This document shows, piece after piece, positions 1 through 29,166 of a stretch of 29,166 nucleotides of DNA. How positions within the stretch are numbered: position 1 is the first letter of the stretch; the number at the start of each line of letters is the position of its first letter. Source of the stretch: an uncultured archaeon (lineage in GTDB: Archaea > Iainarchaeota > Iainarchaeia > Iainarchaeales > GCA-2688035); assembly GCA_964354805.1 (NCBI GenBank), contig CAYHBD010000033.1, forward strand, positions 1 through 29,166, given 5' to 3'. The notes beneath the pieces were generated by a model. It saw only the letters and a list, made by a program, of their open reading frames with translations, was not told the origin of the DNA and did no database searches. The position numbers were made by a program, and so were the translations under genes.

Positions 1-89
1 TTGCATTCAAAGCCTTCGCTGGGCAAATCGCTGTCTTCGACATCAACAGTGAATCTTTCAAGGCTTCCGCCGCATTTTTTGCATTTCAT
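1..89 (-). CDS. Zinc-ribbon protein, probable antitoxin (YgiT/MqsA-type N-terminus); 5' part only, runs off window
   Basis: Read manually: ATG at 89 gives MKCKKCGGSLERFTVDVEDSDLPSEGFEC (CxxC...C), starting 1 nt after the stop of the upstream small basic ORF. Confidence 0.6.
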   Translation of the reverse strand, partial: MKCKKCGGSLERFTVDVEDSDLPSEGFEC

Positions 90-90
90 T

Positions 91-306
91 TCAATTCCCC
101 CTTTTGGCATTAATTACTCTCAACATGTTTCTTTCCTTGTCCCTTCTGCAAAAAACATAAATTTTCCGCCCTTTAAATTCAATGAAATCTTTCCCCTTCC
201 TTTTCTGTCGTCCAGTGAAGATTGTTTCGACAACCAGGCTCCAAGGAACAAACCTTTCGTGGAAGCGCTTGTAATGGGTCGTCTTAACAATTTTCAATGT
301 AGTCAT
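91..306 (-). CDS. Small basic protein, probable RelE/BrnT/DUF4258-like toxin
   Basis: 71 aa; 'TTHY..FHER.VPW..V' start and 'LRVINAKR' end resemble DUF4258/BrnT-like RNase toxins; coupled to a Zn-ribbon gene. Confidence 0.5.
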   Translation of the reverse strand: MTTLKIVKTTHYKRFHERFVPWSLVVETIFTGRQKRKGKDFIEFKGRKIYVFCRRDKERNMLRVINAKRGN

Positions 307-328
307 TAAGACTTCACAAGTATAATGA
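303..328. promoter_or_regulatory. Imperfect inverted repeat over the toxin start codon (putative TA operator)
   Basis: TCATTA-ag-ACTT-cac-AAGT-a-TAATGA. Confidence 0.4.
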
Positions 329-398
329 AATAGCTATATACTTAAAAAACCTTTTGCTTCGAAGAATTCGAAAAACTCTGCTGGAAAAAGAAACAAAG

Positions 399-518
399 TG
401 ATTAGCAGCGTCCAGGCCGCTCCAAGCAGCAGCTCAGTGCGAACCTTTTCCCTGCAGGTCTTAACTTCTGGGTTCGAGATGAGTCCAGGTGTTTCCCCTG
501 CGGCATGGCCGCTAATCA
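399..518 (-). rRNA. rrf: 5S ribosomal RNA (unlinked)
   Basis: Minus strand TGATTAGCGGCCATGCCGCAGGGGAAACACCTGGACTCATCTCGAACCCAGAAGTTAAG...GCTGCTAATCA; terminal helix TGATTAGC/GCTAATCA, conserved CGAAC loop and GAAGTTAAG; 120 nt. Confidence 0.93.
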
Positions 519-540
519 ACAAATATTGGTGCCGGCAAAG

Positions 541-548
541 TTTAAATA
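541..548 (-). promoter_or_regulatory. TATA box of the 5S rRNA gene
   Basis: TATTTAAA about 23-30 nt upstream of the 5S 5' end, preceded by an A-rich BRE-like stretch. Confidence 0.6.
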
Positions 549-662
549 GTTTTACTTTTGGGTTTGCAGCCGAATTTGATTTGAAAAAGGGCAGATTAAG
601 TTTTTGCTATACCAAAAGCATTCGAAAGTGTTAAATTCCTCAAATTCCATTATAATTATGGA

Positions 663-1331
663 ATGGGCAAACCGATTAGGGCAAGAAGGGGCTATCTCAC
701 GCCAGTGCAGGTTGCTAAAAGAGCAAGAAAACTGGGTTTTGTAATTGACCCAGCAAAGCTTTCAAGGAAAGCGCATGCTGGCGACATACCTTTTGCTATG
801 CCAATCCCCGGAATGCGAAGGGGCATAATGTTTTCTACGGCAAAGCTGGATGCAGTTATTGAAGCAGCACCAAAAAGGGCAGTTGTTCCAGAAGGAAGTG
901 TTACAGAATACGGCTTGCAAAAGCTTGCTTTAAGCCAGAACCTGAAACTGTATTCAACTACCATCAGGCAAACCATTGCCAGAATTGAGGCTGGAGAAGA
1001 GCCGCCAGCACCAGGCCTTGCAAGAGACCTTTCGCATCCAAAGCGCCCTTACATTATTCCAGCAGAGCTTGCTGAAAGAATTCTCAGGAGGGCAAGGATT
1101 AGAAAAAGAGTTAAGTTGCTTGTAAAGAAAGAAAAGCTGATTCCGATTGCAAAACTTGCAGATGCCCTTGACATGAGCAAGGGAGCCTTGCTTAAGTCAC
1201 CATACCTGCGCAAAATAATGGTTCAAGGCAGGGCTTATGTTACACCAAAAGAGGCAGACAGCTTTTTCTACTGGAAAATTGAAAGGGCAAAACGTAAATT
1301 AGGCAAATCTCTGTTACAAAGAGCATTTTAA
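663..1331 (+). CDS. Basic orphan protein with up to three excisionase/MerR-like HTH repeats
   Basis: 222 aa; repeated segments YLTPVQVAKRA.., VTEYGLQKLA.., LIPIAKLADALDMSKGAL..; Arg/Lys rich. Confidence 0.6.
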   Translation: MGKPIRARRGYLTPVQVAKRARKLGFVIDPAKLSRKAHAGDIPFAMPIPGMRRGIMFSTAKLDAVIEAAPKRAVVPEGSVTEYGLQKLALSQNLKLYSTTIRQTIARIEAGEEPPAPGLARDLSHPKRPYIIPAELAERILRRARIRKRVKLLVKKEKLIPIAKLADALDMSKGALLKSPYLRKIMVQGRAYVTPKEADSFFYWKIERAKRKLGKSLLQRAF

Positions 1332-1368
1332 CAGAATGGCTTGCTGTCAACTGCGATGAGGCCAGCAG

Positions 1369-1388
1369 CGCAAAAATAGCTTTTTGCG
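1369..1388. terminator. Hairpin between convergent genes
   Basis: CGCAAAAA-TAGC-TTTTTGCG. Confidence 0.4.
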
Positions 1389-1405
1389 AACTTTTTCCAG
1401 CGCTT

Positions 1406-1966
1406 TTACTTTTGCGCTTTTTTCTTTTTCCTTTTCCTTCCGCCGATCAGTTCAGCCGCAATCTTCAGGCCTTTTCTCAGTAGAGCTTCCCTTTTTGCCC
1501 CTGCGCAGATCATTTTGCCGTTCTTGAACAAAAGCAAAGTCAGCTTTGGCTCGCTGATCCTCAGGATTGCTCCTGGGAACTGCTCTGGCTCATACTCCAC
1601 ATTGTCCAGCTTTGTGGCAATCTGGAACAGGTCAAGTGTCTGGTTAAGGTTTGCTGTCGCAACCAAATTAACGACGTTGTATGTCACCCTTTTCTGCACT
1701 TTTACTTTGCGCTGCACGTCGTGAATCAATTTGCTTGCTTTCCTGATCGCAAGGCTTATTTCTTTCTCGCTGCTCGCGCCGCTGCAAATAACTTTTCCGT
1801 TCTTGAACAAAAGCATGCTCACTTTAGGCTCTTTCAGTTTCAAAATCGCGCCTGGGAACTGCTCTGGCTCATACTCAATGTTCGGAATGGTTATGGCCAG
1901 ATTATACAAATCCAAGGTGGCATTCAGGTTAGAAGAAGCAACCAAGTTAACAATCTGATATTTCAC
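1406..1966 (-). CDS. tbp: TATA-box binding protein
   Basis: Two repeats of NLVA...EYEPEQFPGAIL..PK..LLFKNGK.IC.GA; GTG start. Confidence 0.98.
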   Translation of the reverse strand: MKYQIVNLVASSNLNATLDLYNLAITIPNIEYEPEQFPGAILKLKEPKVSMLLFKNGKVICSGASSEKEISLAIRKASKLIHDVQRKVKVQKRVTYNVVNLVATANLNQTLDLFQIATKLDNVEYEPEQFPGAILRISEPKLTLLLFKNGKMICAGAKREALLRKGLKIAAELIGGRKRKKKKAQK

Positions 1967-2082
1967 AAGGCATCAACCCCCGTTGACAAAAAAGGCATTT
2001 AAACTACCCTTTAAAAACCATAATAAAAAGGGTTTCGGAAGATTTAAAAAGCCATTTTTTGCCAACCACGGGGCTCGGGAAT

Positions 2083-2131
2083 TGCACATAAACTAAAAGC
2101 TGCGCATAAAAGGCAAGGGTTGCGCATAAAA
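2083..2131 (+). repeat. Three direct repeats TGCRCATAAA in the tbp/rpl21e divergent region
   Basis: Copies at 2083, 2101 and 2121 (spacing 18 and 20). Confidence 0.7.
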
Positions 2132-2255
2132 TCTGTTTGCAAAAGATTCTTTGAAACAAGCAGCTTTGCCTTTTTCTCTATGTTATTTAAACATTTCCGA
2201 TTCAATTATGTTTAATACTTTTAATTTGTTTAGCCAGAGCTATGCAGGTGAGAAA

Positions 2256-2546
2256 ATGTCATGTAAGAAAGCAAGGGGAAAGAGAGCAAAGACAAGGTCA
2301 AAGATTTGTTGCAAAGGCGGAAAGTTAACTGTCAACAAGCTGCTTAGGAGATTTGAGAAAGGCAGTTGTGTCCAGGTGGTCATTGATTCTTCTTTGCACA
2401 GTGGGATGCCATTCAAGAATTTTCACGGCTGTAGTGGCGTTGTTGTTGGAGAGCAGGGCAAGGCGTTTGTTGTTGATGTAAAGCAGGGCGCTGCCAAGAA
2501 AAGGGTTTTGGTGCACGCTGGGCATTTGCAGCAGGCAAAGGCTTGA
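2256..2546 (+). CDS. rpl21e: 50S ribosomal protein L21e
   Basis: KARGKRAKTR, GMPFKNFHG..G.VVG, VHAGHL; SD AGGTGA before ATG 2256; conserved synteny with rpoF. Confidence 0.95.
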   Translation: MSCKKARGKRAKTRSKICCKGGKLTVNKLLRRFEKGSCVQVVIDSSLHSGMPFKNFHGCSGVVVGEQGKAFVVDVKQGAAKKRVLVHAGHLQQAKA

Positions 2547-2568
2547 ATTTTTTGGAGGAAGGTTGCTT

Positions 2569-2904
2569 ATGATTGGAGAAAAGCTGTTGAGCCAGAAAGC
2601 GGTTTCTTTGAGTGATGTAAAGGAATTGCTGAGTGAGAGGAAGAAGGAAAAGGATTTAACATACGAGCAGGATTTGACTTCGAAATATGCCAAGCGTTTC
2701 TGCAAGCTGAGCCCAGGCGAGGCTGAAAAGCTGCAGAACGAGCTCGGCAAAATCCCTGAATTGAACGATGTTTTGGCTGCGAAGATCTCTGATTTGCTGC
2801 CAGAGCGGATGGAAACACTGCAGTTGCTGGTCCCAAAGGAAGCAAAGGTAAGCGATGAGGCAGTACAGAAAATTCTTGCCTTGTGCAAAAAGTTCAGGAA
2901 ATAG
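2569..2904 (+). CDS. rpoF: DNA-directed RNA polymerase subunit Rpo4 (RpoF)
   Basis: MIGEKLLSQKAVSLSDVKELL, LTYEQ, YAKRF, AAKISDLLP; position after rpl21e. Confidence 0.93.
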   Translation: MIGEKLLSQKAVSLSDVKELLSERKKEKDLTYEQDLTSKYAKRFCKLSPGEAEKLQNELGKIPELNDVLAAKISDLLPERMETLQLLVPKEAKVSDEAVQKILALCKKFRK

Positions 2905-2985
2905 TTTGTTGGGGCAGTGCAGAAAACCAGTTTTTTGTGCAAAAAGTTCAGGAAATAGTTTTTGGGTTCCTTTTGGAAATAGTTT
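2854..2985 (+). repeat. 54-bp tandem duplication of the rpoF 3' end plus a partial third copy
   Basis: 2854-2907 vs 2908-2961, last 27 nt identical (TTGTGCAAAAAGTTCAGGAAATAGTTT); GGAAATAGTTT again at 2975. Confidence 0.9.
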
Positions 2986-3029
2986 TTTTTGTTTGGGTAG
3001 TTTTGGGAATTTTTTTTAGAGGGTTGGTT

Positions 3030-3596
3030 ATGCTGAATGAAGAGAGAGCCTTGGTATTGGACTATCTGCATCAGGGAAAGTCAGAAAGCTTTAAGAGCGA
3101 GCCCTTGGTGCAGCTGCTCGGGGAGCAGTTCTTTACTCTGCTTGAGGCCATTCCAAAGGGCGAATTAAAGGTTTTGGAGAGCGTTTATGTTGGCAAGGAG
3201 CAGAGGGATAAGATTGACCACATCAAGAGAAGGATCAGCAGCGGTGAATTGACAAGCACTGCTTCTGCCGAGCTGGAGAAAGCGATTGAGAAAATTGTTT
3301 TGCAGGACAAGCAGCGCTTTTTGCAGTTCTTTAATTCAGCCGGGCCAATTTCTCTCAGAAGGCACCAGCTTGAATTATTGCCTGGGTTTGGGAAAAAGCA
3401 CATGCACGACCTTTTGAATGAAAGGCAGAAAAAGCCTTTTGAGTCATTTGATGACCTTATTGCAAGGGTCAAGCTGCTGCCAGATCCGATCAAGGCAGTT
3501 GTCAAGAGGATTGAAATGGAACTGCAGGACGAAGACCTGAACCATTACCTTTTTGCTAGGCCTCCTGCAAAGGAACAACAATTCGGCAGAAGATGA
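3030..3596 (+). CDS. DUF655 family predicted RNA-binding protein (COG1491)
   Basis: EERALVLDYL, FFTLLE, RHQLELLPGFGKK, PFESFDDL; standard position between rpoF and ksgA. Confidence 0.92.
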   Translation: MLNEERALVLDYLHQGKSESFKSEPLVQLLGEQFFTLLEAIPKGELKVLESVYVGKEQRDKIDHIKRRISSGELTSTASAELEKAIEKIVLQDKQRFLQFFNSAGPISLRRHQLELLPGFGKKHMHDLLNERQKKPFESFDDLIARVKLLPDPIKAVVKRIEMELQDEDLNHYLFARPPAKEQQFGRR

Positions 3597-3721
3597 ATGC
3601 AGGGACTTTTGGGCAAAGCTGCAGTAAATGGCGTAATTGGCAGAAGATGAATTTTTTTTGATTGGGCAAAGCATTGGATGTTATTAAGCCCTGTTAATGG
3701 AAACAAATTCGGCAGAAGATG
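3580..3721 (+). repeat. Three copies of the DUF655 3' end
   Basis: GGCAGAAGATGAAT at 3585 and 3639 (offset 54); AATTCGGCAGAAGATG at 3580 and 3706. Confidence 0.85.
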
Positions 3722-3733
3722 GGTATTCTCTTT

Positions 3734-4555
3734 ATGTCAATTTTAAACGAATTGCAGAGCCTGATGATTCAATACAGGTTCAGGCCTAACAGGAAGCTTG
3801 GCCAGCACTTCATTGTAAAAGAAAGCGTGCTTGCCCAAATGGTTGAAGCAGCGGAGCTGAAAGCAGGCGACACTGTTTTGGAGATCGGTGCCGGAACAGG
3901 CTTTCTCACGAGGGAATTGCAAAAGCACTGCAGTGTTGTTGCAGTTGAACTGGATGAAAGGCTTTGCATGCTGCTTGAAAACGAATTGCCTAAAGAGAAT
4001 CTGCAATTGGTTAAGGGCGATTTTCTTGCTGTTGAACTGCCTTCTTTCAACAAGGTTGTTTCTCTGCCGCCTTATTCAAAAAGCAGCGCAATAATGTTCA
4101 GGCTGTTCCAATGCCCTTTTGAATTGGCTGTCCTTGTTTTCCAGAGGGAGTTCGCTGAAAAGCTGCTGGCATTGCCTGGATTTGTTGAATACAATGCCCT
4201 GAGTGTTTTGGCACAGTATCGCTTTGATGTGAAAATGCAGCAGAGGGTTCAGGCAAGCGCTTTTTTCCCGAAGCCAGAGGGAGACAGCTGCATTGTGAAA
4301 ATGGTTAAAACAGAAAAGCATGGCAAAGTAGTGGACGAAGCCGCTTTTACTGTATTCATCAAGAGTCTTTTCAGGTACCAGAACAAGAACCTTCGGAATG
4401 CTCTGGTTCACAGCTTTCCTTTCATAAAAAAAGAAATGCGCTTGAACGAAGCAAAATTCAATGAAAAAATTGCCGCTTTGCAAATGCATGATGTCAAAGT
4501 GAACCTGATTTCAGTGAAAGAGTTCGTGCAAATATTCAATGAATTGGTGAAATAA
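3734..4555 (+). CDS. rsmA: 16S rRNA adenine dimethyltransferase KsgA/Dim1
   Basis: LGQHF, VLEIGAGTGFLT, VSLPPY, FQREFAEKL, FFPKP. Confidence 0.95.
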   Translation: MSILNELQSLMIQYRFRPNRKLGQHFIVKESVLAQMVEAAELKAGDTVLEIGAGTGFLTRELQKHCSVVAVELDERLCMLLENELPKENLQLVKGDFLAVELPSFNKVVSLPPYSKSSAIMFRLFQCPFELAVLVFQREFAEKLLALPGFVEYNALSVLAQYRFDVKMQQRVQASAFFPKPEGDSCIVKMVKTEKHGKVVDEAAFTVFIKSLFRYQNKNLRNALVHSFPFIKKEMRLNEAKFNEKIAALQMHDVKVNLISVKEFVQIFNELVK

Positions 4556-4577
4556 TAAATTTCTTGAAAGATTTAAA

Positions 4578-6332
4578 TTACCCTCGCAAAGACATGTTGT
4601 CAAATATTATTTCTCCGGAAGAGCAGGTGTAGATATGACCAATTGTGATATGAAATCGTGAAATTGTCACATTGGGTTGGGTTGTAAACGTTGTTGAAAG
4701 AGTTTGCCAATCTGAGCTCGCGTAGTGATCAGGAGTGAAATGACCAACAACATACTCCCAATCAGAAGTGTACATGATAAAACCAATTCTAACATATGTG
4801 CACCTCGAGACTGCCTGATTTATTACTTTAAATTTGGTTTCAAATTCATAAGTGGTGTTTGGTTTAACGAGTAAGCCATAGTAATAGTAATGTCCCCAAG
4901 GTCCAAGAACTGTGTTCTCGATATTTTTTAGTTCATAGTCTCCACCAGTACAATTCATTGCATAGTTTCCTTCAAATGCATTGTTGTTATCTATCTGGCA
5001 AGTGCCAACCCCAGCTGATTTCATCCATACGAACCCATCTTCAAATGTGCCATCAACTGGGAAATAATTCCCAGTGGGATAACAGATTCCATCCCAGCAG
5101 GACTTGTCGGTTCCACAACTGGTTCCATCAGCAACGTTTGTGTGAATGATGCCTGTATTTTCGTCGCAAGAATCAATTGTACAAGGGTTGTTATCGTCCC
5201 AATTCAAGTCATCGCAGGAAAGACATGCGCCATTCTGACACCATAAACCCATTCCGCAATTTGTGCCATCCAGTTGATTAGAGTATTGGCATTCACCAAA
5301 ATTGCATGAATCAATTGTGCATGGGTTCCTGTCGTCACAATTCATGTCTGCACATAAGTTTATGCAAACCCCATTTTGGCAGACGCTATTAGGACCGCAT
5401 TGCTGACCCTCTCGCCAACTTACGTGTTGGCACAATCCATAGGTGCAGTCGTCTAATGTGCATTGGTTTCTGTCATCGCAGTCAATACAGTTGTTAACAC
5501 AAATGCCATTTTGACACCAACAATTTGCATCACTGATGTAGGTATTATCATCTACGCCTGTACATACATTTTCAATTATTACCAACCAGTAGTGGTCTGC
5601 ACTTAGTTTTCCATCCGACGCGATTACGTTTAAGTCGTGTTCACCACTTTTTAATCCGTTTGAATTTAGAATAAACTGGTTTCCATCGCCAACATTGTTT
5701 CCATTCAAAAACCAAGTAATTATTAATTCGTCGCCATCAGGGTCAGATGCAGTTATTGAAAACAATTGGGTTTCTCTTTCAGAAAGAGTTACAATTTTGT
5801 CTAAGGGAAAGCTTGATTCTATTACTGGCGGCCGATTTTCAACAAGAGCAGGTGCCACGTAAACTATTTTTGTTTTTTGATTATTTGCCCAATTTACATC
5901 CTCCCCAAATGGTCGAAAGGTTGCTGTAATTGTGGTGTCTCCTTCGATGCCAAGTCTTCCGCTTGTAAAAGTTATTACCCTAATTTCGTTTGTAGCTAAT
6001 TGGTCATCAGGGCTTCCTGGTATTGCTTGGCTTATTTGTCCAATTCCATTAGAATATACAATATCCACTTGGCCTGAAAACGAAGTGGGCACTCCCAGGT
6101 TTTTAATGGTTACTTGAATCTCTAATATGTCACCAACTTTCGGTTTTTCTGGGGAAATGTTCATGTCAATGACTGCTAAATCATATCCTAACAGTGGGCA
6201 GTCGTGTGGACAATTATCGTGTGTTTCGCCTCTTTCGCACACGCCATTTCCGCACAAGGTTGGCGGTACGATACAGCCACTCAAATAAATAGCTGAAACC
6301 AACAGTCCAACCAGAAAAATTGCCCTGCTCAT
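4578..6332 (-). CDS. Cys-rich multidomain surface lipoprotein (CARDB/Ig-like, Dictyostelium-type Cys repeats, CBM4/9-like C-terminus)
   Basis: Lipobox LSGC; CGNGVCERGETHDNCPHDC; DLAV..TIKNLG..NN CARDB motif; NRPPVI..ASDPDGD Ig-like domain; three xDDxNxCTxDxC repeats; DGTFE..VKPNTTYEF..IIFDNMSL. Confidence 0.8.
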   Translation of the reverse strand: MSRAIFLVGLLVSAIYLSGCIVPPTLCGNGVCERGETHDNCPHDCPLLGYDLAVIDMNISPEKPKVGDILEIQVTIKNLGVPTSFSGQVDIVYSNGIGQISQAIPGSPDDQLATNEIRVITFTSGRLGIEGDTTITATFRPFGEDVNWANNQKTKIVYVAPALVENRPPVIESSFPLDKIVTLSERETQLFSITASDPDGDELIITWFLNGNNVGDGNQFILNSNGLKSGEHDLNVIASDGKLSADHYWLVIIENVCTGVDDNTYISDANCWCQNGICVNNCIDCDDRNQCTLDDCTYGLCQHVSWREGQQCGPNSVCQNGVCINLCADMNCDDRNPCTIDSCNFGECQYSNQLDGTNCGMGLWCQNGACLSCDDLNWDDNNPCTIDSCDENTGIIHTNVADGTSCGTDKSCWDGICYPTGNYFPVDGTFEDGFVWMKSAGVGTCQIDNNNAFEGNYAMNCTGGDYELKNIENTVLGPWGHYYYYGLLVKPNTTYEFETKFKVINQAVSRCTYVRIGFIMYTSDWEYVVGHFTPDHYASSDWQTLSTTFTTQPNVTISRFHITIGHIYTCSSGEIIFDNMSLRG

Positions 6333-6501
6333 TTATCTTATTTTTATCCACCAACCATTATTTTATTATTTCGTTCAATTGATTGTGAAAACAATTTTTT
6401 CTTTGTTTCTTTTTTATTTTTCTTGCCATAATCTTCTCAATAATCAAATTCCATACAACAATTAAAGAGAGAAATCCTTATTTTTATATTCAATGGGCAG
6501 T

Positions 6502-8001
6502 TCACTGTATTTTTTCCAGAATCATTTTCTGCAATTCAATGGCGTTCGATTTTTTCGCGTGCTGCACTGCCAGGTTGAGCTTTCTCTTGTTTTCAGCGAA
6601 TATCGTAAAAACAGGCTGCCCTTTTTTGAGCTTTTGGCCAACTTCAACATGCAGTAACAAGCCGGCCTTTTTGTCTCCGGGCGCGCCTGCAATTCTCGCG
6701 ATTGAAGTGCATTTCCTCACGTTTATTTTGCTGATCTCGCCGTCAGCGCTGCCGCTGACCGTTTTTTTGAATTTTGCTTCGCCTATTTCCTTGCTGGTCA
6801 AGCACCTTGCCCCTTGAGCCTTGATTATTTCATGCATTTTCCTCAGGGCTTTGCCGCTCTGCAGAATCTCTTTCGCAATTGCATAGCCTTTTCCCTTCTT
6901 TGTTTTTCCAACCAGCTCAAACAGCACGCCTGCAAGCTCGCAGCTTTTTTGCGCCAGTTCATCAAAATATTTTCCCTCCAGAATCTGCATTACCTGCTTT
7001 GCCTCAAGCGCCGGCCCAAAAGCATTGCCGCATGGCCCGCTGCCGTCAGTAAGAACAGCTTCCACTTTGATGCCCAGCTTTTTTCCAACGGCAATGATTT
7101 TTTTGGCCATGTCCTCTGCCTTCTCCCTTGAATGGATCTTCACATCTGGGCCGACAGGCAAATCAACCACAACAAACTTGCTTCCAACGCTTGCTTTCTT
7201 TGCCATAACGGATGCAATAATCTGCCCTACTGGGTCCAAGCTGAAAGGGTGCTCTACCCTGATTATTTGGTCATCGGCAGGAGCCAGGTCAATCGCCCCG
7301 CCCCAGGTAATTACGCCGCCAACCCTCTCGGTAATCTGCTTTATTTTATTCAATGGAAGGCAGACGTCTGCAAGCACTTCCATTGAGTCAGCTGTTCCTG
7401 CAGCAGAGGTAATGCTCCTGCTGCTTGTTTTCGGAATATAATAGCCTGCTGCTGCAATAATCGGAACAATTATCATTGTTGCCCTGCCGTTTGTTCCGCC
7501 AATGCAGTGCTTGTCCAGAACAGGGCCTTTCTCCAAACGCAGCTGCAATCCGTCCTCTGTAAGCGCTTTGGTCATTGCAACTGTTTCGTTCAAATCATAT
7601 CCATGGATGAAAACAGCTGTAACAAAGGCTGAAACCTCCAGCTCGCTCAGCTTGTTTCCACCAATGTCATGAACAATTGCCCTTATTTCCTCACTGGTCA
7701 GGGTTTCGCCATCCATTTTCTTTTTAATGAAGCGCAGGCTCTCCGGTTTTTCAACAGGCCGAACCCTTATCTTTTTGCCATTCCTCAGCAGCAGCTTTTC
7801 CGCAACCTCTTTGAATACGCCAAGCTCATCCTGCTGCAGCATTGTTTTGGTTACATCAACAACAGTGACAATTTTCTTCCTGTTCTGCAGGTTGGTCAAT
7901 TCAACCCTGTCAAGGGGAAAAACGCCAAGCTCAACAGCATCAATATGATTCAGCAGGCAAACCATGCACTTTGCCTCAATGTCAAAAACCCTGGCTTTCA
8001 T
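6502..8001 (-). CDS. deoA: AMP phosphorylase (thymidine phosphorylase family); alternative start at 8034
   Basis: DKHCIGG, IPKTSSRSITSAAGTADSMEVL, GQIIASVMAKK, ARIAGAPGDKKAG; N-terminal archaeal extension. Confidence 0.93.
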   Translation of the reverse strand: MKARVFDIEAKCMVCLLNHIDAVELGVFPLDRVELTNLQNRKKIVTVVDVTKTMLQQDELGVFKEVAEKLLLRNGKKIRVRPVEKPESLRFIKKKMDGETLTSEEIRAIVHDIGGNKLSELEVSAFVTAVFIHGYDLNETVAMTKALTEDGLQLRLEKGPVLDKHCIGGTNGRATMIIVPIIAAAGYYIPKTSSRSITSAAGTADSMEVLADVCLPLNKIKQITERVGGVITWGGAIDLAPADDQIIRVEHPFSLDPVGQIIASVMAKKASVGSKFVVVDLPVGPDVKIHSREKAEDMAKKIIAVGKKLGIKVEAVLTDGSGPCGNAFGPALEAKQVMQILEGKYFDELAQKSCELAGVLFELVGKTKKGKGYAIAKEILQSGKALRKMHEIIKAQGARCLTSKEIGEAKFKKTVSGSADGEISKINVRKCTSIARIAGAPGDKKAGLLLHVEVGQKLKKGQPVFTIFAENKRKLNLAVQHAKKSNAIELQKMILEKIQ

Positions 8002-8058
8002 AACCTGGCTGTATTCGCTGCTGTCATTCGGCATAAAACCAGCAATAAAAAGGGAAAA

Positions 8059-8236
8059 ACAGTATTTAATTCTTTCTTGCAAATCTTCAACTGTTTTTGA
8101 ATTTAATTCGAAAGCAGTATTTAATCTTTTAATTCTTTTTTTCCACAGCTGCTGCACTTTTTTGAATTTAATTATATTTCATTTATTTTTTTTGTTTAAT
8201 CCTTTCTGACTTTTTCAAGTGCCTGCAGCACTTTTT
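8059..8236 (-). repeat. Degenerate tandem repeats, including a decayed copy of the LOG 3' end
   Basis: AATTAAATTCAAAAA...ATTAAATACTG occurs twice; AAAAAGTGCAGCAG...GATTAAA mirrors LOG end AAAAAGTGCTGCAG...GATTAAA at offset about 75. Confidence 0.55.
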
Positions 8237-8744
8237 CAACCAAGCGCTTTGGGTCACTGTCATACACGATTGGCGTTTTTATTTCGCGCTTTAGGACATC
8301 CTGCTCGTATTCTTTTATCTTGTCAGCAAAGCCGCCGCTTCCAAGCAGAACACCAATTGGCCTTTCTTCAACGTAAGCAACACTGAACTCGCACATTGTG
8401 CCAATTTTGCCGCCGATTACAATTATTGCATCACAGCTTCTTACAAGGACAACGTTTCTCCCTGGGAAACCAAAGCCAGTGAAAACAACAGCATCGCAAG
8501 CATCAGTCGGATACTTATATTTCTCCCTGTGCTCTTCCTCATTCGCAGCTGGGCTCACTCCAACAACAAGCGCCCCATTTTCCTTCGCTCCCTTTGCAGC
8601 AGCCAAAGGCAATCCAATTGTTGCGCCGTAAAAGAAAATGCAATCATGCTCTGCGATTGCAGCCCCCAGCTGTTTTGCTTTTTCAAGCAGCTCTTCTGAA
8701 TGCTTTCCCAAAGCGCTGCCCATTACGCCGATTCTTAGCTTCAT
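8196..8744 (-). CDS. LOG/TIGR00725 family nucleotide-binding (phosphoribohydrolase-like) protein
   Basis: IGVMGS, AAKGAKENGALVVGVSP, GRNVVLVRSCDAIIVIGGKIGT.CE. Confidence 0.88.
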   Translation of the reverse strand: MKLRIGVMGSALGKHSEELLEKAKQLGAAIAEHDCIFFYGATIGLPLAAAKGAKENGALVVGVSPAANEEEHREKYKYPTDACDAVVFTGFGFPGRNVVLVRSCDAIIVIGGKIGTMCEFSVAYVEERPIGVLLGSGGFADKIKEYEQDVLKREIKTPIVYDSDPKRLVEKVLQALEKVRKD

Positions 8745-8755
8745 AAAAAACAGTT

Positions 8756-9463
8756 TCATTCCAGTTTTTTGCACAATTCTTTTGCTGCCTTTTTCATGTC
8801 AGGCGCTTCATACAGTGCCCTGCCCACAATTGCGTGCCAGCTGCTGCCTGCTGCTTTCGCGCTTTCACTTATTTCACCGCCTTGAGCAACCAGGCCAGGG
8901 CTGTACAGCACTGGCTTTGCTCCCTTTGATTCAAGGAATTGCTTGTAGAAAGCGATCTTCTCCGGCTTGTTTCCCGGAACAACGAAATCCTGCACGCCTA
9001 ACTGCGCTGCAATTTCATACATTCTTTTTGGCGCCTCACTTAAAATGAATCCATTGTCGTTCTGCAGGAAAGCAGCATGAGTCATTTCACCGCCGACGAT
9101 TACGCCTAAGCCTGCTTTTTGGGCAGCTTGAATGAATGCTTTTTCTGTTTCAGGCCCTGATAATGGGAAAAAAATCACTGCATCAACGCCCGCATTTTTG
9201 CAGACTACCGCAAACTTTTCCGCGACATCCGGAATGTCTGTCGCTGCCTTCTGGTGGTCGTAAATAAGCGGTGCTTCAATGAATTTTCTTGCAGTTTTCA
9301 CCAATTTTGGCAAACCATAGCGCAGCGCAAGCTGAAAGCCGATTTTGTAAGCGCCAATCCCTTTTACATCAGCTGTTTCTTTTACCAGATGCTCGAATTT
9401 TTTCAAGTCAGCAATATCGCATGCTGGGATAATGCTTCTGTCTGCTTCAATTATTTTCTTCAT
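8756..9463 (-). CDS. pyrF: Orotidine-5'-phosphate decarboxylase
   Basis: IIPACD, YKIG, DHQKAATDIP, VVPGNKP, SPGLVAQGG, AIVGRALY. Confidence 0.93.
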   Translation of the reverse strand: MKKIIEADRSIIPACDIADLKKFEHLVKETADVKGIGAYKIGFQLALRYGLPKLVKTARKFIEAPLIYDHQKAATDIPDVAEKFAVVCKNAGVDAVIFFPLSGPETEKAFIQAAQKAGLGVIVGGEMTHAAFLQNDNGFILSEAPKRMYEIAAQLGVQDFVVPGNKPEKIAFYKQFLESKGAKPVLYSPGLVAQGGEISESAKAAGSSWHAIVGRALYEAPDMKKAAKELCKKLE

Positions 9464-9548
9464 TTCTGCATCACCTTTTCTGACTCCTGCTTTTTGCTCA
9501 ATTTTATTGCTTTAATTAATTTTTTCCCTTTGTCCTCATCTTCTTCTT

Positions 9549-9857
9549 TTATTTCTTCCTCAGCAGCGTAATTAATTGCTTTACCTTCCGCTCAAGTGTT
9601 ATTTTAAGCATTTCTTGTTCTGCTTCTCTCTTAAGGGCACCCGCACCGAGTCGGTCTGCGAACATAGAAGCAGCCAAACCCTTGCCCTGCCATTCCTTTT
9701 CTCCCTTCAGAAGATTTTTTTGCTTTGCTTTTAATTCATCAATTTCTTCTTGCAGACGAGGTATCTGTATTTCAAGCATTTTCCTTTTGATACTTTTCAG
9801 CAAAGCATGCCTCAAAGCAGTATTGGCTCGTCTTATTCTTCCAATTTTCTTAATCAT
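9549..9857 (-). CDS. Orphan basic coiled-coil protein (102 aa)
   Basis: ATG overlaps pyrE stop (ATGATTAA) with SD GGTGA upstream; [12 protein letters not shown].. Confidence 0.65.
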
Positions 9858-10488
9858 GCCCTTTTTCACCAGCGTGCTTTTCACTCCATTGCTGTGGCGC
9901 TGCGAAGTATTCCTTTATTGAATCAAATTGCTCTTTGCTGATTTTTTTGTTTTTAAGCAGAATCTGCAGCATTTCGCTTACCGTGAAAACGGTGTGCAGC
10001 TGGTAGCCTTTTTCCAGCAGTTCCTTTTTGCCGCCCTGCTCCCTGTCAACCAATACAACAATGTCCTTTACTTTCAAGCCAGCTCCCTCCAACGGAGAGA
10101 TTGCCTCAAACTTGCTTGCCCCAGTTGTAATCAGGTCATCGTACACAAGAATTGTTTCCCCTGCCTTGAATTCACCTTCAATCTCCCTTTTTGTTCCATA
10201 ATCCTTCTGCTCTTTTCTCGGGTAAATCATTGAATAGTTTCCCTGCAGGCTCACAGCTGTTGCAATTGGGATTGCTGCATAGGGAATTCCGGCAATCCTG
10301 TCAAAATGCAGTGGCTTTGTAATTTTAATCAGCTCGCCTGCAACATTGCGCAAAACATTTGGATAAGATACAAGCACCCTCAAATCAATGTAAATCGGGC
10401 TCAGCAATCCGCTCTTCAAAGTGAACAAGCCGAATTTGACCGCGCCGATTTCGAACAACTCGCTGCACAATTTTTCTTTACTGTTCAT
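9850..10488 (-). CDS. pyrE: Orotate phosphoribosyltransferase
   Basis: [45 protein letters not shown]; SD AAGGGGG before ATG 10488. Confidence 0.96.
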
Positions 10489-10519
10489 TAATAATCCCCC
10501 TTTTAAGTCATCTAGATTC

Positions 10520-10942
10520 TTATATGATTCTTTTTTCTGCATTTCTAATTGTTTTTTCCTCAGTATCAATTAAAAATGTCCCAAGATCTCTTCTTTCCTT
10601 GCTGGTCAGGTCCTCCCCTGTGCACACCTTAAAATAAACATAGCGCTCATTTGAACTAACCCTGTCTACGATATAAGTGTATTGCCCAACGCTGGTACTT
10701 TCATGCATTTGCAGTTTAGCCCAAACCGCTTGTGTAATTTTTGGAAACCAGCCACTGCCAATTGTTCTTAATTCAACAACCATGTGCAATGCGGGTATTC
10801 TATTTTCAAGTGCTTTTTTATTTTCTCCACTTAACCTTCCTTGTCTCGTTAGCTTTCTCAGTTGCCGCTCTCTTTTTTTCGCCGTTCTCATCTTCTTTGC
10901 GATAGATTCCCCCGAATATCCCCTGTGTTTGCCTCTCCCCAT
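10520..10942 (-). CDS. Orphan basic protein (140 aa)
   Basis: ORF with AAGGGG SD before ATG 10942; MGRGKHRG...[12 protein letters not shown]; AT-rich. Confidence 0.7.
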
Positions 10943-10999
10943 TTTTAATTGCCCCTTAATCAATTAAGCTTCCCTGAAACAAAAGCTTTTCCTTTGAAC

Positions 11000-11456
11000 T
11001 CATTGCTCATCCTGCCTCTTTACAACCTTTCTCTGTAATCCGGAAGAACGGATTATTCCTGCTCCAGTGATTCTACCCCCCCTTAAGAAGCCTTAGAGTT
11101 GTCTTCCTTTTTTGTTCGGCCTCTCGCGCCCTCTTGTTTCCAGTTGGTCCACGAAACCTTATAGACATTGTTATCCCCACCTTTCCTTTGGATTCATTCA
11201 ACAACTCCCTAATAATTCTGACTATTTTGTTAACTTAAATTCCGGTTCTTGTTCCATCTGTTTCGCCTTTTGCAATCTTTTTCCTTTGCTTAACTTCATC
11301 TTGAATCATTTTTTTTGCTAAAGGGCTTGTAACCTTGCTGGCTTGGTTTGCAACTCTTTGCGTTTCTGCATCAAAGCCACTTGTCAGCTGTTGTTGGACC
11401 CGCTTTTTAGATCTCCGCGCAGTCCACCAATTCCGAATCCTTAATCTAAATTTCAT
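11000..11456 (-). pseudogene. Decayed or split basic orphan (73-aa ORF 11235-11456, in-frame continuation to 11073, frameshift at a G7 run)
   Basis: After TAA at 11235 the same frame continues VNKIVRIIRELLNESKGKVGITMSIRFRGPTGNKRAREAEQKRKTTLRLLKGG*; removing one G from 11076-11082 extends it to TGA at 11000. Confidence 0.45.
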
Positions 11457-11528
11457 TCAATTACCCCCTTGAACTCTTTCAAATTAATTCAGCCTTCATT
11501 TAATAAAACTTTTTTTTATGCAAATTAA

Positions 11529-12815
11529 TTAAACAACATTTCCATTTTGCATTGCAACTTTTCCTGCAACAATTGTCTGCACTGGCGAGCCCTGCAATTC
11601 CCAGGTTGCGAACGGGCTCCAGTTGCACTTGGTCTTAAGCCTGCCGTTCTTTATTGTCTGCTTCTTCTGCAAATCAATCAGAGTGAGGTCAGCATCATTT
11701 CCTGTTTTAATTTCTCCCTTGCTTTCAAAGCCGTAAAGCTTTGCCGGATTGCTGCAGCAAAGTTCAACCACTTTGCGCAACTCAATTTTTTCCTTGTTCA
11801 CTGAATCCAAAAGCAAGGGCAGCATTGTTTCAATACCGGGAATGCCGCTTGGCGCCTCCCAGTAACTCTTTTCCTTTTCCTCTTTTGTGTGCGGGGCATG
11901 GTCTGTTGCAATCAAATCAATAACGCCCTGCCTGATTCCCTTCCATAGCGCATTAACATCCTCTTTGCCCTTCAAGCTTGGATTCATTTTAGCAAAATTC
12001 CCCAGCTTCTCTGTTGCTTCCTCTGTCAAAAACAGGTAGTGCGGCGCTGTTTCGCAGGTAATGCCATCCCTTGATTCCTTTGCCTCTTTAATCAATTCAA
12101 GTCCTTGCGCGCTGCTTACGTGCAGAATGTGCAGCCTGTTTCCAATCTCTTCCTGCAGCCTCAATGCTTTTTCTATTGCCTTTGCCTCTGCTTCGCAGGT
12201 CCTGATTTTTGAATGGTAGCGCGCGTGATTCCACCCTTTCTCTTTTGCAATCGCGGTGTTCGCTTTTATTATTTCTTCGTCCTCTGCATGCACTGTTACA
12301 ATAATGCCCCTTTGTTTTGCAATTGAAAAAATCTTTCTCAAAATGTTTTCGTCAGTAACAAGCAGGTTGCCAGTGCTTGCGCCCAAAAAAACCTTGATGG
12401 AAGCAATTCCTTCAGCAGCCTGCAGTTCCTGCATGTTATCATTGCTTGCGCCAAAGTGAAAAGAGAAATTGCATTTGCTGTCAGCTTTTGCAATCTCGTT
12501 CTTTTGTAGCAGCGCTTCCCTTGTTGTGCAGCTTGGGTTGTTGTTCGGCATGTCAATTACTGTTGTAACGCCGCCTGCAACAGCCGCGCTGCTCCCTGTT
12601 TTCCAATCCTCTTTGTATTCCGCTCCCGGAACCCTAAAGTGCACATGGGCATCAATCAGCCCGGGCAGCAGAATCTTTCCCCTGCAATCAATCCTCTTTG
12701 GCGCATTCGCTGTCTGTTCGATTGCAGCAATCTTCCCATTTCGCACAAGAACGCTTTTCGGCTGCAGTTTTCCCGCAACGAAAACCAAAGCGTTTTCAAG
12801 AACAAAGTCCATCAT
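11529..12815 (-). CDS. pyrC: Dihydroorotase
   Basis: PGLIDAHVHFRVPG, GGVTTVIDMPN, KMNPSL, IATDHAPH; SD GGAGG before ATG 12815. Confidence 0.95.
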   Translation of the reverse strand: MMDFVLENALVFVAGKLQPKSVLVRNGKIAAIEQTANAPKRIDCRGKILLPGLIDAHVHFRVPGAEYKEDWKTGSSAAVAGGVTTVIDMPNNNPSCTTREALLQKNEIAKADSKCNFSFHFGASNDNMQELQAAEGIASIKVFLGASTGNLLVTDENILRKIFSIAKQRGIIVTVHAEDEEIIKANTAIAKEKGWNHARYHSKIRTCEAEAKAIEKALRLQEEIGNRLHILHVSSAQGLELIKEAKESRDGITCETAPHYLFLTEEATEKLGNFAKMNPSLKGKEDVNALWKGIRQGVIDLIATDHAPHTKEEKEKSYWEAPSGIPGIETMLPLLLDSVNKEKIELRKVVELCCSNPAKLYGFESKGEIKTGNDADLTLIDLQKKQTIKNGRLKTKCNWSPFATWELQGSPVQTIVAGKVAMQNGNVV

Positions 12816-12838
12816 TACTGCCTCCATTGCACAAATTC
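12815..12838 (-). repeat. Relic copy of the pyrK 3' end directly upstream of pyrC
   Basis: GAA TTT GTG CAA TGG AGG CAG TAA (EFVQWRQ*) vs pyrK end GAG TTT GCT GAA TGG AGA CAG ACT TAA (EFAEWRQT*). Confidence 0.75.
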
Positions 12839-12845
12839 ATATTTT

Positions 12846-13415
12846 TCAATTATTTTTTATGCCAAAATCTATTCTAATTTTTTTCACTTCTTTTCTGGTT
12901 TCGAGAAAAAACCTGAGAAACTGCTTCATCTTTCTTTTGCTGCCAAGCTCTTCTACAAGCTTTTGCTGTAAGCCCAACAAAGAGGGGTGGCGCAGGAACT
13001 CTTCCCTTGGTTTGTCCCAATCCATTAACTGGGCTGTTTTTTTAAATACTTCTTGCACAATTCCCTGAATTCTTTTTACTTTGTCCTGGTCTTTTTCTGT
13101 GTTAATTATCCCCATCCTGTTCAAAGCGGCTTTAGCGCTAATGTCATTCATTGCTTCACTCATTTTTGGCCGAGCCCTTTTAATTACAACCCCGGCATCA
13201 TTCTGTGAAAAGGTTTTCTTGCCAGTTTCTTTCAACAATGCCTGTGCCTCATCCCAAATTATTCTTCTACAAACCATGCTAACCAAGTTTGCTGAAGGCC
13301 CGCGTTGTCCCCACAATCTGGCTTTACCTCTTGCCCTCTTCACCGCTTTCTTTTTGGCCCTCTGCCCCGCTGTTAAGCCAAAGCGCTCAGCAATTTTTGC
13401 AATTCTTCCCTTCAT
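12846..13415 (-). CDS. Orphan basic protein (189 aa)
   Basis: ATG abuts pyrK stop; MKGRIAKIAERFGLTAGQRAKKKAVKRARGKAR.. Confidence 0.75.
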   Translation of the reverse strand: MKGRIAKIAERFGLTAGQRAKKKAVKRARGKARLWGQRGPSANLVSMVCRRIIWDEAQALLKETGKKTFSQNDAGVVIKRARPKMSEAMNDISAKAALNRMGIINTEKDQDKVKRIQGIVQEVFKKTAQLMDWDKPREEFLRHPSLLGLQQKLVEELGSKRKMKQFLRFFLETRKEVKKIRIDFGIKNN

Positions 13416-14231
13416 TTAAGTCTGTCTCCATTCAGCAAACTCTTTGATTGAAACAGGTTTACCGCACTTCAGCAGCGCGCTTGCGCCGAACTCAGGCATC
13501 TGCCGCAGTTGTGCGCTGTTGAAAACAGGGCCGTCCTTGCATACGAGGAATTTTCCGATTGCGCAGCTTCCGCACAGGCCCATGCCGCCGCACCGCATGA
13601 ATCGTTCTAAATTCAGCTGGCACTGCACTTTGTGCTTCTCGCACAGCTCAAACACTTTTTTCAGCATCACTTCTGGTCCGCAGCCAAAAACCATGTCAAA
13701 TTTCTCTTTTGCAAGCAGCCTTTGCAAGGGGGCAGTAACAAACCCTTTTTCACCAAGGCTGCCATCATCAGTGGTTATGTAGAAGTTGGCTGATAGTTTG
13801 CCAAGCCTTTTGTTGAAAAGGCATTCTTTTCCTGTTTTTGCTCCGTTTATTATTGTTGTTTTTATTTTCTTTTTTTGCAATTCTTCAGCAAGCAATAGAA
13901 TTGGGGCTGCTCCGCAGCCGCCTGCAACAATGCAGGCTTTCTTTGCTCCCTTAATATCAAATCCTTTTCCATATGGGCCCCTTATTCCTAACTTATCGCC
14001 CTCTTTTAATTCAAACAATTTTTCCGTGAATTTACCTTTTTGCTGAACTGTTACAGCGCATTCCTTCCCTGCTGCCGTGAGCGTGAATGGCTTTTCATCA
14101 ATGCCAGGCAGCCAAACCATTGCGAACTGGCCTGGCGCTGCTTGCATTGCGTAATCCAGGTAAAAAGTCTTTATGCTCGGCGTTTCCTGCACAATTTTTT
14201 TTATTGCTGCAATTGCTGGCTTTTCAGTCAT
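13416..14231 (-). CDS. pyrK: Dihydroorotate dehydrogenase electron transfer subunit
   Basis: PGQFAMVW, GIRGPYGKGF, VAGGCG, CGPEVM, ERFMRCGGMGLCGSC...VCKDGPVF; SD GGTGA. Confidence 0.95.
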   Translation of the reverse strand: MTEKPAIAAIKKIVQETPSIKTFYLDYAMQAAPGQFAMVWLPGIDEKPFTLTAAGKECAVTVQQKGKFTEKLFELKEGDKLGIRGPYGKGFDIKGAKKACIVAGGCGAAPILLLAEELQKKKIKTTIINGAKTGKECLFNKRLGKLSANFYITTDDGSLGEKGFVTAPLQRLLAKEKFDMVFGCGPEVMLKKVFELCEKHKVQCQLNLERFMRCGGMGLCGSCAIGKFLVCKDGPVFNSAQLRQMPEFGASALLKCGKPVSIKEFAEWRQT

Positions 14232-14919
14232 TTCTTTTTTCACCCAGCGCTGTTTTTACAATGTTTTCAATTAACTCAATGCCTTTTTTTGAGTCAGCTG
14301 GCAATTTTTCTGCAAGCTTTTTAATCATTGTTTCGCCGATCATTGCTGTCCTAAGCAATTGGGTTTCGTTCAGGGATTCTGCATGGCCTGGTCCTCCAAA
14401 TGTAGCTTCTCTCCTTATGATTGCAAGGTTTGCTCTTGCGTTCTCTTCTATTGTTTCTAAATATTTCTGAATTTCTGGTTTGCTTTCCCTGAATTCGCTC
14501 CGCGCTTTTTGTATTATTTGCACAGCAGCTGAAAAAACGTTTTCTGTTTTTTCTATCGAGGTGTGCTCGGTAAAAGCCCTCCATACCGCTATTCTGATTG
14601 TTTCAGCATCCGCAATCAATTGAAACATTGCTTTCTCACCCTGTGTTGCAATGTCTCCCCTTTTGCCTGTTTTCCAGAGCCCCTGCAAAAAGGCTTTCTG
14701 CAAACCAAGCCTCAAAATTGCTCTGCCGCCCGGGCTTTCAGCCAATTTGTGCTGCTGTATTATTTCATCAGCCAAATCATGCAGGCGCATTTTTCTCATC
14801 ATTTCTCCAATGCCATGCGCCAGAGCGCCTTTGTCGCTTTTAAATTTAATTATGCCTCTTTTTATTGACTTTCTTCCGCGGCCCCTGCTTTGCCCACCAG
14901 ACATTTGCCTTTTAGCCAT
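14224..14919 (-). CDS. Orphan helical protein (231 aa) with basic N-terminus
   Basis: ATG overlaps pyrD stop (ATGGCTAA) and its stop overlaps pyrK start (ATGACTGA); MAKRQMSGGQSRGRGRKSIKR.. Confidence 0.75.
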   Translation of the reverse strand: MAKRQMSGGQSRGRGRKSIKRGIIKFKSDKGALAHGIGEMMRKMRLHDLADEIIQQHKLAESPGGRAILRLGLQKAFLQGLWKTGKRGDIATQGEKAMFQLIADAETIRIAVWRAFTEHTSIEKTENVFSAAVQIIQKARSEFRESKPEIQKYLETIEENARANLAIIRREATFGGPGHAESLNETQLLRTAMIGETMIKKLAEKLPADSKKGIELIENIVKTALGEKRND

Positions 14920-15826
14920 GCGTTGCACCCCTTATCTCATCCAAGCTTTTCACTCCGTTCTTTTTCATCCACTCTTCCATTTCCCTGCAGACTTTTTTGA
15001 AAACGCCAATTCCATGGTAATAAACGCCGCTGCCAATTCCAACAGCTGTTGCCCCTGCTTCAATGAATTCAATTGCATCCAATCCTGAATTAATTCCGCC
15101 CATCCCAAGGACTGGAATCTTCACTGCCTCGTATATTTGGTAAACGCATCTCAGTGCAATGGGCTTTATTGCCGGTCCTGATATTCCTCCGAATTTGTTT
15201 GCAAGCAATGGCTTTCTTGCTTGCGTATCAATCAGCATTCCTGGACCGAGAGTGTTTATTGCGCAGATTGCATCAGCGCCTGCTTTCTCGCAAGCGCTTG
15301 CAATAGCGGCAATGTCCAATGCCTGCGGTGTAAGCTTTGGCATTATTGGAATGCCTGCAGAAACTTTTTTCACTGCGCTTACAACCTCTCCAGCAACAGC
15401 ACAGTCAACCCCGAATGGCTGCCCTTGGCCTTTGCTGTGCGGGCAAGACATGTTTAATTCAATCATTGCAGGCTTGTGCTGGGCAACAAATTCAGCAATG
15501 GCTGCATATTCCTCAACGCTGTTTGCGTAAACTGATGCAATAACAGGAATATTGCATTTTGCAAGGGCTGAAAGCTCTTCCCCCAGATTTTTGTAGCCTG
15601 GGGAAGGCAGCCCAACGGCGTTTATCAGGCCGTGCTCCCATTCAATTACTGTCGGGTTTGCATAGCCGTCTTTTTCGCAAGGACCAATGCTTTTTGTTGT
15701 TACTGCGCCTGCTCCGCCTTCCTTTACAACGCGCAGCATCAGTTCAGCTGTTGTTCCAAGAATGCCTGAAGCCAGAACAGTTGGGTTGCTCAACCTAATT
15801 CCTGCAAAATTTGTCTGCAATTGCAA
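14912..15826 (-). CDS. pyrD: Dihydroorotate dehydrogenase family 1B catalytic subunit (TTG start, 15826 or 15829)
   Basis: NPTVLASG, GAVTTKS, ELNMSCPH, AINT, GGISGPAIKPIAL, GMGGI. Confidence 0.96.
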   Translation of the reverse strand: MQLQTNFAGIRLSNPTVLASGILGTTAELMLRVVKEGGAGAVTTKSIGPCEKDGYANPTVIEWEHGLINAVGLPSPGYKNLGEELSALAKCNIPVIASVYANSVEEYAAIAEFVAQHKPAMIELNMSCPHSKGQGQPFGVDCAVAGEVVSAVKKVSAGIPIMPKLTPQALDIAAIASACEKAGADAICAINTLGPGMLIDTQARKPLLANKFGGISGPAIKPIALRCVYQIYEAVKIPVLGMGGINSGLDAIEFIEAGATAVGIGSGVYYHGIGVFKKVCREMEEWMKKNGVKSLDEIRGATHG

Positions 15827-15873
15827 CAAAACCCGCTAAGAATTGAGTTTGATTATTTATTTAAAGATAGCGC
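15824..15873 (-). promoter_or_regulatory. pyrD-operon promoter/leader; TATA probably shared with divergent rpe
   Basis: GCGCTATCTTTAAATAAA...GGGTTTTGTTG; 37/50 identical to the pyrB upstream region. Confidence 0.7.
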
Positions 15874-15889
15874 CCTTTCAGCTTTTTGC

Positions 15890-16546
15890 ATGCCGATAAT
15901 TTCTGCCTCAATTCTTTCATCCGATGTGTGCGATTTGGCCAAGCATTTGCCTGAACTGTGCAAAGAAACAGATTGGCTGCACATTGATGTAATGGACGGC
16001 AATTTTGTTCCAAACATCACTTTTGGATTCCCTGTGATCAAGAGCCTGCGCAATAAAACAAAGATGTTTCTTGACACGCACCTGATGATTGCAAATCCGG
16101 AAAAATATTTTGCTCGGTTTGCTGAAAGCGGAGCAAATTTGATTTGCTTTCATGGTGAAACGGTAAAAGAGCCTGCAAAGGCAATTAAAGAAGTAACTGA
16201 TTTGGGCTGCAAGGTTGGAATGGCTGTAAACAATGGCGTTGATGTTGAAAGCGTTTTTCCTTTCCTCAGCAAACTTGACCTTGTGCTGGTTATGGGCGTG
16301 CAGGCAGGCTTTGGGGCGCAGCAATTCATTGAAAAGAATTTTGAGAAGGTTTCCGCTGTTAAGGGAAAAATAATACAAGAGAAAGTGCATGCGCTTGTTT
16401 CTGTTGACGGCGGTGTCAATGCGCAGAATGGAAAAAGATTGATTGAGGCAGGCGCTGATGTTTTGGTTATTGGAAACTCAATTTTCGGCTCTGGCAATCC
16501 GTTGCAGAATGTAAAAAGTTTGAAGCAAATGCTTTCAATCAAGTGA
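15890..16546 (+). CDS. rpe: Ribulose-phosphate 3-epimerase
   Basis: ISASILS, HIDVMDGNFVPNITFG, DTHLM, VDGGVN, GADVLVIG. Confidence 0.95.
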   Translation: MPIISASILSSDVCDLAKHLPELCKETDWLHIDVMDGNFVPNITFGFPVIKSLRNKTKMFLDTHLMIANPEKYFARFAESGANLICFHGETVKEPAKAIKEVTDLGCKVGMAVNNGVDVESVFPFLSKLDLVLVMGVQAGFGAQQFIEKNFEKVSAVKGKIIQEKVHALVSVDGGVNAQNGKRLIEAGADVLVIGNSIFGSGNPLQNVKSLKQMLSIK

Positions 16547-16581
16547 AATTATATTTTTGGGCATCTTTCAAGAAATTGGCT

Positions 16582-17040
16582 TTATTTGATTGCCTGCATT
16601 ATTTCCTCGGCTGAGATTGTTTTTTCGCAGTAATAGCATTTTGCTTTCAGCGGGTTTTGCGTCAGCGAGAATTTTGTTGGCAGGCTTTCCACATTTGAAA
16701 TGCATTTTGGGTTCATGCACTTTATCAGGCCGCTTGCCTGCTTTGGCAGCATTATTTTCTCTTTTTTCTTTATGCCTTTGCCTTTTATTATGTTGATTGT
16801 GCCGCCTGCTGCAATCAAAGCAATTTTTTCAATCTCTTCTTTGCTCAATGCCTTTCCCTCAATGAAAACCAGGTCTTTTCTGCCCATTCTCCTGCTTTCA
16901 GTGTTTATTGCAACAGTAACAGTGTCACGCGGCCTGTCAAGGCCGAGGATTTCAATTATTTTCAATGCAGCCCCAACAGGCAAATGGTCCAAAACAGTAC
17001 CATTCGAAATAGGCATCAATCTTACGTCATTTTTTTTCAT
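16582..17040 (-). CDS. pyrI: Aspartate carbamoyltransferase regulatory chain
   Basis: NGTVLDH, GRKDL, CMNPKCISN..CYYCE Zn site. Confidence 0.96.
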   Translation of the reverse strand: MKKNDVRLMPISNGTVLDHLPVGAALKIIEILGLDRPRDTVTVAINTESRRMGRKDLVFIEGKALSKEEIEKIALIAAGGTINIIKGKGIKKKEKIMLPKQASGLIKCMNPKCISNVESLPTKFSLTQNPLKAKCYYCEKTISAEEIMQAIK

Positions 17041-17055
17041 TCAAGTCACTTTGAT

Positions 17056-18032
<977 letters not shown>

Positions 18033-18177
18033 ATTGGGCCATGTTTCTCGCTGACTGGACCCTGCAGCCAATTATGTATAACTGCTTTTTTGATTATGTT
18101 TAATTCGGGTGCGATTGCTTTAAATTTGTTTTCAATAGGGATAATTTTTATCGTTTAAGGAAAAAAAAAATCCGGGG

Positions 18178-19308
18178 GTGCTGTTAGTGCAGCAAGTAGT
18201 TCAAAGAGCAGTTAAGCGGGCAAAGGCTTTGCCTGCAGTGAAAAGAAAGCCGATAAAGGCAACTCAGGATAACGAAGAGCTAATTAAGTTGCTTGAAACA
18301 GCCAAGGCAAAAATCAGGGTTGTTGGAGTGGGAGGCGGAGGCTGCAACACCATTGAGAGAATGACCGAAATCGGAATAACGGGAGCGGAAACATTTGCAG
18401 TCAACACCGATGCCCAGGATTTGCTTAACACTGTTGCCGACAAAAAGGTTTTAATCGGCAGAAACTTAACAAGAGGGCTTGGCAGTGGCTCAGACCCTAG
18501 CGTTGGGGAAGGCGCTGCAAAGGAAAGCCAGGAAGAGCTTGAAAGTGTTTTGGAAGACAGCGATTTGCTTTTCATCACATGCGGCTTGGGCGGCGGCACT
18601 GGAACAGGTGCTGCGCCTGTTATTGCCGAAATCGGAAAGCACATGAAAGCGCTTACAATAGGGGTTGTCACAATTCCCTTCACTGTTGAAGGGAGAAAGA
18701 GAATGGAGAACGCTTTGGGCGGCCTGGGGAATTTGCGCAAAAACACTGACACTGTTATTGTCATTCCAAACGACAAGATTCTGGAGATTGCCCCTGATTT
18801 GCCTGTGAATGCAGCATTCAAGGTTGCTGACGAAGTCCTGACAAATGCAGTAAAGGGAATTACCGAAATGGTTACAAAGCCCGGATTAATTAACTTGGAT
18901 TACGCTGATTTGCGGACAATTTTAAGCAGGGGCGGTGCAGCAATGATTGGCCTTGGAGAAAGCCACAGCACTGAGCAAGGAGAAGCTAGGGCGTTGGAAG
19001 CAGTTGAAAACGCTTTGACATCGCCGCTTTTGGATGTTGACATAAGCTGTGCAAACAGGGCCCTGATAAATGTAATCGGCGGTGCAGACATGACCCTGAG
19101 GGAAGCCGAAATGATTGTTGAAACAGTCAGCAGCAAGATAAGCGACAACGCCCACATAATCTGGGGAGCAATGATTGACGAGAACATGTCGAAGAACCAG
19201 ATTCAGGCAATGGTTGTAATAGCAGGCGGAAAGTTCCCTTACTTGGAAGACACTGACAAAGTCAATTTGGCAGAGCCAATCGATTTGGGAATAGAATTTA
19301 CTGGGTAA
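18178..19308 (+). CDS. ftsZ: Cell division protein FtsZ (exact start uncertain)
   Basis: VVGVGGGGCN, NTDAQDL, GLGGGTGTGAAP, PGLINLDYAD; ftsZ-secE-spt5 synteny. Confidence 0.98.
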   Translation: MLLVQQVVQRAVKRAKALPAVKRKPIKATQDNEELIKLLETAKAKIRVVGVGGGGCNTIERMTEIGITGAETFAVNTDAQDLLNTVADKKVLIGRNLTRGLGSGSDPSVGEGAAKESQEELESVLEDSDLLFITCGLGGGTGTGAAPVIAEIGKHMKALTIGVVTIPFTVEGRKRMENALGGLGNLRKNTDTVIVIPNDKILEIAPDLPVNAAFKVADEVLTNAVKGITEMVTKPGLINLDYADLRTILSRGGAAMIGLGESHSTEQGEARALEAVENALTSPLLDVDISCANRALINVIGGADMTLREAEMIVETVSSKISDNAHIIWGAMIDENMSKNQIQAMVVIAGGKFPYLEDTDKVNLAEPIDLGIEFTG

Positions 19309-19360
19309 AGGGCTGCCAAAGGGAAGCCGATTGATCTGGGGAATAGAGTTTACTGGATGA
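19273..19360 (+). repeat. Tandem synonymous copy of the ftsZ 3' end
   Basis: CCA ATC GAT TTG GGA ATA GAA TTT ACT GGG TAA vs CCG ATT GAT CTG GG(G)A ATA GAG TTT ACT GGA TGA. Confidence 0.88.
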
Positions 19361-19447
19361 AATAGTGAAAATTGGCTAAAGCAAAACCCACTTAAAACTT
19401 TTTCTTTATTCTTTTTAATAATTCTTTACATGATTCAGGTGGTTTGA

Positions 19448-19642
19448 ATGCAATTAAACATTAGTTCAACGTTGCGCAGCTTTGTTGATTCGAGCAAGCG
19501 TGTCTTGATTATTGCAAAGAAGCCAACTTGGGAGGAATTCCAGGTAATGGCAAAGGTCACTGGAATAGGGGTAATAATAATCGGGGTAATCGCCTACGTT
19601 ATTTACCTGATTTTCGCGTTTAGCGGAATCGGCGGCGCTTAG
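19448..19642 (+). CDS. secE: Protein translocase subunit SecE/Sec61-gamma
   Basis: RVLIIAKKPTWEEF..AKVTGIG plus TM helix; SD AGGTGG. Confidence 0.95.
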   Translation: MQLNISSTLRSFVDSSKRVLIIAKKPTWEEFQVMAKVTGIGVIIIGVIAYVIYLIFAFSGIGGA

Positions 19643-19851
19643 GGTCCTGCATTATTTTTTTGGTTTTTTGCTTTGGGCAAAATTCGGGCTTGGGCTGGAT
19701 TGCAGCCTATTCCATAGGCTTTTAATTCTTACACAATTCAATTATTTTTGCTAAACCGCCTAATTTTCTGTTTTTTTAATTTTTTTGTTTTTATTGGAAA
19801 TTGGGCGAACCTGAAAAAAACAATCAGGAAAAACTCAAGGTGAAAAAAAGA

Positions 19852-20295
19852 ATGCCGATTTTTTTGATTAGGACAACAGTTGGCCAGGAGTCATTGGTAG
19901 TGGACATTCTCAACAACAGGATTGGGAACGAAACACTGTCGATTTACAGCATCAGCGTTATCCCAGGCCTGAAGGGCTATGTTATGATTGAGGCACAGGA
20001 CGAACTTACTGTAAGGCACGGCATAACCAACACTCCGCATGTGAAGGGCCAGGGCATTGTGAAGGGCGCGGTGAACATTGATGAATTAAGCGGCCTGCTT
20101 GAATCAAAGCCATTGATGCAGTCAATAAAAGAAGGCGCGAAGGTTGAAGTCATTGCAGGGCCGTTCAAGAGGGAAAGGGCAAAAGTGCTGAGGGTTAACC
20201 CCACAAAAGAGGAAGTAACAGTTGAATTGCTTGAGGCAGCGGTAAAAATCCCGATAACAATCAAAGCAGAGCACATCAGAATAATCACAGAGTGA
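19852..20295 (+). CDS. spt5: Transcription elongation factor Spt5 (NusG)
   Basis: RTTVGQE, LKGYVMIEA, KOW motif VEVIAGPFK; SD AGGTGA. Confidence 0.96.
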   Translation: MPIFLIRTTVGQESLVVDILNNRIGNETLSIYSISVIPGLKGYVMIEAQDELTVRHGITNTPHVKGQGIVKGAVNIDELSGLLESKPLMQSIKEGAKVEVIAGPFKRERAKVLRVNPTKEEVTVELLEAAVKIPITIKAEHIRIITE

Positions 20296-20300
20296 ATTGA

Positions 20301-20777
20301 ATGCCTGAAATAAGTGTTTTGGTTGAAGCAGGAAAAGCAACAGCCGGCGCGCCGATAGGCCCGGCGCTTGGTCCGCTTGGAGTAAACATCGGCGCTGTTG
20401 TTGCCCAGATTAATGAGAAAACCAAGCCTTTTGCAGGAATGCGGGTTCCGGTTAAAGTGGCTGTGGATGCTGCAACAAAAAGCTTTGAGATAAGCGTTGG
20501 TAGTCCGCCAACAAGTGCCCTGATCAAGCAGGAACTGAAGCTGGATAAGGGAGCAGCCAACCCTGCAAAAGAGGTAAAGGGAAATATTTCAATGCAGCAG
20601 GTAATGAAAATCGTGGCAATGAAAAGCGAGCAGCTTTCATCCTACAAAATGAAGAGCAGTGTAAGAGAGGTTGTAGGCGTGTGCGACAGCATGGGCATAA
20701 CAGTTGAAGGAAAAAAAGCAAGGGAAATTCAGAAAGAGATTGCCGAAGGGAAATTCGACTCAATGCTCAAGGACTGA
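20301..20777 (+). CDS. rpl11: 50S ribosomal protein L11
   Basis: GKATAGAPIGPALGPLG, GMRVPV, PPTSALIK. Confidence 0.97.
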   Translation: MPEISVLVEAGKATAGAPIGPALGPLGVNIGAVVAQINEKTKPFAGMRVPVKVAVDAATKSFEISVGSPPTSALIKQELKLDKGAANPAKEVKGNISMQQVMKIVAMKSEQLSSYKMKSSVREVVGVCDSMGITVEGKKAREIQKEIAEGKFDSMLKD

Positions 20778-20902
20778 ATCCGGCCAAAGAATTGCTTTTT
20801 TAAAGGTTTTCGCTTAATCTTTTTTATATTGATTTCGGAGAGCTTTTTCTGGCTCCGGTTGAACCACTCTCGCTTTAATTGCGGTGTGGGAGGTTTTAAG
20901 GC

Positions 20903-21583
20903 ATGAACAAAAGGGATGTTGAGCAGGCACTGCAGGAAATGAGGAAGCAGAGCAAGCAGAGGCGCTTTGTCCAAAGCATTGAGCTAATCGTGAATTTCAA
21001 GGGCATTGACTTCAAGAAGCAGGAGAACCAGATTGATGTAAAGGTTAACCTGCCGCACGCAACCGGAAAAAAGGGCGGCGCAAAAAGCCTTTTGTTTGCA
21101 AGGGACAAAAACTTCATTGCAGAAATGCAGGGCAAGGTTGACCGAATCATTAAAGAGGAAGAGATAGCTGCCCTGGACAAAAAGGCTATTTCGCAGATTG
21201 TAAACGAATTCGATGTATTGGTTGCTGAAGGCCCGGTGATGATTCCGGTTGGAAAGTATTTGGGCCAGCAGCTCGCTCCAAAAGGAAAAATGCCAAAGCC
21301 AGTTCAGCCAAACGTTGAAGCTGTAACAGCAATGATTCAGCAAAGCGGTTCATTCACAAGGGTAAGCAACAGAAAGGGAAAATTCATGCCTGTTGTGCAG
21401 CTTGTAATAGGGAACGAGCAGATGACCGATGAGCAGCTTGCGGCAAACAGCATGGCTGTAGTTGAAGCAATCCTGCCAAAGCTGCCGCAGATGTATGCTA
21501 ACATTAAATCAATTTATGTGAAGGAAACAATGGGGCCTCCTGTGAAGGCTGCATTAAAATCAGGCGAGGCAAAAGCAAAATAA
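20903..21583 (+). CDS. rpl1: 50S ribosomal protein L1
   Basis: RRFVQSIELIVNFKGID, LAPKGKMPKP, KETMGPPV. Confidence 0.96.
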   Translation: MNKRDVEQALQEMRKQSKQRRFVQSIELIVNFKGIDFKKQENQIDVKVNLPHATGKKGGAKSLLFARDKNFIAEMQGKVDRIIKEEEIAALDKKAISQIVNEFDVLVAEGPVMIPVGKYLGQQLAPKGKMPKPVQPNVEAVTAMIQQSGSFTRVSNRKGKFMPVVQLVIGNEQMTDEQLAANSMAVVEAILPKLPQMYANIKSIYVKETMGPPVKAALKSGEAKAK

Positions 21584-21617
21584 GGGGATAATGCTGGGCG
21601 TTAAGCAAAAGGGAAAA

Positions 21618-21640
21618 CAAGGCAAGGGTTGTGAAAAAGG
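21618..21640 (+). repeat. Intergenic copy of an internal rpl10 segment
   Basis: CAAGGCAAGGGTTGTGAAAAAGG vs 21852-21874 CAAGACAAGGGTTGTGAAAAAGG (22/23). Confidence 0.75.
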
Positions 21641-21687
21641 GGCGTGAACTGAGGGAAGCATAAGCTGAATAAAAAAAGGTGAAAGTA

Positions 21688-22548
21688 ATGACAAGGCACA
21701 CAAAGAAATGGAAGGAACAGCAGCTGCATCAATTGAGCGAGCTGGCAAAACAGTACCCTGTTATTGCAATCGCATCCCTGCGCAATCTGCCAGCGCCACT
21801 CTCACAGCTGCTGAGGAAGCAGCTGCAGGGAAAGGCAGTGATCAAGGTATGCAAGACAAGGGTTGTGAAAAAGGCGTTGCAGCAGTCAAAAGCAGACAGT
21901 GGTGGCTTGCTGCAGCATGCAAATGAAAGCATTGCAATCATTTTCTCAAATTTGAATGCTTTTGAATTGTTTGCTTTTTTGAAAAAAAACAAGGTAAGCA
22001 TGCCTGCAAAAGCAGGCATGGCTGCGCCTGCAGACATCATTGTGCCTGCAGGAGACACCGGTCTGCCTCCAGGCCCTGCCTTAAGCGATTTGAAGCAGGC
22101 CGGTCTGAAAACAGCTGTAAAGGGCCCAACTATTTCAATTGCTGAAGACAGCGTTGTTGCAAAAAAGGGCGAAGCAATAAGCAAGGCTGTTGCCAGCGCT
22201 TTGGGAAAATTGGACATTAAGCCTATTAAGGTCGGATTGAACATTGTTGCATGCCTGGAAAAAGGCGAGGTTTTCACTGCCGCGATTTTAGACTTTGACA
22301 GCGAAAAAGTGGAAGCGCAATTCATTGCTGCCCACACTGCAGCGCTTAATCTGGCGGTTGAAATAGGCTACTGCACTGGCGCAACAATTGAACTGCTTTT
22401 GTCAAAGGCATTCAACAGCGCGAAAGCAGTTGCTTTGGAAGCAAATATTGTGACAGATGCAACGAGGGAAGAAATTTCAGGGAAGGCAGCAGCGAAGGGG
22501 CTTGTGGGGGAACAGCCAGCTGTTGCGGAACCTGAAGCCAAAAAATAA
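21688..22548 (+). CDS. rpl10: 50S ribosomal protein L10 (P0)
   Basis: AKAGMAAPADIIVPAGDTGLPPGP, LDIKPIKVGL; SD AGGTGA. Confidence 0.95.
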   Translation: MTRHTKKWKEQQLHQLSELAKQYPVIAIASLRNLPAPLSQLLRKQLQGKAVIKVCKTRVVKKALQQSKADSGGLLQHANESIAIIFSNLNAFELFAFLKKNKVSMPAKAGMAAPADIIVPAGDTGLPPGPALSDLKQAGLKTAVKGPTISIAEDSVVAKKGEAISKAVASALGKLDIKPIKVGLNIVACLEKGEVFTAAILDFDSEKVEAQFIAAHTAALNLAVEIGYCTGATIELLLSKAFNSAKAVALEANIVTDATREEISGKAAAKGLVGEQPAVAEPEAKK

Positions 22549-22640
22549 ATATTTTTTAAAAAATTGAAATGGAAAGCAATAAGCAAAAAAATTTCAAAAT
22601 TTTAAAAAGCAAGGAAAAAAACTGAAAGGAGGGAAACAAA

Positions 22641-22934
22641 ATGCAATACGTGTACGCTGCATTGCTTTTGCACAGCGCAGGGCACAAAGTTGAAGAGCCG
22701 GCTGTAACAAAGGTAATGGAGGCAGCCGGAGCAAAGCCAGACAGCGCTAGGGTGAAAGCCCTGATTGCTTCTCTGAAAGACGTGAACATTGAAGAGGCAA
22801 TAAAGAAAGCAGCTGTCCAGCCAGTGGCTGCAGCAAAAGCAGAAGAGAAGCCCAGCGCAAAGAAAGAAGAGAAAGCGCCAGAAGGCAAAACAGAGGAAGA
22901 AGCAGCAGAAGGTTTAAGCAGCCTTTTCGGCTAA
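22641..22934 (+). CDS. rpl12: 50S ribosomal stalk protein L12 (P1)
   Basis: MQYVYAALLLHSAG...EEEAAEGLSSLFG. Confidence 0.97.
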   Translation: MQYVYAALLLHSAGHKVEEPAVTKVMEAAGAKPDSARVKALIASLKDVNIEEAIKKAAVQPVAAAKAEEKPSAKKEEKAPEGKTEEEAAEGLSSLFG

Positions 22935-23008
22935 GCCTTTTTGCCTTCGGCAAAAAGCCTTGGGAAAAAAGCCTTCGGTTGATTAAACCACTTTTTTCCT
23001 TTTTTTTT
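22933..23008. repeat. REP-like palindromic repeat followed by T-tract (probable operon terminator)
   Basis: AAGCCTTTTTGCC-TTC-GGCAAAAAGCCTTGGGAAAAAAGC; near-identical copy at 29088. Confidence 0.75.
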
Positions 23009-23068
23009 GCACGCCTTTCAGGGCTTGCGCAAGTTATTTATACAACCTTTTACTAATTAATAACTGCC

Positions 23069-25411
23069 ATGCGCAAGCTTGTTTGCCTGTTCCTCTTGTT
23101 GCTTTTTTCTGCAAGCGTTGCAGCAGTAATAGAGAAGGATTCGCTTAAGATTTTTGCAGTAACAGAACAGGGCAATGCACTAAGCGCTGATTTGACCCTG
23201 GAAATAAAGCCAGGCAGCGGAAATGTTTGGAGCAGTGTCGAGCCATTGGTCGGCACATCAACCCAGACAACAGAGAAGCTTGCTGTCCAGATTGCGAAAA
23301 ATTACAGCAAGGAAGTTGGCAGCTTTGATTATTTTTTTGGCATTAAAAGCGATGCCTCGCTGGTTGAGGGGCCGAGCGCAGGCGCAGCAATGACTCTGCT
23401 TACAATAAGCATGCTGCAGGACAGGAAAGTTCCGGATTATGTCGGCCTGACAGGAACCATTACGCCGGATGGGAGTGTTGGCAGCGTTGGCGGGGTTTTT
23501 GAGAAAAGCAAGGAGGCGGCAAAGATCGGGATGAAGCTTTTTATGATTCCTGCCGGCGAAGCAAAGCAGACAGTGAAATTACCGGAAGGAGTTAAGTCCA
23601 TAAATCTGAGTTCCTATGCAAAAGAGCAGTGGAGCCTGCTGGTTGTGGAAGTAAAAGACATTGATGATGTGCTTCACTTTGCTTTTGCCGACCTTGAATC
23701 AATTGACGTGAATGCTGAGGAAACTGTTTTGCCTGATTTTGTTCCGAATGCAATTTCCTTTAACCGGCAGTTGCAGCCAATGGATTCAATTGTAAGGAAA
23801 TTTATTGCTGAAGCTGATGAAGGAATAAACGGCGCTAGAAGCGCTTTAAGCGGAACTTTGCTGAACGATCCTGCAGTTGTTGATGTTTTGCTGCAGCAGC
23901 TGAGCAGCAGCGAAAAAATGCTTGCCGAGGCAAAAATTCTGGCTGACCAGAACTATTTGTACAGCGCAGGCAATGATGCTTTCCTTTCAATTGTTTACAG
24001 TGCTTTTGTGCGCGATATTGCCGATGAGCCGCAATTGATTAACCCAACATCGACATCGCTTGATTCAAAGGCAGGCGAATTAAGCAGGCAAATTAACAGC
24101 CTTGCTTTTGATTTGAACAGGTTCATTGCCATTGACCAATTCGAGTGGCATGTTGCAGCAAAGCAGCGCTTAAGCTGGGCAAAGCTGAATATTGACAAGC
24201 TGCTTGCAAAGGATGAAATCATTATAACAATTGACGGCAGTGCAATTGATGAGCAGCGCTTGAGCGATTTGCTGGATTACCAGTTTGCTGTTGCATGGTA
24301 TAATGCAGCAGAGGATTTCTTTGATATAACAAAAAGCAGTACAAAAAGAATTCAGGCTGACAGGCATTTTGCCGATGCTGTTGAGAGCAATATTGCTGCA
24401 GCGGAAAAAAACCTGGCAGAATTGCCTGTTGCTGACACAGAGGATATTGTCAGGCGCTTGGATGCGTCAAAGCTTGAAAAAGAGCAGGGCTGGTTTGAGG
24501 CGGCCTTGTTTGATTCGGCTTCCGCCCTGGGTTTAACAGATGCCCAGCTTTTAATCAAAGGCAAGAGCCTGGATGAATTAAGGGCAGAACTGGAGCAGAA
24601 AATCAGCGAATTGGAAGTGAAGATGCATGAAAGCAATCAGAAATTTGTCTGGGCTTCGCTTTACCTTGACCATGCACGCTTTTTTTTGCAGAGCGCTGAC
24701 TTCTATTTGCAGAACGGCCAGAGCAGCAGGGCAGTTGAAAGCGCAGGCAGTGGCATTGCCCTGGCTTTCATGGCTGAAAGCGCTTTTGATTCTGCTGAGC
24801 AGGCAGGGCAATATTTCGCTACGCTGCCAGAATCAGCCTTTTTGCCAGGGCCGTTCATTGAGCCTTTTGATGCATCAAAGCTTTACCCTTTCATTGCACT
24901 TTTCATTGTTTTGGGCGCAGTGGTTGCCTTGATTCTGCTGTTCGCTGTTTTAAGCACCAGGGTAAGCCGGCTTAGGCATGCCTCGCTCAAAGGTGAAATA
25001 AGCAGAATCAGGTTCGAGCAGAAAAGGCTGCATAGAATGCTTTCAGCAGGGCAAATAAGCGGGGAGCGGTGCAAGAAACTTGATTCGCTTTACCAGAAGC
25101 GCCTGCGGGAATTGCTTGATGAAAGCGAGCAGTTGAGCAGCACCTTTGTCGAACTGGATTTGAGCAAAAGCAAATTGTTTGCTTTTGAGAGAACGGTGAA
25201 AAGGCTCAAGCAGCAGTCCAGGAAAGGCGAAATAACAAAGAAAGATTTCACTGCAACAATGCAATTCTGCGAGAAGAGAATCAACGCACTTACGAAAGAG
25301 ATAAGCGCAGAAATACAGCGCCTGCAGCTGGAAAAAAAAGCAATCAAAAAAAGCGTTGCTGTTACGGAAAAGGAAAACAGCGGAATACGGAAAGGAAAAA
25401 TAAAAGAATAA
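23069..25411 (+). CDS. Membrane-anchored Lon-like S16 serine protease without AAA+ domain (COG1750-like)
   Basis: Signal peptide; VEGPSAGAAM (Ser) and GGVFEK (Lys) dyad; long helical region; TM helix; basic C-terminal coiled coil. Confidence 0.88.
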   Translation: MRKLVCLFLLLLFSASVAAVIEKDSLKIFAVTEQGNALSADLTLEIKPGSGNVWSSVEPLVGTSTQTTEKLAVQIAKNYSKEVGSFDYFFGIKSDASLVEGPSAGAAMTLLTISMLQDRKVPDYVGLTGTITPDGSVGSVGGVFEKSKEAAKIGMKLFMIPAGEAKQTVKLPEGVKSINLSSYAKEQWSLLVVEVKDIDDVLHFAFADLESIDVNAEETVLPDFVPNAISFNRQLQPMDSIVRKFIAEADEGINGARSALSGTLLNDPAVVDVLLQQLSSSEKMLAEAKILADQNYLYSAGNDAFLSIVYSAFVRDIADEPQLINPTSTSLDSKAGELSRQINSLAFDLNRFIAIDQFEWHVAAKQRLSWAKLNIDKLLAKDEIIITIDGSAIDEQRLSDLLDYQFAVAWYNAAEDFFDITKSSTKRIQADRHFADAVESNIAAAEKNLAELPVADTEDIVRRLDASKLEKEQGWFEAALFDSASALGLTDAQLLIKGKSLDELRAELEQKISELEVKMHESNQKFVWASLYLDHARFFLQSADFYLQNGQSSRAVESAGSGIALAFMAESAFDSAEQAGQYFATLPESAFLPGPFIEPFDASKLYPFIALFIVLGAVVALILLFAVLSTRVSRLRHASLKGEISRIRFEQKRLHRMLSAGQISGERCKKLDSLYQKRLRELLDESEQLSSTFVELDLSKSKLFAFERTVKRLKQQSRKGEITKKDFTATMQFCEKRINALTKEISAEIQRLQLEKKAIKKSVAVTEKENSGIRKGKIKE

Positions 25412-25503
25412 GCACAAATTGGCTGTCGGGCAGAAGGAGGGCATCTTCCAGCCATATTAGAAAACTTTATTAATCAGGTTAAACAATCTATTTCTTGGTT
25501 TAA

Positions 25504-25971
25504 ATGATTGCTGAATGGCTGATGATTGAAAGGCTGCTGATCAGTGCTGTTATGGGCGGCCTGATTGGCGTTGAAAGGCAGATGCACGAAAAGCCCGCTG
25601 GCTTGAGAACCCATGTGCTTGTTTGCATGGGCGCAACCCTTTTCACTCTTCTCTCATTGTCTTTTTCCAACTCGGACGGATCAGCAGTTGATGTCAGTAG
25701 GGTTGCTGCAGGTGTTGTAACAGGAATCGGCTTTTTGGCTGCAGGCAGCATTTTCAGGGAAAAGGAAAGAGTCAGGGGCCTGACAACTGCAGCAGACCTT
25801 TGGGTTATTGCTGCAATCGGCCTGAGCATTGGCTTGGGCTATTACAGCGTTGCCGTTGTTGCAACAATTATTACTTTGATTATTTTAATGATAGGCAGGG
25901 TTTTTGATAATTATTTGGACAGAAAGGCAATGACCCTAGAGCAAAAAAACAAGCCGCCTTTTTTTAGCTGA
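25504..25971 (+). CDS. MgtC/SapB family membrane protein
   Basis: GGLIGVER..KPAGLRTH, RVAAGVVTGIGFLAAG, GLTTAA. Confidence 0.93.
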   Translation: MIAEWLMIERLLISAVMGGLIGVERQMHEKPAGLRTHVLVCMGATLFTLLSLSFSNSDGSAVDVSRVAAGVVTGIGFLAAGSIFREKERVRGLTTAADLWVIAAIGLSIGLGYYSVAVVATIITLIILMIGRVFDNYLDRKAMTLEQKNKPPFFS

Positions 25972-26047
25972 CTTCAAGCTGTTTTACCGTTGCCCTTGGC
26001 TAAAGTCGGCAGCAGTTCAGCTGACTTCAAGCTGTTTTACTGTTGCC
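25964..26047 (-). repeat. Tandem copy of the smc 3' end
   Basis: GCA ACA GTA AAA CAG CTT GAA GTC AGC TGA vs GCA ACG GTA AAA CAG CTT GAA GTC AGC TAA; offset 53. Confidence 0.92.
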
Positions 26048-29022
26048 TCGCCTTTCTCGATTTTTTCCCTCAGCTTTAATCCAATGACGCTGCTTTTGTC
26101 CTTGCTCACTGCCACGCCGATTATCTGGTCTGCTCCCTGGATCAGTGGATCGTTGTGGGTTATTGCAATGAACTGGCTTTGCTTGCTGACTTCCTTGATT
26201 ATTTTAACCAGCTTCATTGAATTCTCCTTGTCCAATGCTGCATCAGCCTCGTCAAAAATATAGAATGGCGCAGGCTCGTACAATTGGATTGCGAAAAGGA
26301 AAGCAAGCGCTGTAAGGGTTTTCTCACCGCCAGACATTGAATCAATGTTTTTGATGTTCTCTCCCTTGTGCTTTGCCTCAATTAACAAGCCTGCTTCAAG
26401 CGGTTCCTCTGGCTTGCTCAGGCTCAATCTGCCTTCCCCTGCAAACAGGTTCCTGAACATCTCGCCGAAATTCCTGTTCAATGCATCAAAGCACTGCATG
26501 AAAATGTTCTTCCTTTTCACATCAATCTTTTCAATCATTTCCAATACGGCAAGCCTTTCTTTGTCCAGCAGGGCAACCTTCTCCCTAACATCCTTGACCT
26601 CTGCAGCCAGCTGCTCGAAAGATTCAATGGCTTTCAGGTTAATTGCGCCCATTTCGCTGATTTTTTTGTCAATTTCATTAATCCTGGGCTGCAGCGCGTG
26701 CCAGTCTGCTTTAGCCAGCTTGAGCACATCAGTAAACTGCTTTGCCTCCTCCTGCAAATCAGCCAGCCTAACCTGCATTTTGCTTTTCTCAATCTGCAGG
26801 TTGTTTTCATCCATCTGGGCCTGCCTCAGCTTCCGCTCCTGTTTTTTCGCCCTGAGCAGCAATTCCTCGATTCTCTCTTCCATCGCATCCCTTTCGGCTG
26901 CTGCTTTTTTGTTCCCTTTCTCAACCTTGTTCAGTTCATCCTCCAATTCATTGATTTTCGCGTCAGCGTGCTGCAGCCTTTTCTTCGTTTCCTCTATTCC
27001 GGCGATTATTTCCCTGTTCTCTTTCTGCACTGCCTGCTGCAGCTGCATCAAACCATTCCTCTGCCTTGACAATTGTACGATTGTTTTTCCTTCAATTGCA
27101 GCCTTCTCCTGCTGCAGTGCATTCAGCTTCCCGTGCAATTCAATCTCTTTCTCGCTGATTTCCTGCAATTCATTCACTGCAGCAGCATCGCTCAACCTGC
27201 GCCTCTGGGCTGCAATCTGGTTCAGTTCTGCCTGCTTTGCATTTGCCTCTGATTCAAGCAGCACAATCTCAGCTGTTTTCTTCTCAACACCTGCACCCTG
27301 CACGCCTGCCTTTGCAGCCGAGATTTTTTCCATGCTCTCTTTTAACTGCGCCTTCAATTCATCAAAATCCCTTAACTGATACAGCAATTCCCTTTCCTTT
27401 TCAGCAGCTTCCCTCAGCTCCCGCTCTTTTTTCAATGCATCAGCCTTCTTTTCAGCTGCTGCACTTTCCCTTTCAAGCATCTTCTTCAATTCTGCTTCCT
27501 TGCTTTTAATCAGCTGCAGCCTTTTTTCTTTCCTCAGCTCGCTTTCGCAAACAGGGCACAGAGCGCTGCTTTTGTTCAATAAGCCGATTGTTTCATTCAG
27601 GTTCTTTTTCCCTAGTTCAACTGCCTTTATCTCATGCAGCAGCCGCTCATGCTGCTGCTCTGCAACAGCAATCTTTTCAGCCAGCTTTCCGAATTTTCTC
27701 TGCAGCACCTGCAGCAGTTCGCTGGCGTTCTGCTTTTCCGCAAGCTTTTCCTCAATTCTTTTCTGCATTGCAGCCAGTTCCTGCAATTGCTTTCCCTGCA
27801 ATGCAATCCCGTGCTGCATTACCCGCAATTCGCTTACTGCCTTCACTCTTTTCTCGTTCAGTTCGCGCATTGCAGCATTCAATTGCTGCTCCTTTGAATG
27901 AATTTCCTGCAGCTCGGCAGCTTTCCCCTGCTGGCTCGACTGCAATTTTGCCTTCCTCTGCTGCAAATCGGCAACCTGCTGCTGTAAAGGGGGCAATTCC
28001 TCCATTATCTGCTTTACCCTGCTTTTTTCACTGTCAGTTTCCTTTGCAATAGCGTTTGCTTCAGCCTCTGCCTCTTCAACCCTCCTGTTGTTCCTTGCAA
28101 TCAGGCCTTTGTTTCCCTCAATCCTTTCAACCAGCTGGCTTTTCTCGCTTTTAGCTTCCTCGAGCTTTGAGCCAATTGTTGAATAAATCTTTTCGCTCGC
28201 GCTCAGCAGCTCATCTCCGAGGCGCTTTGCCTCCTGCCTTAATTTTTCAGTTTCAGCATTTGCCTGGTCGAGCTGCTGCTGCTCTTCGTTCTGCTGCTTT
28301 TCAAGCAATGCAAGCCCTTGATTTGTTTCAAGCATGCCCTTGTTTATTTCATCAATCTCATGCGCCAGCAATGTTGCCTTTGCCTGCTTCCTTTCCAGCT
28401 CAAGTTGCTTGAACAAAACAGCCGCTTCCCTTTCATGCTGCAGTTCCTGCAGGTAGTTCTCCCTTTCCTGCATGACAATGCCTGCATCCCTGAGCTTTAT
28501 GTCAACCTTCTCCAGATTTTTCAGCGCCTCTTCTTTCTTCAAATCAAACTCCTGCAATCCGGCAAGCTCGTCAACAATCTGCCTTCTCTCCAATGCATTC
28601 ATTTCAACAATCCTTGTTACATCGCCTTGCACAACAATGTTGTGCCCATCAGGCTTCACCCCCAATTCAAGCAGAAGCGAGCTTATTTCCCCCAGTGTTT
28701 TCCTCTGCCCATCCAGCCTGTAAACACATTTTCCCTGCTTGTCAATAAGCCTTTCAATAACATAATCCTTGTGGTCGTGCTTTAACGCCAGCTCTACCTT
28801 TGCATAGTTCTCAACAGCGCTGTTGTTCACCAATTCGCTTAATCTGCCTGCCCTCAAAGCCTTCAAGCTAGTAATGCCCATTGCGAAAAGCAGCGCATCC
28901 AGAATATTGCTCTTGCCGCTCCCGTTGCCGCCGACAATGCAGGTAAAGCCATTGCTCAGGGGAATGTCCGCTTTCTTAAAGCTCTTGAAGTTTCGCAAAA
29001 CAAGGCGATGCAGCTTGACCAT
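26017..29022 (-). CDS. smc: Chromosome segregation ATPase Smc with central CPVC zinc-hook motif (1001 aa)
   Basis: NFKSF, Walker A GGNGSGKSN, VVQGDV Q-loop, MSGGEKTL, PAPFYIFDEADAALD, QFIAITH; SD GGTGA before ATG 29022. Confidence 0.9.
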   Translation of the reverse strand: MVKLHRLVLRNFKSFKKADIPLSNGFTCIVGGNGSGKSNILDALLFAMGITSLKALRAGRLSELVNNSAVENYAKVELALKHDHKDYVIERLIDKQGKCVYRLDGQRKTLGEISSLLLELGVKPDGHNIVVQGDVTRIVEMNALERRQIVDELAGLQEFDLKKEEALKNLEKVDIKLRDAGIVMQERENYLQELQHEREAAVLFKQLELERKQAKATLLAHEIDEINKGMLETNQGLALLEKQQNEEQQQLDQANAETEKLRQEAKRLGDELLSASEKIYSTIGSKLEEAKSEKSQLVERIEGNKGLIARNNRRVEEAEAEANAIAKETDSEKSRVKQIMEELPPLQQQVADLQQRKAKLQSSQQGKAAELQEIHSKEQQLNAAMRELNEKRVKAVSELRVMQHGIALQGKQLQELAAMQKRIEEKLAEKQNASELLQVLQRKFGKLAEKIAVAEQQHERLLHEIKAVELGKKNLNETIGLLNKSSALCPVCESELRKEKRLQLIKSKEAELKKMLERESAAAEKKADALKKERELREAAEKERELLYQLRDFDELKAQLKESMEKISAAKAGVQGAGVEKKTAEIVLLESEANAKQAELNQIAAQRRRLSDAAAVNELQEISEKEIELHGKLNALQQEKAAIEGKTIVQLSRQRNGLMQLQQAVQKENREIIAGIEETKKRLQHADAKINELEDELNKVEKGNKKAAAERDAMEERIEELLLRAKKQERKLRQAQMDENNLQIEKSKMQVRLADLQEEAKQFTDVLKLAKADWHALQPRINEIDKKISEMGAINLKAIESFEQLAAEVKDVREKVALLDKERLAVLEMIEKIDVKRKNIFMQCFDALNRNFGEMFRNLFAGEGRLSLSKPEEPLEAGLLIEAKHKGENIKNIDSMSGGEKTLTALAFLFAIQLYEPAPFYIFDEADAALDKENSMKLVKIIKEVSKQSQFIAITHNDPLIQGADQIIGVAVSKDKSSVIGLKLREKIEKGEATVKQLEVS

Positions 29023-29087
29023 AATACGCTCACCAAGCAATAAAGGCAATTAATTGATAATATAAGAGAATAAATAACCCATTTAAA

Positions 29088-29166
29088 AAGCCTTTTTGCT
29101 TCCGCAAAAAGCCTTGGGAAAAAAAGCAATTGCTTCGCAATTGCAAAAGCCTTTTTGCTTCCGCAA
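29088..29166. repeat. Cluster of REP-like palindromic repeats (runs off window)
   Basis: AAGCCTTTTTGC-TTCC-GCAAAAAG unit at 29088 and, truncated, at 29147; GCAATTGC-TTC-GCAATTGC at 29126-29144. Confidence 0.8.

Follow-up and report, generated by a model that had tools for sequence, protein, structure and literature searches.

Stranded Copies of Gene Ends in an Iainarchaeota Genome: Probable Scars of Recombination Between Diverged Strains

Results and Discussion

For about one gene in 20 of an Iainarchaeota (Diapherotrites) MAG (88.5% complete; G000 in the comparisons), a stranded copy of the gene's end lies ~50 bases after or before it. The favored reading, with a probability of roughly 0.6, is that recombination between diverged strains, with joints ~50 nt out of register, left these copies as junction scars, and that they survive at gene boundaries because only there would such joints be harmless. 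Most likely, they testify to frequent gene exchange and not to a dedicated insertion machine. The scars would give recombination a countable, polarizable record in a lineage of uncultured archaea that, to our knowledge, has no known route of DNA exchange, and their modal length suggests a specific intermediate. They would also account for the enlarged spacers seen in this genus and hint at how orphan genes enter coupled operons. In addition, they mislead start-codon calling and can pass for misassembly.

Tail Copies in the Window

The window is a 29,166-nt stretch of this genome, in which a first-pass annotation had proposed second copies of several gene tails. For each of them, P is the share of ~1,200 other gene-downstream regions with an equal or better score. 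The four strongest proposals, rpoF, DUF655, ftsZ and smc, were all borne out (each P < 0.001). On the forward strand, the rpoF tail with its stop (2856-2904) is followed by a second copy (2910-2958; offset 54). The unit is a complete tandem repeat that has decayed non-silently; a further piece, the third, lies decayed at 2975-2982. Both copies are bridged by an independent unitig (X2 record 9); the second copy is found in sister contig L123 and in none of L118-L122. In the DUF655 region (3564-3722, forward strand), one copy ends at 3650 (offset 54) and another at 3722 (offset 126), the latter just before position 3734, where ksgA probably starts. These copies are common to sister contigs L118-L123 and absent from family-level relatives.

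The ftsZ tail and its copy span 19,274-19,360 on the forward strand (copy at 19,325-19,360, offset 51-52). The copy differs by six substitutions, all silent, and one extra G (a 1-nt insertion); both copies are bridged by X1 record 7. No ftsZ copy was found in L140 (61 nt of sequence there) or in L037-L049. On the reverse strand, the smc tail (26,017-26,047) is separated by 22 unrelated bases (25,995-26,016) from its copy (25,964-25,994; offset 53), which overlaps the stop of the convergent mgtC. Tail and copy differ only in ACA/ACG and TGA/TAA. The smc copy is also present in sister contig L139, where the relic has been split by a later insertion of 170 nt of repeat-rich DNA.

Among the copies described as weaker, that of LOG (SLOG; tail and copies within 8066-8236, reverse strand) is well supported, with decayed copies at ~8121-8162 and 8066-8077 (P = 0.0008; 12/12 in sister contig L119). 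Those of AMP phosphorylase (P = 0.18) and rpl1 (P = 0.056) did not stand out. The 1.9-kb insert between ksgA and AMP phosphorylase in the window has no end duplication.

Extent in the Genome and the Family

Gene calls rest on a custom hexamer model, so stops are more reliable than starts. The genome-wide alignment of gene tails with controls, suggested in the annotation, gave a strong enrichment: 74 of 1139 tails have a copy, vs. 0.6 expected from shuffles, 5 in mid-gene, 2 in pre-tail and 1 in reverse-complement controls. The offset, originally described as nearly constant, is modal near 50 (median 54, quartiles 50-67) and not fixed, ranging from 30 to 140; modulo 3, offsets are random.

Around 30 gene heads, as well as promoter-like intergenic DNA, have mirror-image copies with the same spacing. 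In boundary-anchored scans, identity drops from 0.91 to about 0.5 across the stops of tails and rises from 0.45 to 0.93 across the ATG of heads; an unanchored scan gave the same clustering at gene boundaries. Matched stretches measure 16-53 nt and the unmatched spacers 0-57 nt. No shared motif was found in the spacers, the sole recurring one being a hairpin repeat, and they resemble the flanks to some extent (0.41 vs. 0.32).

Scars are found at ~5% of gene ends in G000 and at 12 of 86 in the sister genome. Among other genera of the family, those with better sampling have a rate of 0-4% (in G012, 2 of 16), and in other Iainarchaeota it is below 1%. The same ~50 spacing recurs in four other genera of the family.

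Allelic Character of the Copies

Many of the copies are allelic and not cis duplicates. In young pairs (n = 34, at most 15% divergent), 54 of the 87 differences between copy and tail are silent (62%), vs. 33% expected from duplication followed by decay (P about 4e-4 and 3e-5 in the two bins). Orthologous tails of G000 and its sister have a silent share of 58%. In older pairs it falls to 32-36%; over all copies together the excess is modest and heterogeneous (0.43 vs. 0.33-0.38), and heads show no significant excess (14/31, P = 0.12).

The related genome also provides empty sites whose working tail matches the relic, a comparison that the annotation had suggested. At truD, the G000 relic is exactly the working tail of the sister (0 differences vs. 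3), and the DP2 relic of the sister is closer to the G000 tail (2 differences vs. 7). At both loci, the working copy carries the lineage-foreign silent changes and the relic matches the other genome. The rpS9 relic retains the stop codon and downstream DNA of the sister. In all three cases, the foreign working end lies upstream and the native end is stranded downstream. At cdc6, the polarity looks reversed.

Eleven unshared events, a small and hand-picked set, were polarized against the other genome: the working copies hold 18 silent changes and 1 replacement, the relics 9 and 6 (expected 5.7/4.1/5.7/18.6). Relative to empty sites, the resident end is kept and the net gain is 30-90 nt. At several loci, a new tail plus foreign bases has displaced the resident tail, which persists as the downstream relic. 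Tail replacement by allelic DNA therefore does occur, as young copies are silent-biased like orthologues and the empty sites of the sister match the relics. From the original proposal that units of an allelic tail, with or without cargo, are inserted into many genes, the allelic copies, the displaced resident tails and a few cargo cases elsewhere in the genome are retained; a tail-specific system is not, since heads and promoter-like DNA mirror the tails.

Proposed Origin and Known Systems

Incoming DNA from a relative would pair through a conserved gene. At the gene edge, where homology stops, an out-of-register joint would link the donor end to the resident chromosome. The donor end would bring along 0-50 nt of its flanking sequence, and ~15-55 nt from the end of the resident gene would remain as well. 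In tails, the product would be the working end, the donor flank and the stranded end; in heads, mirrored, the stranded head, a donor flank with SD and the working head. In both, the overlap would total about 50 nt. Scars would accumulate and then decay, the donor flank being occasionally long enough to contain genes, and old relics could be refreshed by pairing unequally with the working tail of a partner. The origin is likely mixed, some seeds, such as rpoF, being plain tandem duplications.

Of the routes named by the annotation, mini-circles have nothing pointing to them, and joining akin to homology-facilitated illegitimate recombination (HFIR) is the best mechanism. HFIR is known from S. 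pneumoniae, A. baylyi and P. stutzeri and is rare in E. coli (PMC3240628). It likewise combines one homologous end with one non-homologous join, needs no element-encoded enzyme and can trap foreign DNA, and a homologous anchor with the donor allele is present at truD and DP2. HFIR, however, normally deletes resident DNA about equal to the insert, about 1 kb, and yields no duplication (PMC3240628), whereas here the resident end is retained, with a ~50-nt overlap, at dozens of gene boundaries and in an archaeon without a ComEC match (PF03772, searched in 21 family genomes). Other points that weigh against recombination scars are the full tandem repeat of rpoF, the limited silent excess outside young tails, the resemblance of spacers to flanks and the small, hand-curated nature of the polarized set. 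Moreover, no donor genome was found with the spacer bases running on past a working stop. HFIR products have 3-10 bp of microhomology at the illegitimate joint; here, a TGA overlap is visible at C9:108355 only.

Elements that carry a replacement gene end are known, for example e14 and phage 21 at icd. Others are the yeast WHO elements at FBA1 (PMC7282813) and the mobile endonuclease ORFs of fungal mitochondria (PMC3630166). These systems share with the present copies a foreign working C-terminus in front of the stranded native one, silent-biased differences and the stacking of relics. They differ in having one or a few targets and an insert-encoded endonuclease or integrase, whereas here ~70 unrelated targets are hit, the spacer is mostly 0-50 nt and non-coding, and start codons have mirror copies. 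Transformation-induced merodiploidy by alternative pairing in S. pneumoniae (PMC3784515) also produces tandem duplications from donor pairing in two registers and could refresh relics, but it depends on long repeats that are already in place, and its duplications measure 100-900 kb instead of 50 nt. A literature search on this pattern in DPANN, with most subscription journals outside its reach, returned nothing relevant.

More tentatively, this DPANN family may possess an undescribed end-joining step with a built-in ~50-nt overlap that resolves incoming DNA ends. Short flanking sequences, hairpin repeats and entire orphan or defence genes could in this way enter operon junctions independently of an integrase, leaving the neighbors intact.

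Alternative Explanations

The strongest alternative, which we consider rather unlikely, is that microhomology-mediated tandem duplications of ~50 nt arise in cis, by slippage or from unprocessed Okazaki flaps, are purged from coding DNA and decay at gene boundaries, with no exchange involved. Such duplications are known in archaea, are depleted from coding DNA and increase upon FEN1/Rad27 loss (PMC13167724). The likeness extends to short direct repeats, neutrality and expandable copy number (PMC13167724, PMC8639346), and the hits to heads, tails and promoters and the scarcity of mid-gene matches agree with it. Copies made by such duplication are, however, complete and identical at birth; here, the whole unit is duplicated head to tail in rpoF and in just 5 of 39 young units, most being partial, allelic and parted by unrelated bases. 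Duplication in cis cannot yield the 62% silent share, a relic identical to the working tail of another lineage (truD) or near-identical copies around unrelated bases (ITPase, 27/27; rpS9; smc). It is refuted as the sole cause and survives as the source of some units. Loss of repair genes as a cause was ruled out, with NucS, Hef/XPF, NurA, FEN1 and both DHH proteins present (the second DHH by tblastn, not by the family scan).

A dedicated, undescribed enzyme that inserts short donor fragments by a staggered cut duplicating 25-30 nt, like Cas1 or a casposase, is distinctly less plausible. The same holds for an origin from larger elements that replace gene tails, such as homing-endonuclease cassettes or integrative elements, and whose cargo was later lost. 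In favor of these readings are the modal offset, the lack of shorter units (which detection bias does not explain), the recurrence of the spacing in other genera and the cargo-bearing cases. Yet Cas1 (PF01867), reverse transcriptase and TnpB zinc-ribbon gave no match in the 88.5% complete G000, neither the duplication nor the insert has a fixed length, and the 74 unrelated tails and ~30 heads have no target consensus. Of an integrative element or homing cassette, only the upstream foreign end is found, and not an insert-encoded enzyme or few specific targets. The two Y1 transposases of G000 are IS200/IS605-like, a type that leaves no long target duplications.

Three further candidates were rejected. 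The hairpin repeat is not the driver: it separates the two copies at three sites, but only 1-2 of its 13 pattern-matched occurrences have a flanking repeat, whereas a MITE or REP element would have flanking duplications wherever present. A template-switch (inverted) origin of the spacer is attractive at ftsZ and smc, with no genome-wide enrichment (P about 0.3), and four window loci fold no better than shuffles. A phage source of the smc spacer was a single chance match.

It is very improbable that selection keeps the copies as working elements (read-through or relay frames, supply of SD or promoters, switchable C-termini). The pyrK relic does provide the SD and coupling of pyrC, and the differences between G000 and sister in the C9:108355 relic are coding-like. 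Against this, copies turn over between close relatives (8 shared among 15 and 19) and are absent at orthologous sites of other genera, frame is random, older copies decay non-silently and in L139 an insertion splits the smc relic. Chimeric assembly of co-existing strains, conceivable for a MAG with allele-like copies, is hardly credible and is refuted for rpoF, DUF655, ftsZ and smc, because independent runs span both copies: unitigs of other studies bridge them with 2 and 6 differences and no gaps, and independent assemblies (JGI, ENA and Logan) have copies in common as well as copies of their own.

The pyr Operon and Candidate Cargo

The annotation had also placed tail copies of four pyr genes beyond orphan genes; three of these four cargo cases are not significant. 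The pyrK case holds. On the reverse strand, the working pyrK tail (EFAEWRQT*, 13,416-13,445) is followed by a 189-aa orphan (12,846-13,415), the candidate cargo, and by the displaced tail (EFVQWRQ*, 12,815-12,844; DNA P = 0.01, protein-profile P = 0.002). This relic overlaps the pyrC ATG and contains the pyrC SD, GGAGG. In four relatives (G009, G003, G007 and G010), pyrK is directly coupled to pyrC. The orphan has no convincing Pfam or Atlas match; a homologue of 33% identity occupies the same junction in G005.

The supposed pyrD copy (DNA P = 0.64, profile P = 0.09) forms the terminus of an orphan that G001, G009 and G012 conserve, and that of pyrC was not recovered (P = 0.9/0.65). The pyrE copy is borderline, with a DNA P of 0.22 and an uncorrected profile P of 0.04. 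The pyr orphans gave no usable Pfam or Atlas match, and no integrase or endonuclease domain was found in the window orphans. Elsewhere in the genome, cargo with a displaced tail is present at C42:13494 (9 silent and 2 replacement differences), C9:28419, C2:15189 and C9:26133.

Gene-end copies across the genome

The last 45 nt of each gene were compared with the next 300 nt throughout the genome, using gene calls made within this analysis. A tail match was found for 74 of the 1139 genes, against 0.6 shuffled pairs and 5 mid-gene, 2 pre-tail and 1 opposite-strand matches, which confirms the enrichment anticipated by the first-pass annotation. The offset between the working tail and its stranded copy (the relic) has a median of 54 nt (quartiles 50-67) and is random modulo 3. 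The scarcity of short units is real, as simulated detection still reaches 59-64% for 34-40 nt (70% for 50 nt). A tail-specific effect is contradicted by copies elsewhere: about 30 genes carry an upstream copy of their own first 15-50 nt, with similarity beginning at the ATG and offsets mostly of 41-66, and intergenic DNA (TATA-containing, hairpin) is repeated at the same spacing as gene ends. The clearest mirror-image stack of the genome scan is a 55-56-nt gene head present three times before one gene (contig C43:11806-11970); the region of L138, a contig of another assembly, lies elsewhere on C43.

Copies in the window

Pfam confirms rpoF, DUF655, ksgA, AMP phosphorylase, an SLOG protein (LOG), pyrF/E/C/K/D, ftsZ, rpl1, mgtC and smc in the window, and the best matches of its FtsZ are Ca. 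Iainarchaeum/Diapherotrites records. The copies claimed after rpoF (offset 54), DUF655 (54 and 126), ftsZ (51-52) and smc (53) score far above about 1,200 other gene-downstream regions, as does that after LOG; the weaker ones proposed after AMP phosphorylase (P = 0.18) and rpl1 (P = 0.056) are not significant. The rpoF unit is one of the complete tandem repeats, and its decay proceeds via hairpin-perfecting changes. These are clustered and perfect A-run/T-run hairpins in two lineages (window 2918-2935; sister contig L123:640-670), a pattern that suggests quasi-palindrome template switching. Between ksgA and AMP phosphorylase, a 1.9-kb insert relative to sister contigs L118-L122 (4578-6473) encodes a 584-aa secreted protein with Dictyostelium-type repeats; no end duplication was found there.

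Tail copies had also been proposed beyond orphan genes in the pyr operon. Only that of pyrK stands (DNA P = 0.01, ortholog-profile P = 0.002): pyrD (0.64/0.09) and pyrC (0.9/0.65) fail, and pyrE is borderline (0.22/0.04). The pyrK relic, EFVQWRQ*, lies past a 189-aa orphan and overlaps the ATG of pyrC; in four relatives, pyrK is directly coupled to pyrC. Its TGGAGG serves also as Shine-Dalgarno sequence, which may have helped its retention. The pyrK-pyrC orphan has a 33% homologue in one relative (G005); the gene between pyrD and pyrK is conserved, with a C-terminus of its own, in three others (G001, G009, G012; 30-46% homologues). Most pyr junctions (9549-14919) hold orphans with basic N-termini, often translationally coupled, and other relatives have different genes in the same slots. 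A 50-bp repeat with a TATA-like box, 74% identical, lies upstream of pyrD and pyrB (15824-15873 and 17983-18032).

Genome-wide, 11 strong tail matches were detected at 141-3000 nt (0-1 shuffled, 4-6 internal controls). Several are paralogues, and about four are stranded 63-79-nt tails behind inserted genes, such as C42:13494 (9 silent, 2 replacement changes). The proposed unit of an allelic tail with or without cargo hence exists in the genome, but pyrK is the one example of its cargo form within this window.

Independent assemblies and relatives

Logan unitigs from other studies run through the rpoF pair (2637-3208) with 2 differences and no gaps, and through the ftsZ pair (18984-19587) with 6 differences, and copies also hold in sister assemblies; an assembly artefact, the misjoining raised at first, is hardly conceivable. 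In the sister lineage (about 92-94% DNA-identical), known from JGI, ENA and Logan assemblies, the copies after DUF655 and smc recur, and the newest rpoF copy is absent from five sister contigs and present in a sixth. Among 99 orthologous gene ends, 15 have copies in this genome and 19 in the sister, 8 being common to both. With a single pipeline, the copy rate is 5.3% here and 12/86 in the sister, the latter biased by regions picked around known sites. Family-level relatives gave 5/158 (G004), 2/48 (G001), 2/16 (G012), 1/75 (G006), 0/78 (G009) and 0/68 (G003), and other Iainarchaeota 8/1035; most family matches again lie near 50.

Two independent sequencing runs match the window at 98-100% identity in many other pieces, but the LOG relic region (8081-8160) is skipped and a pyrC stretch (11953-12306) shows 29 differences, possibly an empty allele and a mosaic tract, or a second organism. 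In a close relative (a third run), the pyrF region (8732-9862) is replaced by 1262 unlike bases.

Origin of the copies

The copies are best read, with a probability of roughly 0.6, as junctions of inter-strain recombination. DNA of different strains would recombine, with a junction forming where homology runs out; the joint would be resolved out of register, retaining about 50 nt of overlap, and selection would spare joints only at gene boundaries.

A decaying duplicate should show about 33% silent differences, given the measured neutral share of 0.23 and tail omega of 0.22. In young pairs (at most 15% divergent, n = 34), 54 of 87 differences are silent (62%), resembling true orthologous tails of the genome and its sister (137/235, 58%). 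The share falls to 32-36% in older pairs, as would be expected for an allelic relic decaying after arrival. In gene-head copies, the silent excess is not significant.

Empty sites give the polarity of events. The truD relic matches the working tail of the sister exactly and runs on into DNA that lies downstream in the sister; the working tail here carries three silent changes, then 33 unrelated bases. The sister's DP2 and this genome's rpS9 have the same polarity; cdc6 appears reversed, the foreign tail having come together with new downstream DNA. Between the two lineages, the relic at C9:108355 shows coding-like differences exactly where the downstream genes differ. In a small, hand-curated and non-blind set of 11 unshared events, silent/replacement changes are 18/1 in the working copy (5.7/4.1 expected) and 9/6 in the relic (5.7/18.6 expected).

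Tandem duplication was the prior expectation (65%), and the sister comparisons shifted weight away from it. Microhomology-mediated tandem duplication (PMC13167724) probably supplies some units, but is unlikely as main cause; complete tandem repeats make up only 5 of 39 young units, and the others contain 12-57 unmatched bases.

A dedicated enzyme, or remnants of elements, is still less probable. Two IS200/IS605-like Y1 transposases and two tyrosine recombinases are encoded outside the window, and no match to Cas1, reverse transcriptase or TnpB was found in the MAG (1.38 Mb, 88.5% complete; the window is its contig C33). The replacement gene ends of WHO elements and fungal mobile ORFs (PMC7282813, PMC3630166) resemble the product seen here, but these copies come without an encoded enzyme or fixed target. 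That the copies are functional is very improbable.

Inter-strain recombination of this kind would work similarly to homology-facilitated illegitimate recombination (PMC3240628), but the deletion expected of the latter does not accompany these copies. Within a limited coverage of the literature, no published description of the pattern was found.

Repair genes and hairpin repeats

NucS, Hef/XPF, NurA, FEN1 and both DHH proteins are present; ComEC has no match among 21 family genomes. At three sites, the spacer consists of a dispersed hairpin repeat. This repeat was rejected as driver and is a passenger, since only 1-2 of the 13 copies fitting the search pattern have a flanking repeat. It occurs twice, 59 bp apart, upstream of smc (29081-29166), with a longer array at the sister's site, and the sister smc relic is split by 170 nt including an IS200/IS605-like hairpin and this repeat (L139:7010-7200). 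The RecJ-like DHH/DHHA1 protein (C44:6220-7332) carries a 27-aa in-frame insert just N-terminal of the DHH motif, absent in five relatives and probably a hairpin repeat. A PolX gene adjoins this DHH gene in most of the relatives examined (L212-L216).

Follow-up and report, generated by a model that had tools for sequence, protein, structure and literature searches.

Prophage e14 and phage 21 integrate into the 3' end of the Escherichia coli icd gene; the incoming element provides the gene with a new end, and the original one is left behind as a pseudo-copy. A related arrangement would be expected from homology-facilitated illegitimate recombination, in which homology inside a conserved gene at one end, together with an illegitimate joint, would yield a donor-type tail, then cargo, then the relic of the resident tail. 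Operons are also known to accrete ORFans. Ribosomal and nucleoid-associated proteins carry basic extensions at the N or C terminus, among them the NLS-type motifs found in ribosomal proteins of archaea (bioRxiv 10.1101/671966; PMC7189692). The pyrimidine operon described here, from a tiny DPANN archaeon of the Iainarchaeota (genome of 1.38 Mb), shares traits with each of these and is a clear, datable example of new genes entering a textbook operon of a reduced archaeal genome.

Layout of the pyr operon and its intervening ORFs

The window, that is, the whole stretch of DNA that was analyzed, is 29,166 nucleotides long, and the pyr genes, ORFs, and tail relics described here lie on its minus strand. 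pyrD, encoding the catalytic subunit of dihydroorotate dehydrogenase 1B (positions 14912 to 15829; Pfam DHO_dh, E = 7e-72), is followed by O1 (14224 to 14919; 231 amino acids), whose start overlaps the pyrD stop by 8 nt (ATGGCTAA). The O1 stop is overlapped in turn by the ATG of pyrK, which encodes the electron-transfer subunit of the same enzyme (13416 to 14231; Pfam DHODB_Fe-S_bind and NAD_binding_1) and whose start was chosen by comparing relatives (ATGACTGA). O2 (12846 to 13415; 189 amino acids) begins immediately 3' of the pyrK stop (TAAATG) and precedes pyrC, the dihydroorotase gene (11529 to 12827; Pfam Amidohydro_1), which has a chimeric end. Between pyrC and pyrE lie O3 (11235 to 11456; 73 amino acids), O4 (11073 to 11168; 31 to 43 amino acids), and O5 (10520 to 10942; 140 amino acids), each preceded by a gap of 66 to 130 nt; G-rich Shine-Dalgarno-like motifs are present, and the motif AGGTGGGG lies upstream of O4. 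The orotate phosphoribosyltransferase gene pyrE (9850 to 10488) is 64 to 82% identical to pyrE of relatives, and its Pfam Pribosyltran match (E = 3e-5, 23.7 bits) falls under the 26.3-bit gathering cut-off. O6 (9549 to 9857; 102 to 111 amino acids) overlaps the pyrE stop by 8 nt (ATGATTAA) and is followed by pyrF, encoding OMP decarboxylase (8756 to 9463; Pfam OMPdecase).

The four junctions of pyrD-K-C-E-F thus hold six ORFs, and a first-pass annotation of this DNA had described the layout correctly: every internal junction is occupied by an unrelated orphan, with the caveat that O4 is doubtful as a gene; the six starts and the common orientation are as given there; and three orphans (O1, O2, and O6) are coupled to the upstream stop. 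The orphans also ride within the housekeeping operon, as it had proposed, and would probably be expressed from it through the stop/start overlaps or their own Shine-Dalgarno motifs. The coding strand of the locus is purine-rich. Rfam identified no RNA element at the locus, its sole match in the window being a 5S rRNA elsewhere, and a candidate RNA element between O4 and O5 was discarded on a fold z-score of -0.7.

None of the orphans had a match in Pfam, PHROG, NCBIfam, or PADLOC, and the junction proteins of relatives likewise gave no significant family match. The absence of visible similarity among the orphan bodies, seen in the initial reading of the sequence, was borne out by HHalign comparisons between orphan families (all probabilities ≤1.5%). 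Sequence-profile searches of the PDB returned chance-level matches only; Foldseek searches of the PDB and BFVD with the O1 and O5 models returned nothing at an E value of ≤0.001; and the ESM Atlas gave no usable match. Wide structure searches (VIA) gave nothing convincing, the best hits being a generic helical hairpin for O1 (Z = 8.8) and a match with a Z of 4.6 for O5. Queries with O1 found no match in a phage collection and no related loci in genome and metagenome collections. The idea that the orphans are decayed duplicates of neighboring pyr genes read in another frame was rejected (all z-scores <3).

Site occupancy and conservation of the orphans

Elsewhere in the order, several families (L036, L040, L044, L048, L054, and L055) have compact operons with overlapping junctions, of the form pyrBIDKCEF and without any of these orphans. 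Because these families keep the compact form, the orphans are secondary insertions; the ancestral state, which persists in sister families, would have been a compact, overlapping pyrB-I-D-K-C-E-F operon that the orphans entered one after another. Such taxonomically restricted, fast-evolving genes resemble ORFans accreted in other operons, but the density here is unusual in that all internal junctions of one operon are filled.

O1 orthologs follow pyrD in 10 of the 22 family genomes and in one outside genus (G074). They are 23 to 46% identical, compared with 65 to 79% for pyrD and pyrK, and in a set of 1.84 billion proteins the O1 family amounts to just 36 cluster representatives. A divergent O1 paralog sits behind an eIF-2B-like gene, probably for ribose-1,5-bisphosphate isomerase, in G016 and G013. 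The O1 protein is predicted to consist of a disordered basic arm of about 27 residues and an eight-helix domain (AF2 pLDDT of 80, pTM of 0.76; residues 1 to 27 disordered, with pLDDT of <50); a PyrD-like C terminus was considered and rejected, as the match was not significant. In 11 of the 22 family genomes O5 has an ortholog, usually located between pyrC and pyrE; that of G021 lies away from this junction. Identity among them is 31 to 40%, compared with 55 to 82% for pyrC and pyrE. The model of O5 (AF2 pLDDT of 78) predicts a basic, partly helical arm of about 50 residues, most of it of low confidence, followed by a small alpha+beta domain. In both O1 and O5 the conserved columns are mostly structural residues, and conserved residues of a catalytic type are absent.

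The remaining orphans are more narrowly distributed or less secure. O2 has one clear ortholog, just before pyrC in G005 (33% identity, E = 2e-16), and is thus present in 2 of the 22 family genomes; in other relatives the pyrK-pyrC junction is empty or holds an unrelated family, FK2, which occupies it in five relatives and in the present genome lies on another contig amid unrelated genes. O2 is a genus-level insertion between pyrK and pyrC. Orthologs of the very basic O3 (pI 11.5) precede pyrE in G004, G018, and G020 (28 to 55% identity). O4 has no homolog in any fetched locus and scores low for coding potential (0.08 per codon), the lowest scores being shared by O3 and O4, so that its status as a gene is doubtful. 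O6 is basic, with a coiled coil predicted from its sequence; its only relatives among 5.8 billion proteins are 87% and 99% identical, and no convincing family-level match was found, including in any of the 22 family genomes. Four or five of the six ORFs are likely to be real genes.

Occupancy of these sites across related genomes, a check that the first-pass annotation had itself suggested, gave a divided answer. The insertions are indeed secondary and their presence varies, but calling the orphans "rapidly turning-over" overstates the case: across genera, O1, O3, and O5 have orthologs that occupy the corresponding junction or lie close to it, and O2 has one in a single related genus. Conservation at these positions was the positional half of what the annotation had listed as evidence against its own proposal. 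With 23 to 55% identity for O1, O2, O3, and O5 against 55 to 82% for the flanking enzymes, the orphans would have been inherited at the same junction while evolving two to three times faster than their neighbors. The inserted genes appear to encode real, folded, taxonomically restricted proteins.

Tail relics and the chimeric pyrC

Two of the insertions left molecular scars that give the direction of the event. Downstream of O2, a relic of the pyrK C-terminal tail (12815 to 12841; YEFVQWRQ-stop) overlaps the pyrC start and carries a GGAGG motif. A six-frame search of the genome gave it as the top stop-terminated match to the pyrK tail (score of 33; runner-up, 27), and in relatives whose pyrK adjoins pyrC the equivalent sequence is the true pyrK end, overlapping pyrC. 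The body of pyrC is of type 1, whereas its last 18 codons (11529 to 11585) resemble the type 2 pyrC of genus g5: sliding identity to type 1 is 0.58 to 0.86 along the body, and in the last block it is 0.40 to type 1 versus 0.53 to type 2. A type 1 pyrC tail (10960 to 10992; GKAFVSGKLN-stop) is stranded just upstream of O5 and is the top match genome-wide to the pyrC tail of G012, ERVFVSGKLD-stop (score of 31; runner-up, 25); in G001 the real pyrC tail directly precedes O5. A duplicated or replaced 3' gene end therefore flanks the insert at both pyrK and pyrC, and the relic pyrK tail, together with a pyrC that has foreign last codons and a stranded tail of its own, again marks the orphans as secondary insertions. 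The footprint is proven at two of the four junctions. A candidate pyrE tail relic before pyrF was rejected, as it was not among the best matches genome-wide.

These scars suggest that blocks of tail plus cargo were sometimes exchanged among relatives, presumably by recombination. The incoming block would carry its own copy of the 3' tail of the upstream gene and push the resident tail downstream, where it may survive as a relic that still provides the following gene with its start or ribosome-binding site. As in icd with e14, the upstream gene here ends in a new 3' tail that differs slightly from the displaced resident one, which persists beyond the insert. Unlike in that system, the pyr insertions come without an integrase or phage genes and bring one or two small genes as cargo; the duplicated stretch of tail measures only about 25 to 55 nt, and the following operon gene reuses the relic as its start region.

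Tail copies are not confined to this operon. Genome-wide, 56 genes have a stop-terminated copy of their tail downstream, versus 5 in a permuted control, and in two recent cases elsewhere one or two inserted genes lie between near-identical tail copies of 40 to 50 nt. Among tail pairs picked by nucleotide identity alone, 41% of the differing codons were synonymous, where about 22% would be expected (P = 6e-5); of 11 stops that had changed, 7 remained stops (P = 3e-4). This enrichment for silent changes is again like e14/icd, and together with the kept stops it would fit tails that diverged as working alleles. The relics suggest frequent allele-level recombination in this uncultured DPANN lineage. 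Some of the short copies elsewhere could be simple tandem duplications, since the downstream spacer is sometimes duplicated too. A bolder extension is unlikely, though worth stating: that this is a hitherto undescribed mode of integrase-free gene accretion in which "replacement tail plus cargo" blocks move between the housekeeping operons of relatives, leaving relics after about 5% of genes, with the polycationic arms tied to the lifestyle, e.g., through nucleic-acid binding for transfer or for expression in foreign operons.

Basic N-terminal arms and competing explanations

Residues 2 to 31 of the orphans carry net charges of +7 to +11 (+11 for O2), compared with a genome mean of +1.8 (standard deviation of 3.1; 1,372 called proteins), which places them at the 93rd to 98.5th percentiles. 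Four of the 30 proteins in the genome with at least +10 fall within this 5.4 kb, where an estimated 0.12 or so would be expected by chance. The genome-wide charge comparison proposed in the first-pass annotation thus puts the orphans above background, but this background is not neutral, because basic N termini are enriched among weakly coding genes throughout the genome: starts of at least +7 make up 17% of the lowest coding-score class versus 4% of the highest. The proteome as a whole is very basic (median pI of 9.1), and the arms take to an extreme what its lineage-specific proteins show throughout the genome. Arm charge is conserved among orthologs (O1, +5 to +12; O5, +6 to +14; FK2, +7 to +10; O3, +7 to +8), with a mean of +6.2 across 35 O1-family representatives; composition is kept while sequence drifts. 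An inserted HAD hydrolase family at these junctions has no basic tail.

The models and sequences predict for each orphan a Lys/Arg/Gly-rich N-terminal arm, disordered or of low confidence, joined to a compact domain in the two that were modeled, O1 and O5. Like the extensions of ribosomal and nucleoid-type proteins, the arms are acid-poor, nonhydrophobic, and disordered, sit on small folded domains, and conserve composition rather than sequence. Unlike those proteins, the orphans have folded domains that match no ribosomal, histone, or nucleoid family, and they sit in a metabolic operon; their RNA or DNA binding is putative. Judged from composition, they are most likely cytoplasmic polyanion-binding arms rather than export signals. 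We regard it as probable that the orphans are lineage-specific genes of one Iainarchaeota family, serially inserted, kept, and sometimes swapped, whose arms bind polyanions. A class of unrelated, lineage-specific proteins sharing a polycationic arm, as originally proposed, finds support here. The N-terminal bias could partly stem from purine-rich, unstructured translation-start regions rather than from protein function.

Fixed positions could instead reflect function, the orphans being lineage-specific accessory subunits, scaffolds, or regulators of the adjoining enzymes, e.g., O1 with the PyrD/PyrK heterotetramer and O5 or O3 with PyrC/PyrE. O1 directly follows pyrD in every genome with the main copy, in most genomes O5 and O3 keep their place between pyrC and pyrE, and start/stop overlaps would match expression levels. 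Strict co-occurrence with a given pyr gene was not found, however: several families run the compact operon without any orphan, FK2, the O5 of G021, and the O1 paralog occur off-site, and divergence is far faster in the orphans than in the enzymes, which makes this reading improbable. The displaced-tail footprints, at two junctions and genome-wide, the chimeric pyrC tail, and the patchy presence across genera would also suit selfish single-gene cassettes, homing- or integrase-like, aimed at the 3' ends of conserved genes and using the arm to bind DNA during mobility; pyr-junction insertions in other families even include pairs resembling toxin-antitoxin modules. No nuclease domain (GIY-YIG, HNH, LAGLIDADG, or PD-[D/E]xK) was matched in Pfam, PHROGs, NCBIfam, or PADLOC, or by structure comparison, which covered O1 and O5, though a divergent nuclease could have escaped such matching, and no recombinase, integrase, or transposase domain occurs among the ORFs between pyrD and pyrF, all of which are accounted for. 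With orthologs that look vertically inherited at fixed sites, conserved columns that are mostly structural, and cargo between tail copies elsewhere that is not consistently basic, we consider such cassettes quite improbable.

DPANN archaea are commonly host-associated, and the first-pass annotation had read the conserved N-terminal composition of otherwise unrelated bodies as a common signal for export to a host. The six orphans lack a hydrophobic stretch (best 19-residue Kyte-Doolittle mean of ≤0.79, versus 1.2 to 1.6 for the flanking enzymes) and hence the h-region of a Sec or Tat signal peptide, and they show no Sec- or Tat-like pattern; the trait shades into the proteome as a whole; ribosomal-type proteins encoded on contig C9 begin alike (MPKK.., MAKK.., MGK..); and the operon has no linked secretion genes. 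An effector signal is thus unsupported and highly improbable, and the basic N termini are better seen as a conserved property of the lineage's own proteins. Finally, some of the ORFs might be nongenic open frames in purine-rich spacer, with Lys/Arg-rich translations by composition alone, as the coding scores of O3 and O4, the lack of O4 homologs, the near-identical relatives of O6, and a 19-codon, extremely basic micro-ORF in the pyrK-pyrC spacer of G012 would allow. This is very unlikely, given that O1, O2, O3, and O5 have diverged orthologs with conserved domains, that O1 and O5 have confident AF2 folds, and that every ORF has either a ribosome-binding motif or stop/start coupling.

Orphan genes at the pyr junctions

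On contig C33 (the window), one of 49 in a 1.38-Mb assembly of a DPANN archaeon, the minus-strand gene order is pyrB, pyrI, pyrD, O1, pyrK, O2, pyrC, O3, O4, O5, pyrE, O6, and pyrF, with rpe on the opposite strand between pyrI and pyrD. Downstream of pyrF come a SLOG/LOG-like gene and then one resembling AMP phosphorylase (thymidine phosphorylase family). O1 to O6 are open reading frames (ORFs) with basic starts; O4 is a doubtful gene. The first-pass annotation was right about both their coordinates and the stop/start coupling of three of them. O1 (231 aa, 14224-14919) starts with an 8-nt overlap with the pyrD stop, O2 (189 aa, 12846-13415) starts at the base directly 3' of the pyrK stop, and O6 (102 aa, 9549-9857) starts with an 8-nt overlap with the pyrE stop. 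An 8-nt overlap also joins the O1 stop and the pyrK start. O3 (73 aa, 11235-11456), O4 (31 aa, 11073-11168), and O5 (140 aa, 10520-10942) follow gaps of 72, 66, and 130 nt, respectively, all with G-rich ribosome-binding motifs. A 5S rRNA gene lies at 400-516 (-) in the window (Rfam RF00001, 66.5 bits).

The ORFs had been described as unrelated orphans. None of the six matched Pfam, PHROGs, NCBIfam, or PADLOC, and profile-profile comparison among the orphan families found no relation, but O1, O2, O3, and O5 have orthologues in relatives and are not singletons. O1 relatives occur in 10 of 22 same-family genomes and one neighboring genus; pyrD immediately precedes the main copy in every case, and identity is 23 to 46% versus 65 to 79% for the flanking pyrD and pyrK. 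When run against 1.84 billion cluster representatives, the O1 profile retrieved only 36 family members, almost all of them stand-alone proteins ~170 to 245 aa long. Relatives of O5 (11 of 22 genomes; 31 to 40% identity) are almost always between pyrC and pyrE, those of O3 (three genomes; 28 to 55%) precede pyrE, and the one clear O2 orthologue (33%) precedes pyrC. The only O6 relatives among 5.8 billion proteins are two that are 87% and 99% identical, and none was found for O4. The earlier proposal of a rapidly turning-over class is overstated, as O1, O5, and O3 recur in relatives at or near their pyr junctions.

Near the pyr operon, the relatives G016 (L095 1492-2187) and G013 (L096 1465-2160) each carry a divergent paralogue of O1 that starts basic (+7 to +11) and lies behind an eIF-2B-like gene, which probably encodes ribose-1,5-bisphosphate isomerase. 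In G074 (L053 862-2316), a 484-aa in-frame fusion of a HAD hydrolase to pyrK directly follows an O1-like basic protein.

Insertion scars in the operon and across the genome

The orphan ORFs are insertions into the pyr operon, and two scars in the window give the direction of change. Several other families of the order have a compact operon with overlapping junctions and nothing between genes (L036, L040, L044, L048, L054, L055). Inserts in other families are assorted and non-basic and include toxin-antitoxin-looking pairs and a response-regulator-looking gene. In one such genome (G047, L036 5584-6049), two small pyrE-pyrF inserts resemble, by eye, a HicA/HicB toxin-antitoxin pair.

PyrK ends in KEFAEWRQ everywhere, and in relatives where pyrC directly follows, the pyrC start falls inside that tail. 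The window pyrK keeps a tail of this type, while a second copy, YEFVQWRQ plus stop, lies after O2 (12815-12841), overlaps the pyrC start, and provides the GGAGG of pyrC. In a six-frame scan of the genome for stop-terminated matches to the pyrK tail, this relic scored best. The other scar involves pyrC, which exists in two types. The window pyrC has a type-1 body, and its last 18 codons are similar to the type-2 pyrC of a related genus (g5). A type-1 tail relic, GKAFVSGKLN plus stop, lies immediately before O5 (10960-10992) and is the best match genome-wide; in the relative G001, a genuine type-1 pyrC tail directly precedes O5. The chimeric pyrC, the stranded tail, and the G001 layout together indicate an earlier order pyrC-O5-pyrE, into which a block carrying a foreign tail, O3, and the O4 region was later inserted. 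Two further candidates failed their tests and were rejected: a pyrE tail copy upstream of pyrF and an O1 C terminus resembling that of PyrD.

In genus g5 and in G011, a second-type aspartate carbamoyltransferase-like gene and a type-2 dihydroorotase replace type-1 pyrC within the operon (L024 6112-8417, L027 10271-12576, L031, L034, L035, L051); the pair is about 35% identical to the window pyrB and pyrC. The 245-nt pyrK-pyrC spacer of G012 has no long ORF but contains a 19-codon, extremely basic micro-ORF (MKPKKRKK...), and before pyrC the pyrK tail is reduced to its TGGAGG core (L030 7104-7180). An Iainarchaeota-type pyr operon with 71% PyrK identity is found under the title Chloroflexi bacterium (L062, JAFCCG010000001.1), probably a binning or labeling error.

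Stop-terminated downstream copies of the last ten residues were found for 56 of 1034 genes (~5%) versus 5 in a permuted control. The copies comprise the last 8 to 12 codons plus stop, and the majority lie 4 to 100 nt 3' of the gene's stop. Window genes with this pattern are ftsZ (18178-19308, +) and smc (26017-29049, -). On two other contigs, recent insertions of one or two genes are flanked by near-identical 40- to 50-nt copies of the upstream gene's tail: two small genes at C9:28419-29513 (region C9:28419-30300) and a 170-aa PIN-domain-looking gene at C46:1895-2866 (region C46:1190-2866). When tail pairs were picked by nucleotide identity alone, 41% of the codons that differed were synonymous (expectation, about 22%; P = 6e-5). 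Of 11 stops that had changed, 7 had become another stop codon (P = 3e-4). This pattern fits tails that would have diverged as working alleles in separate lineages before recombination brought them together; some pairs instead resemble simple tandem duplications. Cargo between tail copies elsewhere in the genome is not consistently basic; the tail footprint is therefore distinct from the basic arm, and the two coincide in the pyr operon.

N-terminal basicity and its genomic background

A simple codon-score caller gave 1434 genes, and net charge over residues 2 to 31 was computed for 1372 called proteins. The genome average was +1.8 (SD, 3.1), and the orphans, at +7 to +11, fell in the 93rd to 98.5th percentile. 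The strongly basic starts noted at first reading thus stand out, but against a background that is itself basic: median pI is 9.1, pI exceeds 8 in 70% of proteins, and on contig C9 many proteins of ribosomal type have starts of the same style. Starts of +7 or more make up 17% of the lowest coding-score class versus 4% of the highest, and these weakly coding genes are probably lineage specific. The trait is real and is clustered at the pyr operon, where 4 of the 30 genome proteins at +10 or more fall within 5.4 kb, yet it is the extreme end of a genome-wide habit.

The first 30 residues cannot be aligned across orthologues, but strong positive charge is nonetheless kept (O1, +5 to +12; O5, +6 to +14; O3, +7 to +8), with an O1 family mean of +6.2 (35 representatives). 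In FK2, an unrelated family that occupies the pyrK-pyrC junction in relatives, it is +7 to +10. A HAD hydrolase inserted at the O1-pyrK junction of one genus has a start charged -1 to -6; junction insertion per se thus needs no basic start.

Predicted structures and possible function

AlphaFold models predicted for O1 and O5 are confident despite shallow alignments. O1 is modeled as an eight-helix domain with residues 1 to 27 disordered (pLDDT 80, pTM 0.76) and O5 (pLDDT 78) as a small alpha+beta domain with an arm of ~50 residues that is basic, partly helical, and modeled with low confidence. Comparison of both models with solved and viral folds found nothing beyond generic helical hairpins. 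The conserved columns consist mostly of Gly, Leu, Pro, Phe, and Ala and include no group of residues that looks catalytic, and both proteins look like binding or structural proteins rather than enzymes.

The basic N termini had been suggested to share a targeting signal, either for export or for nucleic acid binding. The orphans have no hydrophobic segment and no secretion context, and the family searches, with fold searches for O1 and O5, gave no nuclease or recombinase signature. An export signal is unsupported. A strict pyr role would accord with the recurrence of O1, O5, and O3 at their junctions, and O1 may be functionally linked to PyrD/PyrK. As a general explanation it is unlikely, because FK2, O5, and the O1 paralogue also occur away from their usual junctions: O5 is displaced in G021, and FK2, which five relatives have at their pyrK junction, lies among unrelated genes in this genome (C9:100340-100978, -). 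The best-supported reading takes the orphans to be cytoplasmic proteins without enzymatic activity that, we infer, bind a polyanion such as RNA or DNA through their polycationic, partly RG-rich arms. They may be carried in this operon because its junctions tolerate inserts and would give steady expression. The FK2 gene on C9 adjoins a small gene resembling a winged-helix regulator.

Follow-up and report, generated by a model that had tools for sequence, protein, structure and literature searches.

An untranslated copy of the ftsZ gene end in an Iainarchaeota genome: a relic of microhomology-bounded duplication in which a diverged allele was probably involved

The DNA analysed here (the window) is a stretch of 29,166 nt that represents contig C33 of a MAG of the Iainarchaeota ('Diapherotrites', DPANN). 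The MAG comprises 1.38 Mb in 49 contigs, with a completeness of 88.5% and a contamination of 0.37%. An FtsZ1-type ftsZ gene (18178 to 19308, + strand) was recognized in the window from its open reading frame, the Pfam domains Tubulin and FtsZ_C, and homologues with the same tail; in the database record of the contig its start is placed three codons downstream, at 18187. The gene opens the classic archaeal cluster ftsZ-secE-nusG-L11-L1, and secE, the next gene in the list of open reading frames, occupies 19448 to 19642 (+ strand). The gap between the two is 139 nt, as against 62–73 nt in most relatives of the family. The encoded protein ends in EPIDLGIEFTG, with the stop codon at 19308, and the tail (P)IDLGIEF(TG) is common to the 120 listed FtsZ homologues (8,000 scored).

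Two features of the FtsZ proteins themselves were seen in passing. Residue 338 (window positions 19186–19194), in the context DENMSKNQ, is Ser; Pro stands at this position in the closest relatives and in most of the 120 listed homologues, with Ala or Val in a minority. One homologue from JGI (P0059, 409 aa) does not stop at the usual DLGIEFAD but continues into a hydrophobic extension of low complexity, which points to the loss of a stop codon or to a sequencing error in its contig.

The end of ftsZ is found twice. The functional end (copy 1, 19276 to 19308, + strand) consists of the last 10 codons and the TAA of ftsZ and reads CCA ATC GAT TTG GGA ATA GAA TTT ACT GGG TAA (PIDLGIEFTG and stop). 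The second (copy 2, 19327 to 19360, + strand) is an untranslated tail relic with a TGA stop, CCG ATT GAT CTG GG[G]A ATA GAG TTT ACT GGA TGA, in which the bracketed letter marks an extra G within the run at 19338–19341. The six substitutions and the extra G reported by the first-pass annotation (CCA/CCG, ATC/ATT, TTG/CTG, GAA/GAG, GGG/GGA and TAA/TGA) are all there, although the stretch that it described as 11 codons is strictly 10 sense codons and a stop. All six are transitions and all are silent: four fall on third positions, one on the first position of a Leu codon, and one turns a stop into another stop. The match is above chance (local score 17, versus a maximum of 16 among about 3,800 non-cognate pairs of tail and downstream DNA from the same genome). 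Copy 2 starts 20 nt past the ftsZ stop and is in frame with ftsZ (an offset of 51 nt, or 17 codons) up to the extra G; reading on past the stop gives RAAKGKPIDLG, after which the frame shifts.

The geometry of the repeat is that of a microhomology-bounded unit. The tetranucleotide AGCC lies directly before the duplicated tail (19274 to 19277, + strand) and again at 19325–19328, exactly 51 nt away, so that it borders both units, which is the signature of such a unit. The DNA between the ftsZ stop and the second AGCC, which it includes, is a spacer of native post-stop intergenic sequence (19309 to 19328, + strand). A possible second spacer can be read after copy 2 (19361 to 19383, + strand), with a degenerate third arm, AAGCA, at about 19379–19383. 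This assignment is weak, since the stretch resembles the spacer of the closest relative only when indels are allowed and is not significant on shuffling; a third, older relic after copy 2 is likewise not significant in the shuffling test (P = 0.55). Copy 2 has no match in Rfam, and its fold is not unusual (z-score -0.69). It is non-coding and without a function of its own, in short a harmless scar.

Among the relatives found, JGI contig Ga0315275_10113706 (hereafter L043) is the closest; its FtsZ is 99% identical in amino acids over residues 119–373 at a DNA divergence of 8.5%. L043 has a single ftsZ tail and lacks copy 2, which is also missing from 19 genomes of the family and from all but one of about 85 related loci. 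The 20 nt after the L043 stop agree with the window spacer at 14 of 20 positions, and the spacer is therefore native intergenic DNA and not the linker of another allele. The idea that it was an AAKGK-PIDLG linker was rejected on this homology, and a search of 215 phylum genomes found no KGK-PIDLG reading. Of the six sites that distinguish the copies, L043 has the base of copy 1 at five and that of copy 2 at the remaining one, so that five changes, all of them silent, fall on the branch of the relic. Third-position divergence from L043 is alike on both flanks (ftsZ 20%, secE 11%, nusG 14%, L11 20%); any foreign tract would thus be about 120 nt at most, and the possibility of a wholly foreign flank was ruled out. 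The replacement of the resident ftsZ by an allele of another strain, as the first-pass annotation had proposed, is accordingly not visible on the scale of the whole gene.

A decayed ftsZ tail copy of its own was seen in L026 (JGI Ga0172364_10026746, 2143–2220), which belongs to another lineage (86% amino-acid identity). It lies 20 nt past the stop at an offset of about 50, matches at 25 of 29 bases with one gap, and has CAA in place of the TAA stop. The 10-mer GGGCAAGGCA, with which the L026 relic ends (2192–2232), recurs in the ftsZ-secE gap of L043 (771–891; shuffle P = 0.0025), and the same gap of L043 contains an internal repeat of AATTAAAGCC. As for a decayed relic in L043, the matches are only 10 nt long (P = 0.02 and 0.0025). 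These short matches are weak hints of an older relic common to L026 and L043 at this site.

How unusual a silent-only difference is depends on which copy is taken to have changed, and three calculations were made. If the relic were neutral and any type of substitution were allowed, the silent fraction would be 0.28, giving P of about 0.002 for the five changes on its branch; with transitions only, the fraction is 0.36 and P about 0.006. Without polarity, where the relic decays freely and the working copy changes only silently, the fraction is 0.44 and P is 0.44^6 = 0.007. All three values concern 11 codons only, in a pair that was picked for its silent look. Copy 1 differs from relatives at the family and genus level at just 2–5 of 33 bases, which means that even the silent sites of the working tail change slowly; the bulk of the differences would therefore be expected to come from the relic, and at all codon positions, so that the neutral model fits worse still. 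Between the spacer parts of the two units the divergence is nearly random, and yet about 24 non-silent sites of the relic are untouched. The argument of the first-pass annotation that neutral drift would hardly give silent-only differences thus stands, with five of the six on the relic branch. Changes that are silent relative to both the functional tail and L043 point to a relic that diverged as the working end of another allele and, as far as the two tails and their relatives can tell, copy 2 most likely evolved as the working tail of another ftsZ allele.

The donor of such a tail was searched for in several collections. The first-pass annotation had proposed a search of related genomes for an ftsZ allele ending with the codons of the copy; none was found among about 85 related ftsZ tails, the nearest of which differ from the relic at 4 of 33 positions, or in the GTDB representative genomes, which were searched with two degenerate patterns. 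A pattern search of JGI metagenome contigs did not recover the junction. The two paralogous FtsZ proteins of the same genome end in SDLGIDYLR and SELDLGYA; these tails are different, so the genome holds no source for copy 2, and an origin from a paralogous ftsZ was ruled out. The donor was thus missing from these collections; a former role of the copy as the coding end of a diverged allele, as the first-pass annotation proposed, is nevertheless likelier than not.

The ftsZ locus is one of many of its kind in this genome. When the last 60 nt of each gene were compared with the 400 nt downstream, with the 99.9th percentile of non-cognate pairs as the threshold, echoes of the tail were recognized for 78 of 1,256 genes (6.2%), and echoes of the head, in which the first codons are repeated upstream, for 42 of 1,235. 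The offsets are nearly all 41–72 nt, with a median of about 53, and most echoes other than that of ftsZ are out of frame (offsets of, for example, 53, 58 and 59). Several are clean tandem units that continue beyond the stop codon (e.g., C30 32170–32880 and C42 41170–42114); an apparent rule that echoes always end at the stop codon was discarded as an artefact of cutting the query there. TRF reported 120 repeats with a period of at least 20, of which 57 lie within the non-coding 12% of the genome or extend across its borders; for most of those inside genes, the period is a multiple of three. Among the relatives sampled, echoes exist in 7 of 369 genes, fewer than in this MAG (Fisher P = 5 × 10-4). 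One of these relatives (G005) has four tail echoes at offsets of 38–56 and, since echoes exist in other assemblies (L026 and G005), the phenomenon is not peculiar to this one.

Most of the echoes look like ordinary decaying duplicates. The 37 informative pairs together have 70 silent and 119 non-silent differences, where 79 silent differences are expected from duplication followed by decay of one copy and 50 under full neutrality, so that the pooled count is near the former. A similar bias at other gene tails, on which the first-pass annotation had made its reading depend, is nevertheless present. The ratio of silent to non-silent differences is 8:0 for orc1/cdc6 (C9 147846–149171; P = 0.0014), 7:1 for an HTH_20 gene (C9 108355–108909; P = 0.004) and 6:0 for ftsZ (P = 0.007), and there are smaller all-silent pairs at the phosphoglucomutase gene PGM (3:0, P = 0.043), glmS (3:0, P = 0.086) and the SMC gene of the window (2:0, P = 0.17). 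The echoes of orc1/cdc6 and the HTH_20 gene, over 14–16 codons, are the strongest silent-only ones in the genome. Three pairs with P < 0.01 are found among the 37, versus 0.4 expected (Poisson P of about 0.006), which argues for a minority class of echoes with an allelic origin; this class is probably real, and ftsZ is probably a member of it.

Some of the other echoes have features of their own. The SMC gene (26017–29049, - strand) has a tail echo at 25966–25994, 53 nt downstream, in which 28 of 29 bases are identical, the sole mismatch is silent, and the stop has changed from TGA to TAA; this echo overlaps the end of a convergent open reading frame (25504–25971). A dispersed hairpin element, GCCTTTCTTTCT AA AGAAAGAAAGCC followed by TCGTGAAAGAAAG, exists in at least eight copies in the genome (C16 23275–23331, C9 82690–82746, C18 234–272, C11 2313–2351, C2 29866–29904, C16 27405–27446, C28 57722–57750 and C45 1–26). 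Two of the copies lie between exact direct repeats of a gene tail, 27–28 nt in length, and one of them appears to supply the stop codon; the element may be a miniature mobile element with a long target duplication. A common inserted element in the spacers of the echoes was considered and rejected, as only two echoes flank the shared hairpin and the ftsZ spacer is unique by blastn.

Taking the locus and the genome together, we give a little better than even odds (about 55%) to the reading that the second tail is the relic of a microhomology-bounded duplication of the ftsZ end in which recombination with a diverged allele was probably involved. A unit of 51 nt (the last 31 nt of ftsZ, the stop and 20 nt of intergenic DNA) would have come to lie twice in tandem, with the junction at the 4-nt AGCC. 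Since the stop is retained in the first unit, the FtsZ protein stays the same and selection cannot act on the second unit; as dead DNA, the latter would later have gained the frameshifting G. The two units would not both be descended from one sequence in one lineage; this recombination step, its direction and its donor are what we infer from the silent-only pattern.

Two routes to this arrangement can be envisaged. In the first, a single step, DNA from a diverged relative would be joined out of register to the resident chromosome at AGCC, with a homology anchor on one side, which would be a case of homology-facilitated illegitimate recombination. In the second, an ordinary microhomology-mediated tandem duplication would be followed by a homologous exchange that overwrites one of the units with a diverged allele. 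The two-step route would fit the many plain duplicates of the genome and the one-step route would better explain the strongly different spacer parts, and both appear compatible with the ftsZ sequence.

The rival that survives best is a plain microhomology-mediated tandem duplication, by slippage or flap mis-ligation, within one lineage and followed by vertical decay, in which the all-silent outcome was luck. We regard it as a minority possibility that nonetheless deserves to be taken seriously. The first-pass annotation had excluded slippage, and in this it went too far: the AGCC arms 51 nt apart, the native spacer, the step of about 50 nt that recurs in 78 tail and 42 head echoes, the several clean tandem units that run past the stop, and the pooled 70:119 (79 silent expected) all fit a plain duplication. 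Moreover, the ftsZ pair was selected by its look, so that a correction for looking elsewhere is due; about 0.3 such silent pairs are expected among some 78 echoes, and one could be luck. Against this stand the P values of about 0.007 without polarity and 0.002–0.006 when polarized by L043, the untouched non-silent sites beside near-randomly diverged spacers, the slow working tail, which predicts relic changes at all codon positions, and the 8:0 of orc1/cdc6, by which the silent-only class is shown to be real.

It is also conceivable, though doubtful, that gene borders in this lineage are duplicated or exchanged in steps of about 50 nt by a lineage-specific process, of which the ftsZ relic would be one product and in which the fixed length would reflect a molecular ruler. 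Speculatively, the ruler might be long Okazaki flaps that are covered by RPA and evade FEN1, or DNA wrapped on histones that sets the phase of breaks; genes for NucS and one histone are present in the genome, and no Ku was found. Under such a process, the silent-only subset of echoes would be the record of frequent imprecise exchange between diverged DPANN lineages.

An artefact of assembly or polishing, by which the gene ends of two co-occurring strains were laid head to tail in the consensus of the MAG, is improbable. The MAG is in 49 contigs, diverged relatives (L043 and the 97%-identical proteins P0001, MDP2973515.1, and P0121, from contigs of 1.2 kb) are present in environmental samples, the echo density of 6.2% exceeds the 7 of 369 in the sampled relatives, and the JGI contigs did not yield the junction, all of which would suit an artefact. 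However, 4 nt is too little overlap for a de Bruijn or overlap assembler to join two paths, a typical read is longer than the whole structure (about 90 nt), and contamination is as low as 0.37%. Independent assemblies have like echoes (L026 at ftsZ itself, and G005), and many of the echoes have decayed with indels, as is expected of real old DNA.

That the second tail is or was translated, either in an ancestral FtsZ with two motifs, the stop having arisen later, or in a two-tailed isoform made by read-through and frameshifting, is very hard to credit. In its favour, the offset is a whole 17 codons, the spacer is open and in frame (RAAKGK) to the extra G, and the tail may well be the partner-binding end of this FtsZ, by analogy only with an archaeal SepF-anchor study in which the conserved C-terminal tail of FtsZ reportedly binds SepF. 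However, among the 120 listed homologues, some 119 of which have readable tails, there is no case of two motifs, and an ancestral FtsZ with tandem motifs was rejected on this ground. L043 and the 19 family genomes are without the copy, the extra G breaks the frame, and the other echoes of the genome are mostly out of frame.

By itself the relic is inert and FtsZ is intact; its value is that of a fossil, in which the spelling of a formerly functional allele is preserved. It probably records an exchange of DNA between diverged relatives, to judge from the codons that it retains, and frozen copies of gene ends such as this can reveal recombination between diverged uncultured DPANN lineages without population data. 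Together with the dozens of echoes and the step of about 50 nt, it points to an unusually active process of short duplication or imprecise recombination in the lineage. For annotators, the apparent second gene ends in this genome are scars and not genes. The single ftsZ locus is of low novelty, a known kind of scar, and it is the genome-wide pattern that deserves study at the population level.

Among known systems, a programmed read-through or frameshift extension does not match the ftsZ locus, as the extension is missing in L043, the 19 family genomes and the 120 listed homologues and its frame is broken by the extra G. The template and variable repeats (TR/VR) of diversity-generating retroelements resemble it in that a non-coding near-copy of a gene 3' end lies just downstream. 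However, the changes at ftsZ (A>G, C>T, T>C, A>G, G>A and A>G) are all silent and not specific to adenine, and dozens of unrelated genes have the same pattern. The duplication of att sites by integrative elements also leaves a partial copy of a gene end displaced beyond the intact one, but no element lies between the ftsZ copies, only the 20-nt native intergenic spacer.

In the Rhs, CDI and T6SS effector loci, C-terminal displacement leaves orphan 3' ends (PMC5361080, and PMC2935791 as cited there). As would be the case at ftsZ, the incoming allele brings its 3' end and stop, and the old end is pushed downstream, where it is untranslated. This situation is different from that of ftsZ in that the displaced ends encode different toxins, with immunity genes, and are adaptive, whereas both ftsZ ends encode the same housekeeping peptide and nothing lies between them.

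Microhomology-mediated tandem duplication (MTD) has been described in bacteria, archaea and fungi (PMC8639346, PMC13167724). It is like the ftsZ locus in having a short direct repeat at the unit borders and a second unit that is non-functional, and adjacent units of equal length may be a further likeness; such duplications persist outside coding sequence because selection purges them from genes. At ftsZ the tail parts are adjacent and 51 nt apart, with the second spacer after copy 2 only weakly recognizable, and the border repeat is AGCC at 19274–19277 and 19325–19328, with the degenerate AAGCA near the expected third site. However, the units of an MTD start out identical, and decay of the non-functional one should reach all codon positions, whereas in the coding-derived part of the dead ftsZ unit 6 of 6 differences are silent (P = 0.002–0.007) and the spacer parts have strongly diverged. 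The tight clustering of the echoes of this genome at about 50 nt is likewise unlike MTD.

Homology-facilitated illegitimate recombination is known from Acinetobacter, S. pneumoniae, P. stutzeri and E. coli conjugation (PMC3240628; also PMC122324 and PMC122325, as cited in PMC5361080), and in PMC5361080 it is discussed for displaced 3' ends; its experimental proof is in bacteria only. Unlike in these cases, donor markers are present in neither flank of the ftsZ relic, and the inserted tract would be unusually short (35–120 nt). As for an origin of one side of the joint in another genome, the silent-only divergence implies another allele, although no donor was found and the flanks are equidistant from L043. 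The likeness lies in the joint itself: the process uses a microhomology of a few bases (3–10 nt) beside a homologous anchor, and at ftsZ the AGCC joint lies between the conserved ftsZ and secE. It can merge the sequences of two diverged genomes, making small insertions or duplications at the border.

What the first reader, a model, noticed from the sequence alone, without database searches (positions are those of the whole stretch)
26017..29022. Condensin-type Smc heads joined by a Rad50-style zinc hook instead of a hinge
Head motifs are those of canonical Smc (LRAGRLSELV, QGDVTRIVEM..ERRQI, GAINLKAIE, PAPFYIFDE.DAALD). The 1001-aa chain is about 170 aa shorter than typical Smc, shows no Gly-rich hinge motif, and has CPVCESEL at residues 489-496 (CPVC at 27547-27558) at the coiled-coil midpoint. 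Known: CxxC hooks dimerise Rad50/SbcC, whereas Smc-ScpAB uses a hinge. Inference: a hinge-to-hook chimera. No scpA/scpB or mre11 is adjacent in the window.
Basis: partly seen in the sequence, partly recalled or inferred. Interest (0 to 1): 0.75.

Follow-up and report, generated by a model that had tools for sequence, protein, structure and literature searches.

The report
Natural Smc with a zinc hook
This tiny DPANN archaeon (Iainarchaeota) has a normal chromosome-folding Smc ATPase with full-length arms, but the hinge that usually joins two Smc molecules is replaced by the short two-cysteine zinc hook of the repair protein Rad50. I found this swap described only as an engineered protein.

Summary
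Window 26017-29022 (-) encodes a 1001-aa protein with complete Smc-type heads. They match Pyrococcus Smc at 1.5e-96 and Rad50 at only ~1e-13. It has no SMC_hinge and carries CPVC at residues 489-492 (27547-27558).

The arms align collinearly with a hinge-bearing Smc of the same class. Residues 469-510 stand where that protein has 218 residues including the hinge.

C489, P490 and C492 are the only invariant columns between residues 170 and 792 in 38 orthologues. A profile of the apex hits the P. furiosus Rad50 hook structures (6.6e-12; next hit 0.045) and the same order's Rad50 hooks (hhalign 97%).

The genome separately encodes ScpA, ScpB, Rad50 and an Mre11-like protein, and has no hinge anywhere. 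It is 88.5% complete.

The design holds across most of the order. The hinge is nearly absent there but present in sister orders. Some families have lost the cysteines as well.

Most likely this is an Smc-ScpAB condensin dimerised by an interchain zinc site. Zinc binding and dimerisation are inferred, not shown.

No paper I found describes a natural hook-bearing Smc. The engineered B. subtilis Smc(Zh) is the precedent. This scan has already noted the same design in at least 24 other genomes.

The parts
26017..29022 (-). smc gene, 1001 codons plus stop: hinge-less, hook-bearing Smc
28555..29022 (-). N-terminal half of the ATPase head (residues 1-156), with Walker A GGNGSGKSN at 28906-28932, R57 and Q-loop Q132
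   Evidence: sequence; invariant columns; AF2 secondary structure
27577..28554 (-). Outgoing coiled-coil arm (residues 157-482), with helix breaks at 361-367 and 445-446
   Evidence: AF2 model, mean pLDDT 78; collinear with the N-arm of a hinge-bearing Smc
27493..27618 (-). Apex module (residues 469-510) standing where a same-class Smc has 218 residues including the hinge
   Evidence: BLASTP: P0001 1-468 aligns with 6-454 and 511-993 with 673-1162 of the 1168-aa Smc in L058; its hinge is at 519-635
27547..27558 (-). CPVC (C489 P490 V491 C492), the putative zinc-hook cysteines
   Evidence: the only invariant columns between residues 170 and 792 in 38 orthologues; aligned in register with the CPVC of P. 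furiosus Rad50 and of the same order's Rad50
27532..27576 (-). Non-helical hook loop (residues 483-497) at the turn of the coiled coil
   Evidence: AF2 full-length model and apex-only model, pLDDT 92
26443..27531 (-). Returning coiled-coil arm and joint (residues 498-860), with breaks at 550-552, 574-576, 613-616 and 760-773
   Evidence: collinear with the C-arm of a hinge-bearing Smc
26020..26442 (-). C-terminal half of the ATPase head (residues 861-1001), with signature SGGEK at 26320-26334, Walker B FYIFDE at 26248-26265 and H956

Best explanation
This is the single Smc of the organism's Smc-ScpAB condensin. It has ATPase-competent Smc heads and full-length arms of about 325-335 residues. 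Its globular hinge and hinge-proximal coils have been replaced by a roughly 40-residue Rad50-type hook.

Two protomers are proposed to be joined at the arm tips by one Zn2+ ion bound tetrahedrally by the two CPxC pairs, as in Rad50. ScpA and ScpB would close the ring at the heads, so the complex would load on and extrude or entrap DNA as hinge-type Smc-ScpAB does.

Shown here: the architecture, the absence of a hinge, conservation of the motif and of arm length, Rad50-hook likeness, and the presence of the partner genes. Inferred: zinc binding, dimerisation through the hook, ScpAB binding and chromosomal function.
For: Heads:
- PDB best hits are Pyrococcus Smc heads (1.5e-96 to 1e-82); Rad50 reaches only ~1e-13.
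- TIGR02169 scores 550 bits in two stretches that skip the profile's hinge part; Rad50 scores 134 bits.
- Foldseek of the full model hits SMC proteins (4i99 TMt 0.87, 5xns 0.79).
- Walker A, Q-loop, signature, Walker B and the switch His are invariant.

No hinge:
- None in the protein, in 0 of 38 orthologues, or in the genome.
- In a 201-genome sample of the phylum only 19 have a hinge. Two of those are in this order; the rest are in other orders of the class, with 1009-1182-aa Smc.

Hook:
- CPxC is invariant in 30 of 30 loci and in all ~1000-aa representatives.
- 16 of 38 orthologues match Pfam Rad50_zn_hook at E<=0.01, and two relatives exceed its cut-off.
- The apex profile hits 1l8d at 6.6e-12 and 6zff at 3.3e-11; the next hit is 0.045.
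- hhalign against the order's own Rad50 apexes gives 97.3%, E 1.8e-11, in register; coiled-coil controls score 24-28 against 68.
- The apex AF2 model (pLDDT 92) has 1l8d as its top match by Foldseek and by VIA-align (Z 12.2, rmsd 2.5 A over 103 of 103 residues).

Arms:
- They are collinear with a hinge-type Smc.
- Q-loop-to-hook is 355-358 aa in 47 of 55 hook Smc, and hook-to-GAIN is 301-303 aa in 47.

Partners:
- ScpA, ScpB (above the TIGR00281 cut-off), a separate 690-aa Rad50 with its own CPIC hook, and an Mre11-like protein lie elsewhere in the genome.
- ScpA and ScpB are each found in 37 of 37 high-quality genomes of the order.

Precedent: B. subtilis Smc with the Pfu Rad50 hook in place of the hinge supports normal growth (PMC5344682). 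Hook and hinge are also reported as interchangeable (title of PMC6969161).
Against: - No biochemical evidence exists for zinc binding or for dimerisation. I could fold only monomers.
- This protein's own Pfam hook score is below the gathering cut-off (15.6-22.1 against 24.3 bits).
- Structural similarity of a helical hairpin is not discriminating: many unrelated hairpins lie within 1 Z unit of 1l8d.
- Several families of the same order have Smc with neither hinge nor CxxC. A linked apex may therefore not be essential, which weakens the inference that the hook is the dimerisation device.
- The genome is 88.5% complete, so a second, hinge-bearing Smc cannot be strictly excluded.
Confidence: 0.8

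Rival explanations
1. The hook is real but works as in Rad50 tethering. It would link different Smc-ScpAB complexes, or open and close reversibly, rather than being the constitutive joint within one dimer. The dimer itself would be held by arm-arm contacts, head engagement and the kleisin.
For: Relatives with neither hinge nor cysteines still keep heads, arms, ScpA and ScpB. This suggests the dimer can exist without a linked apex.
Against: The Rad50 hook is reported as a constitutive dimerisation module (title and abstract of PMC6969161). The engineered Smc(Zh) showed near-normal arm-arm association (PMC5344682). The tightly conserved arm length fits a fixed rod.
Confidence: 0.1
2. The CPxC does not bridge chains. 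It would cap or stabilise the hairpin turn, possibly as a redox or metal site within one chain. The resemblance to Rad50 would be convergent.
For: With CPxC masked, the flanks score only 32 (65%) against Rad50 flanks, versus 24-28 for controls. The fold match is non-specific. The cysteines were lost repeatedly in relatives.
Against: Two Cys per chain cannot complete a tetrahedral site alone. Beyond CPxC, L482 and L496 are conserved and align with the Rad50 hook. The x residue is V, T, I or L in both these Smc and the same order's Rad50. The in-register profile hit at 1e-11 is far above the background of 0.045.
Confidence: 0.07
3. It is not the condensin Smc but an SMC-like paralogue (Rad50, ASRP/ClsN/Sph or arcadin-4 type) with another role.
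For: It has a central CxxC like those families (PMC9389158) and falls below the TIGR02169 cut-off.
Against: SMC_prok_A scores 550 bits against Rad50 134, ASRP 101 and Rkd4 39. The heads nest among hinge-type Smc in the trees. No other Smc candidate exists in the genome, while a separate Rad50 does. The arms are collinear with canonical Smc.
Confidence: 0.02
4. It is an assembly or gene-calling artefact, meaning an internal deletion of the hinge in a MAG.
For: The source is a fragmented MAG, and the gene lies 144 bp from the contig end.
Against: The same architecture, with near-identical arm lengths, occurs in well over a hundred independently assembled genomes. These include closed or near-closed ones such as G037 and G038.
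Confidence: 0.01

Closest known systems
Prokaryotic/archaeal Smc of Smc-ScpAB (TIGR02169 SMC_prok_A; Pyrococcus Smc, PDB 5xei, 5xns, 4i99)
   Same: Head sequence and fold, all ATPase motifs, the joint, roughly 330-residue antiparallel arms collinear with a same-class Smc, and ScpA and ScpB genes in the genome.
   Different: No SMC_hinge domain. A 42-residue segment with CPVC replaces 218 residues. The protein is about 170 aa shorter and scores below the equivalog cut-off.
Engineered Smc(Zh): B. subtilis Smc with the P. furiosus Rad50 zinc hook in place of the hinge (Burmann et al. 2017, PMC5344682)
   Same: The same architecture: Smc heads and arms plus a Rad50-type hook. Arm length is constrained in both.
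   Different: That protein is a laboratory construct in a bacterium. This one is natural, archaeal and conserved across most of an order.
Rad50/SbcC zinc hook (Pfam PF04423; PDB 1l8d, 6zff, 5gox)
   Same: CPxC at the coiled-coil apex with conserved flanking leucines. Profile matches are at 1e-11, and 1l8d is the top structural match.
   Different: The heads are Smc-type, not Rad50-type. The arms are longer than in this order's 690-aa Rad50. There is no adjacent mre11, and the genome has its own separate Rad50.
Archaea-specific SMC-related proteins (ASRP: ClsN, Sph1/2; NF045487; PMC9389158)
   Same: Archaeal SMC-superfamily proteins with a central zinc-hook motif and no hinge.
   Different: The ASRP model is about 590 positions long and scores only 101 bits here (cut-off 300). 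This protein is 1001 aa and its heads are orthologous to canonical Smc.
'Hinge-less' SMC of marine Actinobacteria (Sussfeld et al. 2025, PMC12153180)
   Same: SMC-type heads and coiled coil without a hinge domain.
   Different: Those are bacterial and explicitly lack the CXXC motif. They resemble the cysteine-free relatives seen in this order more than this protein.

Membership tests
Prokaryotic Smc (Smc-ScpAB condensin) | SMC-type ABC ATPase head with Walker A, Q-loop, signature motif, Walker B and switch His | tested here: met
   All motifs are present and invariant. SMC_N scores 2.2e-48. Pyrococcus Smc heads match at 1.5e-96. The fold matches 4i99 with TMt 0.87.
Prokaryotic Smc (Smc-ScpAB condensin) | Heads orthologous to Smc rather than to Rad50, ASRP or RecN | tested here: met
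   NCBIfam ranking. In the head trees Rad50 is a 100%-supported outgroup and the nearest outside rows are hinge-type Smc of the same class, with SH-aLRT 85-90 on quick trees only.
Prokaryotic Smc (Smc-ScpAB condensin) | Long antiparallel coiled-coil arms of about 340 residues | tested here: met
   AF2 helices span 157-482 and 498-759 onwards. The arms are collinear with an 1168-aa Smc. Arm length is conserved.
Prokaryotic Smc (Smc-ScpAB condensin) | Central globular hinge dimerisation domain (Pfam PF06470) | tested here: not met
   No hit in the protein, in 0 of 38 orthologues, or in the whole genome. The control search found the hinge in 10 reference genomes.
Prokaryotic Smc (Smc-ScpAB condensin) | Score above the TIGR02169 equivalog cut-off | tested here: not met
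   550.2 bits against a cut-off of 729.4. The shortfall corresponds to the missing hinge part of the profile.
Prokaryotic Smc (Smc-ScpAB condensin) | Kleisin ScpA and kite ScpB encoded in the genome | tested here: met
   ScpA on C28 and ScpB on C29. Each is found in 37 of 37 high-quality genomes of the order.
Prokaryotic Smc (Smc-ScpAB condensin) | Binds ScpAB and organises or segregates the chromosome | not testable with these tools
   Needs biochemistry or genetics.
Rad50/SbcC | CxxC zinc hook at the coiled-coil apex (PF04423) | tested here: inconclusive
   The motif and its position are present. This protein scores 15.6-22.1 bits against a cut-off of 24.3. 16 of 38 orthologues match at E<=0.01, and two relatives exceed the cut-off (29.4 and 30.7 bits). 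The family profile hits 1l8d at 6.6e-12.
Rad50/SbcC | Rad50-type head and Mre11/SbcD partnership | tested here: not met
   Rad50 models score at most 134 bits against cut-offs of 700 or more. Rad50 is the outgroup in the trees. A separate Rad50 lies on C16 and the Mre11-like gene on C28.
Rad50/SbcC | Zinc-dependent dimerisation through four cysteines from two chains | not testable with these tools
   Only single-chain prediction was available. Metal analysis and oligomer measurements are needed.
ASRP (ClsN/Sph) | Match to NF045487 above its cut-off; about 590-aa architecture | tested here: not met
   101 bits against a cut-off of 300; the protein is 1001 aa.

The most novel reading that the evidence does not exclude
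In Iainarchaeales the apex of Smc is evolutionarily fluid. A hinge is kept in sister orders. It was replaced by a Rad50-type hook near the base of the order, and the hook cysteines were then lost, probably several times, leaving a bare helical hairpin. Throughout, the heads, arm length (fixed to within 1-2 residues, or shortened by one ~91-99-aa superhelical period), ScpA and ScpB are retained. If so, neither the hinge nor any linked apex is required for Smc-ScpAB function. This lineage would then offer a natural allelic series for testing what the hinge does.
Probability: 0.35. Interest if true: 0.85.

Novelty: new variant of a known kind. Interest (0 to 1): 0.72.

Why it matters
The hinge is treated as a defining SMC domain. 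It has been proposed as a DNA-binding site, a DNA entry gate and a regulator of arm opening.

A lineage in which the sole Smc has run for a long evolutionary time on a Rad50-type hook says that the fold of the dimerisation domain is not essential. In some branches there seems to be no apex device at all. What selection holds constant is the arm and its length. This is the natural counterpart of the Bacillus Smc(Zh) experiment.

It provides ready-made proteins for testing hinge function: hook, no-hook and hinge versions with orthologous heads. It also shows that Pfam- and TIGRFAM-based annotation under-calls Smc. NCBI labels two relatives 'AAA family ATPase' and 'SMC family protein, partial'.

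Tried and rejected
- Word-indexed homologue searches with the coiled-coil middle or the apex profile gave almost nothing useful: 1 and 9 hits. The exhaustive representative search and the genome searches were what worked.
- The search for related loci in genome contigs returned only one true orthologue, but that hit named the taxon.
- Foldseek and VIA-align on the apex put Rad50 hooks first. Unrelated helical hairpins lie within 1 Z unit, so I do not use fold similarity as evidence of homology.
- Masking CPxC to test whether the flanks alone look like Rad50 gave only a marginal, in-register excess: score 32 against 24-28. Acquisition from rad50 versus convergence stays open.
- The careful IQ-TREE run did not finish on one CPU after 443 s, so only quick trees with SH-aLRT support are reported.
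- The protein atlas call failed.
- I could not obtain Pacearchaeota hook-Smc sequences, which earlier notes of this scan report. No hook form from outside the Iainarchaeales clade appeared among the 150 best representatives, though hinge-type Smc did. I did not test whether those hook Smc have an independent origin.
- Five literature searches found no natural hook-bearing canonical Smc. The library lacks most subscription journals.
Full report
**Observation**

The minus-strand ORF 26017-29022 encodes 1001 aa from ATG 29022. A GGTGA lies 8-12 nt upstream of that ATG, and orthologues start at the same MVKL/MIKL.

CPVC is at residues 489-492, which maps to 27547-27558. That is close to the midpoint: 488 residues before it and 509 after.

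Pfam gives SMC_N across residues 4-976 (2.2e-48) and no SMC_hinge. It gives a weak Rad50_zn_hook match at 475-514 (15.6 bits; cut-off 24.3).

**What the heads are**

- NCBIfam ranks SMC_prok_A first at 550 bits, in two stretches. The C-terminal stretch maps residues 498-984 onto profile positions 680-1165, so the hinge part of the profile is skipped. Rad50 models reach at most 134 bits and ASRP 101.
- Against PDB sequences the best hits are Pyrococcus Smc heads (1.5e-96, 1.4e-87, 1e-82). Rad50 appears only at ~1e-13.
- In 38 aligned orthologues Walker A, R57, Q132, the signature S897/G899/E900, Walker B D924/E925 and H956 are invariant.
- The AF2 model (38-sequence alignment, mean pLDDT 78.4) matches SMC structures by Foldseek, with 4i99 at TMt 0.87 and 5xns at 0.79.

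**What replaces the hinge**

BLASTP against an 1168-aa hinge-bearing Smc from another order of the same class (L058) aligns residues 1-468 with its 6-454, and 511-993 with its 673-1162. So 42 residues here stand where that protein has 218, including its Pfam hinge at 519-635.

AF2 predicts helices 157-482, a non-helical loop 483-497 carrying CPVC, then returning helices from 498. There is no globular domain. The apex folded alone gives the same helix-loop-helix at pLDDT 92.

**Is the CPxC more than chance?**

The protein has five cysteines. In the 38-sequence alignment (28-95% identity to this protein), C489, P490 and C492 are the only invariant columns between residues 170 and 792. L482 is also more than 90% conserved, and so is L496 in the apex alignment. 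All 30 orthologous loci fetched from relatives carry one central CP[VTI]C.

**Is it Rad50-like?**

- A profile of the 141-residue apex from 32 genomes hits the P. furiosus Rad50 hook structures 1l8d (6.6e-12) and 6zff (3.3e-11). The cysteines and the flanking leucines are in register. The next hit is a keratin at 0.045.
- hhalign against the hooks of ten Rad50 proteins from the same order gives 97.3% probability, E 1.8e-11 and score 68, in register. Four non-apex arm segments score 24-28.
- With the four motif residues masked on both sides, the in-register score is 32 (65%). Most of the signal therefore lies in and next to the motif. Physical acquisition from rad50 is plausible but not shown.
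- 16 of 38 orthologues match Pfam Rad50_zn_hook at E<=0.01, and none match SMC_hinge. Two relatives exceed the hook cut-off.
- Structurally, 1l8d is the top match by Foldseek and by VIA-align (Z 12.2, rmsd 2.5 A, 103 of 103 residues). Unrelated hairpins score within 1 Z unit, so this is consistent but not discriminating.

**Genome context**

The organism is a DPANN archaeon of the Iainarchaeota/Diapherotrites. The assembly is 1.38 Mb in 49 contigs and 88.5% complete.

- It has no SMC_hinge anywhere and no second Smc.
- It has ScpA (C28, 291 aa) and ScpB (C29, 185 aa, above the TIGR00281 cut-off).
- It has a separate 690-aa Rad50 with its own CPIC hook (C16) and an Mre11-like protein (C28).
- The window neighbours are unrelated: ftsZ, spt5/nusG, L11, L1, L10, a Lon_C-domain protein and a convergent mgtC.

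**Distribution**

- In 40 relatives, collinear orthologues of about 1000 aa occur in nearly all genomes of the family and in most other families of the order.
- Across 196 genomes of the order, the apex profile finds strong hits (E<1e-12) in Smc-length ORFs of about 985-1050 aa in most families.
- SMC_hinge is found in 19 of 201 genomes sampled from the phylum. Two are in this order. The rest are in other orders of the class, where Smc is 1009-1182 aa.
- ScpA and ScpB are each found in 37 of 37 high-quality genomes of the order.

**Head phylogeny**

I built two quick IQ-TREE trees on 361 head columns, one with LG+G4 and one with LG+C20 PMSF. The careful run did not finish.

- Rad50 is a 100%-supported outgroup on a long branch.
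- The hook Smc nest inside Smc.
- Their nearest outside rows are the hinge-type Smc of the same class, with SH-aLRT 85-90, below the starred level of 95.

This fits vertical descent of the heads with a hinge-to-hook replacement near the base of the order.

**Arm length**

The distance from the Q-loop to the hook is 355-358 aa in 47 of the 55 hook Smc measured. The distance from the hook to the GAIN motif is 301-303 aa in 47. The arm sequences themselves are poorly conserved.

A short form, P0024 (807 aa), is 96 and 91 aa shorter in its two arms. That is about one period of the 91-99-aa pattern that Burmann et al. found to govern functional Smc arm lengths, including in their Smc(Zh) chimera (PMC5344682).

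**Mechanism**

The most likely reading (about 0.8) is an Smc-ScpAB complex in which two Smc chains are joined at the arm tips by a zinc ion held by four cysteines, two from each chain. The heads and ScpAB work as usual.

The architecture, the conservation and the partner genes are shown. Zinc binding, dimerisation and ScpAB binding are inferred from the Rad50 hook and from the functional engineered Smc(Zh).

**A complication**

Within the same order several families have Smc of 900-954 aa with orthologous heads and arms but neither hinge nor any CxxC. One example is G023, which is 99% complete. These forms are scattered among hook forms in the trees. The trees imply 8-9 changes, of which only 2-4 are forced by well-supported branches. 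A linked apex may therefore be dispensable in this lineage.

**Literature and earlier notes**

Five full-text searches found the engineered chimeras, the hook-bearing ASRP family and a 2025 report of hinge-less, CXXC-less SMC in marine Actinobacteria. They found no natural hook-bearing canonical Smc. The library omits most subscription journals.

Earlier notes of this scan report the same design in at least 24 other genomes. Twelve of those notes name Iainarchaeota, and others name Pacearchaeota. This is therefore a repeat sighting within the scan, on new DNA.

Noticed in passing
L049 (G023:C4), L051 (G027:C77), L052 (G039:C74); proteins P0009, P0014, P0019, P0029, P0030, P0033, P0034, P0036, P0043: Smc orthologues of 900-954 aa in the same order have neither a Pfam hinge nor any CxxC. 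The apex is a short, unconserved loop. G023 is 99% complete, has no other Smc, and keeps ScpA and ScpB. How these forms dimerise is unexplained.
   Followed up: partly
L053 (G024:C1:501800-505900), 1084-aa ORF: The Smc of family f3 has an apex insert of about 100 aa with no Pfam hinge hit and no CxxC. It sits on a long branch in the head tree. It may be a degenerate hinge.
   Followed up: no
G038:C1:429310-433914 (L043); proteins P0021 and P0156; also G087, G110 and G070: Some hook Smc are about 1540-1580 aa. The extra sequence splits the match at about residues 36-43, in or next to Walker A. P0156 (archaeon GW2011_AR10) carries precomputed homing-endonuclease (PF14528) and intein-splicing (PF14890) domains, so this looks like an intein.
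   Followed up: partly
window 25964-26047: The last ~10 codons and the stop of smc are repeated 20 bp downstream. The only differences are one A/G change and TGA versus TAA. The distal copy abuts the convergent mgtC end. This was already noted by the scan as e1-5623907.
   Followed up: partly
hook Smc family; P0024, P0028, P0041, L050: Arm lengths are nearly fixed across the family: 355-358 aa (Q-loop to hook) and 301-303 aa (hook to GAIN), each in 47 of 55. The short hook forms total 772-831 aa. For P0024, the one measured, each arm is 91-96 aa shorter, about one coiled-coil superhelical period.
   Followed up: partly
G000:C28:45044-46288 (L073) and G000:C16:49600-51670 (L063): The Mre11-like gene (414 aa, best match to Mre11 models but below their cut-offs) is not adjacent to rad50. 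The two lie on different contigs.
   Followed up: partly
window 23069-25411 (+): A 780-aa protein has an N-terminal signal or transmembrane segment, a Lon_C proteolytic domain at residues 99-177, a later transmembrane segment and a long coiled-coil tail. It lies just downstream of the L10 gene.
   Followed up: no
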